Assembly (NCBI GenBank): GCA_963745025.1
Contig: CAVUWD010000011.1
Coordinates: 64,001-128,000 of the forward strand
Direction of reading: 5' to 3'
Source: an uncultured delta proteobacterium
GTDB lineage: Bacteria > Desulfobacterota > Binatia > JACPRU01
DNA length: 64,000 nt
Numbering within the stretch: the stretch's first letter is position 1; each line of letters opens with the position of its first letter. This document shows, piece after piece, positions 1 to 64,000 of the stretch. The position numbers were made by a program, and so were the translations under genes. The notes below the pieces were generated by a model. That model searched no databases and was not told where the DNA came from. It saw nothing but the letters and a program-made list of their open reading frames with translations.

Positions 1-1419
<1,419 letters not shown>

Positions 1420-1422
1420 TCC

Positions 1423-1929
1423 ATGTCCCGGGTGTTCGTCGCCAAGCTCGACGATCGAGAGTTTGTAGTCGAGGTCGAGCCCGCGGGATCGTCGCTCTAT
1501 CGGATCCGCATCGACGGCTCGGAGCAATTCGTCGATGCCCGCGTGGTCGCGGGCGGGCTCTCGCTCTTGATCGAGGGCAAGAACCACGAAGTCAGCTTGA
1601 CCCGATCCGCCGACGATTTCGACGTGCTGCTCGAGAACCGGCGCTTCCGTTTCCGCCTTCTCACCGAGGAGCGCGCCCGGCGGGCGTCCGCCCGTGGCGG
1701 CCGCGAGACGAGCGGCCGGCGCGAGGTCAAAGCGTCCATGCCCGGGAAGGTCATCGACGTGCTCGTGAGCGTCGGCGAACGCGTCGAGCCGAAGCAGGGC
1801 CTGCTCGTGATCGAAGCGATGAAGATGGAGAACGAGATCAAGAGCTCGGGTGCGGGCGAGGTGAAGGAGATCCACGTCGAGCGAGGCCAGGCCGTCGAGT
1901 CCGGAGAAGTCCTGCTGGTGTTGGAGTAG
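1423..1929 (+). CDS. Biotin carboxyl carrier protein (biotin/lipoyl domain)
   Basis: C-terminal ASMPGKV...IEAMKMENEI biotinylation motif; directly follows the biotin carboxylase. Confidence 0.92.
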   Translation: MSRVFVAKLDDREFVVEVEPAGSSLYRIRIDGSEQFVDARVVAGGLSLLIEGKNHEVSLTRSADDFDVLLENRRFRFRLLTEERARRASARGGRETSGRREVKASMPGKVIDVLVSVGERVEPKQGLLVIEAMKMENEIKSSGAGEVKEIHVERGQAVESGEVLLVLE

Positions 1930-1941
1930 CAGACCACTCTC

Positions 1942-3733
1942 ATGACGACCGAGCTGGAAGTTGGCCTCTACATCTTCATCCTCGCGGGATTTCTCGGCTA
2001 CCACATCATCACGCGGGTCCCGCCCCTGCTGCATACGCCGCTCATGTCGGCGACCAACGCGATCTCGGGGATCTCCCTGATCGGCTCACTCGTCGTCACC
2101 GGGGCCGACTACAGCCGGCTCAGCACGATTCTCGGGACGATCGCAGTCGCCTGCTCCTCGACCAACGTGGTCGGCGGCTTCCTGATCACCGACCGCATGC
2201 TCAAGATGTTCAAGAAAGCTGGCGAGGAGGGCGAGATCGAGCGGCGGCGGGAGCGCGTGATGCTTCTGGTCTTCGGCGTGCTGGTCGTTGCGGTCATCGC
2301 CTTCCTCTACGCCTTCAGTAGGGCGAGCGGCGAAGCCGCGGCGCGGAGCGCGCTCGCGGAACACGCGCTGCGCTACTTCTACATCTTCTCCGCATTCCTC
2401 TTCATCCTCGGCCTGAAGGGACTCTCCTCACCCCGCTACGCACGCCGCGGCATGTTCCTCGCCGAGTTCGGCATGGTGCTGGCAGTCGCCGGCACGCTCT
2501 TCCATCCCGAGATCAAGAGCTACGGCTGGATCGTCGTCGGCACGGTGGTCGGGGTCCGTGGTCGGCGGTGCAATGGGTTTGCAGATCCCGATGACCGCCG
2601 TTCCGCAGCGTACCGCGCTCTCGCACTCGCTCGGCGCGCTCGCCGCTACGCTGATCGGCGTGGCCGAATTCATGCGGCACGGCGCCGGCATCGACACCGT
2701 CAAGATGACCGCGATCGGCCTCGAGGTGATGATCGGCGGTCTCACGTTCACGGGGAGCTTGATGGCCGCCGCCAAGCTGCAGGAGCTGCTCCCCGGCACG
2801 CCGATCACCTACCGCGGCCAGAACGTCTCCAACATCTCGCTGCTCGGGATCATGCTCGCGAGCTGGATCACGCTGATCTTCGTTCCCTCGGTGACCCCGC
2901 TCTTCTTCGTCATGGTCGGTCTCGCGCTGTTATTCGGCTTCCTGCTCGTCGTGCCGATCGGCGCCGCCGACATGCCGGTCGTCATCGCGCTGCTCAACTC
3001 CTACGCCGGACTCGCCGACGCCTCGATGGGCTTCGTGCTGATGAACAAGATCCAGATCATCACCGGCTCGCTCGACGGCACCTCGGGATTCCTGCTTTCG
3101 CTCCTCATGTGCCGAGCGATGAATCGCTCGGCGACGAACGTGCTGTTCGGAGCGTTCGGCAAGATCGAAGCCGAGGCGGAGGGACCCGCAGCGGAGGCCA
3201 AGGGGACCGTGCGCTCGATCGTCCCGGACGAGGTGCCGGGCCTTCTCGACGGCGCCCATTCGGTGGTCATCGTGCCCGGCTACGGCATGGCCGTGGCGCA
3301 GGCGCAGCAAGGCGTCGCCGAGTTCGCGCGGCTCCTCGGCAGGCGCGGGATCGACGTGAAGTACGCGATCCATCCCGTCGCAGGCCGCATGCCGGGACAC
3401 ATGAACGTGCTGCTCGCCGAGGCGGACGTGCCCTACGATCAGCTCTGGGAGATGGAGCAGATCAATCCCTATTTCCCCGAGGTCGATCTCGCGCTCGTGG
3501 TCGGCGCCAACGACGTCACCAACCCGGCGGCGAAGAGCAACAAGTCGAGCCCGCTCTACGGCATGCCGATTCTGGAGGTCGATCGCGCCAAGGCGATCAT
3601 CGTGCTGAAGCGCAGCATGCGGCCCGGTTTCGCCGGCGTCGACAACGAGCTCTACTACAACGAGAAGTGCATGATGCTCTTCGGTGACGCCAAGGAGAGT
3701 TTGACCAAGCTTTTCCTGGCGTTTAAGTCGTAA
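1942..3733 (+). CDS. pntB: Fused NAD(P) transhydrogenase alpha-2 + beta subunit, with one apparent frameshift at 2551-2554
   Basis: The N-terminal frame has the PntA2 motifs VPPLLHTPLMSATNAISG and NVVGGFLITDRML, then runs into the PntB start (LFILGLKGLSSP). The second frame (2558-3733) has GADMPVVIALLNSYAG, VPGYGMAVAQAQ, HPVAGRMPGHMNVLLAEA. Removing one G from GGGG at 2551-2554 joins them. Confidence 0.88.
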
Positions 3734-3901
3734 TGAGGCAGCGGTGCGCAGGGGAGCTGGCGGGTTAACAGCGCGCTGCCCGGACCGTGACCTCCCGCGC
3801 CCGCAGCTCATTCGCCCTGGTGCAAATGGAGCCGTCTTGCGGCGGCTCATCCGCTCGACGTGAGGCACGGCTCCGATCGTGCGATCATCTCAAGAGGTGA
3901 C

Positions 3902-4798
3902 ATGGCACGTAGAGGCAAGAACGCCCGCACGGTGACCCTCGGTCTCGTGCAGATGCGCTGCGGCGACAAGCCGGCGGACAATCTGGACAGGGCGATCGAG
4001 CGTATCCGGCGTGCGGCGCGCGACGGCGCCGACGTCGTCTGTCTGCAAGAGCTCTTTCGCTCGCGTTACTTCTGCCAGAAGGAAGACGTCGCGCTCTTCC
4101 GGCTCGCAGAGACGATCCCCGGGCCGACCACTCGCGCGCTCGCGAAGCTCGCCCGCGAGAAACGGATCGTCGTCGTCGCGTCGCTTTTCGAGAAGCGGGC
4201 CGACGGGGTCTATCACAACACCGCCGTCGTCCTCGACGCCGACGGCACGATCGTCGGCAAGTATCGCAAGATGCATATCCCCGATGATCCCCTCTATTAC
4301 GAGAAGTTCTACTTCACGCCGGGCGATCTCGGTTTCCGAAGCTTCGCCACCCGGCGCGCGAAGATCGGCACGCTCGTCTGCTGGGACCAGTGGTTTCCGG
4401 AGGGCGCGCGCCTCACCGCGCTTGCGGGCGCCGAGATCCTCTTCTATCCGACGGCGATCGGCTGGCTCGACGGCGCGACGCCGGAAGTCAACGAGTCGCA
4501 GCGCGACGCTTGGGAAACGTCGCAGCGTGCGCACGCGATCGCCAACGGCGTGTTCGTCGCGGCCGTGAATCGCGTCGGCGAGGAAGGAAACCTGACCTTC
4601 TGGGGGAATTCCTTCGTCGCCGATCCCTTTGGCCGCGTGCTCGCCCGCGCCTCGAGCGAGCGCGAAGAGACGCTGATCGTCCCGTGCGACCTCGACCGAA
4701 TCGACGAGGTGAGGACGAACTGGCCGTTCCTTCGCGACCGACGGATCGACGCGTACGGCCCTATCACCCGGCGGTTGCTCGATGAACCATCGGAATAG
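3902..4798 (+). CDS. aguB: Carbon-nitrogen hydrolase, probable N-carbamoylputrescine amidase
   Basis: Nitrilase triad motifs CLQELF, YRKMHIPDDP.YYEKFYF, VCWDQWFPE; adjacent to agmatine deiminase; SD GAGGTG before ATG 3902. Confidence 0.85.
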   Translation: MARRGKNARTVTLGLVQMRCGDKPADNLDRAIERIRRAARDGADVVCLQELFRSRYFCQKEDVALFRLAETIPGPTTRALAKLAREKRIVVVASLFEKRADGVYHNTAVVLDADGTIVGKYRKMHIPDDPLYYEKFYFTPGDLGFRSFATRRAKIGTLVCWDQWFPEGARLTALAGAEILFYPTAIGWLDGATPEVNESQRDAWETSQRAHAIANGVFVAAVNRVGEEGNLTFWGNSFVADPFGRVLARASSEREETLIVPCDLDRIDEVRTNWPFLRDRRIDAYGPITRRLLDEPSE

Positions 4799-4808
4799 AG
4801 CCCATGTA

Positions 4809-4965
4809 GTAGGGCCCCGGTCTTCGCCGAGAACGCGCCGCCAAGACAGAAGACGCGGCTGGCTGCCGTCGATCCGTACTCGGGTCGACGGCAGCCAGCC
4901 GCAACCGCGCGGAGCGCGGAAGGGAATCGCCCTGCGGATTCGTTCATCGCTTCCGCACTCTGCGC
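4809..4965. mobile_element. MITE-like hairpin element, copy A (right end degenerate)
   Basis: Left TIR GTAGGGCCCCGGTCTT (4809-4824). 48-nt hairpin 4855-4902 with core TCCGTACTCGGG. Mini-hairpin CCGCGC-GGA-GCGCGG at 4905-4919. Confidence 0.75.
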
Positions 4966-4981
4966 GCCGGCTGCTCGACGA

Positions 4982-6019
4982 ATGATCCGAGACACCCCGC
5001 GCGCCCTCGGCTACCGCATGCCCGCCGAGTGGGAGCCACACGCTGCGACGTGGCTCTCCTGGCCCCACAACGTCGACAGTTGGCCCGGAAAGTTCGAGCC
5101 CGTGCCGGACATCTTCGCCCAGATCGTCGCCACGCTCCACGAGCACGAGGCGGTCCACATCCTCGCCGGCAGCGCCGATCTCGAGGACTCGGCACGCCGG
5201 GCGCTCCGCGCGCGCGGCTGCGAAGCGCCGAACGTGCGCTTCTTCCGGATCCCCACGAACGACGCCTGGATGCGCGACCACGGGCCGATCTTCGTCGTCC
5301 ATCCCGAGCGCGGGCTGGCGCTCACGAAGTGGAAGTACAACGCCTGGGGCGGCAAGTATCCGCCCTACGATCTCGACGACCAGGTGCCGGCGCGGATCAA
5401 CGAAGATCTTCGCTTGCCGGTCTTCGAGCCCGGCATCGTCCTCGAAGGAGGATCGATCGACGTGAACGGTCGCGGGACGTTGCTGACGACCGAATCGTGT
5501 CTCTTGAATCCGAATCGCAATCCGGGGCTCGCCCGGCTCGAGATCGAAGAACGCCTGCGCGCCTATCTCGGCGTGGAGAACGTGCTCTGGCTCGGCGACG
5601 GGATTGTCGGCGACGACACCGACGGGCACATCGACGACCTCAGCCGATTCGTCGATCCGACCACCGTCGTCACTGCCGTCGAGGACGATCCCGCCGACGA
5701 GAACTACCGCGCGCTGCAGGCGAACCACGATCGGTTGCGAGCGATGAAGGATCAGAGTGGGCGGCGGCTCGACGTCGTCACGCTGCCGATGCCGCCCGCG
5801 ATCTACTACGACGGCCGCCGCCTTCCAGCGAGCTACGCGAACTTCTACATCGGCAACGGCGCCGTGCTGGTACCGGTCTTCGGCCACCCCCGCGACAATG
5901 TCGCCTGCGATACGCTCGCACGCCTCTTTCCTGGGCGTCGAATCGCGCGGATCCCGTCGACCGATCTCGTCTGGGGGCTCGGCGCGATCCATTGCGTGAC
6001 CCAGCAGCAGCCCCGCTAA
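4982..6019 (+). CDS. aguA: Agmatine deiminase
   Basis: RMPAEWEPH, NDAWMRDHGP, LEGGSIDVNG, DDTDGHID, ASYANFY, GAIHCVTQQQP. Confidence 0.93.
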   Translation: MIRDTPRALGYRMPAEWEPHAATWLSWPHNVDSWPGKFEPVPDIFAQIVATLHEHEAVHILAGSADLEDSARRALRARGCEAPNVRFFRIPTNDAWMRDHGPIFVVHPERGLALTKWKYNAWGGKYPPYDLDDQVPARINEDLRLPVFEPGIVLEGGSIDVNGRGTLLTTESCLLNPNRNPGLARLEIEERLRAYLGVENVLWLGDGIVGDDTDGHIDDLSRFVDPTTVVTAVEDDPADENYRALQANHDRLRAMKDQSGRRLDVVTLPMPPAIYYDGRRLPASYANFYIGNGAVLVPVFGHPRDNVACDTLARLFPGRRIARIPSTDLVWGLGAIHCVTQQQPR

Positions 6020-6093
6020 GGGCAAGCTCGACTTTCGGGATCCGACCGCCGCGACCGGCTCGACGTTCTGTAGCGACCGAATCGATCGTCGGA

Positions 6094-6122
6094 TTGACTG
6101 AGTGCCTGCGGAATCCTACCTT
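6094..6122 (+). promoter_or_regulatory. sigma70-type promoter for the mutase (probably leaderless or very short leader)
   Basis: TTGACT-N17-TACCTT, 9 nt upstream of ATG 6132, with no SD. Confidence 0.55.
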
Positions 6123-6131
6123 CGGCCGGTC

Positions 6132-7802
6132 ATGGCGGATGCCAAGGAGATCGACGAGGCGCGGCACGCCTGGGAAGAGCGGGCGGTCATCAAGACGCTC
6201 AAGAAATCTCCCGAGCGCCGGGAGAAATTCGAGACCAGCTCCGGCGTCGAGGTGAAACGGCTCTACACGCCGTCCGACACCGCGAGTCACGATTACCTCC
6301 GCGACGCCGGCTTTCCCGGCGACTATCCCTTCACCCGCGGCGTGCAGCCGACGATGTACCGCGGCCGATTCTGGACGATGCGGCAATACGCGGGCTTCGG
6401 CACGGCGGAGGAATCCAACCGCCGCTATCGCTATCTTCTCTCGCACGGCACGACCGGTCTCTCGGTCGCGTTCGACCTGCCGACGCAGATGGGTCTCGAC
6501 TCGGACCACCCGCGCGCCGTGGGCGAGGTGGGCCGCGTCGGCGTCGCCATCGACTCGCTCGACGACATGGAGACGCTGCTTCGCGGCATCCCGCTCGACA
6601 AGGTTTCCACCTCGATGACGATCAACGCGACCGCGTCGATCCTGCTCGCGCTCTACCTGGCGGTCGCCGAGAAGCAAGGCGTGCCCTGGGAAAAGGTCAA
6701 CGGCACGGTCCAGAACGACGTGCTCAAGGAATACATCGCCCGCGGCACCTACATCTATCCGCCAGCGCCGTCGATGCGCATCATCACCGACATTTTCCGC
6801 TTCTGCACCGAGCGGGTGCCCAACTGGAACACGATCTCGATCTCGGGCTACCACATCCGCGAGGCAGGCTCGACGGCGGTTCAGGAAGTCGCGTTCACGC
6901 TCGCCAACGGCATCGCCTACGTCGAGGCGGCGCTCGGTGCCGGTCAGAGCGTCGACGATTTCGCACCGCGTCTCGCGTTCTTCTTCAACGTCCACAACAA
7001 TTTCTTCGAGGAGATCGCCAAGTTCCGTGCGGTGCGTCGGCTCTGGGCGAAGATCATGCGCGAGCGCTTCGGCGCCAAGGAGCCGAAGAGCTGGATGCTC
7101 CGCTTCCACTCGCAGACCGCGGGTTCGACCTTGACCGCGCAGCAACCCGACAACAACGTGGTTCGCGTGACGGTGCAGGCGCTCGCCGCCGTGCTCGGTG
7201 GCACGCAGAGCCTGCACACGAATTCCCGTGACGAGGCGCTCGCGCTGCCGAGCGAGGCGGCGGCCAAGCTCGCGCTGCGAACCCAGCAGATCGTGGCCTG
7301 CGAGTCCGGTGCGGCCGACACCATCGATCCCATGGCCGGCAGCTACTACGTCGAGTCGCTGACCGACGAGATCCAGGGCCGCGCCGAGGAATACCTCGGA
7401 CGGATCGACAAGATGGGCGGCGCCGTGCGGGCGATCGAGGCAGGCTTCCAGGCGCGCGAGATTCAGAACGCGGCCTACCGCTTCCAACAGGACATCGAGA
7501 AGAAAAGGGAGATCGTCGTCGGCGTCAACGACTTCGTCGAAGACAAGGAGTTGCCGACCGAGATTCTACGGATCGATCCGAAGCTCGAAGAGGAGCAGAA
7601 GGTGCGGGTTCGGGCCGTGCGGGCCCGTCGCGACGCGACGCGCGCCGCGCAGGCGATGGAGGCGCTCGATCAAGCGGCCGCGGGCCGCGACAACCTGATG
7701 CCCGCGATCATCGAGGCCGTGCGGAGCTACGTCACGCTCGGCGAGATCTCCGACGTGCTCCGGCGCCGTTTCGACGAATACCGTCCGCAGATCGCAGTCT
7801 GA
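6132..7802 (+). CDS. Methylmalonyl-CoA mutase, large (substrate-binding) subunit
   Basis: [63 protein letters not shown]. No B12-binding DxHxxG domain, so it is the split type. Confidence 0.92.
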
Positions 7803-7805
7803 AGA

Positions 7806-7860
7806 GCGGCTACCGGCTTCCGGCAAAGACATCGCGCACTCTATTGCGGTAGCCGGCAGC
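7806..7860. repeat. Heptamer-armed inverted repeat (GCTACCG family)
   Basis: GCTACCG-GCTTCCG ... CGGTAGC-CGGCAGC just after the mutase stop; near-identical to 33623-33676. Confidence 0.6.
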
Positions 7861-8028
7861 TGCATCGGCCGGAGACGGTTCGCGACCAACGGGAGCGATC
7901 CGCAATGCAGCCTCCTCGCGCGGGAGACGCTTCCGCTCGCCTCACAAGTGAAGCGGGTGTCAAGCATCTGCGAAAGTTTGCGCTTCCCGTTTACAGCCGA
8001 GCCACGACGCGCTATCGAGACCAGATCG

Positions 8029-10140
<2,112 letters not shown>

Positions 10141-10147
10141 CGCTCCG

Positions 10148-10402
10148 GCGACGACTCAGGCTTGGCCACACGCGCTGGAAATTCCTGAAGCCGCTGGATC
10201 TTCCGGTCGGCCCGTGCTCGGGTCGACCGGAAGATCCAGCCACCGCGCGCAAGCGCGGAGAGCAATAGACCATCTCGTGGGTTATTAGCTTCCGCGCTCC
10301 GCGCGGTTGCGGTCGGTTGTGATCGGCCCGTACTCGGGTCGATCACAACCGACCGCGCTCTTCGTCGTTCCGAAGCATTCGAGGCGAAGACTGAGGCGTC
10401 AC
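10148..10402. mobile_element. MITE-like hairpin element, copy B (full length, 255 bp)
   Basis: TIRs GCGACGACTCAGGCTT / AAGACTGAGGCGTCAC. Two 48-nt hairpins (10193-10240, 10309-10356) and two inward-facing mini-hairpins. TSD is decayed. Confidence 0.85.
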
Positions 10403-10435
10403 GCGGCGCGAAATTTTCTCCGCGAAATTTTATTC

Positions 10436-10464
10436 TTGACTCCTCCGTTGACGAGTCCTAAAGT
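10436..10464 (+). promoter_or_regulatory. Strong sigma70-type promoter with AT-rich upstream element
   Basis: TTGACT-N17-TAAAGT, preceded by a tandem CGCGAAATTTT repeat. Confidence 0.7.
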
Positions 10465-10470
10465 GACCAC

Positions 10471-10575
10471 GGTGCTCGATCGGTAGTGAGCACCGAGATC
10501 GGCGACTCTCTGGGGTCGCCCGGGGCTGCTGAAGGAAGAAAAGGATCCGTTCTTCTCTCAGCGGCCTTCGTTTTT
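10471..10575 (+). ncRNA. Candidate small RNA with three stem-loops and a U-tract end
   Basis: Starts about 7 nt after the -10 box. Stems GGTGCTC/GAGCACC, GGCGAC/GTCGCC and GGGGCTGCTGA..TCAGCGGCCTT, followed by CGTTTTT. Family not recognised. Confidence 0.55.
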
Positions 10576-10599
10576 CCCGTGTCTCGCTGCTTGCTATAG

Positions 10600-12633
<2,034 letters not shown>

Positions 12634-12718
12634 GCAAGGAGGCTACGTTACAGGTCGCTCCCGTTGGCCGCGATCCCGGCCGGTCGCACAGACTGCCGAG
12701 CGAGCAAAGGAGGTTCCC

Positions 12719-13945
12719 GTGGAGGCATCGAGCTCCGAGACCCGTATCTTCTCTGGCATCCGCGTGCTGGATTTCACCCAGTATCTCGCCGGGCCGACGG
12801 TCACGCGCTTCATGGCCGAGCTCGGCGCCACGGTCATCAAGGTCGAGAGCGCGCCCGGAGGCGATCCGTCCCGGCAGCTCCCCTTCATTCGCGACGGACG
12901 CAGCGCCTACTTCGTCCAGCAAAACCGCGGCAAGCGGAGCCTGTGCGTCGATCTCTCGAAGGAGGAGGGCGTCGCGCTCGTGCGCGAGCTGGCAGGGAAG
13001 GTCGACGTCGTGGTCGAGAACTTCGGCCCCGGCGTTCTCGACAAGCGGGGCCTCGGCTCGGCGGATCTGTGCTCGAGCCATCCCGGGCTGATCATGGCAT
13101 CGATCTCCGCCTTCGGGCGCACCGGGCCACTCGCTGGCAAGGTCGGCTTCGACCTCATGGCGCAGGCGTTCTCCGGCATCTGTCACATGACGGGCGACCC
13201 GGCAGGACCGCCGCAGTTCGTTCACGCGGGCATCGCCGACGTCGTGGCCGGCGTGCACGCGTTCGGCGCGATCGCGGCCGCGCTCTTCCATCGCAGCCGT
13301 ACCGGCCGCGGCCAGGCCATCGACATCGCGCTCGTGGACTCGCTCTATCACGCACACGAGCTGAACGTTCAGGCGTTCGCCAACAGCGGCGGCGCCTACG
13401 TGCCGATCCGCGGCGGCTCACAGCATCCGCTGACGGGCCCCTACGGCATCTATCGCGCTCCGCAGGGCTGGATCGCGCTCCTGGTGCTCGACCGGCAGTG
13501 GCCGGGGATGGTAGCGGCGCTCGATCGCCCCGATCTGCTCGCGGACCCTCGGTTCGCGACCGGGCCGGCGCGCGGACAGAACCGCGCCGAGCTGACCCGG
13601 ATCGTCGAGGAATGGATGGGCACCTTCGCGAGCGATGCCGCCGTGCTCGAGAGGCTCGAGCGTCACCGCGTGCCGGCGGCTCCCGTGCTCTCTGTCGCCG
13701 ACACCGTGAGCCATCCGTATTTTCAAGCACGCGAAATGATCCGACGCGTGCCGGATCCGATTCTCGGCGAGGTGACGATTCCAGGATTTCCGCTCAAGTT
13801 CTCCGAGTTTCCCGAACTGCCCGCTCTCCAGGCGCCGCTCCTCGGCGAGCACAACGCGGAGGTGCTTCGCGAGCAGCTCGGCTTCGATGACGCCCGCGTG
13901 CGCGATCTGACCGAGCGCGGGGTGTTGCACTCGAATCGGAGGTGA
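12719..13945 (+). CDS. CaiB/BaiF family (class III) CoA transferase
   Basis: GIRVLDFTQYLAGP, ELGATVIKVE, NRGKRS, DVVVENFGPG, APLLGEHN. Confidence 0.9.
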   Translation: MEASSSETRIFSGIRVLDFTQYLAGPTVTRFMAELGATVIKVESAPGGDPSRQLPFIRDGRSAYFVQQNRGKRSLCVDLSKEEGVALVRELAGKVDVVVENFGPGVLDKRGLGSADLCSSHPGLIMASISAFGRTGPLAGKVGFDLMAQAFSGICHMTGDPAGPPQFVHAGIADVVAGVHAFGAIAAALFHRSRTGRGQAIDIALVDSLYHAHELNVQAFANSGGAYVPIRGGSQHPLTGPYGIYRAPQGWIALLVLDRQWPGMVAALDRPDLLADPRFATGPARGQNRAELTRIVEEWMGTFASDAAVLERLERHRVPAAPVLSVADTVSHPYFQAREMIRRVPDPILGEVTIPGFPLKFSEFPELPALQAPLLGEHNAEVLREQLGFDDARVRDLTERGVLHSNRR

Positions 13946-13949
13946 CCGC

Positions 13950-14225
13950 GTGGGGGCAGTCCGCGTCGAGCTTCGCATCCAGGGACGCGTGCAAGGAGTT
14001 TTCTACCGCGCCTCCGCCCATCGGCAGGCGCGGGTGCTCGGTCTCTCCGGCTATGCGGAGAATCTCGACGACGGCTCCGTCGGTGTCGTCGCCGAGGGAG
14101 AGGAATCGGCGATCGAGAACTTCATCGCCTGGTGCCGCATCGGGCCGCCATCGGCGCGGGTGCGCCGCATCGACATCACGCGCACCCCGCCAACCGGCGA
14201 GTTCACCGACTTCGAGGTGCGCTAG
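13950..14225 (+). CDS. acyP: Acylphosphatase
   Basis: GRVQGVFYR, GYAENLDDGSV, GPPSARV. Confidence 0.9.
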   Translation: MGAVRVELRIQGRVQGVFYRASAHRQARVLGLSGYAENLDDGSVGVVAEGEESAIENFIAWCRIGPPSARVRRIDITRTPPTGEFTDFEVR

Positions 14226-14260
14226 ACGTCTCCCCCACCCCAGGTGTTTCGGGCCACACT

Positions 14261-14279
14261 CTCTCCCCAATGGGGAGAG
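14261..14279. repeat. CTCTCCCC/GGGGAGAG REP-like palindrome between convergent genes
   Basis: CTCTCCCCA-A-TGGGGAGAG perfect inverted repeat. Confidence 0.5.
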
Positions 14280-14294
14280 GCGCTCTGCTCCCCC

Positions 14295-14507
14295 TTACGG
14301 CGCCTTCGGCCGCTGTGGCGGGGCGTCGACGTCGGTGTCGGTGACGAACGGATTCAGGCCGCCGCCGAGACGCCCTCCGGGCGGCAAAGTGGGCCCGGGC
14401 GCGGTCGTCTGCCACCTCACGGCCGGCCCGCCGCCGTGAAAATAGTCGCGCTCGTAGATCCAGTAGACGCACCCCAGCAAAACCAGCAGAAGAATCCATC
14501 GAAGCAT
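14295..14507 (-). CDS. Small hypothetical membrane-anchored protein
   Basis: 70 aa; hydrophobic N-terminus MLRWILLLVLLGCVYW; begins 3 nt after the crotonase stop. Confidence 0.5.
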   Translation of the reverse strand: MLRWILLLVLLGCVYWIYERDYFHGGGPAVRWQTTAPGPTLPPGGRLGGGLNPFVTDTDVDAPPQRPKAP

Positions 14508-14510
14508 CGC

Positions 14511-15401
14511 TCAGACCCTCTTCTTCCCCGGCTTTCGCGACGGCGGCGCCTGACTATAGTCGGCGAACGGCGCGTCACGCCGTTTCACCGCGGCGCCGAC
14601 GCCTTCCGTCTTCGCCGTCTCGACGAAGGCACGCCCCTGCGGCGTGTTGCGCATGTAGCCGTCGAGAATCGGACCCAGGAGCTGGGTCGAGGCGAGGCCC
14701 ATGTTCTCGTAGGCTTGATTGACGACGAGCTTCATCGCGTGGAGCTGCGAGAGCGGGATCTCGGCCAACCGCTTCGCGAACGCCCGCACCTCGTCGTCGA
14801 GACGCTCGGCGGGGTACGCGAAGTTGATGAGCCCGAGGTCCGCGGCTTGCCTCCCGGAAAGCGGCTCGCCCGTGAGCGCATGAAGCTTCGCCCGCGTGAG
14901 TCCGAGCCGGTAGATCCACATGCCCGTCAGATAGCATCCCCAGACGCGCGAATACGGCGTACCGATCTCGGCATCTTCGGCGGCGATGACGACGTCGGCG
15001 CAGAGCGCCATGTCCGAAGCGCCGCCGACGCACCAGCCGTGGATCTGCGCGATCACCGGCTTCGGGCTCCGCCAGAGACTCATGAACTTCGGCACGGGCG
15101 CGACGAATGGGCTCGTCGACAGCTGCAGGTCTCGCCCAGGGTCCCAAGCCTCGTCCGCCGCCTGTCCGCCCCATCCCGCGAAGTGCTCCAGCCCTTCGGA
15201 GAAATCGAAGCCCGCGCAGAACGCCTCGCCGGCTCCGCGCAGCACGATCACGCGTACGTCACGGTCGGCGTTGGCGTTCTCCACCGCATGCTCGATCTCC
15301 TCGGGCATCGGCGGGCGGATGGCGTTGAACTTCTCGGGCCGGTTCAGCGTGATCGTCGCGATCCGGCCGTCCACCGCGTAGAGAATCGTCTCGTAGGCCA
15401 T
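14511..15401 (-). CDS. Crotonase/enoyl-CoA hydratase family protein
   Basis: IATITLNRPEKFNA, AFCAGFD, KPVIAQIHGWCVGG; SD GGAGG before ATG 15401. Confidence 0.9.
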   Translation of the reverse strand: MAYETILYAVDGRIATITLNRPEKFNAIRPPMPEEIEHAVENANADRDVRVIVLRGAGEAFCAGFDFSEGLEHFAGWGGQAADEAWDPGRDLQLSTSPFVAPVPKFMSLWRSPKPVIAQIHGWCVGGASDMALCADVVIAAEDAEIGTPYSRVWGCYLTGMWIYRLGLTRAKLHALTGEPLSGRQAADLGLINFAYPAERLDDEVRAFAKRLAEIPLSQLHAMKLVVNQAYENMGLASTQLLGPILDGYMRNTPQGRAFVETAKTEGVGAAVKRRDAPFADYSQAPPSRKPGKKRV

Positions 15402-15508
15402 GAGATCCTCCTTGCCGTCGACCGAAAGATAGAGCGGGCCTCCGTTGAAAGCGAGCGTGGCCATGGGTTAGGAGCCGAAGATCACGATCACGCGTGCGGG
15501 AGGCTCGC

Positions 15509-16474
15509 ATGAAGGACACCGTTCAAACCGTTACCGGCCCCAAGAAGGTCTCCGAGCTCGGCAAGACGCTCATCCACGAGCACCTGCTGATCGGCTGGCC
15601 GGGATGGCAAGGCGACTCGGCGTTCCCATTCAATCGCAAGGAGGCGATCAAGCGCTGCTGCGACTTGCTCGAGAAGCTGAAGGGTCTCGGGGTCAAGACC
15701 TTCGTGGATCCCTGTCCGAGTGATCTCGGGCGCGACCCCGAGTTCATGGCGGAGTGCGCGCAGAAGACCGGCATGAACGTCGTCTGCGCCACGGGCTATT
15801 ACAAAGAGGATCTCGGCGGCTCGCATTTCCGCTTTCGCGCCGGCTTCGGCAGCGACGTGACGGCGGAGGTAGCAGCGCTCTACCAGAAGGAGATCGAGGA
15901 CGGCATCGGTTCGACGGGAATCAAGGTCGGGCTCATCAAGTGCGCGACGGGCGAGGGCTCGATCAAGCCGTACGAGGAATCCTTGCTGCGCGCGGCGGCG
16001 CGGGCGCAGAAGGCGACCGGCGTACCGATCATCACCCACACCGATCACGGCTCACTCGGCGACAAGCAGTTGGAGATTTTCCTCTCCGAAGGCGTGAAAC
16101 CCGACCGCGTCGGCATCGGCCACTCCGACGACCGCGCCGATCTCGCCTACCACGCCGGCATTCTCGACAAGGGTGCGTTCCTCTCCTTCGATCGCTTCGG
16201 TCTCGAGATCTTGTTCCCGAACAAGCTCCGCATCGCCTCGCTGATCGCGCTTCTCGGCATCGGCTACGAAAAGCAAATGCTCGTCTCGCACGATACCGTG
16301 AACTGTTGGCTCGGCCGCCCGCTGCCCTCGCAGATGCTGCCGGTCATCACCGATTGGGAGCCGACGTACATCTTCCGGATCGTTCTGCCGAAGCTCCGCG
16401 AGGTCGGCATCAGCGAGGAGACGATCGCGACGCTTCTCGTCGACAACCCGCGACGCTTCTTCGCGGGATCGTAG
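15509..16474 (+). CDS. Phosphotriesterase-like amidohydrolase
   Basis: TLIHEH, LGRDP, VCATG, GLIKCAT, ITHT, IGHSD, SHD, DNPRR. Confidence 0.9.
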   Translation: MKDTVQTVTGPKKVSELGKTLIHEHLLIGWPGWQGDSAFPFNRKEAIKRCCDLLEKLKGLGVKTFVDPCPSDLGRDPEFMAECAQKTGMNVVCATGYYKEDLGGSHFRFRAGFGSDVTAEVAALYQKEIEDGIGSTGIKVGLIKCATGEGSIKPYEESLLRAAARAQKATGVPIITHTDHGSLGDKQLEIFLSEGVKPDRVGIGHSDDRADLAYHAGILDKGAFLSFDRFGLEILFPNKLRIASLIALLGIGYEKQMLVSHDTVNCWLGRPLPSQMLPVITDWEPTYIFRIVLPKLREVGISEETIATLLVDNPRRFFAGS

Positions 16475-17161
16475 TCAGGAGTCTTCTTCCCCCGCCCCCG
16501 CGACCGCGAGCGTGTACTCGCCGCGCGGGGCTCGGGAAGCGAGCGTCGCGCGGACCGAGGAGATCGTCCCCCGCACGATCTCCTCGAAGAGCTTGGTGAG
16601 CTCGCGCCCGACGACGATCGCTCGGTCACCGAGGATCGCTTCCATCTCGGCGAGCGTCCGCTCGATGTGGTGCGGCGACTCGTAGAGAACAATCGTCCTC
16701 GGCTCGGTGCGCAGGGCTTCGAGGCGGCGGCGACGCCGGCCTTGGCGCTGCGGCAGAAACCCTTCGAACACGAACCGATCGGTTGCAAAGCCGCAAACGG
16801 AGAGCAGCGCCGTCGCGGCGGTCGCTCCTGGAATCGGCACCACCGCGATGCCGGCGTCGAGCGCGCCGCCGACGAGCCGGTAGCCGGGATCGGAGATGAG
16901 CGGCGTCCCGGCATCGGAGACCAGCGCGAGGTTCTTTCCCCTACGCAGCTCTTCGACGAGCTCGGGGGCTTTCCGGCGCTCGGCGGCGTCGTGGTAGCTG
17001 GTGAGCGGCTTGTCGATCCCGTAGTGGGCCAGAAGCTTCGCGGTGCGTCGCGTATCTTCTGCCGCGATGCGATCGACCTCGCGCAGCACCCGCAACGCCC
17101 GCTCGCTCACGTCCTCGAGGTTGCCGATCGGCGTGGCAACGACGTAAAGGATCCCCGCCAT
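16475..17161 (-). CDS. rsmI: 16S rRNA (cytidine1402-2'-O)-methyltransferase
   Basis: LYVVATPIGNLED, AAEDTR, VSDAGTPLISDPG, YESPHH, RELTKLFEE. Confidence 0.93.
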   Translation of the reverse strand: MAGILYVVATPIGNLEDVSERALRVLREVDRIAAEDTRRTAKLLAHYGIDKPLTSYHDAAERRKAPELVEELRRGKNLALVSDAGTPLISDPGYRLVGGALDAGIAVVPIPGATAATALLSVCGFATDRFVFEGFLPQRQGRRRRRLEALRTEPRTIVLYESPHHIERTLAEMEAILGDRAIVVGRELTKLFEEIVRGTISSVRATLASRAPRGEYTLAVAGAGEEDS

Positions 17162-17177
17162 TCGCCCTTCCTCCTCC

Positions 17178-18101
17178 ATGGATCTCGAAAAGACAACGTC
17201 TCGCGTCTCGAGCCAGCGCGCGCTGGTGCGCGCCGAGGATTCCGGAAAGCGCCTCGATCTCTTCCTCGCGGAGTGGCTCCCGGAGATCTCGCGGCGGCGC
17301 GCGCGCCTGCTGATCGGCGCGGGCGCGGTGTGGATCGACGGTCGGCGAGTGCTCGTCCAGTCCAGGCCGGTGGCTGCGGGACAAGAGGTCGTCTGCCATC
17401 TTCAGTCCTTCACCTTTCGGAAGACGGAGACGAGCGAGCCGCTCACCGTTCTCTACGAGGACGACGCCCTCCTCGCCGTCGACAAGCCGGCCGGGATGCC
17501 GTCGCATCCGACCTACGCGCGAAAGCTCGGCACCGCGCTCCAGGTGGCCGAGGAGCAGCTGCGGCGGCGCGAAGGGAGAAAGGTCCTACTCTGGCCCCTC
17601 CACCGCCTCGACACGGCGACCTCGGGGGTTCTGCTGTTCGCCAAGACGCAGGCCGCGGCGCGCGCGGTCAACCAAAACTTCGCGCGCCGCCGCGTCGCCA
17701 AGCGTTATCAGGCGCTCGTTGCCGCAGTGCCGGCGGCGGCGAGCGGCGAGGTCCGTCTCGCGCTCGCCGAGGGCCACCTGCGCACCGAAACCTCGACGAG
17801 CGGCAAGGAAGCCGTCACGCGCTACCAGCTGCTCGAAGCGTTCGCGGACACCGCGCTGCTCGAGATCGAGCCGCTGACCGGGCGCATGCACCAGATCCGA
17901 GTGCATCTGGCCGCCATCGGCCATCCGGTCCTCGGCGATACGAAGTATGGTCGCGAGGCAGAGCGCGGGGCGGCCCCGCGCCTGATGCTGCACGCTTCAT
18001 CCCTCGAGTTGCCGCACCCCATCGGCGGGCAACCGTTGGTCGTCGAAAGCCCGCTGCCGCAGGACTTCCGCGCGTCGCTCGCCGGCCTGCGGCCCCGCTG
18101 A
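17178..18101 (+). CDS. RluA family pseudouridine synthase with S4 domain
   Basis: GKRLDLFL, VDKPAG, HRLDTATSG, TGRMHQIRVH, GHPVLGD.KYG. Start is uncertain (GTG 17226 possible). Confidence 0.9.
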   Translation: MDLEKTTSRVSSQRALVRAEDSGKRLDLFLAEWLPEISRRRARLLIGAGAVWIDGRRVLVQSRPVAAGQEVVCHLQSFTFRKTETSEPLTVLYEDDALLAVDKPAGMPSHPTYARKLGTALQVAEEQLRRREGRKVLLWPLHRLDTATSGVLLFAKTQAAARAVNQNFARRRVAKRYQALVAAVPAAASGEVRLALAEGHLRTETSTSGKEAVTRYQLLEAFADTALLEIEPLTGRMHQIRVHLAAIGHPVLGDTKYGREAERGAAPRLMLHASSLELPHPIGGQPLVVESPLPQDFRASLAGLRPR

Positions 18102-18148
18102 GCGCCGCCCAACCTCGAAGCGAAAATGATTTCGGCCAAGAAGCGTGG

Positions 18149-18265
18149 CGAGCCCGCACCCGACTGGAGCGCGTCGCGAGCGCCGGATGAATCGCGGGGC
18201 CGTCTTTGCAGGCGCGAGAGGCGTCTCGGAAGAAGCTCGGGGCGGCCCAGTCGGGTGCGGGCTCG
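18149..18265. repeat. 117-bp segment bounded by perfect 19-bp inverted repeats
   Basis: CGAGCCCGCACCCGACTGG (18149-18167) / CCAGTCGGGTGCGGGCTCG (18247-18265). Confidence 0.7.
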
Positions 18266-18354
18266 GGCGCGAAGGCTCACCGCACGGCGGTGCTGCACTT
18301 TCTCGAGCGGCTGGCGGATTGACAGCGGCGCGATCGCGTTCGACAACCGCTCGC

Positions 18355-19107
18355 ATGACGAAAGAGCGTACCGCAACGCTGGTCACCGGCGCGCTCGGCG
18401 GCCTCGGCACCGCGACCGTTGCACGCCTCCTCGACGAGGGTCAGGAGGTCGTCGTCGTCGACCGCCGCGCCGACGCCTTGCCGGCCTGGCTCGAGACGTT
18501 TCCGGCGGAGAAGCGTCCGCGAATCGAATTCCATCCGGTAGACGTCACGCGTGAGGAGCAGGTCAACGAGCTCGCGCGCGTGCTTCGCGAGGAAGGCGTG
18601 CACGTCGACCGGCTCGTCAACAATGCCGGCGTTCAGGGATCTGCCGAGGTCTGGGAGATGGAGTCGCTCGTCTGGGAGCGCGTTCTGCGCGTCAATCTCT
18701 ACGGCACCTTCTACATGACGCGAGCTTTCAGCCGGCCCATGGTCGAGCGCGCCTTCGGGCGGATCGTCAACTTTGCTTCGCTCTATGCCTACCATCCCGG
18801 GGTGGGCCAATCGCCTTACGCCGCCGCCAAGGCCGGGATCGTCGGCTATACCCACTCGACCGCTCTCGACCTCGCCCCGCGTGGCGTGACCGTCAACGTG
18901 ATCGCGCCCGGCCTGATCTGGCATGAGCGCGTGCGCGGCGTGCTCCCCGAGCAGGTCGTCGAGCGCATCAAGGCGCAGGTTCCCGTCGGACGTTTGGGAA
19001 GGCCCGAGGAGATCGCCCACACCGTGTCGTTCCTGCTTTCGGCGGAATCGTCGTACATCACCGGCCAGACGATCCACGTGAACGGCGGCCTCTATCTGCC
19101 GGGGTGA
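18355..19107 (+). CDS. Short-chain dehydrogenase/reductase (FabG-like)
   Basis: VTGALGGLG, LVNNAG, YAAAK, VNVIAPG, YITGQ. Confidence 0.9.
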   Translation: MTKERTATLVTGALGGLGTATVARLLDEGQEVVVVDRRADALPAWLETFPAEKRPRIEFHPVDVTREEQVNELARVLREEGVHVDRLVNNAGVQGSAEVWEMESLVWERVLRVNLYGTFYMTRAFSRPMVERAFGRIVNFASLYAYHPGVGQSPYAAAKAGIVGYTHSTALDLAPRGVTVNVIAPGLIWHERVRGVLPEQVVERIKAQVPVGRLGRPEEIAHTVSFLLSAESSYITGQTIHVNGGLYLPG

Positions 19108-19193
19108 GGGTCGGTACCGTCCCGCGATCCACAAAGCCCTGATCCCAGAGCACGGCGGCAGCCGAGATCCCGCATCTGGGCGGCTCGATCGTG

Positions 19194-20645
19194 TCAACGC
19201 GGCAGCAGATGAATCGAGCGTCCGGCCAGGTCGAGAAGCGGCGTCTCGTAGAACCCGAACACGACGACGGCCGTTGCCAGCGAAAGCGTCAGGCACGCGT
19301 CGTAGGGGCCGATCCGCAGCGTCGGCTCTGCCGCCTCCCCCACCCCCATCACGAACAAGACCCGCGTATAGGCCAGGAGCGAGAGTACGCAGTTCGCGAG
19401 GGCCAGGAGCATGACCCCCTCGAGACCCATCGGAATGGCGGCGGCGAAGAGGTGGAGCTTGGCGAAAAACCCGACCAACAACGGCATGCCGGCGAGCGAG
19501 AGAAGGAACAGCGCGAGCGAAAAGCCGGCCAGAGTGCCGCGTCCGCGCAGCAACCCTCGGCAGGCATCCAGGTCGTCGCTGCCGTTCGCTCGCGTGATCA
19601 ACGCCGCGAGGTGAAACGCGCCGAGCGATGCCACCGAGAACGCCGCCAGGTAGAAGAGCGCCGCTTCGAGACCACGATCGCTCGCCGACGCGAGACCGAG
19701 CATCGCATAGCCGACGTGCGCCATCGACGTTGCGACGAGCACGCGCTGAAGCGATCGTTCGCGGAGCGCGCCGAGGTTGCCGATCGTCATGGCCGCGACC
19801 GACGACGCTGCCAGGGTCCGGCTCCAATCGAGACCCGCCGGATGCGCCCACCGTCCTTCCGCGCCTGGCTCCGAGAGCACGCCGACGAGCAAGCGACCCG
19901 AGAGCGCCAGTCCCGCCGCCGTGAAAGCGACGGCGACGAACGCGTCGAGCGATGACTCTTCGCCCGCCTCGCTCGACGCGGTCGCAATCAACACGCGGCT
20001 CGGAAAGGCAACCAGAAACGCGGTGGCGGCAAGCGCGAGGACGAACTCGTTGCCCGGCGCCAGCTCGAACACCGCCCGGTGGACACCTTCGTAGTCTGCC
20101 GAGCCGCAAAATCCCGCGATCCATGCGACGGCGCCGAGCATCGACACCGACACGACCATCCCGGCAAACCGCCCGGGGAAGGTGCCGACTGCGGAATCCG
20201 AGCCGTGAACCAATCTCCAGAGCGCGAGGCTGGCGATCTCGACCGAGACGTAACCGATCCAAAGGCTCGCGGCCGACGCCATCAAATCGAGGGCGAGCGC
20301 CGCAACGAGCGCAAGCGCGCAAGCGTCGCCTTCTGACTCGCCTGCGAACCGCGCCGACTCCAGCGCGATCCACAACACTGCGACCGTGGCGAGGCCGATG
20401 ACGATCTTGAAGAACACGGCGAAGCCGTCGACGACCAGCGCGCGCTCGAAGATCCAGACCTCCCCCCAGCCCGCGAGGCGGGCGGCAAGGAACACCGAGA
20501 CCGCGGCGCCGAGGATGGCGAGCTCTCCGAGCCCGCTGCGATCGAGGCCGCGAAGCCGGGCGAGCGCCGCAACGGTGAGCGCCGTCGCCGCCAGCGCCAC
20601 CTCGGGCCAGAAATACTGCCAACTCTCGAGAGCGCTGAGCTCCAT
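19194..20645 (-). CDS. Divergent stand-alone NuoN-like (proton-pumping antiporter-type) membrane subunit
   Basis: VVDGFAVFFK, MTIGNLGAL.....RVLVATSMAHVGY, LFLLSLAGMPLLVGFFAKL. No other nuo genes nearby. Confidence 0.8.
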   Translation of the reverse strand: MELSALESWQYFWPEVALAATALTVAALARLRGLDRSGLGELAILGAAVSVFLAARLAGWGEVWIFERALVVDGFAVFFKIVIGLATVAVLWIALESARFAGESEGDACALALVAALALDLMASAASLWIGYVSVEIASLALWRLVHGSDSAVGTFPGRFAGMVVSVSMLGAVAWIAGFCGSADYEGVHRAVFELAPGNEFVLALAATAFLVAFPSRVLIATASSEAGEESSLDAFVAVAFTAAGLALSGRLLVGVLSEPGAEGRWAHPAGLDWSRTLAASSVAAMTIGNLGALRERSLQRVLVATSMAHVGYAMLGLASASDRGLEAALFYLAAFSVASLGAFHLAALITRANGSDDLDACRGLLRGRGTLAGFSLALFLLSLAGMPLLVGFFAKLHLFAAAIPMGLEGVMLLALANCVLSLLAYTRVLFVMGVGEAAEPTLRIGPYDACLTLSLATAVVVFGFYETPLLDLAGRSIHLLPR

Positions 20646-20674
20646 TCGGCGGCGGCATGATAGCCGGTGTCCCG

Positions 20675-20748
20675 CAACAAGAGGAGGCGCGGCAGCCGCT
20701 CGGAAAGGGAATACGGGAGAGGGACTCGCGGCTGCCGCGGGGAGAGCG
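20675..20748 (-). ncRNA. Candidate sigma54-dependent small RNA with a C/U-rich loop
   Basis: Perfect 12-bp stem (20688-20699 / 20728-20739) enclosing a 28-nt loop GAGUCCCUCUCCCGUAUUCCCUUUCCGA, downstream of a -24/-12 motif. Confidence 0.45.
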
Positions 20749-20758
20749 ACCCCACGAC

Positions 20759-20774
20759 AGCAGATTCCGTGCCG
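20759..20774 (-). promoter_or_regulatory. sigma54 (-24/-12) promoter
   Basis: Minus strand CGGCACGGAATCTGCT = GG-N10-GC. Confidence 0.55.
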
Positions 20775-20901
20775 CGAACAAATGCGCGAGAATCAGGCGT
20801 GCGCTATTTGCGGTGCACATTCTTGTCGCGCGCTGCGCAACGATTGTGAGCTTCGGTTATCGAGAGGCGAAGAAGTTCACGTCAGATTGAGAAACACGAC
20901 G

Positions 20902-21966
20902 CTACCGCGATCCATCCGCCGGACCGCTGACTCCGGCAGACTCGAATGATGCCATCTCGTCGAGGACTCGGCCTGCGGCGTCGAGAATCGGCAGCGCCAG
21001 CACGGCGCCGGTCCCCTCGCCGAGCCGAAGCCCGAGATCGAGGATCGGCTCGAGCCCGAGCGCGGTGAGCACGGCGCGGTGCCCGGCCTCCACCGAACGA
21101 TGACCGGCAAAGAGGTAGGCTCGCGCCGCCGGTGCGATCGCAACCGCGAGGAGCGCCGCCGCCCCCGCGATGAATCCGTCGAGGAGCACCGGCAGTCCCG
21201 CCGCGGCGCCGCCGAGGATGACGCCGACGAGGCCCGCGATCTCGAAGCCGCCGACGCACGCGAGCGCCTCCAGCGGCCGGTCGCGGCGCGGCCGATGGAG
21301 CGCGAGCGCCCGCTCGACGACGGCGATCTTCCGCGCGAGCGCTTCGTCGCCGATTCCCGTGCCGCGGCCGGTCACTTCCGCGGGCGGTCGCTTGGTGAGC
21401 ACCGCGGTCAAAGCAGCGGCCGCCGTCGTGTTGCCGATCCCCATGTCGCCGGTCGCAACGAGCCGGCATCCGTCGACGGCGAGCTCGGCGACGATTGCGG
21501 CGCCGGCGTCGATCGCCTGCTCTGCCCGGAGCTCGCTCATCGCAGGCCCGACGGTCATGTCCGCCGTACCCGGCCCGAGCGAGCAGCGCCGTACATCCGC
21601 GGGCCAGTCATGAGCTCCCGCGACTCCCATGTCGACGACCACGGTACGCGCCGCAAACTGTCGCGCGAGCACGTTGATCGCGGCGCCCCCGGCGGCGAAG
21701 TTCTTCACCATCTGCGCCGTGACGGCGGCCGGGTAGGCGCTCACACCTTGGCGCGCGACGCCGTGATCGGCTGCCATGACGACGACCGCCCGAGGCGAGG
21801 TGGCGAACGTGGTCGCGCGGTGGATCGCAGCCAGCCGCACGGCGATCTCCTCGAGCCGGCCGAGGCTTCCCTGCGGCTTCGTCTTCTGGTCGAGAAGGCG
21901 CTGCACCACAGCCGCCACCTCCGAATCGGGCGCGGCGATCCGCGCGGCTAGAGCATTCCAGTCCAT
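20902..21966 (-). CDS. cobT: Nicotinate-nucleotide--dimethylbenzimidazole phosphoribosyltransferase
   Basis: KTKPQGSLGRLE, AADHGV...GVSAYP, GDMGIGNTT, GGFEIAG, LRLGEGTGA. Confidence 0.95.
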   Translation of the reverse strand: MDWNALAARIAAPDSEVAAVVQRLLDQKTKPQGSLGRLEEIAVRLAAIHRATTFATSPRAVVVMAADHGVARQGVSAYPAAVTAQMVKNFAAGGAAINVLARQFAARTVVVDMGVAGAHDWPADVRRCSLGPGTADMTVGPAMSELRAEQAIDAGAAIVAELAVDGCRLVATGDMGIGNTTAAAALTAVLTKRPPAEVTGRGTGIGDEALARKIAVVERALALHRPRRDRPLEALACVGGFEIAGLVGVILGGAAAGLPVLLDGFIAGAAALLAVAIAPAARAYLFAGHRSVEAGHRAVLTALGLEPILDLGLRLGEGTGAVLALPILDAAGRVLDEMASFESAGVSGPADGSR

Positions 21967-22000
21967 CCTCACCTCACTGGGGCGGCGGTTCATTTCGGCG

Positions 22001-22519
22001 TCACTTGATGCGCAGCGCTTGGCCGGCCACCAGCAAGAACAGCTCGTCGGCGATCGCCGCCACGCGCTGATTCAAGAAACCGGCGGCATCGCGAAACGCA
22101 CGGGCGAGCGCGCTCTCGGGCACGATGCCGAGGCCCACCTCGTTGGTGACCACGACGACCGCCGAGCGGCGCGAGGAGAGCAACCCGACGAGTTCGTCGA
22201 CCGCTGGCCCGACATTCGTCGTCGCGCAGTCGTCCATCTGGTTGGCGAGCCAGAGAGTCAAGCAATCGATGAGGACGACGCCGCCGCGCTGGCGTCGCAG
22301 AACGGAGGAGACTGCCATTGGCTCTTCCACGGTCCGCCATAGCCGCCCGCGCTCGGCGCGATGGCGAGCGATCCGGGCTGCCATCTCCTCGTCCCGCGCC
22401 TCGGCCGTCGCCACAAACACTCGCGGCGATCCGAGCGATTCCCCTCGAGCGAGCGCAAAGCGGCTCTTCCCGGAGCGGGCGCCGCCTGTCACCAGAACGA
22501 TCGGCGGGCGCTCGCTCAT
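22001..22519 (-). CDS. cobU: Adenosylcobinamide kinase/adenosylcobinamide-phosphate guanylyltransferase
   Basis: VTGGARSGKS, DEEM..RI..H, DCLTLW, NEVGLGIVP, FRD.AG.LNQ. Confidence 0.95.
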   Translation of the reverse strand: MSERPPIVLVTGGARSGKSRFALARGESLGSPRVFVATAEARDEEMAARIARHRAERGRLWRTVEEPMAVSSVLRRQRGGVVLIDCLTLWLANQMDDCATTNVGPAVDELVGLLSSRRSAVVVVTNEVGLGIVPESALARAFRDAAGFLNQRVAAIADELFLLVAGQALRIK

Positions 22520-23238
22520 GTGGTCGCCCAGAAGACCAGCGCGACGGTTTCGGCGATCGCGCCCGCCGCCCCGAGGACGTCGCCGGTGACGCCGCCGAAG
22601 GCCGACACCGCGAGCCGCCGCACCCCCGCCGCCGTGGCCGCGACGAGCAGTGTGGCGAGCCACCCGCGCGCTCCGGCAACGACGGTCACGAGCCCGATCG
22701 TGACGAGCGTGGCGATGACGACGTCGCCGCCCTCGAGGTCACGAGCGAACCGCGCCCCGAGCCCTTCGTCCCGGGCGCTCGAGGCGCGAAAGCCGCTCAC
22801 CAGCATGGCCCAGCGACCGAGTACCGGCGACACGACGAGCGCCGTCGCGCGAGCGCGGCCGGAGAGTTCTGCGAGCGCGGCGAGATCGGTGGCGACGATG
22901 AGCACGAGCCCGAGGGCGGCGAAAACACCGATCGCGGGGTCGTGCATGATGCGCAGCCGCTCCTGTCGCGTGGAGCCGCCGAGCGCATCGAGGACGTCGG
23001 CGAGGCCGTCGTAATGAATCGCACCCGTCGCCAGCGTCCAGACCAAGAGGATCTCCACGTTGCGGAGGCCTTGAGGAAGAGCCCTCGTGGCGACGTCCGC
23101 GGCGAGGCCAGCGATCCCGAGCACGAGCCCGACCAGCGGAAACGCGCTCGCTCCGAAAGCAGGCGTGGCATTGGACGCGGCGAGCGGCAGGCGCGTCAGG
23201 AAGCGCAGCGCACCGGCGAAGTCGTCAGCGATCTTCAC
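22516..23238 (-). CDS. cobS: Adenosylcobinamide-GDP ribazoletransferase (cobalamin synthase)
   Basis: FLTRLP, TGAIHYDGLAD..D, IMHDP.IG.F, GGVTGDVLGA. Confidence 0.93.
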   Translation of the reverse strand: MKIADDFAGALRFLTRLPLAASNATPAFGASAFPLVGLVLGIAGLAADVATRALPQGLRNVEILLVWTLATGAIHYDGLADVLDALGGSTRQERLRIMHDPAIGVFAALGLVLIVATDLAALAELSGRARATALVVSPVLGRWAMLVSGFRASSARDEGLGARFARDLEGGDVVIATLVTIGLVTVVAGARGWLATLLVAATAAGVRRLAVSAFGGVTGDVLGAAGAIAETVALVFWATT

Positions 23239-24055
23239 GCGCAGACTCCCGATCCCCCGTCGCGCTCACGCGGCCGAGCGGCAGGACGTTGAGCTTTCCC
23301 GTGAGATCGTTGCGGTGCACGTAGACGTCGGTGTCGTACACCTCGCGGATCGTCCGATAGTTGAGCACGTCGTCGGGATTGCCGCAGGCGACCACACGGC
23401 CCGCCTTCAGAAAGGCGAGGCGGTTCAGGTAGAGGGCGGCAAGATTCAGATCGTGAAGAACGACGATGAGGGTCATCCTCCGCTCCTCGGAGAGCGAACA
23501 GAGAAGCTCGAAGATCTCCACCACGTGGCGGATGTCGAGAAACGTGGTCGGCTCGTCGAGCAGCAGGACCTCGGGCTCCTGGGCGAGCGCGCGAGCGATC
23601 ACGACCCGCTGCTTCTCTCCCCCGGAAAGCTCGTGAAAGAACCGATCGGCGAGATCGGCGACGCCGGTGCGCTCCATCGCGCGTTCCGCCGCCTGCACGT
23701 CGCGGTCGCCCTCGAAGCCGAACCCGCCGAGGTGCGGGGCGCGGCCCATCAGCACGACTTCCATCACCGAGAACGGAAAGTCGAGCGCCGTCTCCTGGGG
23801 AACGACCGCGATCGAGCGAGCGAGCTCACGCGGCGCATAGGCGTCGAGGTCCCGAGATGCCAAGGTGATTCGTCCCGTCGAGGGACGGAGCACACGGGAG
23901 AGCAGACGAACGAGCGTCGACTTCCCGGACCCCGTCGGCCCGAGGATGCCAAAACGCTCGCCTCGCGGGATTTCGAGCGCGACGTCCCGCAGCACCCCGC
24001 GATCGCGGTAGGCGAAGCTCACACGCTCGATCTGCACGAAGGGCTCTCGGGTCAC
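23225..24055 (-). CDS. btuD: Cobalamin/iron-siderophore ABC transporter ATP-binding protein
   Basis: GPTGSGKS, LSGGEKQRV.IARALAQEP, LLDEPT, VLHDLN; in the B12 operon; start at GTG 24055. Confidence 0.85.
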   Translation of the reverse strand: MTREPFVQIERVSFAYRDRGVLRDVALEIPRGERFGILGPTGSGKSTLVRLLSRVLRPSTGRITLASRDLDAYAPRELARSIAVVPQETALDFPFSVMEVVLMGRAPHLGGFGFEGDRDVQAAERAMERTGVADLADRFFHELSGGEKQRVVIARALAQEPEVLLLDEPTTFLDIRHVVEIFELLCSLSEERRMTLIVVLHDLNLAALYLNRLAFLKAGRVVACGNPDDVLNYRTIREVYDTDVYVHRNDLTGKLNVLPLGRVSATGDRESAREDR

Positions 24056-24056
24056 G

Positions 24057-24329
24057 GTAACGCCCCAGTCTTTGCTAGAGAAGGGCTCCCGCGTTGTGCG
24101 GCAGAAGGAACGGCGCGTGGTTTTGCGGTCGATCCGTACTCGGGTCGGCCGCAAAACCACGCCACCGCGCGAAGCGCGGAAGGCAATACCCAAGGCGCGG
24201 CTCGAACCGCTCCGCGCTTCGCGCGGTGGCGCGTGTTTGTGTTCGATCCGAGTACGGCTCGAACATAAACACGCGCGCTGATCATTCTGCGACGGCTTTG
24301 CTGTGTTCTAGCAAAATCCGGGGCCTTAC
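24057..24329. mobile_element. MITE-like hairpin element, copy C (273 bp), inserted between btuC and btuD
   Basis: TIRs GTAACGCCCCAGTCTT / AAATCCGGGGCCTTAC. 8-bp TSD GGGTCACG / GCGTCACG (7/8). Hairpins at 24115-24162 and 24229-24276. Confidence 0.88.
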
Positions 24330-24337
24330 GCGTCACG

Positions 24338-25381
24338 TCAGATCCCGCGACCTTCCTCCTGCCGTCGCAGCAGGAAAACGAAAAACGGACCGCCGCAGAG
24401 CGCCGTCAGCACCCCGACGGGAATTTCGGTCGGCGCGAACAACGTGCGCGCGGCCGCGTCGGCCCACACCAGAAAGACCGCGCCGCCGAGAAAGGCGGCG
24501 GGAATCAGTAGCCGCTGGTCCGAGCCGAAGGCCAGGCGCAGACAGTGCGGCACGATGAGGCCGACGAAGCCGATCACGCCGCTCACCGAGACCGACGCGC
24601 CGACGAGGAGAGCGGAGGAGAGAAAGCTGACCGTGCGCACGCGATGGACGTCGGCACCGAGCTGGGTCGCCGTCTCCTCGCCGAGCGCGAGCAGATTCAG
24701 GCTTTGCGCTTGCGTCCAAAGAACGATTGCGGGCGCCACGGTGAGCAGCGTGACCAGCGCGACGAGCGAATACGGGCGCTGCGCCAAGCTGCCGCTCAGC
24801 CAGACGAGCACGCCCTGCGCGCGCAACGAGTCCACCAGCGCGGTCACCAGCATGATCACCGCTGCGGCGATGGTGTTGGCGATCACGCCGACCAGCAGAA
24901 GTGAATACGGATTCAGTCGTCCGTGCACGGTCGAGAGGCGGACGATCGCCGCGAGGGTGGCGAGCGATGCCACGAATGCGGCGCCGGGCACGAGGATCCA
25001 TGCCGGGCCGCCGACGCCGAGGGCGAGCACGCCGATCGCCCCGATCGAGGCTCCCCCAGAAATGCCGATCACGTCGGGACTGGCGAGCGGATTGCGGAGC
25101 AGCGCCTGAAGGGCGGCGCCCGCGGCAGCGAGCCCTCCGCCCACGACGGCGCCGAGCAGCACACGCGGCAAGCGACTACGGAAGAAGATCACGAAGTCGG
25201 CGTTCTCGGGATGGGCGAAGTCGAACACGCGCCTGAAGTCGATCGAGACGCTACCCACCATCGCAGCACCGATCAAGCTGAGAACGAGCAGAGCGCCGAG
25301 CGCGCAGATCACCGTGCGGGCATCCTCGCGGGTCAGCCGCGCCCGCCGCGTGCCCAGTCGCAGGGCTTCAAGCCGAATCAC
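24338..25381 (-). CDS. btuC: FecCD/BtuC family ABC permease
   Basis: RLPRV, QALLRNPLASP, LGEETA..LG, GVIGFVGLIVPH, EIPVGV.TA..GGPFF. Confidence 0.9.
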   Translation of the reverse strand: MIRLEALRLGTRRARLTREDARTVICALGALLVLSLIGAAMVGSVSIDFRRVFDFAHPENADFVIFFRSRLPRVLLGAVVGGGLAAAGAALQALLRNPLASPDVIGISGGASIGAIGVLALGVGGPAWILVPGAAFVASLATLAAIVRLSTVHGRLNPYSLLLVGVIANTIAAAVIMLVTALVDSLRAQGVLVWLSGSLAQRPYSLVALVTLLTVAPAIVLWTQAQSLNLLALGEETATQLGADVHRVRTVSFLSSALLVGASVSVSGVIGFVGLIVPHCLRLAFGSDQRLLIPAAFLGGAVFLVWADAAARTLFAPTEIPVGVLTALCGGPFFVFLLRRQEEGRGI

Positions 25382-26280
25382 CGAACGCCGGCCTCCCCGG
25401 CAAAGGCCTCGGGATGGATCAGGCGCGCAAGCAGCTCCAATCCTTGCCCGACGCGCGGCCCCGGGCGAAGCACCTCGTCGATGCGAATCGTGTGCACGCG
25501 CCCCGCGCTCGCGGCCTCTAGGCCGAGATCGTCGTAGAACGAGCGCGCGCCGCTCGCCTCGTCGCCCATGCTCGAGTCGATGATCACCTCCGGCGAGATC
25601 TTGACCAAGAACTCGACCGACAGCCGCGGCCAGCGCCCGAGGGCAGCCGCAACGTTCTCGGCTCCGGCCGCGCGGAGCAGCTCGTCGAGCAGGTTCTGAT
25701 CGCCGACGGCGATCAGCGGGTTCTCGCCGACGATCATCAATACGCGGACGCGGCGCAGCGGCGCGACGCGGCGGCGAACGGCGTCGACTTGGCCGCGAAG
25801 CCGCGCGACCAGCTCGCGGCCCGCCTCGGGCCGGCCGGCTTCGCCGGCGATCTTGTCGATCGAGGCGTAGATGTCGGCGAGCGTCGGGCCCTCTTCGACG
25901 ACGACCACCTGAAGGCCGAGTTCGATCAGCGACTCGACCGCCTCGCGGTTTCCCGGGCTCGGCACGGCGATGACCACGTCGGGCCGGTGGGCGACGACCG
26001 CCTCGATGTTCGGCTTCAGATAGGAGCCCACGCGGTCCAAGCGGCGCGCCTGCGGTGGAAAATCGGAGAGATCCGAAACCCCGACGACATCCTCCCCCGC
26101 TCCCACGGCAAAGAGGGTTTCGGTGACGGAGGGCGCCAAGGAGACTATGCGCTTGGCCTGGGCCGCATGTGCGCCCTGGCTACAGGCTACAGGTTTCAGG
26201 CTACAGGAAAAGACAACGACACAAAGAAGGATCCTTGCCGGTAGCCTGTAGCCCGTAGCCGGTAGCCGCCGTGTCCTCAA
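25378..26280 (-). CDS. btuF: Cobalamin-binding periplasmic protein
   Basis: RIVSLAPSVTE.LFA.G, DFPP, PNIE, RPGPR. Start is uncertain; the N-terminus contains heptamer repeats. Confidence 0.85.
   Translation of the reverse strand: MRTRRLPATGYRLPARILLCVVVFSCSLKPVACSQGAHAAQAKRIVSLAPSVTETLFAVGAGEDVVGVSDLSDFPPQARRLDRVGSYLKPNIEAVVAHRPDVVIAVPSPGNREAVESLIELGLQVVVVEEGPTLADIYASIDKIAGEAGRPEAGRELVARLRGQVDAVRRRVAPLRRVRVLMIVGENPLIAVGDQNLLDELLRAAGAENVAAALGRWPRLSVEFLVKISPEVIIDSSMGDEASGARSFYDDLGLEAASAGRVHTIRIDEVLRPGPRVGQGLELLARLIHPEAFAGEAGVR
26178..26268. repeat. Heptamer-armed inverted repeat inside the btuF 5' end
   Basis: GGCTACA-GGCTACA-GGTTTCA-GGCTACA ... CGGTAGC-CTGTAGC-CCGTAGC-CGGTAGC. Confidence 0.75.
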
Positions 26281-28220
26281 AATTCCCCTCCGACGCCGGC
26301 GAGGAAGGCGAGCGGGCGTGCGTCGAATCCGAGCACCTCCTGATAGTGCTCGTCGAATAGGTTTTCGATCCGCGCGAAGATCTTGAACCGCTTAACGATC
26401 TGGGTCGCGAGCGGCCACGAGTACGTCGACGTCAGGTCGACGCGCTGGTAGGCGGGGTTTTCGCGGGCCGCGAAGCCTGCGGCCGGATCGAAATCGAGCC
26501 GATTCCCCACTAGGAGCAAGCGCGCGTCGGCCGACAGGCGATCGCCGCCCTGCCAGCGGTTCGTCAGCTCGGCAGACACGTGGACGGCTCCGCTCTGGCG
26601 CGGCTTGCGTACGCGACCGTCCGTGCTGGCGTCGATGTCGAGGTACGTGTACTCGCCACCGGCGCGGATGCCTTGCAGCAGCTCCACGTTGAGAATCGCC
26701 TCCACCCCATCGACCGTCGAGGCGCCGACGTTCTCCGCGAGGAAGAGACCGTCCGGCTGTGGCACGCCGACGATCAGATCGGTGACGTGGCGGTGAAAAT
26801 AGTTGGCCGACACCAGCACCCGTTCGTCGGCGAGCGGCTGGTCGAATCCGACGTTCACCTCCCAGCTGTGCTCGGCGTCGAGGTTGGGGTTGCCGAATCC
26901 GGGGAAGAAGAGCTGATTCAGCGACGGCGCCTTGAATCCCTGCGCGTAGGTGGCGCGCAGCCGCGTCTTGGTGGCAGCGACGGCGTAACTCGCTCCGCCC
27001 GACGGGCTCACCGCTTCGCCGAACCGCTGGTTGCCATCGACGCGAACGCCGCCCGTCAGCACCAGGCGGCGATCGTCGAAAAACAGTTGGTGGAGCGTGT
27101 AGCCGGCGACGTTGCCAACGCTCTTGTCGAACACGGTGCGGGAGGTGCCGAAGGTCGGGTCCTCGAAGGTCGAGTCGGCGTTTCCGGACTGATCCTCGTA
27201 CTCGATGCCGATCGTGCTCTCGAGCGTGCCCCCGAGCGAGGAGAGCGTCGCACTCGCGTCGCCGGTATACGTCTGCGAGAGAAAGTCCGAGAAGAGGCTC
27301 GTCGTCTCCGCCGCATCGGCCGGGTCGTCGAACTGCTCGTCCTCGCGCGCGTATGAGAAGCCGATCCGATAACGAAGCGCGGGGTTCAGCGCGTGGCTCC
27401 ACTCCGCGCGCGTGTAGTCGACCTGATCCTTCTGGCGCGCGTTGGGATCCGGCGCGGCGAGAAAGTTGTTGCTCGCGAAGTTACCGAACTCGGAGTTGCC
27501 GATGCGGAAGATGACCCGCGCGGTGCCATTCTCGACGAGGTTGGCGTCGAGCCGCCCCGAGGCCACGGTGTTCTCGTAGTCGTCGTTTTCGGGTTTGAAG
27601 CCGTTGGTATGAATGTGCGAGGCGCTGCCGGAATACGCGAAGATGCCGCTCTGGCCGGAGAACTCGCCGACCTCACGATCGGTGCTCGCGTTGCCGCCGG
27701 ACGCCGCAATCGAGCCGCGCGGCGGTCCGGAGCCCTGGCGAGTAAAGATCTGGATCACCCCGCCGACCGCCTCCGAGCCGTAGAGAGTCCCGCCCCAGCC
27801 GCGTAGCACCTCGATCCGTTCGATGTTCTCGGGCGTGAGACCGGCGAAGTCGAATGCGCCTGTCGTCGTGCTGTTCACGCGGATGCCGTCGATCAGCACG
27901 AGCACCTGATCGGCGTCGGCTCCGCGCATGAGGACCGAGACCACCGAGCCTCGCGACCCGCTCTCGATGACGGTGAGCCCCGGTACCTCGCGGAGCGCGT
28001 CGGCAACGGTCGGGACCTGCTTGCGCTCGAGCTCCTCACCGGTGACTACGGTGATCGCCGGCGCCGTCTCCGAGACGCGCTCCGGCGATCGCGTGGCCGT
28101 GACCACCATGGTATCCATCTCGAGTTCGGCGGGCGGCTTCGCCGCTTCGTCTGCTTCCGCCGAGGCGACCCGCCCGGCCGCCGCTAGCAGGCCCCACACG
28201 ATGATCTGCGTTCGCTTCAT
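26277..28220 (-). CDS. btuB: TonB-dependent receptor, probable cobalamin transporter
   Basis: Signal peptide, TonB box MVVTATR, plug motifs VLVLIDG and IERIEVLRG...LYGSEAVGGVI, C-terminal F; first gene after the B12 riboswitch. Confidence 0.9.
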   Translation of the reverse strand: MKRTQIIVWGLLAAAGRVASAEADEAAKPPAELEMDTMVVTATRSPERVSETAPAITVVTGEELERKQVPTVADALREVPGLTVIESGSRGSVVSVLMRGADADQVLVLIDGIRVNSTTTGAFDFAGLTPENIERIEVLRGWGGTLYGSEAVGGVIQIFTRQGSGPPRGSIAASGGNASTDREVGEFSGQSGIFAYSGSASHIHTNGFKPENDDYENTVASGRLDANLVENGTARVIFRIGNSEFGNFASNNFLAAPDPNARQKDQVDYTRAEWSHALNPALRYRIGFSYAREDEQFDDPADAAETTSLFSDFLSQTYTGDASATLSSLGGTLESTIGIEYEDQSGNADSTFEDPTFGTSRTVFDKSVGNVAGYTLHQLFFDDRRLVLTGGVRVDGNQRFGEAVSPSGGASYAVAATKTRLRATYAQGFKAPSLNQLFFPGFGNPNLDAEHSWEVNVGFDQPLADERVLVSANYFHRHVTDLIVGVPQPDGLFLAENVGASTVDGVEAILNVELLQGIRAGGEYTYLDIDASTDGRVRKPRQSGAVHVSAELTNRWQGGDRLSADARLLLVGNRLDFDPAAGFAARENPAYQRVDLTSTYSWPLATQIVKRFKIFARIENLFDEHYQEVLGFDARPLAFLAGVGGEF

Positions 28221-28438
28221 GATTCCCCCTCGGGATCGAGGAGCGCGTCGGGCGACAGGCTCCTTGCCGCAGGGCGCGGCGCGATGACCGAGACGGGAAG
28301 GTCTGCGGGAGGCGACTCCTGCCCGTGAACGAAACGGGGGCTGATTTTTCGGGAGGCTCACTCCTGCCACCTTCCCCTTTCGGAAGGCTCGCCGCCCCGG
28401 AAGCGAAGAACTTCGCCGCCGGGCACCTGGCAGTACCG

Positions 28439-28620
28439 ATCAGGCAGGTCTCCTGGCTCGGGCATCATCCGAAACGAGCGGCCTTCCCATCCTCTGCGTG
28501 AGGACAGTGGCCTTCCCTGCTCGTTTCGTCCGCCCTTACAGTTGCGGGGCAGCGCCGGACTCTCACCGGCTTCCCTCTTTTCCGCTCCGGGCCCCATTGG
28601 TCCGGCGCGGGAACCTGACG
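28439..28620 (-). promoter_or_regulatory. Cobalamin (AdoCbl) riboswitch
   Basis: Minus strand AGGTT...AAGAGGGAAGCCGGTGAGAGTCCGGCGCTGCCCCGCAACTGT...GCCACTG...GGGAAGG...GAGCCAGGAGACCTGCC (B12 box). Confidence 0.96.
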
Positions 28621-28635
28621 GCTATGTCGGCAGCC

Positions 28636-28665
28636 TGTTTAGGGTCCGCCGCAGCGCGATGTCAA
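28636..28665 (-). promoter_or_regulatory. sigma70-type promoter of the B12 operon
   Basis: TTGACA-N18-TAAACA immediately upstream of the riboswitch. Confidence 0.55.
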
Positions 28666-28710
28666 GCTCGAGGCGCGGCAGCTCGAGGTGCAGAACCGCG
28701 GCAAGAGGAG

Positions 28711-28961
28711 GTCTCCCCTCAGTCTTCGTCACGAATGCTGCGCGAAGATGGAACGCGCGGTCGGTTGTGATCGGCCCGGATTCGGGTCGATCACAACCGA
28801 CCGCAACCGCGCGGAGCGCGGGAGACAATAACCCACCGAATCGGCCTATTGCGTTCAGCGCTTCGCGCTGTTGCGCTTGGTTTTCGTCGATCCGAGTACG
28901 AATCGACGGAAACCAAGCGCGTTTTTCGTGTCCGAGCATCCTACAGAGACTGAGGCCCTAC
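28711..28961. mobile_element. MITE-like hairpin element, copy D (251 bp; opposite orientation to copy B)
   Basis: TIRs GTCTCCCCTCAGTCTT / GAGACTGAGGCCCTAC. Perfect 8-bp TSD AAGAGGAG (28703-28710, 28962-28969). Hairpins at 28757-28804 and 28873-28920. Confidence 0.9.
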
Positions 28962-29019
28962 AAGAGGAGCACGAATTCGTTCGTATCGACCGCGCCGGGG
29001 CACCGAGAGCGAAAAGCCG

Positions 29020-30525
29020 CTACCGCTTTCCGCCGAGGATCGAGCCGAGCATCCCGCGCAGGATCTGCCGGCCGAACTGGCTGCCGACCGCGCGGGCCGC
29101 GCTCTTGGCAGCCGTCTGCACCAGCCCGTCGCGATGCCCGCCACGCGGGCCCGTGGAGCCGAAGAGCACGTCCTGGAGCACGCCGGCCTCGCCGAGCGTC
29201 GGCAGGCGCGCTCCCGCTTCGGCCGGCGGAGGCGAGGGCGCGGCCTTGGCTTCCGCACGGCCGCGCAGCTTCTCATACGCCGACTCGCGATCCACCGCCT
29301 GCTCGTAGTGACCGTAGAGCACGGACTGCTTGAGGATCGTCTGGCGCTCGTCCGACGTGATCGGACCGATCTTGCTTCGCGGAGGGCAGATCTTCGCGCG
29401 CTCGACCACGCTCGGGCGCCCCTGGTCGTCGAGCAGGGAAACCAGCGCCTCACCGACGGCGAGCTCGCTGATTGCTTTCTCCACGTCGAGCTTCGGATTC
29501 TGGCGCAGCGTCTCGGCCGCGGCCTTGACCGCCTTCTGATCGCGCGGCGTGAACGCCCGAAGCGCGTGCTGGATGCGGTTGCCGAGCTGGCCGAGCACGA
29601 GATCGGGAACATCGAGAGGATTCTGAGTCACGAAGTAGACACCGACGCCCTTCGAGCGAATCAGCCGCACGACCTGCTCGATCTTCTCCTGCAGCGCCTG
29701 CGGCGTATCGCCGAAGAGCAGATGCGCCTCGTCGAAGAAGAGCACGAGCTTCGGCTTCTCCGGATCGCCGACCTCCGGCAGGCGCTCGAAGAGCTCCGCG
29801 AGCAGCCACATGAGGAACGTCGCGTACATCTTGGGGCGTTGATAGAGCGCCTCGGCAGCGAGAACGTTGACGACGCCGCGGCCCGAAGCGTCAGTCTGCA
29901 TGAGGTCCTCGACGTCGAGCGCGGGCTCGCCGAACACCTTCTCGCCGCCTTCCTGCTCGAGCGTGAGGAGCCCGCGCTGGATGGCACCGATCGACGCGGC
30001 GGAAACGTTGCCGTACTGGGCGATGAACGTCTTCGCGTTCTCACCCACGTATTGGAGCAGCGCGCGCAGGTCCTTGAGATCGAGGAGCAGCAGCCCGTTG
30101 TCGTCCGCGACCTTGAAGACCAGCGTGAGCACCGCGGCCTGCGTGTCGTTCAGGTTGAGCAGGCGGGCCAGGAACAGCGGCCCCATCTCGGAGATGGTCG
30201 TGCGCGCCGGGTGACCGGCTTCGCCGAAGACGTCCCAGAACACGACGGGAGAGCCGGCGAGCTCGAAATTCTCCAAGCCGAGCTCCGTGGCGCGCTCGGT
30301 TACCTTCGGCAGGTTGCCGCCGGGCATGGCGATTCCCGAAAGATCGCCCTTCACGTCGGCGAGAAAGACCGGCACGCCGATCCGCGACAGGCCCTCTGCC
30401 AACACCTGCAACGACACGGTCTTGCCCGTGCCCGTCGCACCGGCGATCAGGCCATGGCGGTTCGCCATCTGCGGCAGCAGCAGGAGCTCGTGCTCGCCCT
30501 TGGCGACGAGGATCGGTTCGGCCAT
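29020..30525 (-). CDS. yjgR: DUF853/YjgR family HerA-like P-loop ATPase
   Basis: [63 protein letters not shown]. Confidence 0.9.
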
Positions 30526-30538
30526 CGGCGATGTCTCC

Positions 30539-31948
30539 TCAGAACTCGGCGTAGCCCGGCACGCGCGGAAACGGGATCACGTCGCGGATGTTCTGCATGC
30601 CGGTGATGAACTGGACCGCGCGCTCGAAGCCGAGGCCGAAGCCCGCGTGCGGCACCGAGCCATGCTTGCGCAGATCGAGGTACCACCAGTAATCGGCCTC
30701 GGGCAGACCGCACTCGGCGATGCGGCGCTTCAGCACCTCGAGTCGATCCTCGCGCTGCGAGCCGCCGATGATCTCGCCGATGCGCGGCACGAGCACGTCC
30801 ATCGCCCGCACGGTCTTCTCGTCGTCGTTGACGTACATGTAGAACGCCTTGATCCCCCGCGGATAGTCTGTGACGATGAGCGGCTTCTTGAGATGCTCCT
30901 CGGTGAGATAGCGCTCGTGCTCGCTCTGCAGGTCCTTCCCCCACTCCACGGGGAACTCGAAGGTCCTGTCGCTCTTGGTGAGGATCTCGATCGCCTCGCT
31001 GTAGGTGAGGTGCTCGAACGGCGAGGCGATGATGTGCTCGAGCGTGGCAATCGCCGACGCATCGATGCGTTCGTTGAAGAACTTCATGTCGTCCGGACAC
31101 GCCTCCAGCACCGAGCGAAAGAGGTGCTTCAGGAAGGCCTCGGCGACTTCCATGTCTCCTTCGAGATCACAGAAGGCCATCTCGGGCTCGACCATCCAGA
31201 ATTCGGCGAGATGTCGGCTGGTGTTCGAGTTCTCGGCGCGAAAGGTCGGACCGAACGTATAGACGTTGGTGAGCGCGAGCGCGGCGGTCTCCGCCTCGAG
31301 CTGGCCGGAGACGGTGAGGTGGGCCTCGCGCCCGAAGAAGTCTTGCCGAAAATCGACGCGACCCTGCGCGTCGCGCGGCGGCGCGGCGGCGTCGAGGGTC
31401 GACACCCGGAACATCTCGCCTGCGCCCTCGCAGTCGGAGGCCGCGATGATCGGCGAATGCAGCAAGAGGAAGCCGCGACTCTGAAAGAAGTCGTGGATCG
31501 CGCGCGCGGCGGCGTTACGCACGCGGAGCACCGCCCCGAACGTGTTGGTGCGCGCGCGCAGGTGCGCGATCGTGCGCAGGAACTCAAAGGAATGCCGCTT
31601 CTTCTGCAGCGGATAGTCGTCGCCGACTTCTCCCACCACTTCCACACGCGAGGCGTGAATCTCGAACCGCTGCTCCTTGCCCGGCGAGTCGACGAGCTCG
31701 CCGTCGACGGCGACCGCGCAGCCCGCCTGCAAGTGCTTCACCTCGCTCTCGTAGTTGGCGAGCGAGGGCTCGGCGACTGCCTGGATGCCGGCGAAGCACG
31801 AACCGTCGGAGATCTCGAGGAACGAGAGGCCCTTGGCATGGCGCGCCGTCTTGAGCCACCCGCGTACCGTCACCGCCCCTCCCGCGCTCGGCCTCGCCAG
31901 AACGTGCTTCACGCGCTCCGCAGTTCGCATCGACGCCATCGCTTTCAT
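30539..31948 (-). CDS. asnS: Asparagine--tRNA ligase
   Basis: [56 protein letters not shown]. Confidence 0.97.
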
Positions 31949-32847
31949 GAATCGCCGAAGCGCTCCGGTTTTTCAACGGCGCTCGAGACGACTCCTTCGA
32001 CCTCGCCGACGCCTGCGGAATCGTTTCGGCGAGCGACCGTGAGGTACCATCCGCTGGCGCACGCGGCGGGTAGGTGATCGGCAGCCCAGGAATCGAGCCG
32101 CTCCACGAAGCTCGTCCCCGAGCGACAGTAGAAGAGGCTCAAGATCACGAAGCTATTCCGCCAGTCGGAGACTTCGAGCCCCTCGGCCTCGAGCAGGTCG
32201 ACGATTCCCCGGCGCGTGAACTTCTGAACGTGCCCCTGATCGGGATTCGAGGTGTGCATCTCGTACTTCTCTTTCACGGATGCCATCCCCAACCGCTCGA
32301 ACACGCGTCGGAGGCCATCCAATGGCCGATCCAGTCCGCAGCGCTGCCGCAGGAGCCGCTCGCTCCGCCCACCGATTTCGCGCGGGCCATAGCCGTTCGG
32401 GACCGTGATGAAGATGAGGCCGGCGGGCGCAAGCTTGGCGCGCATGGCCGCGACCAGCGGCCTCGGCTCGACCAGGTGCTCGAGCACCTCCGAGCAGACG
32501 ATCAGATCGAAGACGCCCTCCGCCGCCGACAGGGTGCCGTCGGTGCAAAGGAAACGTGCGTTTGGAAATCGATTCCGCTCCCTGCAGAGCTCGACGGAAT
32601 GGCCGTCGACGTCTACCCCGACGACCTCGCAACCGAGCGCCGCCATGGGAAACGCGAGCGCGCCGTTGCCGCAGCCGACGTCGAGCACCCTCGGAGGCTT
32701 GGCGAATTTCCCGAGTATGATCCCCGCAAGGACGGCTAGCTTCTTCTGTCCGCCTGGAAATCGCTGGTAGCTCGTCGTGCTCCAAAAATCGTGCGGTAGC
32801 GGACCGGCGCGAGCATGCGCCTCGATGGTCTTCGGCGCAGTCATCAC
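31945..32847 (-). CDS. Class I SAM-dependent methyltransferase
   Basis: [26 protein letters not shown]. Confidence 0.85.
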
Positions 32848-32992
32848 GCTTCACCTTGGCTTCGTCCGCTCGTCGGAGACAACCTGCAACGAATCCTCTG
32901 GTTGCGCAACCGATACGATCCGATGGCCCGCTCCATTGAAAAGGCAGAGCACGACGTTGATTTCCACCGGTGGATCTGAGAGACCGCGGGGC

Positions 32993-33607
32993 ATGACGCG
33001 ACCATATCTGACCCTCGTGGCAACGCTCGCGTTCGCCATCGGGGCCGTAACGGCGGGGTGCACCATGGCTGACGACGGCAAGCCGCAGAACCCGAACGAT
33101 CCGATCGTCTCGATGTCGACCTCGGTGGGTGACTTGAAGATCGAGCTCTACAAGGACAAGGCGCCGGCGACGGTGGCGAACTTCCTCTCTTACGTGAACG
33201 ACAAGGCGTACGACGGCACGATCTTCCACCGCGTGATCCCGCATTTCATGATCCAGGGCGGCGGCTTCACGCCCGACATGAAGCAGAAGCCGACGAAGGC
33301 GGCGATCAAGAACGAAGCGGGAAACGGGCTGAAGAACGATTTCGGCACGCTCGCGATGGCGCGGACGAGCGACGTCAACAGCGCCACCGCCCAGTTCTTC
33401 ATCAACGCCAAGGACAACGACTTCCTGAATCACAAGGACAACACCATCGAGGGCTTCGGTTACTGTGTATTCGGCAAGGTGATCGAGGGCTCCAAGGTCG
33501 TGCAGAAGATCGAGGCTGTGGAGACCGAAACCAAGGGGATGTACGAAGACGTCCCCGTCGAACCGGTGATCATCAAGTCGATCAAGGTGGTGAGCGCAGG
33601 GAAGTGA
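32993..33607 (+). CDS. ppiA: Cyclophilin-type peptidyl-prolyl isomerase (probable lipoprotein)
   Basis: YDGTIFHRVIPHFMIQGGG, GTLAMART, SATAQFFIN, GYCVFGKV; lipobox-like TAGC. Confidence 0.92.
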   Translation: MTRPYLTLVATLAFAIGAVTAGCTMADDGKPQNPNDPIVSMSTSVGDLKIELYKDKAPATVANFLSYVNDKAYDGTIFHRVIPHFMIQGGGFTPDMKQKPTKAAIKNEAGNGLKNDFGTLAMARTSDVNSATAQFFINAKDNDFLNHKDNTIEGFGYCVFGKVIEGSKVVQKIEAVETETKGMYEDVPVEPVIIKSIKVVSAGK

Positions 33608-33622
33608 AGGCACCGGAGAGGT

Positions 33623-33676
33623 GCTACCGGCTTCCGGCATAGACTCCACGATGCCGTTTCGGTAGCCGGCAACCGC
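33623..33676. repeat. Heptamer-armed inverted repeat (GCTACCG family)
   Basis: GCTACCG-GCTTCCG ... CGGTAGC-CGGCAAC just after the ppiA stop. Confidence 0.6.
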
Positions 33677-33687
33677 TAGTCGTTCTC

Positions 33688-33942
33688 ATGAACTTCGCCG
33701 TGACACTTTCCCAAGCGGCGCTGCGCGAGGAGGTCCGTGCCTTCTACGACGACCTCCGGAGCGCGGCACGTCTGCCGCGACCCGAGCGCCTGAACACCCG
33801 GCCTCTTCTGAGCCGCTTCGCCGAGTCGGACGGGCACGCTCCCGAAGTTGGGCCCGGGCGAGTGGACGCACCCGAGGTCGACGAGATCATCGCCATCTCC
33901 CGGCGCGACACGCGCTCGCATCAACGGGGGAGGGATTCGTGA
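33688..33942 (+). pseudogene. Possible collapsed acyl-CoA dehydrogenase remnant
   Basis: MNFAVTLSQAALREEVRAF resembles ACAD N-termini and DAPEVDEIIAISRR weakly resembles ACAD C-termini; only 84 codons. Confidence 0.3.
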
Positions 33943-34754
33943 CGCGAGTCCTCTCGCCGCTCGTCGTCGGCGTCCGCTGAACCGCCGCGCCGGCCGAAGC
34001 AAACGCCTCGTTTCGAAGTGCGAATGAATTCCACAAGCTCGCCCACCTCCGGTGAGAGCGGCTCCCGTTCGAGCTCGGCGAGCGCGAGCGTCAGATTTCG
34101 CGGGCGCAGGAAGAGAATCTTGAACGCATCGCGGATCGCCCGGATGGCCGACGCCGAGAAGCCGGCGCGACGAAGACCGACGAGATTGACGGCGCGCACG
34201 GAGTGCGTGCCGTCCATGATGCAGAACGGGGGTACGTCGCGACTGGTGCGCGAGAGTCCTCGCAGCAGCGCGAGTCGGCCGATGCGCACGAATTGATGGA
34301 CCACGCAGTTTCCGGAGACGAAGCCGCGGTCGCCGAGCTCCACGTAGCCCGACAGCATGGCGCCTCCCGCGACGATGGCGTCGTTGCCGATCCGGCAATT
34401 GTGCGCGACGTGACTGTTCTGCATGAAGTAGTTGCGGTCGCCGATGAACGTCTCGCTCCCCGGCTTGGTGCCGCGGTGGATCGTCGAGTTCTCGCGGAAG
34501 ACGTTGCCGTTGCCGATGCGAAGGAAGGATTCTGCTCCTGCGAACGCGAGGTCTTGAGGGACATCCCCGAGCACGACGCCCGAATGAACCCGGTTGTCGG
34601 CGCCGATCTCGGCGCCGCCGGTGATCACTACGTGCGCGTGAACGCGCGTTCGCTCACCGAGGCGCACACGCCCCTCGATCACAACGTAGGGGCCGATCTC
34701 GGCGCTCGCATCGATCTCGGCGCGCGGATCCACGATCGCCGTCGGATGGATCAC
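33921..34754 (-). CDS. lpxA: Acyl-ACP--UDP-N-acetylglucosamine O-acyltransferase (LpxA family)
   Basis: [10 protein letters not shown], hexapeptide repeats, [41 protein letters not shown]. Confidence 0.9.
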
Positions 34755-34951
34755 CCGTTACCCTCTTCGCCGTCCCGCTTCCCGTCCTCGGAGGGTGCCT
34801 TCTCACCGGCAATCCGATAGCGCTCGGCCGCCCAGTTGCCGAGATCCCGGAGCTTACAGCGCTCCGAGCAGAACGGGCGGCAGGGATTCCCCGTCCAACG
34901 CGCCGTCTGGTGGCACGTCGGACACCGCACGGACTCCGGGACGGGAGACAC
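34751..34951 (-). CDS. yacG: DNA gyrase inhibitor YacG
   Basis: CPTC...[21 protein letters not shown]. Confidence 0.9.
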
Positions 34952-35043
34952 TCGCCCTAGGTTACACTACGGAAAGCTCTTCGCCACCTCGGCGAGCTCT
35001 TTTTTCGCTTCGTCCGGCAGGCCCGCCTCCTCGGCAACACCCG

Positions 35044-36216
35044 TCAAAGGTCGCCGGCTCGTCGTTCGGCGAAGCGCAGGCCGATGAGCGCGAGCGGAAA
35101 CACCCAGAGCCCGATCGCCATTGCCCAGACGAACCAGTGAATCTCGCCGATCAGGCCGAGGAAAAAGAACAGATAGGCGAACTCGCGGTTTCCGAACAGC
35201 TCCATGAGCCCCTCTGCGCGGGCGGACGGATTCCCGCGCGCGATTACCCAGTAGACGGCGACCCAGGTGACGATCACCCCACCGACTGCAATCACGCCGA
35301 GGCGCAGATAGGGGCCGCTCGGATCCGCGAAGTAGGCGTGCAACGCCACACAGGGAAAGAGCACGGCATGCACGACGTTGTCACCGACGATGTCGAGCTT
35401 CGCTCCTTCGGCCGACTCCTGAAATTTGAGTCGGGCGATCTCGCCGTCGCACCCGTCGATGATCGTCGAGGCGAGGAAGAGGAACGAGCCGAGCAGCCCG
35501 AATCCGTAGGTCGGGCGGAGAAGGAGCAGCGCACCGACGATGCCGAGACCGATCGAGAAGATCGTGATGTGGTTCGGCGTGATCGGATACGGCGCGAGCC
35601 AGCGCGAGATCGCCCGTGACATCGCGCGATCGACGTAGCGGGCGAAACGATTCGTGGTGTTGCGCGCCAGCCTCTCGAAGAGCGCGTCCTCGGCCGCGCG
35701 GACGCCGTGATCGAACGTCACGCGCACGTAGAGAGGCGGCGCTTCGATCCGGCGAAACGTCCGTGCGCGTTGGCGGAGCGGGCTCCAACCGGTCGCGACG
35801 AGGGCGGCGATCTCGTCGCCATCGGCGGAGAATGGCCCCTCGGCCGAAGCCGCCGCCGGCTCGCCGCGCGCGGCCGCCAGCTCGGCGAGATGTGCGGCGT
35901 CGACGATCCAGCGGTCGGAGAACACCACCCAGCGCCCGCCCGCCGCACGGATGCCATCGAGCCATCCCTCGGCGGGGCGGAGCACCTCCCATTGCCTGCC
36001 GGCGAGATGGCGGTCGTCCGAGAGCGCCCGGCGGATCCCCTCCGCCAGGCCATCCGCGACGATGATGATGCGCTCGAAGCCCGCGCGACATGCCGTGTAG
36101 ACCGCGCGCCGCCACAGCTCGAGTCCCGCGACCCGATCCGAAGGCTCGCTACACCAGACCAGGATCTGGCTGCCGGGCACGCGTCGGTCGAGGCCGCCGC
36201 TCAAATCGAGCGCCAT
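35044..36216 (-). CDS. CDP-alcohol phosphatidyltransferase with a degenerate N-terminal nucleotidyltransferase-like domain (IPCT/DIPPS-like layout)
   Basis: ITPNHIT, DGCDGEIARLKFQES..GAKLDIVGD; N-terminal RVAGLELWRRAV...AGFERIIIV; TGATG overlap with the upstream gene. Confidence 0.85.
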   Translation of the reverse strand: MALDLSGGLDRRVPGSQILVWCSEPSDRVAGLELWRRAVYTACRAGFERIIIVADGLAEGIRRALSDDRHLAGRQWEVLRPAEGWLDGIRAAGGRWVVFSDRWIVDAAHLAELAAARGEPAAASAEGPFSADGDEIAALVATGWSPLRQRARTFRRIEAPPLYVRVTFDHGVRAAEDALFERLARNTTNRFARYVDRAMSRAISRWLAPYPITPNHITIFSIGLGIVGALLLLRPTYGFGLLGSFLFLASTIIDGCDGEIARLKFQESAEGAKLDIVGDNVVHAVLFPCVALHAYFADPSGPYLRLGVIAVGGVIVTWVAVYWVIARGNPSARAEGLMELFGNREFAYLFFFLGLIGEIHWFVWAMAIGLWVFPLALIGLRFAERRAGDL

Positions 36217-37250
36217 CAGCCCTCTTCCCGGGCCGGCTCCGTCGGCTCGACGAGCGAGACGAGCTGCCCGTCGGAACGATAGGCGGCCGCCACCAGCTCG
36301 GCCACACAGACTGCCTCGGCGAGATTTCGCCCGCGCTGGTCCGCGTGCTGCATCTCGGCGCGGAAATCTTCGAGCAGCGCCGGAAACCACTCGGGATGGT
36401 AGGAACTCGCCGAGAGCGGCGGCGAGAAGCGGGTTTCCTCGGCGGGTCGATTGGTCGGGGTCACCACGAGGCGATCGTCCTCGATCGCAATATCGCCGAG
36501 GGAGCCACGAACGACGCCCGCGGTTCGGCGCTCGGCCGCTCCCCAGCGGAGCTCGATTCGCCCCCGTGGCCCGCCGAAGTCGATCTCGCACTCGACACGA
36601 TCTTCGACGCCGAAGCCGAGCTCGGCACCGATTCGCGCCGAGATCGATCGCGGCGGCCGCCCGGTGAGGAACCGCATGAGATAGAAGGCATGCCAGCCGT
36701 GGTCCATGAGAATGCCTCCACCCGCCTGCTCGCGATCGAGACGCCAGCCCGCCTCGCTCGCCCCTCGCGGTGGGTTCGGCCGGAGCACCCGCCAATCGAT
36801 CGCGACGAGCTCGCCGATCGCGCCGGCGCGCAACAAGCCGTGAAGGCGGCGGAAGAGCGGCGCGTACTTCCAGTTGTGAACGGTGAATACCGCGCGCCCG
36901 CTTCGCCGGGCGACCCTACGGATCTCGCCGATCTCGCCGAGATCGAGGGCGAGCGGCTTCTCGCAGAGCACATGGAGGCCGCGATCGAGCGCCTCGATCA
37001 CGATCGGAGCGTGGAAGCGCGGCGGCGTGGCGACGTCGACGAAGTCGAGCTTCGGCTCCGCTTCCACCGCAGAAGCGAAATCGCCGTAGGCCCGCGCGCC
37101 GGGCAGCGCGGCGAGCGCTCGAGCCCGCTCCGCTTCGGAGGGCTCGATCACGGCCGCGATCTCGAAGGCCGGCGTCGCCCGGAAGCCCGGCAGGTGCGCT
37201 TCGGCGGCAACCCGGCCGAAGCCGATGATCGCACCCCTGTGTTTCTTCAC
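36216..37250 (-). CDS. Gfo/Idh/MocA family oxidoreductase
   Basis: IIGFGRVA, VATPP..H, HVLCEKP, GGGILMDHGWH. Confidence 0.9.
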   Translation of the reverse strand: MKKHRGAIIGFGRVAAEAHLPGFRATPAFEIAAVIEPSEAERARALAALPGARAYGDFASAVEAEPKLDFVDVATPPRFHAPIVIEALDRGLHVLCEKPLALDLGEIGEIRRVARRSGRAVFTVHNWKYAPLFRRLHGLLRAGAIGELVAIDWRVLRPNPPRGASEAGWRLDREQAGGGILMDHGWHAFYLMRFLTGRPPRSISARIGAELGFGVEDRVECEIDFGGPRGRIELRWGAAERRTAGVVRGSLGDIAIEDDRLVVTPTNRPAEETRFSPPLSASSYHPEWFPALLEDFRAEMQHADQRGRNLAEAVCVAELVAAAYRSDGQLVSLVEPTEPAREEG

Positions 37251-38596
37251 CGATAGCTGCCATCACGGGCGATCTCGGCGAATACCTCGTCGAGGACACC
37301 GAGCCCGGCGTCCATCTCTTCACGGGTGATCGTCAGGGGCGGATTGATGCGCACGCGCGGCATGTAGCCCATGATCAGCAGCCCGCGACGCAGACACTCG
37401 AGAAAGATCCGCTCGGTGACCTTCTTGGGGAGCGGTTCCTTCGTCTTGCGATCCTTGACGAGATCGAGCCCGATGAGCAGTCCGACACCGCGGACGTCGC
37501 CGAGGAACTCGTACTTCTCCTGCATGGCTCGAAGGCGCGATTTCATCTCCGCCCCGAGATCCGCGGAGCGCTCCACGAGATTCTCGTCGATGATGGTTTC
37601 GAGCGTGGCGAGCGCGGCGGTGGCGGCGAGCGGGTTACCGCCGTAGCTCGAAGAAGCGCCCGATGGCTTCGCCCATGGCTCGGCCCGCGAGATGTCGTCG
37701 GTCGAGATCACCGCCGTGACCGGGTAGCCGGAGGCCATGCCCTTGCCGGTCGTCATGATGTCGGGAACGACGCCGCTGTGCTCTACGCCGAACATCTTGC
37801 CGGTGCGGGCGAAGCCGGTGATCATCTCATCGGCGATCAACAGGGCTCCCGCCTCGTGTGCGATGTCGCGGATCGCGGGCAAGAATTCGGGCGGCGGCAC
37901 GACGTTGCCGGCTGTTCCCTGCATCGGTTCGATGAGCACCGCGCTGACGGCGCCGGAGGTCGCATTCCGGATGGTCTTCCGCGCGAACTCGGCGCAGGCC
38001 ACGCCGCAGCTCGGGTAGTCGAGGCCGATCGGGCAGCGGTAGCAGTCGGCGTAGGGCGTGAGAAATCGTCCCCCGGGAAGCGGCCCCCAGCCGTGCTTGC
38101 CCTCGTCACCCATCAGCCCCATCACGCCGGTCGTCTTTCCGTGGAAGCCGCCCCAAAAGCCGACGACCTCGTACGACTTGGTGTAGGACTTGGCGAGCCG
38201 GATCGCGGCCTCCACGGCCTCCGCCCCACTCGAATAGAGCTGCGCTCGGTCGAGCGCGCCGGGCATCACGGCGGCGAGCTTCTTCAGAAAGTCCAGGCGG
38301 TTCGGGGTGGTGAAGCTGCCGACCGAGATCCGTCGAATCTGCGCTTCCATCCGCTCGACCCAGTGCGGATGCGAGTGGCCGAGGCTCGCCACGGCCACGC
38401 CCGCAAAGAAGTCGACGTAGCGGTTGCCGTCGGCATCCTCGATCGTCGCACCCTTCCCGGACGTGAGCGTCAGCTCGGACATCAGCGCGATGCGCTGGAG
38501 GCCAGGCGCGATCGTCCGCTGCTCCTCGGCGAAGATCCGCCGCGACTCGGGCCCGGGGCGAGCGAGAGTCATGCGCCCTTTTTCCTTCACATCCAT
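37247..38596 (-). CDS. Class III PLP-dependent aminotransferase
   Basis: DADGNRYVDF, SGAEAVEAA, GFHGKT, IEPMQG, LIADEMITGFARTG, DIMTTGKG, SSYGGNP. Confidence 0.92.
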   Translation of the reverse strand: MDVKEKGRMTLARPGPESRRIFAEEQRTIAPGLQRIALMSELTLTSGKGATIEDADGNRYVDFFAGVAVASLGHSHPHWVERMEAQIRRISVGSFTTPNRLDFLKKLAAVMPGALDRAQLYSSGAEAVEAAIRLAKSYTKSYEVVGFWGGFHGKTTGVMGLMGDEGKHGWGPLPGGRFLTPYADCYRCPIGLDYPSCGVACAEFARKTIRNATSGAVSAVLIEPMQGTAGNVVPPPEFLPAIRDIAHEAGALLIADEMITGFARTGKMFGVEHSGVVPDIMTTGKGMASGYPVTAVISTDDISRAEPWAKPSGASSSYGGNPLAATAALATLETIIDENLVERSADLGAEMKSRLRAMQEKYEFLGDVRGVGLLIGLDLVKDRKTKEPLPKKVTERIFLECLRRGLLIMGYMPRVRINPPLTITREEMDAGLGVLDEVFAEIARDGSYR

Positions 38597-38600
38597 CGTT

Positions 38601-39416
38601 TTATCGCTCGGCTACGGGGCTACGGGGGCACGGTGCCTCTCGCGTAGCCGTTATTTCCCTCAGCCGCCGGCCTATCGCTCCCGCCGCCTCGGTCCGGCAG
38701 CGGGAGAAGCTCGGCCAGTCGTTGAAGTCGATCAGCGTGAGCGATCTGTCGGCGGCGCAGACGCCGTCACCGCCGTAGACGTCGAGCCCGAGCGCGGCGG
38801 CCCCGCGCTCGGCCAGCGTCGCAGCGCGGTCCTGCTGGCCGGCGGGCAACCCGTAGGCCCGGAAGAACCCCCCTTTGACTCCATAGAACTTGTACACGGC
38901 TCCCTCGACGTGCTCCTGCACGATCGCTTGGCCAATACCCCGGTGCTCGAACTCTGCGGTCATTCGCGCCCAGTCGTCCTCCGTGAATACTCGATGTACG
39001 TCGCCCGCCTGCATGGCATGCACATCCCCGCGTTTCAACCACGGACCCGAACCGAGAGACCCAGGAAATCGCTCGCCCGCGAGCGCCCAGCGGGGCTGCG
39101 GCACGCCCGCTCGCGCGAGCCGTTCGACGAGATTCGTGCGATGGCAGCCGCGGATGGCCTCGGGATGGTTCACCACGGGGGTCCGCTTTGCGACCTCGTC
39201 CAGCCATCCGAGCGCCGCGGCGCTCTGACACATGGCGAAGACCAACGCGGGACGAGTCTCCAATCGTGGCAATCGGTCGCCGTCGAGCATGCGCACCCGG
39301 AGGCCAGCGCGGCGGAGCTCCGCGGCGACGAGGTCGATGATGGCGCGGTCGTCCTCCACCTTGCCGGGAGAAAAGCGCTCCTCCCGATAGATGCCGATGA
39401 CGTCGCCCTCAGCCAT
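38601..39416 (-). CDS. ATP-grasp protein resembling inositol-phosphate kinases (ITPK1-like)
   Basis: WLKRGDVH, IVQEHVEG.VYKFYGV, GLDVYGGD, LIDFNDWPSF. Confidence 0.7.
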   Translation of the reverse strand: MAEGDVIGIYREERFSPGKVEDDRAIIDLVAAELRRAGLRVRMLDGDRLPRLETRPALVFAMCQSAAALGWLDEVAKRTPVVNHPEAIRGCHRTNLVERLARAGVPQPRWALAGERFPGSLGSGPWLKRGDVHAMQAGDVHRVFTEDDWARMTAEFEHRGIGQAIVQEHVEGAVYKFYGVKGGFFRAYGLPAGQQDRAATLAERGAAALGLDVYGGDGVCAADRSLTLIDFNDWPSFSRCRTEAAGAIGRRLREITATREAPCPRSPVAER

Positions 39417-40107
39417 TGACCTTCAGGAATTGCTCCGCGACCGCGACGTCCTCGGGACGATCGACGTCCACCGAGTCGCCGGCCCGGAACCCGTGGAGCG
39501 GCGCACCCTCCTCGACGAGAAGCGCGAGAAATTCGCGAAGCGCCGAGAGCTTTCGCCGGCGCGCCTCGCCGACGTGGTCGTAGACGACCGGGAAGAAGAA
39601 GTATGCCCCGCTCGTCACCCAGCCGCTTCCCACAGCGGTTGCGCCGAGCGCGACGATCTCCTCCTCTGCCCCGAGTCTTACCCAGAGCGGTTTTTCGTCG
39701 TCCACGAAGCTCGTGACCGCCAGCGTCCCCGTCGGTCCCGCGGCGAGGCCGGCGCGCGCCAGCGCTGCGAGCGTCCGCTTGGCGGTGATCGCGTCGACGG
39801 TGGTGAGAAGGAATGGGGAGTCGTGCAGCTGAGGCTCGAGGGCGAAGAAGCTCTCCATCGAACTCGGTGTCGTCTTCACCGTGAGCTCGACCGGTACCGG
39901 CCATCGCTCTGCGCGCACGTAGCGAGCGACCTCGGGGAACTCGGCATTGACGATCAGCGCCACCGTTTCCGCTCCGGAGGCGGCCGCCGACTCGATCGCG
40001 CGCCGCAGCAGCGTCTTGCCCCCCACGTTCAAGAGCGGCTTCGGGGTGGCGATGCCGGCGCTGCGAAAGCGCTCTCCGAGGCCGGCGGCGATGATCCCCG
40101 CCTTCAT
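39409..40107 (-). CDS. Nucleotidyltransferase (NTP_transferase family)
   Basis: MKAGIIAAGLGERF...PKPL, KTTPSSMESF, LTTVD, DDEKPL, DVDRPED; ATGA overlap with the HAD stop. Confidence 0.88.
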   Translation of the reverse strand: MKAGIIAAGLGERFRSAGIATPKPLLNVGGKTLLRRAIESAAASGAETVALIVNAEFPEVARYVRAERWPVPVELTVKTTPSSMESFFALEPQLHDSPFLLTTVDAITAKRTLAALARAGLAAGPTGTLAVTSFVDDEKPLWVRLGAEEEIVALGATAVGSGWVTSGAYFFFPVVYDHVGEARRRKLSALREFLALLVEEGAPLHGFRAGDSVDVDRPEDVAVAEQFLKVNG

Positions 40108-40790
40108 CGAAGCGCTCCGCCCGGAAGCGGCTCTATCTCCTCGAGCCGGGAAATCACCCGATCGGCGATGCCCGCCTCCGGCGGTGGCGCGCTTCCGCGG
40201 CGGAGCCAGATCGCGCGCATGCCGATCGTCCGTGCGGCGCGAACGTCGCGGTCGAAGTTGTCGCCGACCATGACGACGTCCTCGGGGGGAAGCGCCAGCC
40301 GTGCGGCGGCGAGCCGATAGATCGCCGGATCGGGCTTCTCGATTCCGACCCGCACCGATTCGACGACCGCATCGAGGAACGGCGAAAGGCCGGCTTCCTC
40401 GAGAAGGACATCGAGATTTCCGTAGAAGTTGGAGACCACTCCGAGCCGCGATCCCCCGTGCAAACGCGACAGCGTCGCGCGCGAACGCTGCCAGCCCTCT
40501 GCGGTCATTTCGCAAAATCCCCGGACGACCTCGGCGGCGAAGCGCCGCGCACCGCCGCCGAGCACGGCCATCTGCAGCTCGACGTGACGCTCGAGAAGAG
40601 CGCGGAGTCGTAATCCCTGGCGTCGTGCTTCTTCAGCGATGATCTGCTCCGCACCGTAGAACGCCTGCTTGATCTGCTGCTCGGGTATTTGGCAGCCAGA
40701 GCGCCGGTAGAGGTAAAGCGTGCGATCGAACCAGTGCCAGCCCTCGCCGTCGAGCGTGCCGCCGTAATCGAAGAGATAGCCGCGAGGCAG
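40104..40790 (-). CDS. HAD family hydrolase (probable CTG start)
   Basis: Motif I FDYGGTLD lies upstream of the ORF-track ATG in the same open frame; also VVSNFYGN, EKPDP, MVGDN..RD. GGAGG lies 9 nt before CTG 40790. Confidence 0.85.
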   Translation of the reverse strand: MPRGYLFDYGGTLDGEGWHWFDRTLYLYRRSGCQIPEQQIKQAFYGAEQIIAEEARRQGLRLRALLERHVELQMAVLGGGARRFAAEVVRGFCEMTAEGWQRSRATLSRLHGGSRLGVVSNFYGNLDVLLEEAGLSPFLDAVVESVRVGIEKPDPAIYRLAAARLALPPEDVVMVGDNFDRDVRAARTIGMRAIWLRRGSAPPPEAGIADRVISRLEEIEPLPGGALR

Positions 40791-40794
40791 ACCG

Positions 40795-41664
40795 CTATTC
40801 CTCCCCGCGCGGCGCGCGGTGTCCTTCGAGACCCCCGTTCATTTCCGAGAACATCACCTCACCGAGCGACGCTTTGCGATAGCCGACGGGCGGCTTGAAC
40901 TCGGCTTCGGGGATGTCCCCCTTCTCGATCGTCTCAATCTCGGTTTTGGTCAGCGCCTGGCCTCCGGAATGAGACACGGCCTTCAGCGGCCACCCCTGCG
41001 GATAGAGCATCTGATAGATCTTCCCCTCGTCGACGCCCTTGGTGTGCGCGTCCGGATCGCTCGACTGCGCGCACGCCGAGACCCGGCTCATCAGCGCGGA
41101 GGCCTTATCGAGCGCAAACTCTCGGGCGAGGGCGGGATCGGTGGTCAGCCAGTCCTCTTCGTAGAGCTTGCCGTCGACGAGCACTCGATACTTGCGCGTC
41201 GGTTGCCCGGCGATGGCCGCGGTGTCGTCGGTACGCTCCAACTTGATCACGCCTGGCCCGGGCGCTTCCTTCTCCGCCTCCGCCGCTCGCTTCGCCGCCA
41301 GGGTCTTGCGCAGCTCCTCCACCTTGGCGCGCTGATCGGGGGGAAGCTTCGAGAGCTGAGCCTCCATCTGCTGTTCCATGGACTTGGCAATCGATTTTGC
41401 GGTCTCGCGGATCGTGGTGCAAAGCTCCTCGATCGTGCCCTCCCAGTAGACCCTGTGGTCGGGATTGGACATCCACGCTCGCGCGGTGGCGAGATCGAAG
41501 ACCGACTGTGGCCCCTCGCCCGCGAGTTCCTTGACCTTGCCCTTCGAGACCAGAGTACGACCGCCCTCCTTGTCGGTGAGCACGAAGCCCGCCTCGACCG
41601 TAGAGCTGGCGAGCGCCGTCCCGAGCACCACGAGACCCACGACACCACCGATCGGAAGCTTCAT
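40795..41664 (-). CDS. Exported DUF4412-like protein
   Basis: Signal peptide; IAGQPTRKY...EDWLT and IPEAEFKPPVGY are typical of DUF4412-type proteins. Confidence 0.6.
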   Translation of the reverse strand: MKLPIGGVVGLVVLGTALASSTVEAGFVLTDKEGGRTLVSKGKVKELAGEGPQSVFDLATARAWMSNPDHRVYWEGTIEELCTTIRETAKSIAKSMEQQMEAQLSKLPPDQRAKVEELRKTLAAKRAAEAEKEAPGPGVIKLERTDDTAAIAGQPTRKYRVLVDGKLYEEDWLTTDPALAREFALDKASALMSRVSACAQSSDPDAHTKGVDEGKIYQMLYPQGWPLKAVSHSGGQALTKTEIETIEKGDIPEAEFKPPVGYRKASLGEVMFSEMNGGLEGHRAPRGEE

Positions 41665-41810
41665 CGTCGTCTCCTCACCACGGTTCCCTTTGCACCGAGC
41701 CACCGGCCTTTAGCATGCCTGCGACGAGAACCAATTGCAGCGGCCGACCTCCGCTGGCGCCCCTGCCGGGCTCGGCTCCCGCATCACCCGCGTCGGCGCG
41801 GCGGCCGCGC

Positions 41811-42659
41811 TCACGAGCGCATCGGCGGACGCTCGGCGAGCACGGCCTCGATCTTCTTACGCAGACGGCGCAGGGTGCGCTCAAGCCGCGCACGCGGCTC
41901 ATCGGTGATCCGCTCGGGGAGCGCGGCGAGCTTGCGGCCGAGCCGACGCGCGGCATTGATCGCCTGCCGGACCTCCGGCTCGGCCGCCGTTTTGGAGGTC
42001 AGCTCCTCGCGGAAGCCCTTCACGGACAGCCGTGCGAGCTTTGCCCGCCGCCAGAGCTCGAGCATGGCCTGCTCGTCCTTCTGCCGGGCTACGCCGATGA
42101 GAATGTCGCGCGAGATCGTCGGGTCGGCGCTGTACTCGTCCTGGATCACCTGTGGCAGCCGGGTGAGCGCCAGCGTGTTGCTCACGTGAGGCCGGCTCTT
42201 GTGAATGAGATCGGCGACCTCGGCATGGGTATAGCCCTGCGCGCCGATCAGCGCGGCGATGCCGAGCGCTTCTTCGAGCGGGGTCAAGTCTTCGCGCTGC
42301 AGGTTCTCGATCATGGCGATCTCGAGCGGATGATCGTCGCGGACGAGCGCCGGGATCGCCGTGAGACCCGCCATTCTCGCGGCGCGATATCGCCGCTCTC
42401 CGGCGAGCAACAGGTAGCGTCCATCGCTCTCCCGCTTGACGATCACCGGCTGCAACAGCCCGCGCACGCGAATCGACTCCGCGAGCTCCGCCAGGCTCTG
42501 CTCGTCGAAATAGCGTCGCGGTTGCTCGGGATTGGGACGGATCTGGTCCAGCGACAGCGCCGTGACGATCGTTCGGCGGCCCTTTGAGACCGATCCGGCT
42601 GCCATCAGCCGAACACGACCCTCGTCGGCCGCGGTCGGGATCGGTTCTCTGGTCTCCAT
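41811..42659 (-). CDS. ParB/Spo0J family protein (no adjacent parA)
   Basis: IRPNPEQPR..F, GLLQPVIV, AGERRYRAA, IENLQREDL..LEEA, HTH. Start is uncertain (42674, 42659 or 42605). Confidence 0.88.
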   Translation of the reverse strand: METREPIPTAADEGRVRLMAAGSVSKGRRTIVTALSLDQIRPNPEQPRRYFDEQSLAELAESIRVRGLLQPVIVKRESDGRYLLLAGERRYRAARMAGLTAIPALVRDDHPLEIAMIENLQREDLTPLEEALGIAALIGAQGYTHAEVADLIHKSRPHVSNTLALTRLPQVIQDEYSADPTISRDILIGVARQKDEQAMLELWRRAKLARLSVKGFREELTSKTAAEPEVRQAINAARRLGRKLAALPERITDEPRARLERTLRRLRKKIEAVLAERPPMRS

Positions 42660-42710
42660 CTTGGGCGGGTGCATATTAAAACGCGCTGCGGCTGAATCAC
42701 AAACGCTTTG

Positions 42711-42816
42711 TCGGGGACGTTCTTGACCTTCGTAACCTTCAGCGCGTTCCTCGCGCTAAGAAATCCTGTAAGCAGACAGGCGCGACGAAGGTTACGAAGG
42801 TCAAGAACGTCCCCGA
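42711..42816. repeat. 106-bp element with perfect 30-bp inverted repeats
   Basis: TCGGGGACGTTCTTGACCTTCGTAACCTTC (42711-42740) / exact reverse complement (42787-42816); the spacer holds two small hairpins. Confidence 0.85.
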
Positions 42817-42878
42817 TCGACCGGAGCCTTGTTTTCCCTGCCCACGACCGGTAGCAAAGAATCGCGGGGTTGAGAAAG

Positions 42879-43895
42879 ATGAGGCGCAGAGTGGGGGTCA
42901 TCGCGGCGGTCGCTTTGGCCCTGGCGATCGGCAATGCGCGAGGCTGGGACGAGAGGGACTTTCCACCCCGGCCGGTCGTGGGCTACATGTTCGCGCTCAC
43001 TGGACGTGACACGAGCACGGTGATCGGCGAGCCCCGAAGCTATACCTTCGCCAAGGGAGATACGCTTTACGACGTCGCACGACACCTCGGGCTCGGCATC
43101 AACGAGGTCACCGATGTCCATCCCGATCTCGATGTCTGGCTGCCGCCGGAGGGGGAGCGCGTGGCGTTCCCGACGTGGTGGGTGCTGCCGGAAAGCGACT
43201 ATCAAGGAATCGTCGTCAACATTCCCGAGATGCGGCTCTACTACTTCCCGCCGAACGGAAAGGACAGCGTCCGGACCGTGATCACCTACCCCGTGGGCCT
43301 GGGACGCGACGAGTGGCGGACGCCGACCGGCCGATTCAAGGTGACCGAGAAGACCGTCGATCCCAAATGGGTGATCCCCTCGAGCATCCGTGAGGAGCAC
43401 ATGCGAGAGCGCGGGGATCCCCGGCAGTTCATCGCGGGCGGCGATCCCGACAACCCGCTCGGCCATTACCGGATCCGCTTGTCGCTCCCGCTATACGGCA
43501 TCCACGGCACGAACATCCCGTGGGGAGTCGGCATGGAAGTCAGTCACGGCTGCATCCGGCTCTATCCGGAGGACATCCAGCGGTTGTTTGCGGTCATCCC
43601 GATCGGCACGCCCGGTGAGATCGTCTACGAGCCGGTCAAGATCGGCTCGCGCGACGGCGACGTCTACGTCGAAGTCCATCGCGACATCTACGATACAGGG
43701 TTCGACTATGGCGCGACGGCCAAAGAGCTGCTGCGCTCCAAGAGCTGGGCAAATCTCGTGGATCGGGAAAAGCTATTCGATGCTCTGCATCAGAAGAGCG
43801 GCCTGCCGACCCGCATCTCCGACGGTCAGCCGCTACGGCCGCGCACCGCGGAAGAAGCGCAGCATCGCGGCGCGCTCGGCGTACCGCGGTCTTGA
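42879..43895 (+). CDS. L,D-transpeptidase (ErfK/YbiS/YcfS/YnhG family) with LysM domain
   Basis: KGDTLYDVAR, IVVNIPEMRLYY, YPVGLGR, NPLG, YGIHGTN...VSHGCIRL. Confidence 0.92.
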   Translation: MRRRVGVIAAVALALAIGNARGWDERDFPPRPVVGYMFALTGRDTSTVIGEPRSYTFAKGDTLYDVARHLGLGINEVTDVHPDLDVWLPPEGERVAFPTWWVLPESDYQGIVVNIPEMRLYYFPPNGKDSVRTVITYPVGLGRDEWRTPTGRFKVTEKTVDPKWVIPSSIREEHMRERGDPRQFIAGGDPDNPLGHYRIRLSLPLYGIHGTNIPWGVGMEVSHGCIRLYPEDIQRLFAVIPIGTPGEIVYEPVKIGSRDGDVYVEVHRDIYDTGFDYGATAKELLRSKSWANLVDREKLFDALHQKSGLPTRISDGQPLRPRTAEEAQHRGALGVPRS

Positions 43896-43930
43896 GTGAG
43901 CTCCGCGAGCGCCTTAGAGTGACCTGATTC

Positions 43931-45004
43931 ATGGCTGCCAAGAAGAAGATCTCGCTGGTCGGAGCGACCGGCATCGCCGGGCAGCAGTTCGTCGCCGCAC
44001 TAGCCGATCATCCCTGGTTCCAGATCACCCGGATGGTCGGCTCGGAGCGCTCCGCCAGGAAGCGCTACGGCGACGCCCTACGTGACGCGAAGACCGGCGC
44101 GCGACGCTGGTGGTGCGACGTCGAGCCGCCGCCTTCGGTTCTCGACATCGAGGTCGAGGACAGCGCCACGTTCCAGCCCGACGGCGTCGATCTCGTCTTC
44201 TCGGCCGTCGAAGCGGATGTCGCGCGGGAGCTCGAGCCGCGCTACGCGCGCACCACGCCCGTCGTCAGCACCGCTTCCGCGTTTCGCTACGAGGACGACG
44301 TGCCGATCATCGTTCCCGGCGTCAACTGGGATCATGCGCGGTTGCTCCCGCTGCAGCGCGAGCGCCGTGGCTGGCAGGGCTACATCGTGCCGATCCCGAA
44401 CTGCACGACGATCGGCCTGGTGCTCGCGCTCAAGCCGATCCGCGATGCTTTCGGCGCCCGCAAGGTCCTGCTCACATCGATGCAGGGAATCTCGGGGGCC
44501 GGACGCTCCCCGGGAGTCGTCGCGCTCGACATCGTCGACAACATAGTGCCCTTCATCCCAAAGGAAGAGGAAAAGGTGGCGCGCGAGACCCGCAAGATCT
44601 TCGCCACGCTCGGCGAGGGTGGGCTGCGCGAGCCCGACCTCGTGGTGAGCGCCACGTGTACGCGAGCGTCCGTCCTCGAGGGGCACACCGAATCCGTATC
44701 CGTCTCGACCGAGAAGGCTGCCGCGCCGGGCGAGATCGCCGCGGTGATGCGCGCGTTCGACGGCGGCGACTTACCCTCGGCCCCGAAGCGCTGGATCGTC
44801 GTACACGACGATCCCTTCCGGCCGCAGCCGCGCCTCGACCGTGACGCCGAGGGCGGGATGGCCACGTCGGTCGGACGCATCCGCCCCGATCCCGTGCTCG
44901 AGAACGGCGTCAAGTTCGTGCTCGTCTCTCACAACACGAAGATGGGGGCCGCAAAGGGTGCGGTGCTCGTCGCCGAGCACCTCTACCGGCAGGGGCTCGT
45001 CTAG
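43931..45004 (+). CDS. asd: Aspartate-semialdehyde dehydrogenase (archaeal/eukaryotic-like clade)
   Basis: GATGIAGQQF..LADHPWF, PNCTT, MQGISGAG, EEEKV..E, RPQPRLDRD, SHNTKMGAA. Confidence 0.92.
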   Translation: MAAKKKISLVGATGIAGQQFVAALADHPWFQITRMVGSERSARKRYGDALRDAKTGARRWWCDVEPPPSVLDIEVEDSATFQPDGVDLVFSAVEADVARELEPRYARTTPVVSTASAFRYEDDVPIIVPGVNWDHARLLPLQRERRGWQGYIVPIPNCTTIGLVLALKPIRDAFGARKVLLTSMQGISGAGRSPGVVALDIVDNIVPFIPKEEEKVARETRKIFATLGEGGLREPDLVVSATCTRASVLEGHTESVSVSTEKAAAPGEIAAVMRAFDGGDLPSAPKRWIVVHDDPFRPQPRLDRDAEGGMATSVGRIRPDPVLENGVKFVLVSHNTKMGAAKGAVLVAEHLYRQGLV

Positions 45005-45107
45005 GAGTCTGCGCCGCAGGTCGCTCCCGCTGGTCGCGGCTTGCTTCGGCGGGGATCCTACCGAGTTAGCGGCGGCCGTCGAGCGCGACGATCGGCGCGC
45101 CGTAGAG

Positions 45108-45776
45108 CTACTCGAGCGTCTTGCCGGCGAGATCGACGCGGGCGACCCGCGGCATCTGCCGCGCCGCTCTGGCCTCACCGTTGCGGTAGACCGCGTGGAA
45201 GAGCCGCACCCGCCGCACGTACTCCTGGGTCTCGGGGATGCGCGGAATGCCGCGCGCTTCGTCGACAGGCTTGGTGCCGGCATTGTACGCGGACAGCACC
45301 AGATCCAGGTTCCCGGCATAGCGATCCATCAAGTAGCGAAGATGCCGAACCCCGCCGTGAATGTTCTCGGTCGGATCGAAGGCGTTGCGCACCTCGTGCA
45401 TGCGAGCCGTGTCGGGCATGAGCTGCATGAGGCCCATCGCTCCCTTTGACGAGATCGCCAGGGGATCGAAGTTCGACTCGGCGCGGATCACCGCCTTCAC
45501 CAGCGACGCCTCGAGTGAGAACTCTTTTGCGGTCAGACGGACGGTTTCCTCGTATTTCGACGGGTCCCCTCCAACCGACGCGCGCAGCCCCATCGCGGAA
45601 CTGCCGTAGAACTCCCGGTGGCGCGAGATGATCTTGTAGCCGCTCCGCTCCCCGAGGTTGGTGATCAGCAAATGGCCGTTGAGGCCCTGCATGACGAGAA
45701 TCTCGCCGCGAGCTCGACTCACGCCGAGCAAGGCCACCACCGCGAGCACCGTGCGCACCCCTAGAGCAGCAGCCAT
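45108..45776 (-). CDS. Lytic transglycosylase (SLT domain)
   Basis: VIRAESNF...AISSKGAMGLMQLMP.TA, AYNAG, ETQEYV; signal peptide. Confidence 0.9.
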   Translation of the reverse strand: MAAALGVRTVLAVVALLGVSRARGEILVMQGLNGHLLITNLGERSGYKIISRHREFYGSSAMGLRASVGGDPSKYEETVRLTAKEFSLEASLVKAVIRAESNFDPLAISSKGAMGLMQLMPDTARMHEVRNAFDPTENIHGGVRHLRYLMDRYAGNLDLVLSAYNAGTKPVDEARGIPRIPETQEYVRRVRLFHAVYRNGEARAARQMPRVARVDLAGKTLE

Positions 45777-45789
45777 GGGAGGTATGCCT

Positions 45790-45805
45790 AGCAATTCCCG
45801 GGCCC
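45790..45805 (-). promoter_or_regulatory. Possible sigma54 promoter of the lytic transglycosylase
   Basis: Minus strand GGGCCCGGGAATTGCT = GG-N10-GC with TTGCT, just upstream of the start codon. Confidence 0.4.
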
Positions 45806-45986
45806 CGGCGCCGAGACGAAATAGGCCATGAAACTGGCAGATTCTGAGCCGTCGCAAAATTGCCAATGTACGAAGAGATGCACGGTTTTGTTTCAAGGCC
45901 GGTGCGCTCGGCAGTCGAAGAGAAGGTAGATCTCGTAGTCCATTTGCGGCTTGCGAGGCAAGCATTACTTGCATAGACAACGGAGA

Positions 45987-46319
45987 ATGCCGACCGCCGA
46001 AGAGCTTTACGACCGTGGCGTGGACCTGTTCGCCGAGGGCAAGTACGACGAGGCAATCGCCGCATACGGCGAAGCCCTCGGCATAGACCCGGGCTTCGTC
46101 GACGCGCTTCACGGTCTCGCCATGGCGCATGCCGAGAAGGGTGAGCTGGAGGCGGCGATTGCCGCTGCCAAGCGGATCACCGAGGCTTCGGCAGATGATC
46201 CGCTCGGTTACACGGGCCTGTCGATGCTCTATCAGCGCGCCGGCCGTATCGCCGAAGCGGAAGCCGCCGCCAACCAGGCCCGCGTGCTCGAGTGGAAACA
46301 ACAGCTCAAGAAGAGCTGA
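45987..46319 (+). CDS. Tetratricopeptide repeat protein
   Basis: LYDRGVDLFAEGKYDEAIAAY..AL.IDP, GELEAAIAA..R; SD GGAG. Confidence 0.8.
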   Translation: MPTAEELYDRGVDLFAEGKYDEAIAAYGEALGIDPGFVDALHGLAMAHAEKGELEAAIAAAKRITEASADDPLGYTGLSMLYQRAGRIAEAEAAANQARVLEWKQQLKKS

Positions 46320-46908
46320 CGGCGCTGCCGCGGAAGCCGCGCGCGATCACGTAGAGCTCGGCCGACCCCTTGCGCGTGGCCTGCGAGCGGGTCGCGGATA
46401 CGTCGTCAAAGCGGCGACGAATCGCCGCGCGGACTTCGCCGTACTGCGAGTTCATGAAGACCTTGCAGACAAAATTGCCCCCGGCGCGGAGCATCCGATC
46501 GATCACGCAGAGCGCCAAACGGACGAGCTCGCTAGCGCGTGCCTCGTCGCGATCGCGGATACCGGAGAGCGCGGGCGACATGTCCGAAAGTACGACGTCG
46601 GCCGGACCCTCGAGGGCGCGACCAATGGCGTCGAGCGTCGCTTCGTCGGCAACGTCTCCCTGAAGGAGCCGTACGTTCGCGAGCCCGATCGGGTCGAGCT
46701 TGCGGAGATCGACGCCGACGACCCTCCCCTGCTCCCCAACGCGCCTTGCGGCAACCTGGAGCCAGCCCCCCGGCCAGCAGCCGAGGTCGAGCACTCGATC
46801 CCCAGCGCGCAGAAGCCGCCGATCGAGGTCCTCGAGCTTGAATGCCGCCCGGGAACGCAATCCCTCGGCCTTGGCCTTGCGGTAGAAGCGGTCCCTGCGC
46901 TCGTACAT
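46306..46908 (-). CDS. rlmE: 23S rRNA Um2552 methyltransferase
   Basis: AKAEGLRSRAAFKL, LDLGCWPGGW, VLSDMSP, GNFVCKVF, SAELY. Confidence 0.93.
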   Translation of the reverse strand: MYERRDRFYRKAKAEGLRSRAAFKLEDLDRRLLRAGDRVLDLGCWPGGWLQVAARRVGEQGRVVGVDLRKLDPIGLANVRLLQGDVADEATLDAIGRALEGPADVVLSDMSPALSGIRDRDEARASELVRLALCVIDRMLRAGGNFVCKVFMNSQYGEVRAAIRRRFDDVSATRSQATRKGSAELYVIARGFRGSAVSSS

Positions 46909-46942
46909 CGCAGCCGAATGCTAACGAAAACGCCGCTGCTTG

Positions 46943-47084
46943 GTAATGCCTCAGTCTTGGCCACACGCGCTGGAAGATCCAGCCACCGCGCGCAAGCGCG
47001 GAGAGCAATAGACCATCTCGTGGGTTATCGGCATCCGCGCTCCTCGTCGTTCCGAAGCATTCGAGGCGAAGACTGAAGCGTTAC
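46943..47084. mobile_element. MITE-like element, copy E (142 bp; both long hairpins deleted)
   Basis: TIRs GTAATGCCTCAGTCTT / AAGACTGAAGCGTTAC. Perfect 8-bp TSD GCTGCTTG (46935-46942, 47085-47092). Colinear with copy B. Confidence 0.9.
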
Positions 47085-47123
47085 GCTGCTTGTCTTTTGC
47101 GACTGCCGCCGTACCATGGTCTC

Positions 47124-47870
47124 ATGGCCCGCCGTGACGAGGAGGAAGGCGGGGATTCGCCGCCCTTCAACGCGCCGTTTCGCGGCCTCGCGAAGCTCGT
47201 CGGCCCGCTGCCGAGTCCCGCACGGCCAGCGCCTTCGAAGCCGCGGCCGCCGGCGAAGCCCGTACGCGCCTCGCCGCCTTCCGCCGTCGACGATCTGGAT
47301 CTCTTCCAGGCGGCCGTACGCGGCATCATCCCGATTCCAGCGGACGAGCGCGGGCGCGTCGCTCCGGAACGGCCCGCGACCGCACCGAGCGCGGTGCAGC
47401 GCGAGGAGGACGGCGCGCTCGCGGAGCTCTCGGATCTCGTCGCCGGCGTCGCCGCGTTCGACATCAGTGACACCGAGGAGCACGTCGAGGGCATGGTCGT
47501 CGGTCTCGATCCGCGGACCCTCCGCCGGTTGCGCGCCGGGGAGCTCGCCTGCCAATCACATTTCGACCTGCACGGGATGACCGCGGAAGAAGCCAAAGCG
47601 GCAGTGCAGGAGTTCGTGTTTCGTTCGATGGTAGCCGGCCATCGCTGCGTGCTGCTGGTCCACGGGCGCGGTCGCAACTCGCCGGATCAGCGGCCCGTCC
47701 TCAAGGATCGCCTGAAGGATTGGCTCACCCACGGCGAGCTCGGCCGTCGGGTGCTTGCCTTCTCGACGGCACGTTCCTACGACGGCGGCAGCGGCGCGAT
47801 GTACGTGCTGCTTCGTCGTGAGCGACGCGGCAAGCGGCCGTTCCGCACGCTGGTCGGTGCAAAGTCGTAG
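47124..47870 (+). CDS. Smr/MutS2 domain protein
   Basis: DLHGMT.EEA, LLVHGRGRNS..PVLK, DGGSGAMYVLL. Confidence 0.9.
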   Translation: MARRDEEEGGDSPPFNAPFRGLAKLVGPLPSPARPAPSKPRPPAKPVRASPPSAVDDLDLFQAAVRGIIPIPADERGRVAPERPATAPSAVQREEDGALAELSDLVAGVAAFDISDTEEHVEGMVVGLDPRTLRRLRAGELACQSHFDLHGMTAEEAKAAVQEFVFRSMVAGHRCVLLVHGRGRNSPDQRPVLKDRLKDWLTHGELGRRVLAFSTARSYDGGSGAMYVLLRRERRGKRPFRTLVGAKS

Positions 47871-47908
47871 CGGCAAGGGGAGGTGATCGGGTACTGTTTC
47901 ACAAATAC

Positions 47909-48280
47909 CTACGCCGGTGCCCCATACATCGCCTCACCCTCGACGACCGCGCCGGACTCGCCGAAGCGGAGGAGCTCGCACGCTCGGGTCTTCTTTCCGT
48001 TCACATCGGCGAGATAGAGAATCACCATCGTCTGCTGCTCGTCGTCCCACAACACGCGCTCGAGCGTGAAGCGAAGGCGATCAATCTGCGCGACCCGAGC
48101 CTGCCAATAGGCGCGGAGCTCCGCCCTTCCCTCCACCGTCCCGCGGCCGAAGACGGCGACCGCTCTGGGGCTCGTGAAACGCGCCGCCTCGTCGAAATGA
48201 GCGAGCACCGCCTCCAGGTCGCGGGCGTTCCAGGAATCGATCCAGTGCTTGGCGAACTCGGCCACGTCTTCGCGTCTCAT
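47909..48280 (-). CDS. SnoaL/NTF2-like protein
   Basis: FAKHWIDSWNARDLEAVLAHF, FTSP, GRAELRAYW. Confidence 0.85.
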   Translation of the reverse strand: MRREDVAEFAKHWIDSWNARDLEAVLAHFDEAARFTSPRAVAVFGRGTVEGRAELRAYWQARVAQIDRLRFTLERVLWDDEQQTMVILYLADVNGKKTRACELLRFGESGAVVEGEAMYGAPA

Positions 48281-48362
48281 GGGATACTCCCATCGCGAAA
48301 TACGTGACCCACATGGCTCACGCAACGCTTGACAGCCCCTTTGCCCCGGGCAGATTGGAGCC

Positions 48363-48731
48363 ATGGATCGCCGCAAGTTCCGACGATTGATCGGGGAAGC
48401 GTTGGACACGCTACCGGGCGAGATCCGGGTGCGGATGGAAAACGTCACGGTGATCGTCGAAGAAGAACCGACCGAGGAGCAGATGCAATGCGCCGGTCTC
48501 GATCCCCTGCGGGATACGCTCTTCGGCTTCTACGAAGGCTCGCCGCTTTCGGAGCGCGGCCACGATTTCGGCATGGCGCTTCCCGACCGCATCATCCTGT
48601 TCTACCGGCCGCTGGTCGAAAGCTTCCGCAGCCCTGCCGCGATTCGCGAGGAGATTCGTCGTACGGTCGTCCACGAAGTCGCGCATTTTCTTGGACTCGA
48701 TGACGACGAAATCGAGGATCTCGGGTACTGA
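48363..48731 (+). CDS. Zincin-like metallopeptidase family protein
   Basis: LFGFYEG.P, PDRI.LF, TVVHEVAHFLG.DD. Confidence 0.88.
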   Translation: MDRRKFRRLIGEALDTLPGEIRVRMENVTVIVEEEPTEEQMQCAGLDPLRDTLFGFYEGSPLSERGHDFGMALPDRIILFYRPLVESFRSPAAIREEIRRTVVHEVAHFLGLDDDEIEDLGY

Positions 48732-48775
48732 CGGCGCTCGCTCCATTGTTCCTGTAGACGAGCGGTCGTTCTTTA

Positions 48776-48792
48776 GCTACCGTTTCGGTAGC
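48776..48792. promoter_or_regulatory. Palindromic operator candidate for the HxlR regulator
   Basis: GCTACCG-TTT-CGGTAGC, 37 nt upstream of the HxlR start. Confidence 0.4.
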
Positions 48793-48829
48793 GCGAGACC
48801 GATCCGAACCCTCGAGAAAGATCCGACCC

Positions 48830-49198
48830 ATGCCTTCGCCGAGACCCGGTCAGAGCGCACGCGGCGCGCGAGCCGGGCGTCCGCTCACGTCGGCCCTCGA
48901 GCTTCTCGGTCGGCGGTGGATGCTCCGGGTGCTTTGGGAGCTCGGCGAGGAGGGCCTGACCTTCCGAGCCCTCCGCGCTCGGTGCGACGACATGTCACCG
49001 AGCGTCCTGAATCGCCGCATCCGCGAGCTCCGCCAGGCGGGGATCCTCGAGCCCCGGCCCGCTGACGGATACCACCTCACCCCAGAAGGCCGTTCGCTGT
49101 TGCCTGCCCTACGATCGATCGTCCAGTGGACGCAGCGCCGAGCGGCCCTCTCTCGACGGCTTCGTCGGGCGCGGACCCAATACCACCGCGCGCGATGA
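48830..49198 (+). CDS. HxlR family winged-helix transcriptional regulator
   Basis: ALELLGRRWMLRVLWEL, FRAL, SPSVL..R.REL, Y.LT..GRSL. Confidence 0.88.
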   Translation: MPSPRPGQSARGARAGRPLTSALELLGRRWMLRVLWELGEEGLTFRALRARCDDMSPSVLNRRIRELRQAGILEPRPADGYHLTPEGRSLLPALRSIVQWTQRRAALSRRLRRARTQYHRAR

Positions 49199-50241
49199 TG
49201 AGCCCCGTCCGCCGCTCGCAGCGGGCCCTTCTCGTCGCCGTCGGCCTCTTCGCCGGGATCGCCGCCGGAGAACTCCTCTTCCGGGTCGTCCCCTTCGAGC
49301 GCGTGAAATACGAGATTCGCTACGGTCACTTCAGCGGAAACCAGGTCAGCCGCTTCCTCGAGTACGACCCGGTCCTCACGTTCCGCAACCGCAGCTCGGC
49401 ATCGTTTCCCGATGCGGGTGTCGAGATCAACTCGCTCGGCCTTCGTGGCCCCGAAATCCGGGACCCCAAGCCGCCCGGCCGCTGGCGCGTGGTCTGTCTC
49501 GGTGATTCCTGCACGTTCGGCGCGGCGCATCCCTATCCGCAGACCCTGCAATCGATGCTGGACGAGCGAGCGCCGGGAGCCTTCGAGATCGTGAACGCGG
49601 GGGTGATCGGCTACACCTCGCTCCATGGTCTGGAGTGGTTCGAGCGCGACCTCGCCCGTCTCCGTCCTGACGTCGTAACGCTCTACTTCGGATGGAACGA
49701 CATGTGGCGAGAAAAGGATTCCGCGGTGCGCGGGTGGTTCAAGAGTCGGATCGCCGGCGAGCATCGGCCGTGGTTTCGCAGCTACTTGTGGGAGGCCGTC
49801 CAGCGGAGCGTGGTCTTTCTCGCCAATACCTTCGGGTTGTCCGCGCTGCAGGTGCCTCCTGAACAGTACCGCGCCGTACTCGATCGTTTCGCGGCGCTCG
49901 GGCGTGAACAGGGGTTCACCGTGATCTACCTGACGGCTCCATCGGGATTCGACGACGACCACACGCCGCAGTGGCTGATCGACCACGGCTTCGTGGCGCG
50001 CGGCGACAGCGCGCCGGCGCTTCGCCGCGCCTACAACCAGATCGTCGCCGAGGCCGCGGCGCGCGAGAAGAGCCCGCTCGTCGACTGCGCCGCCGATTTC
50101 GACCGCTCCGGAGGTCGCACGCTCTTCGCAGACCCCGACCATGACCCGATTCACCCGAACGGCGAAGGCTATCGGCGAATCGCCGCGGCGCTCGCGGAAG
50201 AGCTGCTGCGCCTCAGGACCTCCCGCGCGGCTTCTGGATGA
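49195..50241 (+). CDS. SGNH/GDSL hydrolase family protein, membrane-anchored
   Basis: INSLGLRG, CLGDSCTFG, NAGVIGY, FGWND, DPIHPN. Confidence 0.88.
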   Translation: MMSPVRRSQRALLVAVGLFAGIAAGELLFRVVPFERVKYEIRYGHFSGNQVSRFLEYDPVLTFRNRSSASFPDAGVEINSLGLRGPEIRDPKPPGRWRVVCLGDSCTFGAAHPYPQTLQSMLDERAPGAFEIVNAGVIGYTSLHGLEWFERDLARLRPDVVTLYFGWNDMWREKDSAVRGWFKSRIAGEHRPWFRSYLWEAVQRSVVFLANTFGLSALQVPPEQYRAVLDRFAALGREQGFTVIYLTAPSGFDDDHTPQWLIDHGFVARGDSAPALRRAYNQIVAEAAAREKSPLVDCAADFDRSGGRTLFADPDHDPIHPNGEGYRRIAAALAEELLRLRTSRAASG

Positions 50242-50453
50242 ACGCAGCGAAGCCCTCGGCGACCTCTTCCGAAACGAACGAATCGGTGAACGTCTCGCAC
50301 CTCATGCGCAACAGATGCGGTTGATGTCGCGCGTTCCGTGATACAGTTCGATCATGCAGGCGTTGCGACGCTCGGGCGGTCCAGGGCGACGGTCACGGCT
50401 CCTCCTTCCAGGTTGTCACGGAGGTACTTCGAACCTAGAGTCGCCCCTGCCAT
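50213..50453 (-). pseudogene. Collapsed enoyl-CoA hydratase remnant
   Basis: Crotonase-like N-terminus (MAGATLGSKYLR...GAVTVALDRP) and C-terminus (ETFTDSFVSEEVAEGFAAFIQK) lie within 240 bp, with stops and frameshifts between them. Confidence 0.5.
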
Positions 50454-50474
50454 GCTCAGCCTCCGGGAGGACCC

Positions 50475-50840
50475 ATGACGGGAAGGGAAGCGATGCTGCA
50501 AGCCTTCGACCGGCTCTTTGACCGTGCCGCGAAGAAGCTCCATGTCGAGTGCTCCGTCGACGAGAAGGAGTCCGCCAAGAAGCAGTTCGAGGCTCGCTTC
50601 GCGGCGCTGCTCGAAGGCCTCGATCAGGTGACGGTCAACGACGTTCCCGACGAGGTCATCACCGGCATGGAGAACGCCATCGACCGCATCACGCCGACCG
50701 AGGTCGTCGGCCTTCTCGCCTCCATTCCGATCGCCCACCAGGGCCAGGAGATGATGCGTCAGCTCGCCTACCGAGCCGCCGAGCAACGGCTGCTCGATCA
50801 TTTGATCCATCAGGCGGACGACCGCTACGGCGGCAACTGA
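50475..50840 (+). CDS. Hypothetical acidic helical protein
   Basis: 121 aa; strong SD GGAGGA; host-like codon usage; no motif recognised. Confidence 0.7.
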   Translation: MTGREAMLQAFDRLFDRAAKKLHVECSVDEKESAKKQFEARFAALLEGLDQVTVNDVPDEVITGMENAIDRITPTEVVGLLASIPIAHQGQEMMRQLAYRAAEQRLLDHLIHQADDRYGGN

Positions 50841-50990
50841 GTCCGCTCGTCAGACCAGATCCGGAATCCCAGTCCAGGCGGTTGGATCACCGGCTCCGCC
50901 GGTAGGCGCCTCCCCCGATAGGGCAATCGTCACGGTTCGGTTTGCAAGCCCGAAGAACCCCGGGGCATCATGCGGTGAGGACCAAGAAGG

Positions 50991-53177
50991 ATGACGCGTC
51001 GATCGGCAAGCGCCCCGGCGCAGGTTCCGAGATCACGCTCGAGCCGTTTCACGCTGCGGTTCCATTTGTTCTCGGAGACGGCGGCCGCGATCGTGATCTT
51101 GATCGGCGTCGCCGTGCTCGTCGGGTGGCTCTTCGACAACACCACGTTGAAGAGCCTTCACCCGGGCCTCGCCTCGATGAAGCCGAACGATGCCGTCGCC
51201 TTCATTCTCGCCGGCAGCTCGCTCTGGATGCTGCGCAGCGAGACCGCCGACCCGCGAAAGCGCAGGATTGCACGGAGCTTCGCCGTGGCGGCCTCGCTGG
51301 TCGGCCTGGCGACGCTCGCCGAGTACCTCCTCGGCGTGAGCCTCGGCATCGACCAGATCTTCTTTCAGGAGTCGACGGGAATGATCTGGACCTCACATCC
51401 GGGCCGAATGGCTCCGAGCGCGGCGCTCAATTTCCTTCTGCTCGGGCTCGCCCTCTTCGCTCTCGATCCGCGCAGCCGCTACTGGCTCGTCGAAGCGTTG
51501 GCGGTCGCGGCGATCTTCATCTCGCTGGTCGGTCTTCTCGCGCATCTCTATGCGCTCGAGCTGCTGCACGGCACTGGCTACTACACGCACATCGCATTCC
51601 ACTCGGCGGTGGCATTCTGCCTGCTCGCCGCCGGCATCCTCTTCGCGCGCCCGGACCGAGGGCTCGTGGCGATCGTCGCCAGCGAGACGGCGGGCGGGGC
51701 CATGGCGAGACGCGTGTTCCCCGTCGTGCTGGTGGTGCCGGGACTCCTCGCCTGGTTGAGCTTCGCAGGCCAGCGAGCCGGGTACTATCAGAGCGTCTTC
51801 GGGCTGGCGCTGCTGACGCTCGGCAACGTCATCGCGTTCAGTGTCGTCGTGCTGTGGAGCGCGCGCTCGCTCTACGATCTCGACGTCGAGCGCGAGCGAA
51901 CCGATGCGGCGCTGTGGCAAAATCGAGAGCGGTTTCGCCTCGTCGTCGACGGCGCGCGAGACTATGCGATCTTCCTGCTCGACGCCGACGGCTACGTGCG
52001 GAGCTGGAATCCAGGTGCGGAGCGGATCATCGGCTATCGTGAAGACGAAGTCCTCGGGCGGCACCTCTCGACCTTCTACCCGCTGGAGGATGTCGCGAAG
52101 GGGAAGCCGGAGCGCCACCTCGACACCGCCGTCTCCGAGGGACGGTTCGAGGACGAGGGCTGGAGAGTCCGCAAGGACGGCTCGCGGTATTGGGCCAACG
52201 TGATCCTCGCGCCGCTCGTCGGCGAAGACGGGAGGCTCTCGGGCTTTTCCAAGATCACGCGCGACATGACCGAGCGCAGACGGATCGAGGAGCAGCTGCA
52301 GGACGCGAACACGGAGCTTCGCAAGCGAGAGCAAACCCTGCAGGAGACGCTCGCCAGCCTGACGCGCACGCACGAGGCGCTGAAGAACGCTCAGCTGCAG
52401 GTGGTCCAAGCCGAGAAGATGGAGTCGGTGGGCCGTCTCGCCGCGGGGGTCGCCCACGAGGTCAAGAATCCGCTCGCCGTCATCCTGGCCGGGATCAACT
52501 ATCTCAGCGGGCGCTCGGCGGGGGACGAGACCGTCGCCTCCGTCCTCTCGGAAATGCAGAAGGCGATCGAGCGGGCCGATCAGATCATCGGCGGCCTGCT
52601 CGACTTCTCCGCGCCACGCAACCTGGAGCTCGGCATGGAAGACCTCAACGCGATCGTACAGCAGGCGTTCCTGCTCGTGAATCACGAGATCGAGAAGAGC
52701 CGCGTGACGGTCGTGCGGACGCTCGGCGAGGACCTCCCCCTCGTCCGGCTCGACAAGCGAAAGATCGAGCAAGTCTTCGTCAACGTGTTCCTGAACGCGA
52801 TCCAGGCGATGCCTGAGGGCGGCACGTTGACGGTCAAGACCTACGTCCGGGCGGCGATGGCGAGCGGACCGCCGGCGGGATCGAGGGGGACGTATCTGCT
52901 GAGGACCTTCGGACGCATGGTCGTGGCCGAAGTCGACGACACGGGCGCGGGCATCCCCGAAGGTCAGGCGCGCAAGATGTTCGAACCTTTCTTCACAACC
53001 AAGCCGACGCGCAAGGGAACGGGCCTCGGTCTGACGGTGAGCAAGGCAATCGTCGACATGCACGGCGGAAGAGTGGAGATTCGTAACCGCCCGGGGGGCG
53101 GTGCTCGCGTGTTGATCGTCTTGGATCCGAGAGGAGGTCGGGAAGATGCCCAAGAAGCGGCTGTTGCTCGTGGATGA
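50991..53177 (+). CDS. Membrane PAS-domain sensor histidine kinase
   Basis: About 8 TM helices, PAS (WNPGAERI.GY, RKDGSRYWA), H-box GVAHEVKNPL, PFFTTK, GTGLGL. Confidence 0.92.
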   Translation: MTRRSASAPAQVPRSRSSRFTLRFHLFSETAAAIVILIGVAVLVGWLFDNTTLKSLHPGLASMKPNDAVAFILAGSSLWMLRSETADPRKRRIARSFAVAASLVGLATLAEYLLGVSLGIDQIFFQESTGMIWTSHPGRMAPSAALNFLLLGLALFALDPRSRYWLVEALAVAAIFISLVGLLAHLYALELLHGTGYYTHIAFHSAVAFCLLAAGILFARPDRGLVAIVASETAGGAMARRVFPVVLVVPGLLAWLSFAGQRAGYYQSVFGLALLTLGNVIAFSVVVLWSARSLYDLDVERERTDAALWQNRERFRLVVDGARDYAIFLLDADGYVRSWNPGAERIIGYREDEVLGRHLSTFYPLEDVAKGKPERHLDTAVSEGRFEDEGWRVRKDGSRYWANVILAPLVGEDGRLSGFSKITRDMTERRRIEEQLQDANTELRKREQTLQETLASLTRTHEALKNAQLQVVQAEKMESVGRLAAGVAHEVKNPLAVILAGINYLSGRSAGDETVASVLSEMQKAIERADQIIGGLLDFSAPRNLELGMEDLNAIVQQAFLLVNHEIEKSRVTVVRTLGEDLPLVRLDKRKIEQVFVNVFLNAIQAMPEGGTLTVKTYVRAAMASGPPAGSRGTYLLRTFGRMVVAEVDDTGAGIPEGQARKMFEPFFTTKPTRKGTGLGLTVSKAIVDMHGGRVEIRNRPGGGARVLIVLDPRGGREDAQEAAVARG

Positions 53178-53535
53178 CGAGGAAGCGTTCGCGCGAATCC
53201 TCAAGCTGAACCTCGAAGAGACCGGCAGCTACGAAGTCGACGTCGAGACCGACGGCACCAAAGCGGTCGCGGCGGCGCGCGCTTTTCAGCCGGACCTGAT
53301 TCTGCTCGACGTCGTCATGCCAGACACCGACGGCGGCACGATCGGCGGCGAGATCCTCGCGGACAAGCAGTTGCACAAGATCCCGATCATCTATCTGACG
53401 GCGGTGGTCTCCCGAAAGGAGCTCGGGGGCCCGTCCGGCGTAGTCGGCGGGCGGCTCTTCGTCGCCAAGCCGGTCGAGAAGCAAGCGCTCATTCAGCTGA
53501 TCGAAGAGCAGCTGGCGAAGTCACGGCCGCACTGA
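53146..53535 (+). CDS. Single-domain response regulator
   Basis: LLVDDE, PDLILLDVVMP, YLTA, AKPV. Confidence 0.9.
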   Translation: MPKKRLLLVDDEEAFARILKLNLEETGSYEVDVETDGTKAVAAARAFQPDLILLDVVMPDTDGGTIGGEILADKQLHKIPIIYLTAVVSRKELGGPSGVVGGRLFVAKPVEKQALIQLIEEQLAKSRPH

Positions 53536-53555
53536 GCCGCGGCGACTGGGCGATC

Positions 53556-54089
53556 TCAGGAGGCGAGGCACACGGCTTCGTCGCCGACGCTGCCGAGGTT
53601 TCCCTCGACCTCGAGCCCGGATCGGCAAGCGTCGGCTTCGGCAGCGCTCGCCATCGAGCAGCTCCCGTCGAAGATCGCGCCGTCGTGGATCACCAGCCGG
53701 GGTGCGGTAACCGTGCCGCGGAGTCTGCCGGTCGCACCGATCTCGACCCTCGCGGTGGCTTGGATGTCGGCTGTCACCTCTCCCTCGATGACGACTTCGT
53801 TTGCCTGGATCTTGGCCTCCACCCGGGCTCCCCGCCGGATGATCACGGCTTCGCCCGCCACGATCTCCCCTGCGACTTCTCCGTAGATCCGGATGCTGCC
53901 CTCGAATCGGAGCTTCCCCGAGACCTGGCTTCCCCTGCCGATCCGGCCGTTCGGCTCGTCGTCTTCCGCCTCGACGGCAATCTCCGTCGGAGCCGACGGC
54001 ATCGCCACGGAAGGAAGCGTCAGGTCTTCGACGGCGTATGACGAATCGATGACCCTCGGCTCTTCGTTCCTGTGCCTAAAAAGGCTCAT
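53556..54089 (-). CDS. Bactofilin (polymer-forming cytoskeletal protein)
   Basis: IGRGSQVSGKL.F.GSIRIYG.V.GEI, VVIEG.V, L.I.DGAIFDGSCSM. Confidence 0.88.
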   Translation of the reverse strand: MSLFRHRNEEPRVIDSSYAVEDLTLPSVAMPSAPTEIAVEAEDDEPNGRIGRGSQVSGKLRFEGSIRIYGEVAGEIVAGEAVIIRRGARVEAKIQANEVVIEGEVTADIQATARVEIGATGRLRGTVTAPRLVIHDGAIFDGSCSMASAAEADACRSGLEVEGNLGSVGDEAVCLAS

Positions 54090-54146
54090 TTATCCCCCCT
54101 CATGGTGATTGCGCCGGATCTCTAGCCCTTCAGCGATCAATTGACT

Positions 54147-54162
54147 AGCAAGGTTAATGCCG
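54147..54162 (-). promoter_or_regulatory. sigma54 promoter of the bactofilin gene
   Basis: Minus strand CGGCATTAACCTTGCT = GG-N10-GC with TTGCT. Confidence 0.6.
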
Positions 54163-54212
54163 ACCCTTCGGCGGCAATTCCTGGGAAAGCTCGAAAGAGG
54201 ATCTGACCAAGT

Positions 54213-55118
54213 CTGTCCACTCGCACGCTCAAAAAGGTACGTACCGCGCTGCTGGCCGTCGCCCTGCTCGGCGTCTCCTGCAGCGGAACGTTCCATTCGC
54301 CGCCTCCGGCACCACACTCGCCAGACCCGTCGGCATGGTCCAGGGCGGACCTGACGATCGCCTACCTCGGGCATGCCTCCGTGCTGATCGACTTCGGCGG
54401 TACCCTGCTCCTGACCGACCCCACTTTCTACGATCGTATCGGCGCCGCGCTCGGTCCGATCACGATCGGCCCGAAGCGCCTCGTCGCTCCGGCCCTCGCT
54501 CCACCCGAGATGCCAAATCTGGACGCCGTGCTGGTCACCCACGCCCACATGGACAGCCTCGATCGCCCCTCGCTGCGGTCCCTCTCTGCCACGCCACTAC
54601 TGGTCGTTCCCGAACGCACGAGGGACCTCGTCGACGATCTCGGCTATCCGCGGGTCGTCGAGCTCGGTTGGGGAAAGCAAATCGCGGCGCCCGACGTCGT
54701 AATCGAGGCCGTGCCGATCCGCCATTGGGGCCGGCGATGGCCATGGGAGCGCTCGCGCGGCTACGACGGCTATCTCCTCTCTCGCGGCGACGTGCGTGTC
54801 CTGTTCGCGAGCGACACCGCCTATAGCCCCGAGCTCGCCGCCTATGCGAAGCGACGCCAGGTGACGGTGGCGATCCTCGGCATCGGCGCGTACGACCCGT
54901 GGATTTGGAACCACGAGAGCCCGGAGGAGGCGTGGCAGACGTTCGTGGAAAGCGGCGCACGCTACCTCATCCCCGTCCATTGGGACACGTTCCGCCTCGG
55001 CAAGGAGCCGGTCGGCGAAGCGATGCGCCGGCTCCTGGCTGTGGCCGGACCGCAGGCGAGCCGCGTGGTGATTCGCGAGATCGGCGAGACCTGGACGATC
55101 AGGCTCGGCGGGAGCTGA
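54213..55118 (+). CDS. MBL-fold metallo-hydrolase, probable lipoprotein (probable CTG start)
   Basis: YLGHASVLI, LTDP, THAHMDSLD, PVHWDTF. The frame is open upstream through the signal peptide/lipobox KKVRTALLAVALLGVSC to CTG 54213. Confidence 0.8.
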   Translation: MSTRTLKKVRTALLAVALLGVSCSGTFHSPPPAPHSPDPSAWSRADLTIAYLGHASVLIDFGGTLLLTDPTFYDRIGAALGPITIGPKRLVAPALAPPEMPNLDAVLVTHAHMDSLDRPSLRSLSATPLLVVPERTRDLVDDLGYPRVVELGWGKQIAAPDVVIEAVPIRHWGRRWPWERSRGYDGYLLSRGDVRVLFASDTAYSPELAAYAKRRQVTVAILGIGAYDPWIWNHESPEEAWQTFVESGARYLIPVHWDTFRLGKEPVGEAMRRLLAVAGPQASRVVIREIGETWTIRLGGS

Positions 55119-55162
55119 CAAGGGAGCGCTTCGAACGCGTCGCGACGTTGGCTTTGATGAGA

Positions 55163-55275
55163 GCGGGGCATGTTCCTGTCGACCCGTACTTGGGTTGACA
55201 GGAACATGCCCCGCCGCGCGGAAGCGCGGAAAGCAATAGCACGCCCGGGAATCGAACCTTCCCGCGCTTCGCGTT
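55163..55275. mobile_element. MITE-like hairpin element, copy F (partial)
   Basis: 48-nt hairpin 55165-55212 (core CCCGTACTTGGG), then mini-hairpin CCGCGC-GGAA-GCGCGG and AAAGCAATA. TIRs not clear. Confidence 0.75.
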
Positions 55276-55312
55276 GCTCTTCATCCTTCAGCCCGAGCTT
55301 GAGTTCGCTGAC

Positions 55313-55906
55313 TTACCGCGCGCTCCGAGTCCTCTGCCGCAGTCGCTTCCAGATCGCGTCGATCTCGCTCCGTCGGAAAAGCGCCGCGGCGCGGACGGCG
55401 CCGACTTCGGCCCCGATCGCCTCCATGCCGCCTTCCTCCCGATCGACGAGGGCGACGACACGTTCGACGCGAAAGCCCTCCTCGCGGCAGCGAGCGATCG
55501 CGCGCAACGTCGAATCGCCGGTCGTGACGACGTCTTCGACCACGGCGACCCGCGATTTCGCGCGCACCGCGCCCTCCACCCAGCGCTGCATGCCGTGCGA
55601 CTTGGCCTCCTTCCGCACCGAGAACGCCGCGACCGGACGACCACGACCTTGGCTGTAGTAGGCGACGGCACAGGCGATCGGGTCCGCGCCCATGGTGAGC
55701 CCACCGACCGCGTCGACGGCGCCGCGAATGCGCTCGAACACGAGCCGGCCGATCAGCGGCATCGCCTCGGGGAGCATCGTCGTGCGCCGGCAATCGAAGT
55801 AGAAGGGACTCGTCTTTCCGGAGGAAAGCACGAAGGGCTTGCGCGGCCGGTAGAAGACGGAATGTGTGGCGAGGAGCGCGGCGAGTGACTCTTCCCTCGA
55901 TGTCAT
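55313..55906 (-). CDS. pyrE: Orotate phosphoribosyltransferase
   Basis: FVLSSGKTS.FYFDCR, GGLTMGADP, VRKEAK.HG, VVEDVVTTG.S, VDREEG. Confidence 0.95.
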   Translation of the reverse strand: MTSREESLAALLATHSVFYRPRKPFVLSSGKTSPFYFDCRRTTMLPEAMPLIGRLVFERIRGAVDAVGGLTMGADPIACAVAYYSQGRGRPVAAFSVRKEAKSHGMQRWVEGAVRAKSRVAVVEDVVTTGDSTLRAIARCREEGFRVERVVALVDREEGGMEAIGAEVGAVRAAALFRRSEIDAIWKRLRQRTRSAR

Positions 55907-55940
55907 CGGCCAAGTATAGGTACAATTGATCGTTGCTTCC

Positions 55941-57131
55941 ATGAGTCCGAACCTCAAGGGAAGATACGCAATCGCTGGGCTCGGTCTGACACGCATGGGC
56001 CGGGTCTACGATTCGCCGATGGGCTTCGCCGTCGAAGCCGTGCGCCTCGCTCTCGAAGACGCGGGCCTCGATCGGCACGACCTCGACGGCCTCTTGCTGA
56101 ATCCCGGCATCGCCTGGGCGGACACCGCCATGGGCTCATTCGCCTTGCAGCAAGCGCTCGGTCTGCGCGACGTCCGCTACTCGGTCGCCATGAACCTCGG
56201 CGGCGCGACCGCGGCGGCGATGGTGCAGCAAGCCGTGATGGCGATCGACGCCGGCCTCGCCTCGACGGTTGCCTGCGTGTTCTCGGACGCCCCCCTGAAG
56301 CCTCCGAAGCCTGCCGGCGACGGGAAGAAGCAAGCGGCAGGGTCCGGTGGATCGGCTTCGGCCTACGCGTTCGCGCGCGGCCTCAACGCCGCCTACGGAC
56401 AGTTCGGAGTAAACGCGCTCTACGCTCTGGTCGCCAGGCGCCACATGCATCGCTACGGCACCACCAACGATCACCTCGGGGCCGTGGCCGTCGCGGAGCG
56501 CGCCTGGGCGAACCGCAACCCGGCCGCACAGTTCTACGAAGCGCCGCTCACGCTCGACGAGTACCATCGCTCGCGCTGGATCGTGGAGCCCTTCCACTTG
56601 CTCGACTGCTGCCTGGTTTCGAACGGTGGTGCCGCGGTGATCGTCACCAGCGCCGAGCGTGCGCGAAATCTCCGCCAGCCACCGGCCTACATCTGGGGTT
56701 TCGGCCAGGGGCACCCCGGAGGTGACCCCATCGATACCCTGACGTCGGGCGCGCCGCTCGCCAAGCAAGTCGCCTTTCGGATGGCCGGAATCGACACTGC
56801 CGACGTCGACGTTGCCGAGGTCTACGATTGCTATACCTTCACGGTGCTCGTCACCCTAGAAGACTACGGGTTTTGCCCGAAGGGTGAGTCGGGGCCGTTC
56901 GTGGCAGACGGATCGATCGGCCCGGGCGGTCGCCTACCGGTGAACACCGGGGGCGGCCAATTGTCGAGCTTCTACATGTGGGGCATGACACCGGTTTCGG
57001 AGGGCGTGATCCAGGCGCGCGGCCAAGGCGGAACTCGCCAAGTCGAGCGGCGGAACGTCATCCTGGTGTCGGGCAACGGGGGGATTCTGTCCATGCACTC
57101 GACGCTCGTTCTGAGCCCACTCTCCTCGTGA
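55941..57131 (+). CDS. Thiolase-superfamily protein (SCP-x/Ltp2-like)
   Basis: NRNPAA, LLDCCLVSNGGAA, VYDCYTF..LVTLEDYGFC.KGE, LPVNTGGGQLS.FY. Confidence 0.88.
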   Translation: MSPNLKGRYAIAGLGLTRMGRVYDSPMGFAVEAVRLALEDAGLDRHDLDGLLLNPGIAWADTAMGSFALQQALGLRDVRYSVAMNLGGATAAAMVQQAVMAIDAGLASTVACVFSDAPLKPPKPAGDGKKQAAGSGGSASAYAFARGLNAAYGQFGVNALYALVARRHMHRYGTTNDHLGAVAVAERAWANRNPAAQFYEAPLTLDEYHRSRWIVEPFHLLDCCLVSNGGAAVIVTSAERARNLRQPPAYIWGFGQGHPGGDPIDTLTSGAPLAKQVAFRMAGIDTADVDVAEVYDCYTFTVLVTLEDYGFCPKGESGPFVADGSIGPGGRLPVNTGGGQLSSFYMWGMTPVSEGVIQARGQGGTRQVERRNVILVSGNGGILSMHSTLVLSPLSS

Positions 57132-57541
57132 TGACCGATTCGCAAAAGCCGGTTCCGGAGGTCACCGAGGAACTGCGTCCGTTCTTTGCCGCGGCCCGCG
57201 AGGGGCGGCTCGTCGTGCAGCGCTGCAAGGGCTGCGGTCAGCGCCGGTTCCCGCCGCGTGAGATTTGCAGCGGCTGCCTCGGCCGCGACGCCGAGTGGGT
57301 CGCCTCGTCCGGGCGCGGCACGATCGTCAGCTTCAACGTCATGCACCAAGTCTACCATCCCGGGTTCGCCTCCGAAGTCCCGTACGCCATCGTCCTCGTG
57401 GAGCTCGAGGAAGGCGGGAGACTGCTCACCAACCTGATCGGCTGTCCGCTCGAGCGGGTGCGCGTCGGTTTGCCGGTCGAGGTCGCGTTCGAGAAGCGCA
57501 CCGACGAGATCTCCTTGCCGCAGTTCAAACCTCGGCCCTGA
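57131..57541 (+). CDS. DUF35 Zn-ribbon/OB-fold protein
   Basis: QRCKGCG..RFPPREICSGC, SGRGTI, PY...LVELEEG, VGLPVEV.F. Confidence 0.92.
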   Translation: MTDSQKPVPEVTEELRPFFAAAREGRLVVQRCKGCGQRRFPPREICSGCLGRDAEWVASSGRGTIVSFNVMHQVYHPGFASEVPYAIVLVELEEGGRLLTNLIGCPLERVRVGLPVEVAFEKRTDEISLPQFKPRP

Positions 57542-57545
57542 AGCG

Positions 57546-58565
57546 ATGAAGATCGCAATCGATCTCGGCACGACCTACTCGGTCGTCTACGTCATCGGCC
57601 GCGGGGTGGTGCTCCGCGAGCCTTCGGCGGTCGCCGTTCACAAGGAGAGCGGTGAGGTCATCGCCTACGGCGACAAGGCGCGCGGCATGCTCGGGCGCGT
57701 CCCGGAGTCGATCGAAGTGATCCGCCCGCTGCGCGACGGTGTCATTGTTCATTTCGAGGCGGCGCGGGAGATCCTCCGTCATTTCATCGAGGTGGCCACC
57801 GAACAGCGCTGGATCAAGCGCTCGCAGGTCGTCATCTGCGTGCCCCACGGGGCCACGCCGGTCGAGATGGACAGCTTGAAGCGCGAGTCACTGGCGGCGG
57901 GCGCGCATCGCGTGGATCTCGTGAAGGAGCCCTTTGCCGCCGCGCTCGGGGCCGGGTTGGCGATCGGCGAGCCGCGCGGGAATCTGATCGTCGACGTCGG
58001 CGGCGGCACGACCGAAGCGACCGCGATCTCGCTGAACAACATCGTGCACTGCGAATCGCTGCGCATGGCGGGAAACGCCATGGACCAGGCCATCGAGGAG
58101 CATTTCCGCGCCCGCCACCACTTCGCGATCGGCGAGACGACCGCGGAGCGGATCAAGATTCAGCATGGCTCGGTCACGCCGCCCGACCCCGATCTGCCCG
58201 TGGACGTCAAGGGATTGAACCTCCGCAATGGATGCCCCGGCGTCCTGCGGGTGCCGTCGAGCGAGATTGTCGAGGCGCTCGAGCCGATCCAGCGCCAGAT
58301 CGTCGAAGCGATTCGCCGCACGATCGAACACCTCCCTCCCGAGCTCGCCGGAGACGTTCTCACCGAAGGGGGCGCGATGGTGGGCGGCGGGGCGCTGCTG
58401 CGAGGCTGGTCGCGTAGGCTGCAAGAAGCGCTCGGCCTGCCGATCCGCATCGACGAAGACCCGCTGATGGCCGTCACTCGGGGCTTGATCCGCATCCTGG
58501 AGGATCGCAGCCGCTTCTCCGACCTGATCCTCAACTCCGAGTATCAAGCCGCATTCGCCGCGTGA
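57546..58565 (+). CDS. mreB: MreB-like actin homolog (paralog outside an mreBCD operon)
   Basis: IDLGTT, EPSAVA, IRPLRDGVI, EPFAAALGAGL, DVGGGTTE, IGETTAERIK, PPEL, GGGALL. Confidence 0.85.
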   Translation: MKIAIDLGTTYSVVYVIGRGVVLREPSAVAVHKESGEVIAYGDKARGMLGRVPESIEVIRPLRDGVIVHFEAAREILRHFIEVATEQRWIKRSQVVICVPHGATPVEMDSLKRESLAAGAHRVDLVKEPFAAALGAGLAIGEPRGNLIVDVGGGTTEATAISLNNIVHCESLRMAGNAMDQAIEEHFRARHHFAIGETTAERIKIQHGSVTPPDPDLPVDVKGLNLRNGCPGVLRVPSSEIVEALEPIQRQIVEAIRRTIEHLPPELAGDVLTEGGAMVGGGALLRGWSRRLQEALGLPIRIDEDPLMAVTRGLIRILEDRSRFSDLILNSEYQAAFAA

Positions 58566-58574
58566 GGCGAGAAG

Positions 58575-58834
58575 GCTCCGGGCTACAGGAAAGGATTTGC
58601 GAAGGCCTTGCCCATAGCCTGAAGCCCGAAACCTCTTTGTCGTCTTGCCGGGGTCGTTCGGGCCCAAGATGGTCAAGCTCCCTCCGCGTAAGGACTTCGA
58701 GATCGAGGTCGGCGAGCGCCCGCAGGCACGGAGACGAAGCGCCTGCCCAGCCCCGCGGCCTCCACGACGGGCTACGGCTGCGGGAGGAATCGCCTTGAGC
58801 CTTTCCCATAGCCCGTAGCCTGAAGCCTGCAACC
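58575..58834. repeat. Two heptamer-armed hairpins bracketing a gene fragment
   Basis: GGCTCCG-GGCTACA ... CATAGCC-TGAAGCC-CGAAACC (58575-58633) and GGCTACG ... CATAGCC-CGTAGCC-TGAAGCC-TGCAACC (58770-58834). Confidence 0.65.
58638..58730 (-). pseudogene. ABC-transporter ATPase N-terminal fragment
   Basis: LRALADLDLEV, then a frameshift, then RGGSLTILGPNDPGKTT (degenerate Walker A GPNGAGKTT). Confidence 0.6.
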
Positions 58835-58857
58835 CAATTCTATGTTACAAAACATGC

Positions 58858-60464
58858 ATGTTCTCGATCCGCGGCAAATTGCTGATCTATGCGCTCGAGA
58901 TCGTCGCCGCCGCGATCCTGCTGCTATCGATGCCTCCCCAGGACTGGTGGGTGCAAGTGGGCTTCGCAGCGCTCGCGGTGAGCGCGGTGGTGCTGGCGGT
59001 CCTGATGGGTCACACGATCGCCAGGGCGGTCGACGACCTGGTCGCGTCGACGCGTCGGATCGGCGAGGGGGACTACGACGTTTCCGTGCCGATTCACACA
59101 TCCGACGAGATCAGCGTTCTCGCCCGCGAAATCGACCACATGCGTGTGCTGCTGCGCGACAAAGTCCGACAGCTCGAGGAGCTGAACCGCGACCTCGAAC
59201 GCAAGGTCGAGAGGCGAACCGAGGAGCTCCGCAACGCCAACGAGCGCCTGTCGCTCATCCACGAGGTCACCAACGCGGTGAATTCGAGTCTCGATTTTCC
59301 ACGCATTTTCGAGGCGGTCGTCGAGGGCACGCGGCGTCTGGTCGACTTCGACCAGGCCTCGATCGCGCGCATCACGGACGCTGAGACCGCAACGGTATTC
59401 GCCATGTCGGGCAGCCGCGAGGCACTGAGCGAAGGCAAAAAAATCCACTTGCCAGCCTCCCGGTTCTCCGACGTGCTCGAGCGCCGCCTGCCGGCCGTTT
59501 TCGACGTGCCGCTCGGCCGCGTCGAGGCCGACACTCTCAGGATGTCCGCGATCCGCCGCGAGATCGTCCTTCCCCTGGTCGTCGGCGATCAGGTGATCGG
59601 CACCTTCAACCTGGGAAGCCGCCGGCAGGACGCCTTCTCGCGTCCAGAGATCGAGGTGCTGTCGCAGATCGCCACGGAGCTAGGCGTGGCGCTCCTGCAA
59701 GCCGCGGCCTACGAACGGGAGCATCAAGCGGGGCAGAAGCTGAAGGAGCTCTCCGATCTCAAGTCCGAGTTCGTCTCCAAGGTCTCGCACGAGCTCCGCA
59801 CGCCGCTCACTTCGATCATGGGTGCGGCCGACAACTTGCTCGACGGCATCGCGGGGCCGCTCGACGAGCGGCCCCGCGCCTATCTCGCGCGCATCAAGGA
59901 GAACGGTGATCGGCTGCTGCGCTTGATCAACGAGCTGCTCGACCTGGCACGCATCGAGGCCGGCAAGGAGGAGATCCGCGCTACACGCTTCCGGCTCGAC
60001 TCGCTCATTCAAGAGACGCTCGAGACCCTCAAGCCGGTCGCAGATGAGCGCGGCGTAGCGCTGGCTGTCCCCGGGCCCCCGCCCCTCGTGATCCGCGCCG
60101 ACCGGGACAAGATCTCGCGCGTGCTGATCAATCTGATACACAACGGGATCAAGTTCACTCCCTCGGGAGGACGAGTCGAAATTCGTGCGAGCGACGAAGG
60201 CGATTGGGTGACGGTGGCGATCCACGACAGCGGCGTCGGGATTCCATCGGGAGAGATCGAACGGATCTTCGACAAGTTTCACCAGGTGAGAGGCGCGCGA
60301 GGCCGCGGCGCGGCGAGTAGCGGCCTCGGCCTGCCGATCAGCCGCCAGCTCGTCGAAATGCACGGAGGGCGCCTCACCGCCGAGAGCGGGGAGGGGCGAG
60401 GTAGCACTTTCACGATGGTGTTGCCGGTGTCGGCGCGGGCGAAGCCTCTGATCGAAGCGGAGAC

Positions 60465-60480
<16 letters not shown>
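58858..60480 (+). CDS. HAMP-GAF sensor histidine kinase
   Basis: 2 TM helices, HAMP (DEISVLA), GAF, VSHELRTPL, NLIHNGIKFT, DSGVGI, GLGLPI. Confidence 0.92.
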
Positions 60481-61822
<1,342 letters not shown>

Positions 61823-61826
<4 letters not shown>

Positions 61827-63580
61827 CCCATCGCCCGCTGAGGCCGAGCGGGCTGGCGCTGCGTTGGGGAGCGCTGTGGGGCATGGCGCTCGGCTTCGGG
61901 TTGCTCGCGCCCCGGCTGCTCGCCTTCCATCGTCTGGCCCCGGCGGCGGCCCTCGAGTGGCTCGTTCTCGATCTCAGCCTCGCATCGCTGTTCGCGATCC
62001 TGGGGGCGCTTCTCGGCTTCTGCGGCTGCGCTCCGCTCGTGATCGGCGAAGTGGTCGGCCGGCGGCGGTTTGGCGATCGATCGCTCGCCTACGGGCTCGG
62101 CATCGCCTTCTTTGGACCCCTCGCCTACCTGGCAGCGGCGCTCGGCATCGAGGCGCTCACCCTGGTCTCGCCGATCGAGCTCGGTCGCTACCTTTCCGTC
62201 CTCCTTCCTTCGGCAGCGGCGCTGCTTGCCGCGGGTCCCGTCCTCATTCTCCTCTATCGCCGCCTCGCCGGCCGCGCAAAGGCGGAGGTTCTGCGCGACG
62301 TTCTGGTTGCCGCGACGCTCGCCGGCTTCGTCTTCCTGCCGCTTCGTGCGGGCCGCGCGCCGACGCCGGCCAGCCACGCCGCTACCGGGCTTTCCCCCGT
62401 TTCCGGCCAGCGCGCGGCGCCAGCACCTCTGCTGGTCGTAGGCATCGACGGGGGCAATTGGTCAACGCTGCAGTCGCTGCTCGATCGCGGCGAGCTGCCC
62501 ACGCTCGCGAGCATCGTCGATCGCGGAATCCGCGGCAGCGTCGCGGCCATCTGGCCACCCTACTGGTCGTCTCCGGGCTGGGCGGCGATCCTCACCGGCT
62601 TTCCCCGCGAGGAGACGGGGATCTATGAGGATCTCGCCGCGCGTGCGCCTGGCCTTCCCGAGTTTCAGGTCCCCCTGACGCTCGATTTCGCGCTCGAGCC
62701 TCTGACCGCCGGAGCCTTCGTCCTGGCGCAGGCGGGCATGATCGAGCTCGCCCAGCCGAGCCGCCGAGCGCTCGCGCAACCGCCTTTCTGGGAGCTCTTC
62801 GAGCGCTCGGGCCTGAAAACAGCGGTGGTGAGGTTCCCCTTCACCTCCCCCGCGAGCAACCGCTCCGGTTACATGATCGCGGATCGCGTCGGACGCGACA
62901 CATGGTCGCTGCTCGGCATACGCGGCGACGAGGGGCCGGAGGCCGTGTGGCCTCCAGCCGAGGCCACACGACTCCTCGCTTCTTTCTCGAAGCCGCTCGA
63001 CCCAGTGGGCTTCTCCGATCTCGTCCCGCGCCGCGGCCGGCCGCAGCCGCCAGACGCTCTCCGCGACCCGCTCGAAAGCCTCGAGATCGCGCTCGCGATC
63101 GATCAGCAGACGTTCGAAGCGTCCCAAACGATCGTCCGGGCGCATGCCGAGGTAGCGGTGGTGGCCGCCTATCTCGGCGGCCTCGACGGGATCTGCCACG
63201 CGTTCTGGCAGTACCGCTTCCCCCGTGAGTTTCCCGAGTCGCCGCCGGCGGCCCGTGACGTCGCCGAGCTCGGTGGGGTAATCGATCGATACTGGAAGTT
63301 CCTCGACGGCGGCCTCGGGCAGCTGATCGCCGCCTTTCCACGCCCGCCCAACGTCGTGGTGGTGGCTGACCACGGCATGGAATCGATCCACACGATGCGG
63401 CTGTGGAAAGGCTGGCACTCGTCGCGGGGCGGTATCTTCCTCGCTGCGGGGCCGGACGTCCCGCAGCGGAGGGACGAGGTGATCGTCTCGTACTTCGACA
63501 TCGTGCCGACCCTGGCCGACGTCATGGGATTCGCCGCGCCTGAGGCGATGCGTGGCAGGTCTTTGCTGCGTGGCCCCTGA
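61823..63580 (+). CDS. Membrane-anchored alkaline phosphatase/nucleotide pyrophosphatase superfamily protein
   Basis: N-terminal TM helices, VVGIDG, SSPGW..ILTG, D.ICH.FW, VADHGM, H...GIF...GP, DIVPT. Confidence 0.8.
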
Positions 63581-63609
63581 CCGGTCGAGGTTTGCGCTTC
63601 GCCGCCTTC

Positions 63610-63999
63610 TCAGCGATACGTCACGATGTTCGAGACGACGAAGAAGAGGTTCCCGACCGCGTGACCCAGCAGCCCCGGTAGCAGAGTCCGGTACCGCTCG
63701 ATGCCGAAGGCGAGCACGAGCCCCGTCCAGAAGAGCGGCAGCGCGGCCGTGAGCGAGTAGAGATGAGCCTCCGCGAAGAGAGCGGCGCTCGCCACAGCGG
63801 CGACCGGCGGACGCACGATCTGCCGCAGCGTCAGGTAGACCAAGCCACGAAACGTCAGCTCTTCGGCGAAAGGTGCGAACAAGACCGCGTTCACGCTAGC
63901 CAAGAAAACTCGCGGCGGAGTGTCCGTGAGCGTCGGATCGAAGTAGAGGGCGCTGAGATCCGCGTCGGTTCCGAGATAGCTGAAGAATGCGTCGAGGGC
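63610..63999 (-). CDS. CPBP (CAAX/Abi) family intramembrane protease (5'-partial)
   Basis: APFAEEL.FRG, SAALFAEAH, H...N; the frame is open to the window edge. Confidence 0.85.
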   Translation of the reverse strand, partial: ALDAFFSYLGTDADLSALYFDPTLTDTPPRVFLASVNAVLFAPFAEELTFRGLVYLTLRQIVRPPVAAVASAALFAEAHLYSLTAALPLFWTGLVLAFGIERYRTLLPGLLGHAVGNLFFVVSNIVTYR

Positions 64000-64000
64000 C

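Follow-up and report, generated by a model that had tools for sequence, protein, structure and literature searches.

Several families of small repeats in bacterial genomes invite comparison with the element described here. Correia/NEMIS, ERIC and RUP-type repeats are intergenic and bounded by terminal inverted repeats; their transcripts form long stem-loops that can influence how mRNA is processed, and their fold is one long hairpin. REP/REPIN sequences, which occur with RAYT, resemble our element in their GC-rich palindromes, inverted doublets and selection for pairing. To our knowledge, REPINs have neither terminal inverted repeats nor a target duplication and are clustered around the RAYT gene. 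MITEs of the MITEPsy1/ISPsy2 type, as described in excerpts of their report (PMC3189936), share more with it: they are small and non-coding, have terminal repeats near-identical to those of a resident IS and target duplications of the same length as those of that IS, and are present in many, mostly intergenic, copies whose insertions are polymorphic among relatives. The bcr1 repeat of the Bacillus cereus group, in the portion of its description consulted (PMC3184786), is likewise MITE-like, with direct repeats at its ends, a distribution that is not conserved among relatives and a cruciform-like fold kept by compensatory base-pair changes. Among ten papers judged by title and abstract, none described an IS66-derived MITE.

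We analyzed a window of 64,000 nt from the genome of an uncultured delta proteobacterium. A sequence-only reading had reported eight 48-nt hairpins in it and had proposed an undescribed system with hypervariable arms. The hairpins lie exactly at the coordinates that it gave, and in all eight a 12-nt core separates two 18-nt arms. Its list of seven distinct left arms is correct, as is the pairing of the arms (no hairpin has more than one or two mismatches of the G-T type) and the presence beside every hairpin of a mini-hairpin of the CCGCGC-GNA(A)-GCGCGG type (that at 28851-28872 is a variant, CAGCGCG-AA-GCGCTG). The interpretation drawn from them holds only in part. The hairpins are the two internal modules of an element with terminal inverted repeats and 8-bp duplications, whose ends equal those of a resident IS66-family element. 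It is an ordinary kind of element, a MITE, with an unusually well-kept fold. The window holds six copies (Table 1), one of which (copy 5) lacks both hairpins and was therefore invisible to the hairpin-based first reading. The terminus pattern matches the window 5 times versus 0.17 expected.

Table 1. Copies of the MITE in the window, with their target duplications, surroundings and state of the corresponding site in the congeneric genome G001
Copy	Coordinates	Strand	Type	Parts	8-bp duplication	Surroundings	Site in G001
1	4809..4970	.	truncated	left terminus GTAGGGCCCCGGTCTT, hairpin 4855-4902, mini-hairpin and centre kept; right hairpin and right terminus absent		CN_hydrolase gene (3860-4798, +); agmatine-deiminase-like gene (4982-6019, +)	
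2	10148..10402	.	full length, 255 bp	hairpins 10193-10240 and 10309-10356; two mini-hairpins; right terminus 10388-10402		arginine decarboxylase gene; NAD-ligase gene	empty
3	24057..24329	.	full length, 273 bp	hairpins 24115-24162 and 24229-24276	GGGTCACG (24049-24056), GCGTCACG (24330-24337)	FecCD permease gene; ABC ATPase gene (both -)	empty, target present once
4	28711..28961	.	full length, 251 bp	hairpins 28757-28804 and 28873-28920	perfect, AAGAGGAG	~80 nt from 5' end of cobalamin riboswitch (28426-28633, -)	matching interval without the copy
5	46943..47084	.	142-bp deletion derivative	both termini kept; both 48-nt hairpins deleted between short direct repeats	perfect, GCTGCTTG		
6	55165..55275	.	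truncated or degenerate	hairpin 55165-55212, of a rare arm class; mini-hairpin, centre, degenerate second mini-hairpin; search for clear termini negative			

The core CCCG-TACT-CGGG itself provides 4 bp and a 4-nt loop, so that the stem of each hairpin amounts to 22 bp. From the outside inwards, the terminal inverted repeat (GTAAYGCCTCAGTCTTCGCC) is followed by ~25 nt of variable spacer, the 48-nt hairpin with its 22-bp stem and 4-nt loop, a GC mini-hairpin of 15 nt and an AT-richer centre (CAATAG...TATTG), beyond which the far half mirrors the first with a second hairpin, always of another arm class. A covariance model trained on the eight window modules gave strong forward matches in the window to exactly these eight hairpins (74–92 bits), its other matches there being the same palindromes read on the opposite strand. 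Two whole elements were folded and compared with 200 shuffles; none of the shuffles folded as well as either (z = –15.0 for DNA, z = –11.7 for RNA), and the window hairpins far exceed chance expectation. The fold predicted for the complete single-stranded element is a four-way junction, in which the two termini would make the outer stem, the two 22-bp hairpins the side arms, and both mini-hairpins, paired with each other, the central stem.

Full copies are 244–274 bp long (about 250), non-coding, and run from GTAAYGCCTCAGTCT... to ...AGACTGAGGCRTTAC. A CCTCAGTCTT-like motif could be located in 75 of 137 half-elements; in these, conservation begins with G-T-R-A six bases upstream of the motif, and composition is random beyond. 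Both terminal motifs could be placed in 31 of the 55 paired elements. Among these 31, the flanking 8 bp form a perfect duplication in 5 and a duplication with one mismatch in 2, versus 0 and 1, respectively, of 124 shifted controls. The other 24 have 2–5 mismatches, leaving many older copies with no recognizable duplication; the duplications of older copies have decayed. A subfamily with a variant right end adds two perfect, two one-mismatch and one two-mismatch duplication in an alignment read by eye.

The 5.65-Mb genome (G000) contains about 140 hairpins at about 83 loci on 14 of its 20 contigs. A core-based scan lists 137 (55 pairs and 26 singles), and a core-independent scan adds nine candidates, about six of them true hairpins. 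Among eight genomes of the family, the covariance model matches at least 150 times in G000, 38 times in G001 and five times in G005, with no match in the remaining five. Of four window loci compared with G001, three correspond to an empty syntenic site there. The features of a MITE are all present: a length under about 600 bp without coding capacity, terminal inverted repeats, a duplication of fixed length, many dispersed copies, presence/absence polymorphism and a resident autonomous element with matching ends.

That autonomous element is an IS66-family IS of 1,882 bp, present in the same genome as three identical copies with termini GTAAGGCCTCAGTCTCCGT..., of which the terminal ~19–22 nt are common to IS and MITE. 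Two of the three copies are flanked by perfect 8-bp duplications (AACGATCG and CTTCTGGA). The transposase (468 aa, DDE_Tnp_IS66 plus zf-IS66; PF03050 E = 6e–38) is accompanied by a second ORF of 105 aa with DUF6788. No TnpB_IS66 (PF05717) was found genome-wide at a completeness of 92.65%. A single transposase with a small DUF6788 ORF and without TnpB makes the IS like the ISBst12 group. The IS66 family is reported to have direct repeats of 8 bp and inverted repeats that begin with GTAAGCG (PMC11946415), and for ISDge4, a member of the ISBst12 group, the ends are given as GTAACTGCTCAGCA and the repeat as 8 bp (PMC12898284); our IS has both GTAA-starting ends and 8-bp direct repeats. A search of the IS for 22-bp subterminal hairpins found none, so the transposase needs none on its own element. 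In G001 (82% complete, 38 modules), no IS with matching ends was found; its only IS66 relative is 31–32% identical and has ends GTAACCGTTCAC.

We consider it probable that these elements form a new MITE family whose members are mobilized in trans by the IS66-family transposase, and that pairing in its hairpins is kept by selection among master copies. We infer that the non-coding element would be mobilized by the transposase of the IS that shares its terminal ~19 nt and its 8-bp duplication length. The arms would differ because the family split into old subfamilies, and pairing would have survived because multiplication continued only from masters whose hairpins were intact. Single copies would afterwards decay through ordinary one-sided mutation and palindrome deletion.

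Rather than being hypervariable, the arms fall into 17 classes with a common pattern, related by stepwise change, and two classes account for 99 of the 137 hairpins. Arms of different hairpins are homologous to one another, contrary to the notion of unrelated payloads. The suggestion of guide-bearing or attC-like arms also finds no support in the 12-nt arm middles, which match nothing else above chance: they occur 0–5 times in the genome outside the listed hairpins, and several of these occurrences are further hairpins of the family. Few subfamilies and a described MITE-type family were what the sequence-only reading had named as speaking against its proposal, together with a lack of excess compensatory change. 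The few subfamilies and the MITE structure are there, but compensatory change is in excess and no match to a described family was found.

This compensatory change is real and strong. We counted 90 compensated double changes versus 17.35 expected by coincidence, a large excess that supports the view of the sequence-only reading that simple drift is insufficient for arm pairing. Paired cells make up 98.5% versus 82.1% in shuffles (0 of 500 as high), slid controls pair at 27–39%, and both-sided change is seen in 13 of the 22 stem pairs. A structure kept while stem letters change, as that reading put it, is a fair description.

Such a pattern could also arise if mismatches in the quasi-palindrome were removed by template switching during replication, with no selection involved. 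The mechanism is established in E. coli, according to the part of the report consulted (PMC7202029), and the arm-to-arm events suspected by the sequence-only reading have left traces: inversion in place, which needs such an event, has affected 3 of 131 oriented hairpins, including 10309-10356 of copy 2 with loop TACT instead of the expected AGTA. A new palindrome with 10-bp arms is also found in the centre of two copies and in a metagenome contig. Moreover, 69 of the 90 compensated doubles are of transversion type, which is hard to reach via a tolerated wobble intermediate, and mismatches persist only at positions adjoining the loop, where presumably the primer would have to anneal for a switch. 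However, copying of one arm from the other should turn half of new mutations into one-step compensated doubles, and tree edges of at most two differences comprise 33 single-difference edges and only 5 compensated doubles. At least one non-Watson-Crick pair at positions 1–17 is present in 71 of 137 hairpins, and the persistence of fixed non-Watson-Crick positions beside the loop (G-T at 18/31 in 70 of 137) likewise speaks for selection over frequent self-repair. Self-templating does not slow substitution, yet core and mini-hairpin (pairwise identity 0.88–0.92 and 0.87–0.89) are better conserved than spacer and centre of the same copies (0.64–0.73 and 0.69–0.71); corresponding figures for the arms are partly circular because the initial 7 nt of each arm served to define its class. 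Nor does self-templating account for the preservation of geometry, TCGR/YCGA feet and mini-hairpin in different subfamilies and in a second genus. We therefore regard self-templating as an unlikely sole source of the pairing and infer that pairing is selected.

The same covariation would be expected if host selection acted on RNA, the element or each hairpin serving, for example, as an mRNA processing or stability signal or as a small RNA. The six copies in the window are all intergenic; for at least three of them the flanking genes are co-directional, and one of these copies is inside a transporter operon. Genome-wide, 42 of 68 scorable loci are between co-directional genes. The predicted RNA fold is very stable, and the stem, at 22 bp, is close in length to an RNase III substrate. 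A precedent exists in bcr1, which is transcribed and whose cruciform-like RNA fold is kept by compensatory changes (PMC3184786, in excerpt). Yet when the 42 co-directional loci are read on the sense strand, wobble-type mismatches are not favored over A-C-type ones (18 versus 26, P = 0.29). The element is near-symmetric and found in both orientations, and the fixed G-T at 18/31 reads A-C in one half of any read-through transcript. No T-run follows the window hairpins, and Rfam 15 searched over the window at gathering threshold returned a cobalamin riboswitch as its sole match and none to the element. Taken together, these points make an RNA-level function improbable as the cause of the pairing.

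Single-stranded hairpins moved by a RAYT/IS200-like tyrosine transposase, or attC-like or guide-bearing sites, are very improbable: the genome does encode two Y1_Tnp proteins (337 and 362 aa), the hairpins form inverted doublets of REPIN-like architecture, and in attC sites pairing matters above stem letters, but the Y1_Tnp loci carry no modules (no model match better than E = 0.25 with filters off; nearest hairpins >5 kb and about 27 kb away), the doublets lie within terminal inverted repeats and 8-bp duplications, a DDE-transposase signature, no inward-facing module pair 300–8000 nt apart encloses an ORF (a search for such longer copies had been suggested), and the arm 12-mers, in only 17 classes, do not recur above chance. 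The RAYT reading is largely refuted, and so, from the arm classes and arm matches within this genome, is the integron attC or guide reading.

The palindromes are prone to deletion: hairpins were lost irreversibly in this way at no fewer than six loci, and still about nine in ten copies carry them, including those of old subfamilies and of another genus. Perfect pairing is not required, since even the master sequence of the youngest active-looking subfamily contains two or three pairs that are wobbles or mismatches. An identical deletion junction occurs at different loci in two one-hairpin copies of 200 bp; together with hairpin-less copy 5 and its perfect duplication, these copies indicate that hairpin-less forms may still transpose. 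As to the use of the fold, we lean weakly toward a role in DNA form, in transposition or element stability, over a role in mRNA. A more specific proposal, to which we assign a low probability, is that the predicted four-way fold is a cis-acting structure read by shape that gives the MITE a multiplication advantage over its hairpin-less derivatives. Cues could be the two fixed-length 22-bp side hairpins, the kept imperfection by the loop and the central stem of mini-hairpins, and they could be recognized by the machinery of the IS66 family, its small DUF6788 protein included, or instead by a junction-binding or double-strand-binding host protein. If true, the fold would be a transposition substrate defined by structure, in a DDE family of poorly known mechanism.

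Overall, a candidate undescribed system is removed, because the hairpins are parts of a MITE whose arms are free of any payload; in its place stands a clear case in nature of a MITE family paired with an IS66-family element, from a family whose transposition is little studied. Its elaborate four-way fold, as modeled, is kept by compensatory change across subfamilies and genera although the palindromes are visibly deletion-prone, and about 140 hairpins in 17 classes provide clean data for telling structural selection from palindrome self-templating. As regards annotation, three of the six copies have co-directional genes on either side (one in a transporter operon) and a fourth adjoins a riboswitch leader, and such copies may affect expression there.

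Compared with REP/REPIN sequences, our MITE has terminal repeats and 8-bp duplications and shows no RAYT clustering. Unlike the single long hairpin of Correia/NEMIS, ERIC and RUP repeats, it carries two self-complementary side arms with a fixed length of 22 bp that differ between halves and would give a four-way junction. The bcr1 repeat, in the part of its description consulted, is about 155 bp long with 5-bp direct repeats and known transcription (PMC3184786), whereas the MITE is about 250 bp long and has 8-bp repeats and a cognate IS66-family element; phyla and sequences differ, and the two are presumably unrelated in sequence. With respect to MITEPsy1/ISPsy2-type elements, the partner here is of the IS66 family, with 8-bp duplications and GTAA... 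ends, and only ~19–22 terminal nt are common with the IS, while the elaborate conserved interior fold is absent from the IS and belongs to the MITE.

All eight 48-nt hairpins described in the sequence-only reading are present in the window (table), each with two 18-nt arms, a 12-nt core and an adjoining GC mini-hairpin. Because the core, CCCG-TACT-CGGG, is itself self-pairing, the stem of every hairpin is 22 bp long and its loop 4 nt. A covariance model made from these eight modules (hairpin plus mini-hairpin) returned exactly the same eight as strong forward matches in the window (74–92 bits), and the remaining matches were opposite-strand readings of the same palindromes. The window corresponds to C11:64001-128000 of the source genome G000 (5.65 Mb in 20 contigs, 65.9% G+C, completeness 92.65%, contamination 7.6%). 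We scanned this genome for the core, with at most three core mismatches and at least 16 stem pairs. From 157 matches, 21 non-family ones were removed and one was restored, giving 137 hairpins that form 55 pairs and 26 singles; for several singles there is in fact a partner, overlooked by the core scan. The covariance model gave at least 150 matches in this genome. A core-independent census anchored on the mini-hairpin found 119 modules, only nine of them new, and about six of these nine are genuine hairpins that carry an indel or have an extended tip.

Sequence is kept for ~45 nt outward of each hairpin in G000. Of the 137 half-elements, 75 have a placeable CCTCAGTCTT-like motif; in these, conservation starts with G-T-R-A, six bases before the motif, and further out the composition is random. 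The two outer ends that bracket a hairpin pair form an inverted repeat, and the whole element measures 244–274 bp and is flanked by 8-base target duplications (for instance CTCCCGCC, GATCGTCC, AGGCGGGC and GGCGCTCG). Both terminal motifs were placeable in 31 of the 55 pairs. Among these 31, five duplications are perfect, two have one mismatch and 24 have two to five, compared with no perfect duplication and one with a single mismatch in 124 shifted controls. One young subfamily, whose right end is a variant, stood outside this systematic test; its duplications, read by eye from an alignment, comprise two perfect ones, two with one mismatch and one with two. Longer copies enclosing an ORF, which the sequence-only reading had proposed to look for, did not emerge: no inward-facing module pair in G000 encloses a longer segment. 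As single-stranded DNA or RNA, the element is predicted to fold into a four-way junction, in which the two element ends form the outer stem, the two 22-bp hairpins form the side arms, and the left mini-hairpin pairs with the right one as the central stem (z-scores –15.0 and –11.7; none of 200 shuffles folds equally well). An insertion of 32–34 nt in the centre, common to two copies of G000 and seen also in a contig of the sediment metagenome run X2, has given rise to a new palindrome that has 10-bp arms and lies between the copies of an 11-nt direct repeat.

The element is a MITE on all defining features tested, and it is paired with an IS66-family insertion sequence. G000 carries three identical copies of a DDE_Tnp_IS66 transposase gene. 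Extending the copy-to-copy identity set the limits of the IS at 1,882 bp, with GTAAGGCCTCAGTCTCCGT at both ends and 8-bp duplications (AACGATCG and CTTCTGGA). The IS ends are the MITE ends, and some half-elements agree with the IS end at ~21 of the first 22 nt. The IS encodes a protein of 468 aa (DDE_Tnp_IS66 and zf-IS66) and has a 105-aa DUF6788 ORF; TnpB_IS66 was looked for in G000 and not found. The family assignment agrees with the end and repeat features given in two published reports: IS66 members have inverted repeats that start GTAAGCG and 8-bp direct repeats (PMC11946415), and ISDge4, a single-ORF member of the ISBst12 group, has ends GTAACTGCTCAGCA and an 8-bp repeat (PMC12898284). 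The hairpin-module covariance model has no match inside the IS, which bears only a 10-bp hairpin at its left end and weak hairpins at its right end. Since the IS is without hairpin modules, the MITE has only the termini in common with it. Two identical IS copies are arranged head to tail and separated by an 8-mer that recurs behind the second copy; this arrangement looks as though the second had inserted exactly where the first ends.

The window and the congeneric genome G001 are syntenic, with 84–90% identity, and the alignment breaks exactly at the MITEs. Four loci were compared, and at three of them the MITE is missing from G001. The G001 counterpart of the fourth holds an unrelated tandem duplication of ~136 nt that takes in the 3' end of the upstream gene. 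The module is present in three of the eight family genomes searched, in two genera, and BLAST found it in four of 41 relatives. In G005, a genome of the second genus, the termini, spacer length, hairpin and mini-hairpin are all present, and the loop is different. A search of G001 and G005 with the IS protein did not recover the cognate IS, which at their completeness of 82–84% does not imply absence. G001 has a different IS66 member, in three copies of 2.43 kb with ends GTAACCGTTCAC and 8-bp duplications; its ends are unlike those of the MITE. A pattern scan of 185,579 species genomes gave 13 stretches, eight of them in one MAG titled uncultured delta proteobacterium; each of the remaining five is the sole match in an unrelated MAG, and these were taken as chance. 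No sequencing run in a run-level search contained half of the query words. The summed depth of sediment DNA contigs over the MITE is high, and the contigs stop where it ends, as for repeats; one RNA run has no contig over window 9588–10679, which, contigs being what was searched, is uninformative on expression.

Pairing within the hairpins was assessed by aligning 46 modules drawn from three genomes. Paired cells amount to 98.5%, versus 82.1% in shuffles (none of 500 reached the observed level) and 27–39% with the partner slid. Thirteen of the 22 long-stem pairs vary on both sides; five of the six mini-hairpin pairs are invariant, so the mini-hairpin yields no covariation evidence. Along the edges of a minimum spanning tree of 118 distinct hairpins, we counted 146 one-sided changes, 90 two-sided changes with both states pairing and 14 other two-sided changes. 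The 90 compensated doubles compare with 17.35 same-pair coincidences expected by chance, an excess that bears out the earlier suspicion that simple drift does not account for the arms. Copying from arm to arm would also keep the arms complementary, and some such copying is indicated by three of 131 oriented hairpins that are inverted in place, by the new palindrome in the centre of two copies and by the transversion type of 69 of the 90 compensated changes. Several observations speak against it as the main cause: one-sided changes predominate on the shortest tree edges, 71 of the 137 hairpins have a non-Watson-Crick pair within positions 1–17, and class-specific imperfections beside the loop persist. 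Moreover, within the same copies the spacer and centre are far less conserved than the core and mini-hairpin, a contrast not expected from self-templating.

The window happens to sample seven arms, from which the arms had been called hypervariable. The genome-wide set gives a different picture, as single-linkage clustering yields 17 classes, two of which hold 99 of the 137 hairpins. Arms differ from one another at 1 to 14 of 18 positions, and the classes share a pattern that runs from GCG at the base through a T-rich middle part to TCGR at the end next to the loop. The two hairpins of one element never belong to the same class (0 of 55 pairs); hence the element is no random mosaic; its two halves are old and distinct. 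The proposal of a guide or payload in the arm middles did not hold up either: by exact count in G000, these 12-mers occur 0–5 times outside the listed hairpins, and several of the occurrences are further family hairpins.

At six loci both termini are still there and one or both hairpins are gone, and in the four clean cases the deletions are bounded by short direct repeats. Most copies and all old subfamilies retain their hairpins. Given that loss is irreversible, yet hairpins are mostly kept, we infer that hairpin-bearing master copies multiply more than such deletion derivatives. A sense-strand wobble bias, an RNA-level signature, was absent at 42 co-directional loci (18 wobble-type versus 26 A-C-type mismatches), and an Rfam search gave no family match to the fold. 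We lean weakly towards a DNA-level role of the fold in the propagation or stability of the element.

One MITE lies ~80 nt upstream of a cobalamin riboswitch and another between a permease and an ATPase gene; by these positions, both may influence a B12-uptake locus. Polyamine genes are also clustered in the window, with MITE copies in two intergenic gaps. A stretch upstream of the arginine decarboxylase gene has at least 25 matches in G001 (81–97% identity over 35–60 nt) and may represent either a further family of short repeats or a conserved leader.

Locations of MITE copies, insertion sequences and neighbouring features
Feature	Location	Strand	Remark
MITE copy	window 4809-4970		hairpin 4855-4902; G001 site C5:197296-197534 (L055)
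MITE copy	window 10148-10402		hairpins 10193-10240, 10309-10356; missing from G001 site
MITE copy	window 24057-24329		hairpins 24115-24162, 24229-24276; missing from G001 site, which has one copy of the 8-mer duplicated in G000
MITE copy	window 28711-28961		hairpins 28757-28804, 28873-28920; missing from G001 site; 8-base target duplication AAGAGGAG
MITE copy	window 46943-47084		142 bp; hairpin loss, perfect duplication
MITE copy	window 55165-55275		hairpin 55165-55212
Singles with overlooked partner (examples)	G000 C2:195340, C11:414215		
MITE copies with centre insertion	G000 C5:173222-173529, C16:85402-85709		
Centre insertion in X2 contig	window 10272-10275		
Tandem IS copies	G000 C6:484414-486295, C6:486304-488185		8-mer between copies CTTCTGGA
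G001 IS66 member	G001 C13:37199-38461, C27:15720-16982, C27:439659-440924		
Y1_Tnp gene, IS200-like (L001)	G000 C13:188500-188823		
Y1_Tnp gene, IS200-like (L002)	G000 C11:419866-420189		
Cobalamin riboswitch	window 28426-28633	-	106.9 bits
TonB-dependent receptor gene	window 26277-28370	-	preceded by the riboswitch
FecCD permease gene	window 24338-25381	-	farther downstream of the receptor gene
ABC ATPase gene	window 23225-24193	-	farther downstream of the receptor gene
Polyamine genes	window 3860-6019, 7948-10140		CN_hydrolase (N-carbamoylputrescine-amidase-like), agmatine-deiminase-like gene, arginine decarboxylase
Stretch with G001 matches	window 7864-7926		

A RAYT/REPIN reading is rejected, as the Y1_Tnp genes of G000 have no association with the hairpins. 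The L001 and L002 proteins are long (337 and 362 aa), and in one of the two the C-terminus carries a weak DnaA-type helix-turn-helix. The literature searches listed no paper that describes this MITE family or an IS66-derived MITE. The nearest precedent is bcr1 of Bacillus, a MITE-like repeat that has a cruciform-like fold kept by compensatory change (PMC3184786).

Follow-up and report, generated by a model that had tools for sequence, protein, structure and literature searches.

Heaver et al. (2022; PMC9246714) described an "alternative inositol lipid cluster" of Bacteroides (Phocaeicola) vulgatus and Prevotella, which their article calls putative and whose B. vulgatus genes include an NTP transferase (BVU_RS13095), a CDP-alcohol phosphatidyltransferase (RS13105) and a HAD protein (RS13115). 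PI-dihydroceramide was reported in B. vulgatus and P. veroralis, carriers of only this alternative cluster type, and the published cluster model, as far as the article's account of it extends, mentions an ATP-grasp protein 0 times (PMC9246714). In Rhodothermus marinus, a CDP-inositol-dependent inositol lipid synthase (BEPIS) is reported to be encoded in a MIPS-IPCT operon (Jorge et al. 2015, cited in PMC4587543). We compared with these systems, and with the di-myo-inositol-phosphate pathway of Archaeoglobus fulgidus and the scyllo-inosamine pathways of rhizopine and streptomycin synthesis, a six-gene operon in the window (the whole 64,000-nt stretch of DNA that was analysed), which looks like a conserved yet unstudied pathway of a soil-type uncultured bacterium.

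The six genes occupy the minus strand from 35044 to 40790 (Table 1), the limits given in a preliminary description made from the sequence alone, and its claim that no junction exceeds 8 nt was borne out by the five junctions read in the sequence. The HAD and nucleotidyltransferase genes overlap by 4 nt (ATGA), the nucleotidyltransferase and ATP-grasp genes by 8 nt, and the aminotransferase and dehydrogenase genes by 4 nt (GTGA); a gap of 4 nt separates the ATP-grasp and aminotransferase genes, and the ATG of the CDP-alcohol phosphotransferase gene, at 36216, overlaps the dehydrogenase stop codon by 1 nt (TGATG). The motifs that had been cited (FDYGGTLD..GWHW, KTTPSSMESF, DDEKPL and IDFNDWPSF) were all found in the translations. 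On the same strand, 290 nt downstream of the operon, lies lpxA (33921-34754).

Table 1. Genes of the six-gene operon, with positions in the window
Product	Length (aa)	Position	Strand	Basis of assignment
Atypical HAD-superfamily protein	228	40104..40790	(-)	Pfam PF00702 (E 3e-17), PF13242 (E 1.5e-15)
Nucleotidyltransferase	232	39409..40107	(-)	Pfam PF12804 (E 1.2e-11), PF00483 (E 2.6e-7)
ATP-grasp protein	271	38601..39416	(-)	Fold from AlphaFold model and structure matches
Class-III (GABA-AT-like) PLP aminotransferase	449	37247..38596	(-)	Pfam PF00202 (E 3e-97)
Gfo/Idh/MocA NAD(P) dehydrogenase	344	36216..37250	(-)	PF01408 (E 1.7e-22), PF22725 (E 1.4e-23)
CDP-alcohol phosphotransferase	390	35044..36216	(-)	Pfam PF01066 (E 1.7e-9)

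The proposed resemblance of the HAD, nucleotidyltransferase and ATP-grasp genes to a Bacteroidetes locus was confirmed. A tblastn search of genome contigs retrieved 562 relatives of the ATP-grasp protein, and the trio was complete in 77 of the 80 highest-ranking loci, among them that of Phocaeicola vulgatus ATCC 8482 (L084) and many from Prevotella. The gene order in L084, which is the cluster described by Heaver et al., is nucleotidyltransferase, ATP-grasp, CDP-alcohol phosphotransferase, LPG_synthase_TM and HAD, with MIPS a few genes further. The Bacteroidota cluster and the window operon share the HAD protein (28-40% identity), the nucleotidyltransferase (30-39%) and the ATP-grasp protein (30-41%) with the same motifs, a nucleotidyltransferase gene adjoining the ATP-grasp gene, and a CDP-alcohol phosphotransferase. 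In contrast, the window operon adds the Gfo/Idh/MocA dehydrogenase and the class-III aminotransferase, contains neither MIPS nor LPG_synthase_TM (no flippase-like gene was found beside the operon in the window), and its CDP-alcohol phosphotransferase, which has an IPCT-like N-domain, belongs to a different subtype, being only ~29% identical to that of L084 over roughly 100 residues.

The added pair is tightly associated with the trio. In a sample of 300 genomes of the window's phylum, 24 encoded the ATP-grasp protein (E <= 1e-10), and exactly these 24 also encoded the aminotransferase ortholog (E <= 1e-120), each time on the same contig; neither was found in the other 276. The dehydrogenase was found in 22 of the 80 loci, all 22 of which also contained the aminotransferase. 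Desulfoferrobacter suflitae DRH4 (L017) is one carrier of the cluster. The pair travels with the trio, and therefore the objection that the genes might not be co-conserved in other genomes does not hold. At a profile threshold of E <= 1e-50, the CDP-alcohol phosphotransferase was matched in 20 of the 24 cluster genomes (the four misses being 61-88% complete) and also in 12 of the 276 non-cluster genomes, mostly more weakly or in the membrane domain only; five genomes with a transferase-less locus all encoded a full-length ortholog elsewhere (5/5).

As the preliminary description had noted, there is no MIPS gene in the window; the check for one elsewhere, which it had proposed, showed that the genome encodes MIPS on another contig. 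The proposed cyclitol link was supported by nine relatives (L026, L027, L104, L020, L095, L096 and L097-L099) in which a cluster that includes the dehydrogenase, the aminotransferase or both has MIPS within it or next to it. The order in L026 and L027 is dehydrogenase, MIPS, ATP-grasp, CDP-alcohol phosphotransferase, LPG_synthase_TM and then aminotransferase, with the HAD and nucleotidyltransferase genes on the reverse strand, and that in L104 is HAD, nucleotidyltransferase, MIPS, ATP-grasp, aminotransferase and dehydrogenase. Ten loci beyond the 80 were picked by hand, five of them for a nearby MIPS gene; among the 80, MIPS lay at a distance of <=7 kb in only 3 of the 29 aminotransferase-bearing loci. 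MIPS was encoded in 5/5 further amino-type genomes. Of the 24 cluster genomes in the phylum sample, 19 encoded it and the other five were 62-90% complete. However, it was also encoded in 163 of the 276 that lack the cluster; MIPS is thus common in this phylum anyway, and its presence at the genome level is weak evidence.

The nucleotidyltransferase has an intact AAGLGERF...PKPL signature, matched the IPCT half of NF041135 below the NCBIfam cut-off (1.3e-9), and is 29-59% identical to the gene adjoining the ATP-grasp gene in relatives; we propose that it is a cytidylyltransferase that makes the CDP-activated head group. In four of the 80 loci (L055, L059, L063 and L071), all four from Prevotella, it is fused to the ATP-grasp protein in a single reading frame. 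The ATP-grasp protein had no Pfam match at E <= 0.01, and its AlphaFold model (pLDDT 93.3) most resembled LysX/ArgX/RimK (Z 21-22) and then PPIP5K2/ITPK1 (Z 17-18) in VIA-align comparisons, while its profile matched PsnB (7e-7), ITPK4 (1.7e-4), ITPK1 (about 0.01) and RimK (0.011) in the PDB. It belongs to an uncharacterised family and may be a kinase or a ligase.

The C-terminal membrane domain of the CDP-alcohol phosphotransferase has an intact DGx2ARx8Gx3Dx3D signature, and the protein shares this CDP-alcohol signature and its two-domain layout with A. fulgidus IPCT/DIPPS (4MND) and AF2299 (4O6M). A profile of 25 orthologs matched AF2299 at 3.7e-38 and IPCT-DIPPS at 8e-28, with alignments that span the N-domain through the membrane domain. 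The IPCT/DIPPS-like layout of the preliminary description thus stood, with the caveat that the N-terminal domain is degenerate and, unlike that of A. fulgidus, lacks the GxGxR/PKPL nucleotide-binding signature. Activation is therefore probably carried out by the stand-alone enzyme, the separate IPCT-like nucleotidyltransferase being another point of similarity to the A. fulgidus pathway. The NCBIfam matches (NF041135 DIPPS half, 5e-18; AIPS, 1e-12; PIPS, 6e-11) were all far below cut-off, with 65 bits against the IPCT/DIPPS equivalog cut-off of 580.

The aminotransferase fell below the cut-off for all NCBIfam equivalogs, and its best PDB relatives were GABA aminotransferases (3.9e-72). It is the best conserved of the six proteins, with a median identity of 59% across relatives as compared to 38-45% for its neighbours. 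The dehydrogenase contains the EKP and D-x3-H catalytic motifs, and its top NCBIfam match was inositol 2-dehydrogenase (TIGR04380). The strict coupling of these two genes to the cluster suggests that the substrate of the pair is an intermediate of this same pathway, and we propose that the dehydrogenase converts inositol to inosose and the aminotransferase a keto-inositol to an amino-inositol. The scyllo-inosamine pairs follow the same logic of cyclitol hydroxyl to ketone to amine, also with a Gfo/Idh/MocA dehydrogenase; however, their aminotransferases are, as far as is known, of the DegT/class-V type rather than class III, and they yield free metabolites or antibiotics, whereas the product in the window would be CDP-activated.

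The HAD family assignment of the preliminary description held, with a caveat on the designation as a phosphatase. Motif I (FDYGGTLD) keeps the nucleophile Asp and has Gly in place of Asp+2, and this form, D-[YFL]-G-G-[TC], was found in 84 of 85 orthologs, with Asp at +2 in 0 of 85. Because motif I is DxGGT, the general acid is missing.

Taken together, these results make it probable that inositol, once oxidised and transaminated, is activated as a CDP derivative and then passed on to a lipid, and we interpret the operon as an "aminating" variant of a cassette that is widespread but uncharacterised and would place an inositol-derived phospho-head group on a membrane lipid by a proposed CDP-alcohol (Kennedy-like) route. 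We infer the substrates, the order of steps, the amination, the CDP-amino-cyclitol intermediate and the acceptor as follows. The MIPS encoded on the other contig would supply myo-inositol phosphate, one ring hydroxyl of which would be oxidised to a ketone by the Gfo/Idh/MocA enzyme and then converted to an amine by the class-III aminotransferase, to give an inosamine-type cyclitol. The nucleotidyltransferase would use the cyclitol phosphate and CTP to form the CDP-activated cyclitol, and the DIPPS/AF2299-like transferase would move the phospho-amino-cyclitol from the CDP-activated form onto a lipid alcohol, for which diacylglycerol, ceramide and possibly a hopanoid polyol are candidates. For the ATP-grasp protein we prefer the role of a kinase for the cyclitol or its phosphate, which would provide or relocate the phosphate for activation, with a ligase as the alternative, and the HAD protein might remove leftover phosphate or pyrophosphate or act as a phosphotransferase. 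The R. marinus MIPS-IPCT-BEPIS operon, which we liken to this scheme by description and not by sequence, is also a bacterial route in which CDP-inositol takes the place of a CDP-lipid as donor and a lipid alcohol receives the head group; its genes are organised with MIPS and, in contrast to the window, its description reports no ATP-grasp, HAD, dehydrogenase or aminotransferase gene. If the scheme is true, the product would be a lipid with an amino-inositol head group, a lipid type for which we found no report in the literature.

Several observations count against parts of this reading. In structure comparisons, the ATP-grasp protein scores higher with the LysX/RimK ligases (Z about 22) than with inositol-phosphate kinases (Z about 18). 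The dehydrogenase is far below the IolG cut-off (86.7 vs 355 bits), the characterised inosose aminotransferases are, as far as is known, of DegT type and not class III, the HAD protein lacks the general acid of a phosphatase, and no flippase-like gene adjoins the operon in the window. The nearest solved relatives of the transferase (AF2299 and DIPPS) use, or are thought to use, soluble substrates; these profile matches, the DIPPS model as best NCBIfam match, and a layout of nucleotidyltransferase, DIPPS-like enzyme and HAD protein that mirrors DIP synthesis would also fit an unlikely alternative, a di-inositol-phosphate-like compatible solute made from CDP-(amino-)cyclitol and a second cyclitol phosphate, from which the HAD protein would remove a phosphate as in the IPCT/DIPPS/DIPP-phosphatase pathway. 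However, the phosphatase general acid is absent, and DIP is known from hyperthermophiles, whereas the cluster carriers are soil and sediment mesophiles. We favoured a lipid over such a solute, unlike in A. fulgidus, because a flippase-like LPG_synthase_TM gene (in 14 of the 29 aminotransferase-bearing loci) and genes for MlaC and an outer-membrane efflux protein recur nearby; B12-radical-SAM genes also adjoin the cluster. Furthermore, according to PMC9246714, the Bacteroidota version goes together with the production of inositol sphingolipids. That version does without the pair, and its carriers yielded plain PI-DHC (PMC9246714), and the unusual conservation of the aminotransferase is what a housekeeping enzyme might show, as would be expected if the operon made ordinary phosphatidylinositol or inositol-phosphoceramide and the pair were auxiliary (epimerisation via inosose, or an unrelated amino-acid reaction). 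This is very unlikely, given that in the phylum sample the aminotransferase ortholog was confined to genomes with the ATP-grasp protein, always on the same contig, and that the dehydrogenase never occurred without it in the 80 loci.

An acyclic substrate of the pair, either a sugar alcohol or a sugar phosphate (such as pentitol to aminopentanetetrol, or triose to serinol phosphate), with the product then CDP-activated and put on a lipid, is also quite unlikely. Aminopentanetetrol phospholipids exist, class-III aminotransferases, judging from the PDB relatives, mostly use terminal aldehydes or amines, the dehydrogenase is not an IolG equivalog and the window lacks MIPS, but MIPS is embedded in or adjacent to the dehydrogenase- and/or aminotransferase-bearing clusters of the nine relatives, the trio is common to the MIPS-linked Bacteroidota clusters, and the transferase is nearest to inositol-phosphate-using enzymes. 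We give hardly any credence to action on nucleotide sugars or phosphonates, which the preliminary description had named as the outcome that would contradict it. The downstream lpxA and a weak match of the dehydrogenase to archaeal UDP-GlcNAc 3-dehydrogenase (2.7e-16) might suggest a pair like GnnA/GnnB or WbpB/WbpE acting on a UDP-sugar in lipid A chemistry, and a below-cut-off match of the aminotransferase to a phosphonate-pathway lyase model a CMP-activated aminophosphonate. However, lpxA was adjacent in only 2 of 90 loci, the two closest relatives L010 and L019, GnnB/WbpE-type enzymes are of the DegT family and not class III, and a search with the PEP_mutase-family protein of this genome as query (E <= 1e-5) yielded no PEP-mutase-like gene in the window or the 90 loci. 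The window's own genome has its matches to this family on contigs other than this one, and the family lacks specificity, being positive in 11 of 14 control genomes. The amino-cyclitol interpretation of the preliminary description was supported overall, and each of its testable links was borne out.

The HAD gene has no ATG, GTG or TTG in frame upstream of its catalytic motif, and its sole candidate start is a CTG at 40790-40788, 4 nt past the stop codon of the upstream gene. Most HAD orthologs have an ATG 6-14 codons ahead of the Asp, and the closest relative, L010, has the same CTG situation, with the CTG at -7 in both, so that the sequence points to this CTG as the probable start.

The region 35044-40790 lies in a window with a G+C content of approximately 66% and holds six genes, all on the minus strand (see the table below). 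The preliminary description had proposed that these genes are translationally coupled and had named a family for each, and both points were borne out by the Pfam and NCBIfam identities and by the gene junctions, which read, from the HAD gene to the transferase gene, as ATGA, an 8-nt overlap, a 4-nt gap, GTGA and TGATG. A promoter and terminator scan gave nothing exceeding the shuffled expectation.

Coordinates of the operon genes, of other features of the window's genome (G000; C11 and C16 are its contigs) and of features in related loci (L-numbers)
Feature	Position	Strand	Identification or remark
HAD-superfamily protein	40104-40790	minus	PF00702, 3e-17 (Pfam)
Nucleotidyltransferase	39409-40107	minus	PF12804/PF00483; IPCT half of NF041135 at 1.3e-9
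ATP-grasp protein	38601-39416	minus	no Pfam match; assigned by fold
Class-III aminotransferase	37247-38596	minus	PF00202, 3e-97
Gfo/Idh/MocA dehydrogenase	36216-37250	minus	top NCBIfam match inositol 2-dehydrogenase, 86.7 bits vs cut-off 355
CDP-alcohol phosphotransferase	35044-36216	minus	PF01066, 1.7e-9
Secreted upstream protein	40795-41703		302 aa, signal-peptide-like N-terminus, no Pfam match; directly upstream of operon
MIPS gene	G000:C16:553885-555929 (L113:7886-9930)		only MIPS of the genome, with the LPG_synthase_TM gene that follows
Flippase-like paralog	C16:984149
Squalene-hopene cyclase	G000:C11:154590-155543		~50 kb from operon
Nucleotidyltransferase-ATP-grasp single ORF	L055:4189-5592; L059:4866-6524; L063:3480-5030; L071:6239-7897		468-553 aa
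Second small HAD-IIIA gene	L029:9228-9704; L046:10745-11215		PNK3P/GmhB-like
ORF without Pfam match	L026:3352-4536		394 aa
HpnH-like radical-SAM genes	L029:13275-14279; L046:13180-14178; L102:7082-8068; L095:26-664		DUF3463
Squalene-hopene cyclase	L032:2141-3997
B12-binding radical-SAM gene	L017:4106-5566; L029:2034-3362; L046:2638-3975		adjoins cluster

Searching with the ATP-grasp protein, at one genome per species, retrieved 562 relatives, of which the best 80 loci were retained and probed by tblastn with the window's six proteins to count features; ten additional loci were chosen by hand, five of them for proximity to a gene for myo-inositol-phosphate synthase (MIPS). The HAD, nucleotidyltransferase and ATP-grasp trio was present in 77 of these best 80 loci, the aminotransferase in 29/80, the dehydrogenase (never without the aminotransferase) in 22/80, and all six genes with a transferase of the window type in 15/80. 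In each of five genomes whose locus lacked the transferase, a full-length ortholog was found elsewhere in the genome. The 51 loci without the aminotransferase were mostly from Prevotella, Phocaeicola, Bacteroides and their kin. The aminotransferase was borne by metagenome-assembled genomes labelled delta proteobacterium, Polyangiaceae, Syntrophobacteraceae, Desulfarculales, Binatia, Bdellovibrionales, Bacteriovoracaceae and Elusimicrobiota, and by one isolate, Desulfoferrobacter suflitae DRH4.

A lack of co-conservation had been named beforehand as a refutation of the proposed pathway, and a sample of 300 further genomes from the phylum of the window showed the opposite. The ATP-grasp gene occurred in 24 of them (E <= 1e-10), and an aminotransferase ortholog (E <= 1e-120) occurred in the same 24, always on the contig of the ATP-grasp gene, and in none of the other 276. 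A transferase profile built from 25 orthologs of the last gene matched 20 of the 24 cluster genomes at E <= 1e-50, the four that it missed being 61-88% complete; it also matched 12 of the 276 others, mostly more weakly or in the membrane domain only. The operon is real and conserved.

The transferase had been described as having a layout like that of IPCT/DIPPS, and this held for its architecture and failed for half of its chemistry. The transferase profile matched AF2299 (4O6M) at 3.7e-38 and IPCT-DIPPS (4MND) at 8e-28, and its N-domain aligned to the IPCT domain of 4MND from profile position 15, so that the two-domain match is real. As in IPCT/DIPPS, the C-terminal CDP-alcohol phosphotransferase domain carries DGx2ARx8Gx3Dx3D, which reads DGCDGEIARLKFQESAEGAKLDIVGD in the window, and D250, G251, G254, A257, R258, G267, D271 and D275 were invariant in the 25 orthologs. 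Unlike a competent IPCT, however, the N-domain lacks the nucleotide-binding motifs GxGxR and PKPL; the signature region reads LVWCSEPSDRVAG, GxGxR was found in no ortholog, and the protein scored 65.3 bits against the NF041135 equivalog cut-off of 580. The enzyme is thus half-degenerate. The stand-alone nucleotidyltransferase retains such motifs (AAGLGERF...PKPL).

The two enzymes that would form an amination module were assigned by family. The aminotransferase matched PF00202 over its full length (E 3.3e-97, residues 42-438), carries the PLP lysine motif TTGKG and reached no NCBIfam equivalog cut-off. The dehydrogenase is a Gfo/Idh/MocA member according to Pfam, and its score against IolG (TIGR04380) was under the equivalog cut-off, yet this was its top NCBIfam match.

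The ATP-grasp protein was modelled with AlphaFold from an alignment of 43 orthologs (mean pLDDT 93.3), and comparisons of this model by Foldseek and VIA-align made the predicted ATP-grasp fold a firm assignment. The top 50 Foldseek matches were Ddl, LysX and PsnB, and VIA-align placed LysX, ArgX and RimK at Z 21-22 (21.1-21.8; rmsd 2.7-3.1 over 236-244 residues), with PPIP5K2 and ITPK1 at Z 17-18, approximately 4 Z units below the ligases. The ATP-grasp profile, run against PDB sequences, matched PsnB (7e-7), ITPK4 (1.7e-4, confined to the C-terminal D-x-N-x-x-P-S-F region), ITPK1 (~0.01) and RimK (0.011). Contacts with Pfam among the 43 members were weak (ATPgrasp_ST in six, RimK PF08443 in five with a best E of 0.0015, Ins134_P3_kin PF05770 in three), and TIGR00768 reached 21 of the 143 bits required, so that sequence support for a RimK/LysX-type ligase is weak. 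Because no Pfam family was reached and a search of the ESM Atlas returned unnamed clusters only, we regard this protein as a member of an uncharacterised ATP-grasp family, either a kinase or a ligase.

The genomic position of the ATP-grasp gene is suggestive of its role. It adjoins the nucleotidyltransferase gene almost everywhere, and in four Bacteroidota loci the two form a single ORF; an apparent further fusion in L014 was rejected as read-through of out-of-frame sequence and left out of this count. Kinases are commonly fused to nucleotidyltransferases in activation pathways, and for this reason we favour the possibility that the ATP-grasp protein is a cyclitol or cyclitol-phosphate kinase that would supply the cytidylyltransferase. 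A rationale may be that the phosphate placed by MIPS lies opposite the position through which inositol is linked to lipid in ordinary PI, so that a Kennedy-type route would need the phosphate to be moved, or a second phosphate to be added and the extra one later removed.

The HAD protein is unusual in both its start and its active site. Its frame contains no ATG, GTG or TTG ahead of the catalytic motif, and the sole candidate start is a CTG at 40790, 4 nt past the stop of the upstream gene (40788-40797); in the closest relative, L010 (82% identical), the corresponding codon is also CTG, and in most orthologs it is ATG. The gene may be translated by coupled re-initiation at a non-canonical start. 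Motif I reads D-Y-G-G-T in the window, not the D-x-D-x-T of DxDxT-class phosphatases. Of the 85 orthologs, 84 have D-[YFL]-G-G-[TC] and the other comes from a partial, masked locus; none has Asp at +2. The protein retains the nucleophile Asp and motifs II-IV (VVSN, EKPD and GDNFDRD in the window). The Asp at +2 is the general acid/base of HAD phosphatases and mutases, and because it is always Gly here, ordinary phosphomonoesterase activity is, by established HAD enzymology, unlikely. Its substrate may instead carry a good leaving group (a pyrophosphate or phosphoanhydride), or the protein may have a phosphotransferase role. In two Binatia clusters (L029 and L046) a second, small HAD-IIIA gene lies between the aminotransferase and dehydrogenase genes and could encode the pathway's actual phosphatase in these lineages. 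The same clusters also contain luciferase-like or FAD/BBE oxidase genes.

We compared the trio with the locus of Phocaeicola vulgatus ATCC 8482 (L084), where tblastn identities to the window were 30% (HAD), 34% (nucleotidyltransferase) and 32% (ATP-grasp). The gene order there (nucleotidyltransferase, ATP-grasp, CDP-alcohol transferase, LPG_synthase_TM, HAD, MFS, PfkB, MIPS) is that of the 'putative alternative inositol lipid cluster' described in the main text of Heaver 2022 (PMC9246714), and the likeness to a Bacteroidetes inositol-lipid locus proposed in the preliminary description was therefore correct. That text names the nucleotidyltransferase, the phosphatidyltransferase and the HAD protein and reports PI-dihydroceramide in species whose sole cluster is of the alternative type; the term 'ATP-grasp' is absent from it. 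The two clusters are alike in their HAD, nucleotidyltransferase and ATP-grasp homologs and in the CDP-alcohol transferase within the L084 cluster.

Unlike the P. vulgatus cluster, the operon has no MIPS gene nearby. As previously described, none was found within the 64-kb window, with the genome's own MIPS and a long-type MIPS as queries, and the sole MIPS gene of the genome lies on contig C16, followed within ~45 nt by an LPG_synthase_TM gene. This pair suggests that the organism makes an inositol lipid independently of the operon. The idea that the cluster's 'missing half' lies here was not supported, because the cluster-linked flippase-like proteins of the relatives were closest to another paralog on C16. 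MIPS was present in 19 of the 24 cluster genomes of the phylum sample (the five without it are 62-90% complete), in 163 of the 276 without the cluster and in 5/5 further amino-type genomes; as MIPS is common in the phylum, its presence at the genome level is weak evidence. Local linkage is stronger evidence: in nine loci (L020, L026, L027, L095, L096, L097-L099 and L104), MIPS was found inside or beside clusters that carry one or both of the dehydrogenase and aminotransferase genes, although in the unbiased 80 it was near only 3 of the 29 aminotransferase loci and five of the ten hand-chosen loci had been taken for such proximity. The order in L026 and L027 is dehydrogenase, MIPS, ATP-grasp, CDP-alcohol transferase and LPG_synthase_TM, with HAD and nucleotidyltransferase on the reverse strand and then the aminotransferase, and that in L104 is HAD, nucleotidyltransferase, MIPS, ATP-grasp, aminotransferase and dehydrogenase. 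An ORF without a Pfam match precedes the dehydrogenase and MIPS genes of the Bdellovibrionales cluster L026.

We infer that the operon joins an amination module to the CDP-alcohol route of head-group synthesis and contains two enzymes that this scheme leaves unexplained; the substrates of all its enzymes are deduced from family and context. Our tentative reading, which we hold to be possible and somewhat short of probable, is that its product is a membrane lipid whose head group is an amino-deoxy-inositol (inosamine) phosphate, formed via CDP-inosamine. Head-group synthesis would here involve two new types of enzyme, an ATP-grasp kinase for a cyclitol or cyclitol phosphate that is coupled to the cytidylyltransferase, and a HAD protein that lacks the usual general acid. 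Both would also be missing pieces of the inositol-sphingolipid pathway of gut Bacteroidota.

The main alternative is a soluble product, since the proteins of solved structure most closely related to the transferase come from the soluble di-inositol-phosphate pathway and the window operon has no flippase-like neighbour. Against this, flippase-like LPG_synthase_TM genes are found at 14 of the 29 aminotransferase loci, and MlaC and outer-membrane efflux protein genes are, with B12-radical-SAM genes, recurrent neighbours in the relatives. Furthermore, the Bacteroidota version of the cluster correlates with a sphingolipid product in the main text of Heaver 2022 (PMC9246714), and a bacterial precedent is BEPIS of Rhodothermus marinus, a lipid synthase that depends on CDP-inositol, as cited in PMC4587543. 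The head group could also be an acyclic amino-polyol, or the product a plain inositol lipid; we regard both as possible. A lipid A (GnnAB-type) role, to which the lpxA gene downstream could point, is unlikely because lpxA, like the secreted upstream protein, adjoins the cluster in L010 and L019 only, among the 90 loci. Phosphonates, raised earlier as substrates that would overturn the cyclitol proposal, were not indicated, as no PEP-mutase-like gene was present in the window or the 90 loci; a genome-wide PEP_mutase Pfam search was discarded as unspecific (matches in 11 of 14 control genomes).

Our literature search, which covered openly accessible main texts, turned up neither a description of lipids containing inosamine or amino-inositol nor a functional follow-up of the alternative inositol-lipid pathway. 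If the inosamine lipid reading is true, the amino-inositol head group, being cationic or zwitterionic, would alter envelope charge and would give environmental lipidomics a new class of biomarker for lineages that are abundant in soil and sediment and uncultured, here those labelled delta-proteobacterial, Binatia, Myxococcota-like and Bdellovibrionales. As the trio is common to both, work on the operon would also test the putative alternative pathway of human-gut Prevotella and Phocaeicola, the current model of which, as set out in the main text of Heaver 2022, leaves out the conserved ATP-grasp enzyme. The cultured carrier D. suflitae DRH4 makes the question directly testable.

Two further kinds of gene were observed around the relatives. 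HpnH-like radical-SAM genes (L029, L046, L095 and L102) or a squalene-hopene cyclase gene (L032) lie a few kb from the cluster, so that a hopanoid gene was inside the fetched flanks of only five of the 90 loci. A hopanoid linkage of the window operon itself is possible but gained no support here, as the cyclase gene of its genome is distant and the HpnH-like gene is on a different contig. A B12-binding radical-SAM gene, absent from the window, lies beside the cluster in many delta-type and Binatia loci, with tblastn matches also in L011, L024, L028, L038 and L102; its candidate roles are head-group methylation or lipid-tail chemistry.
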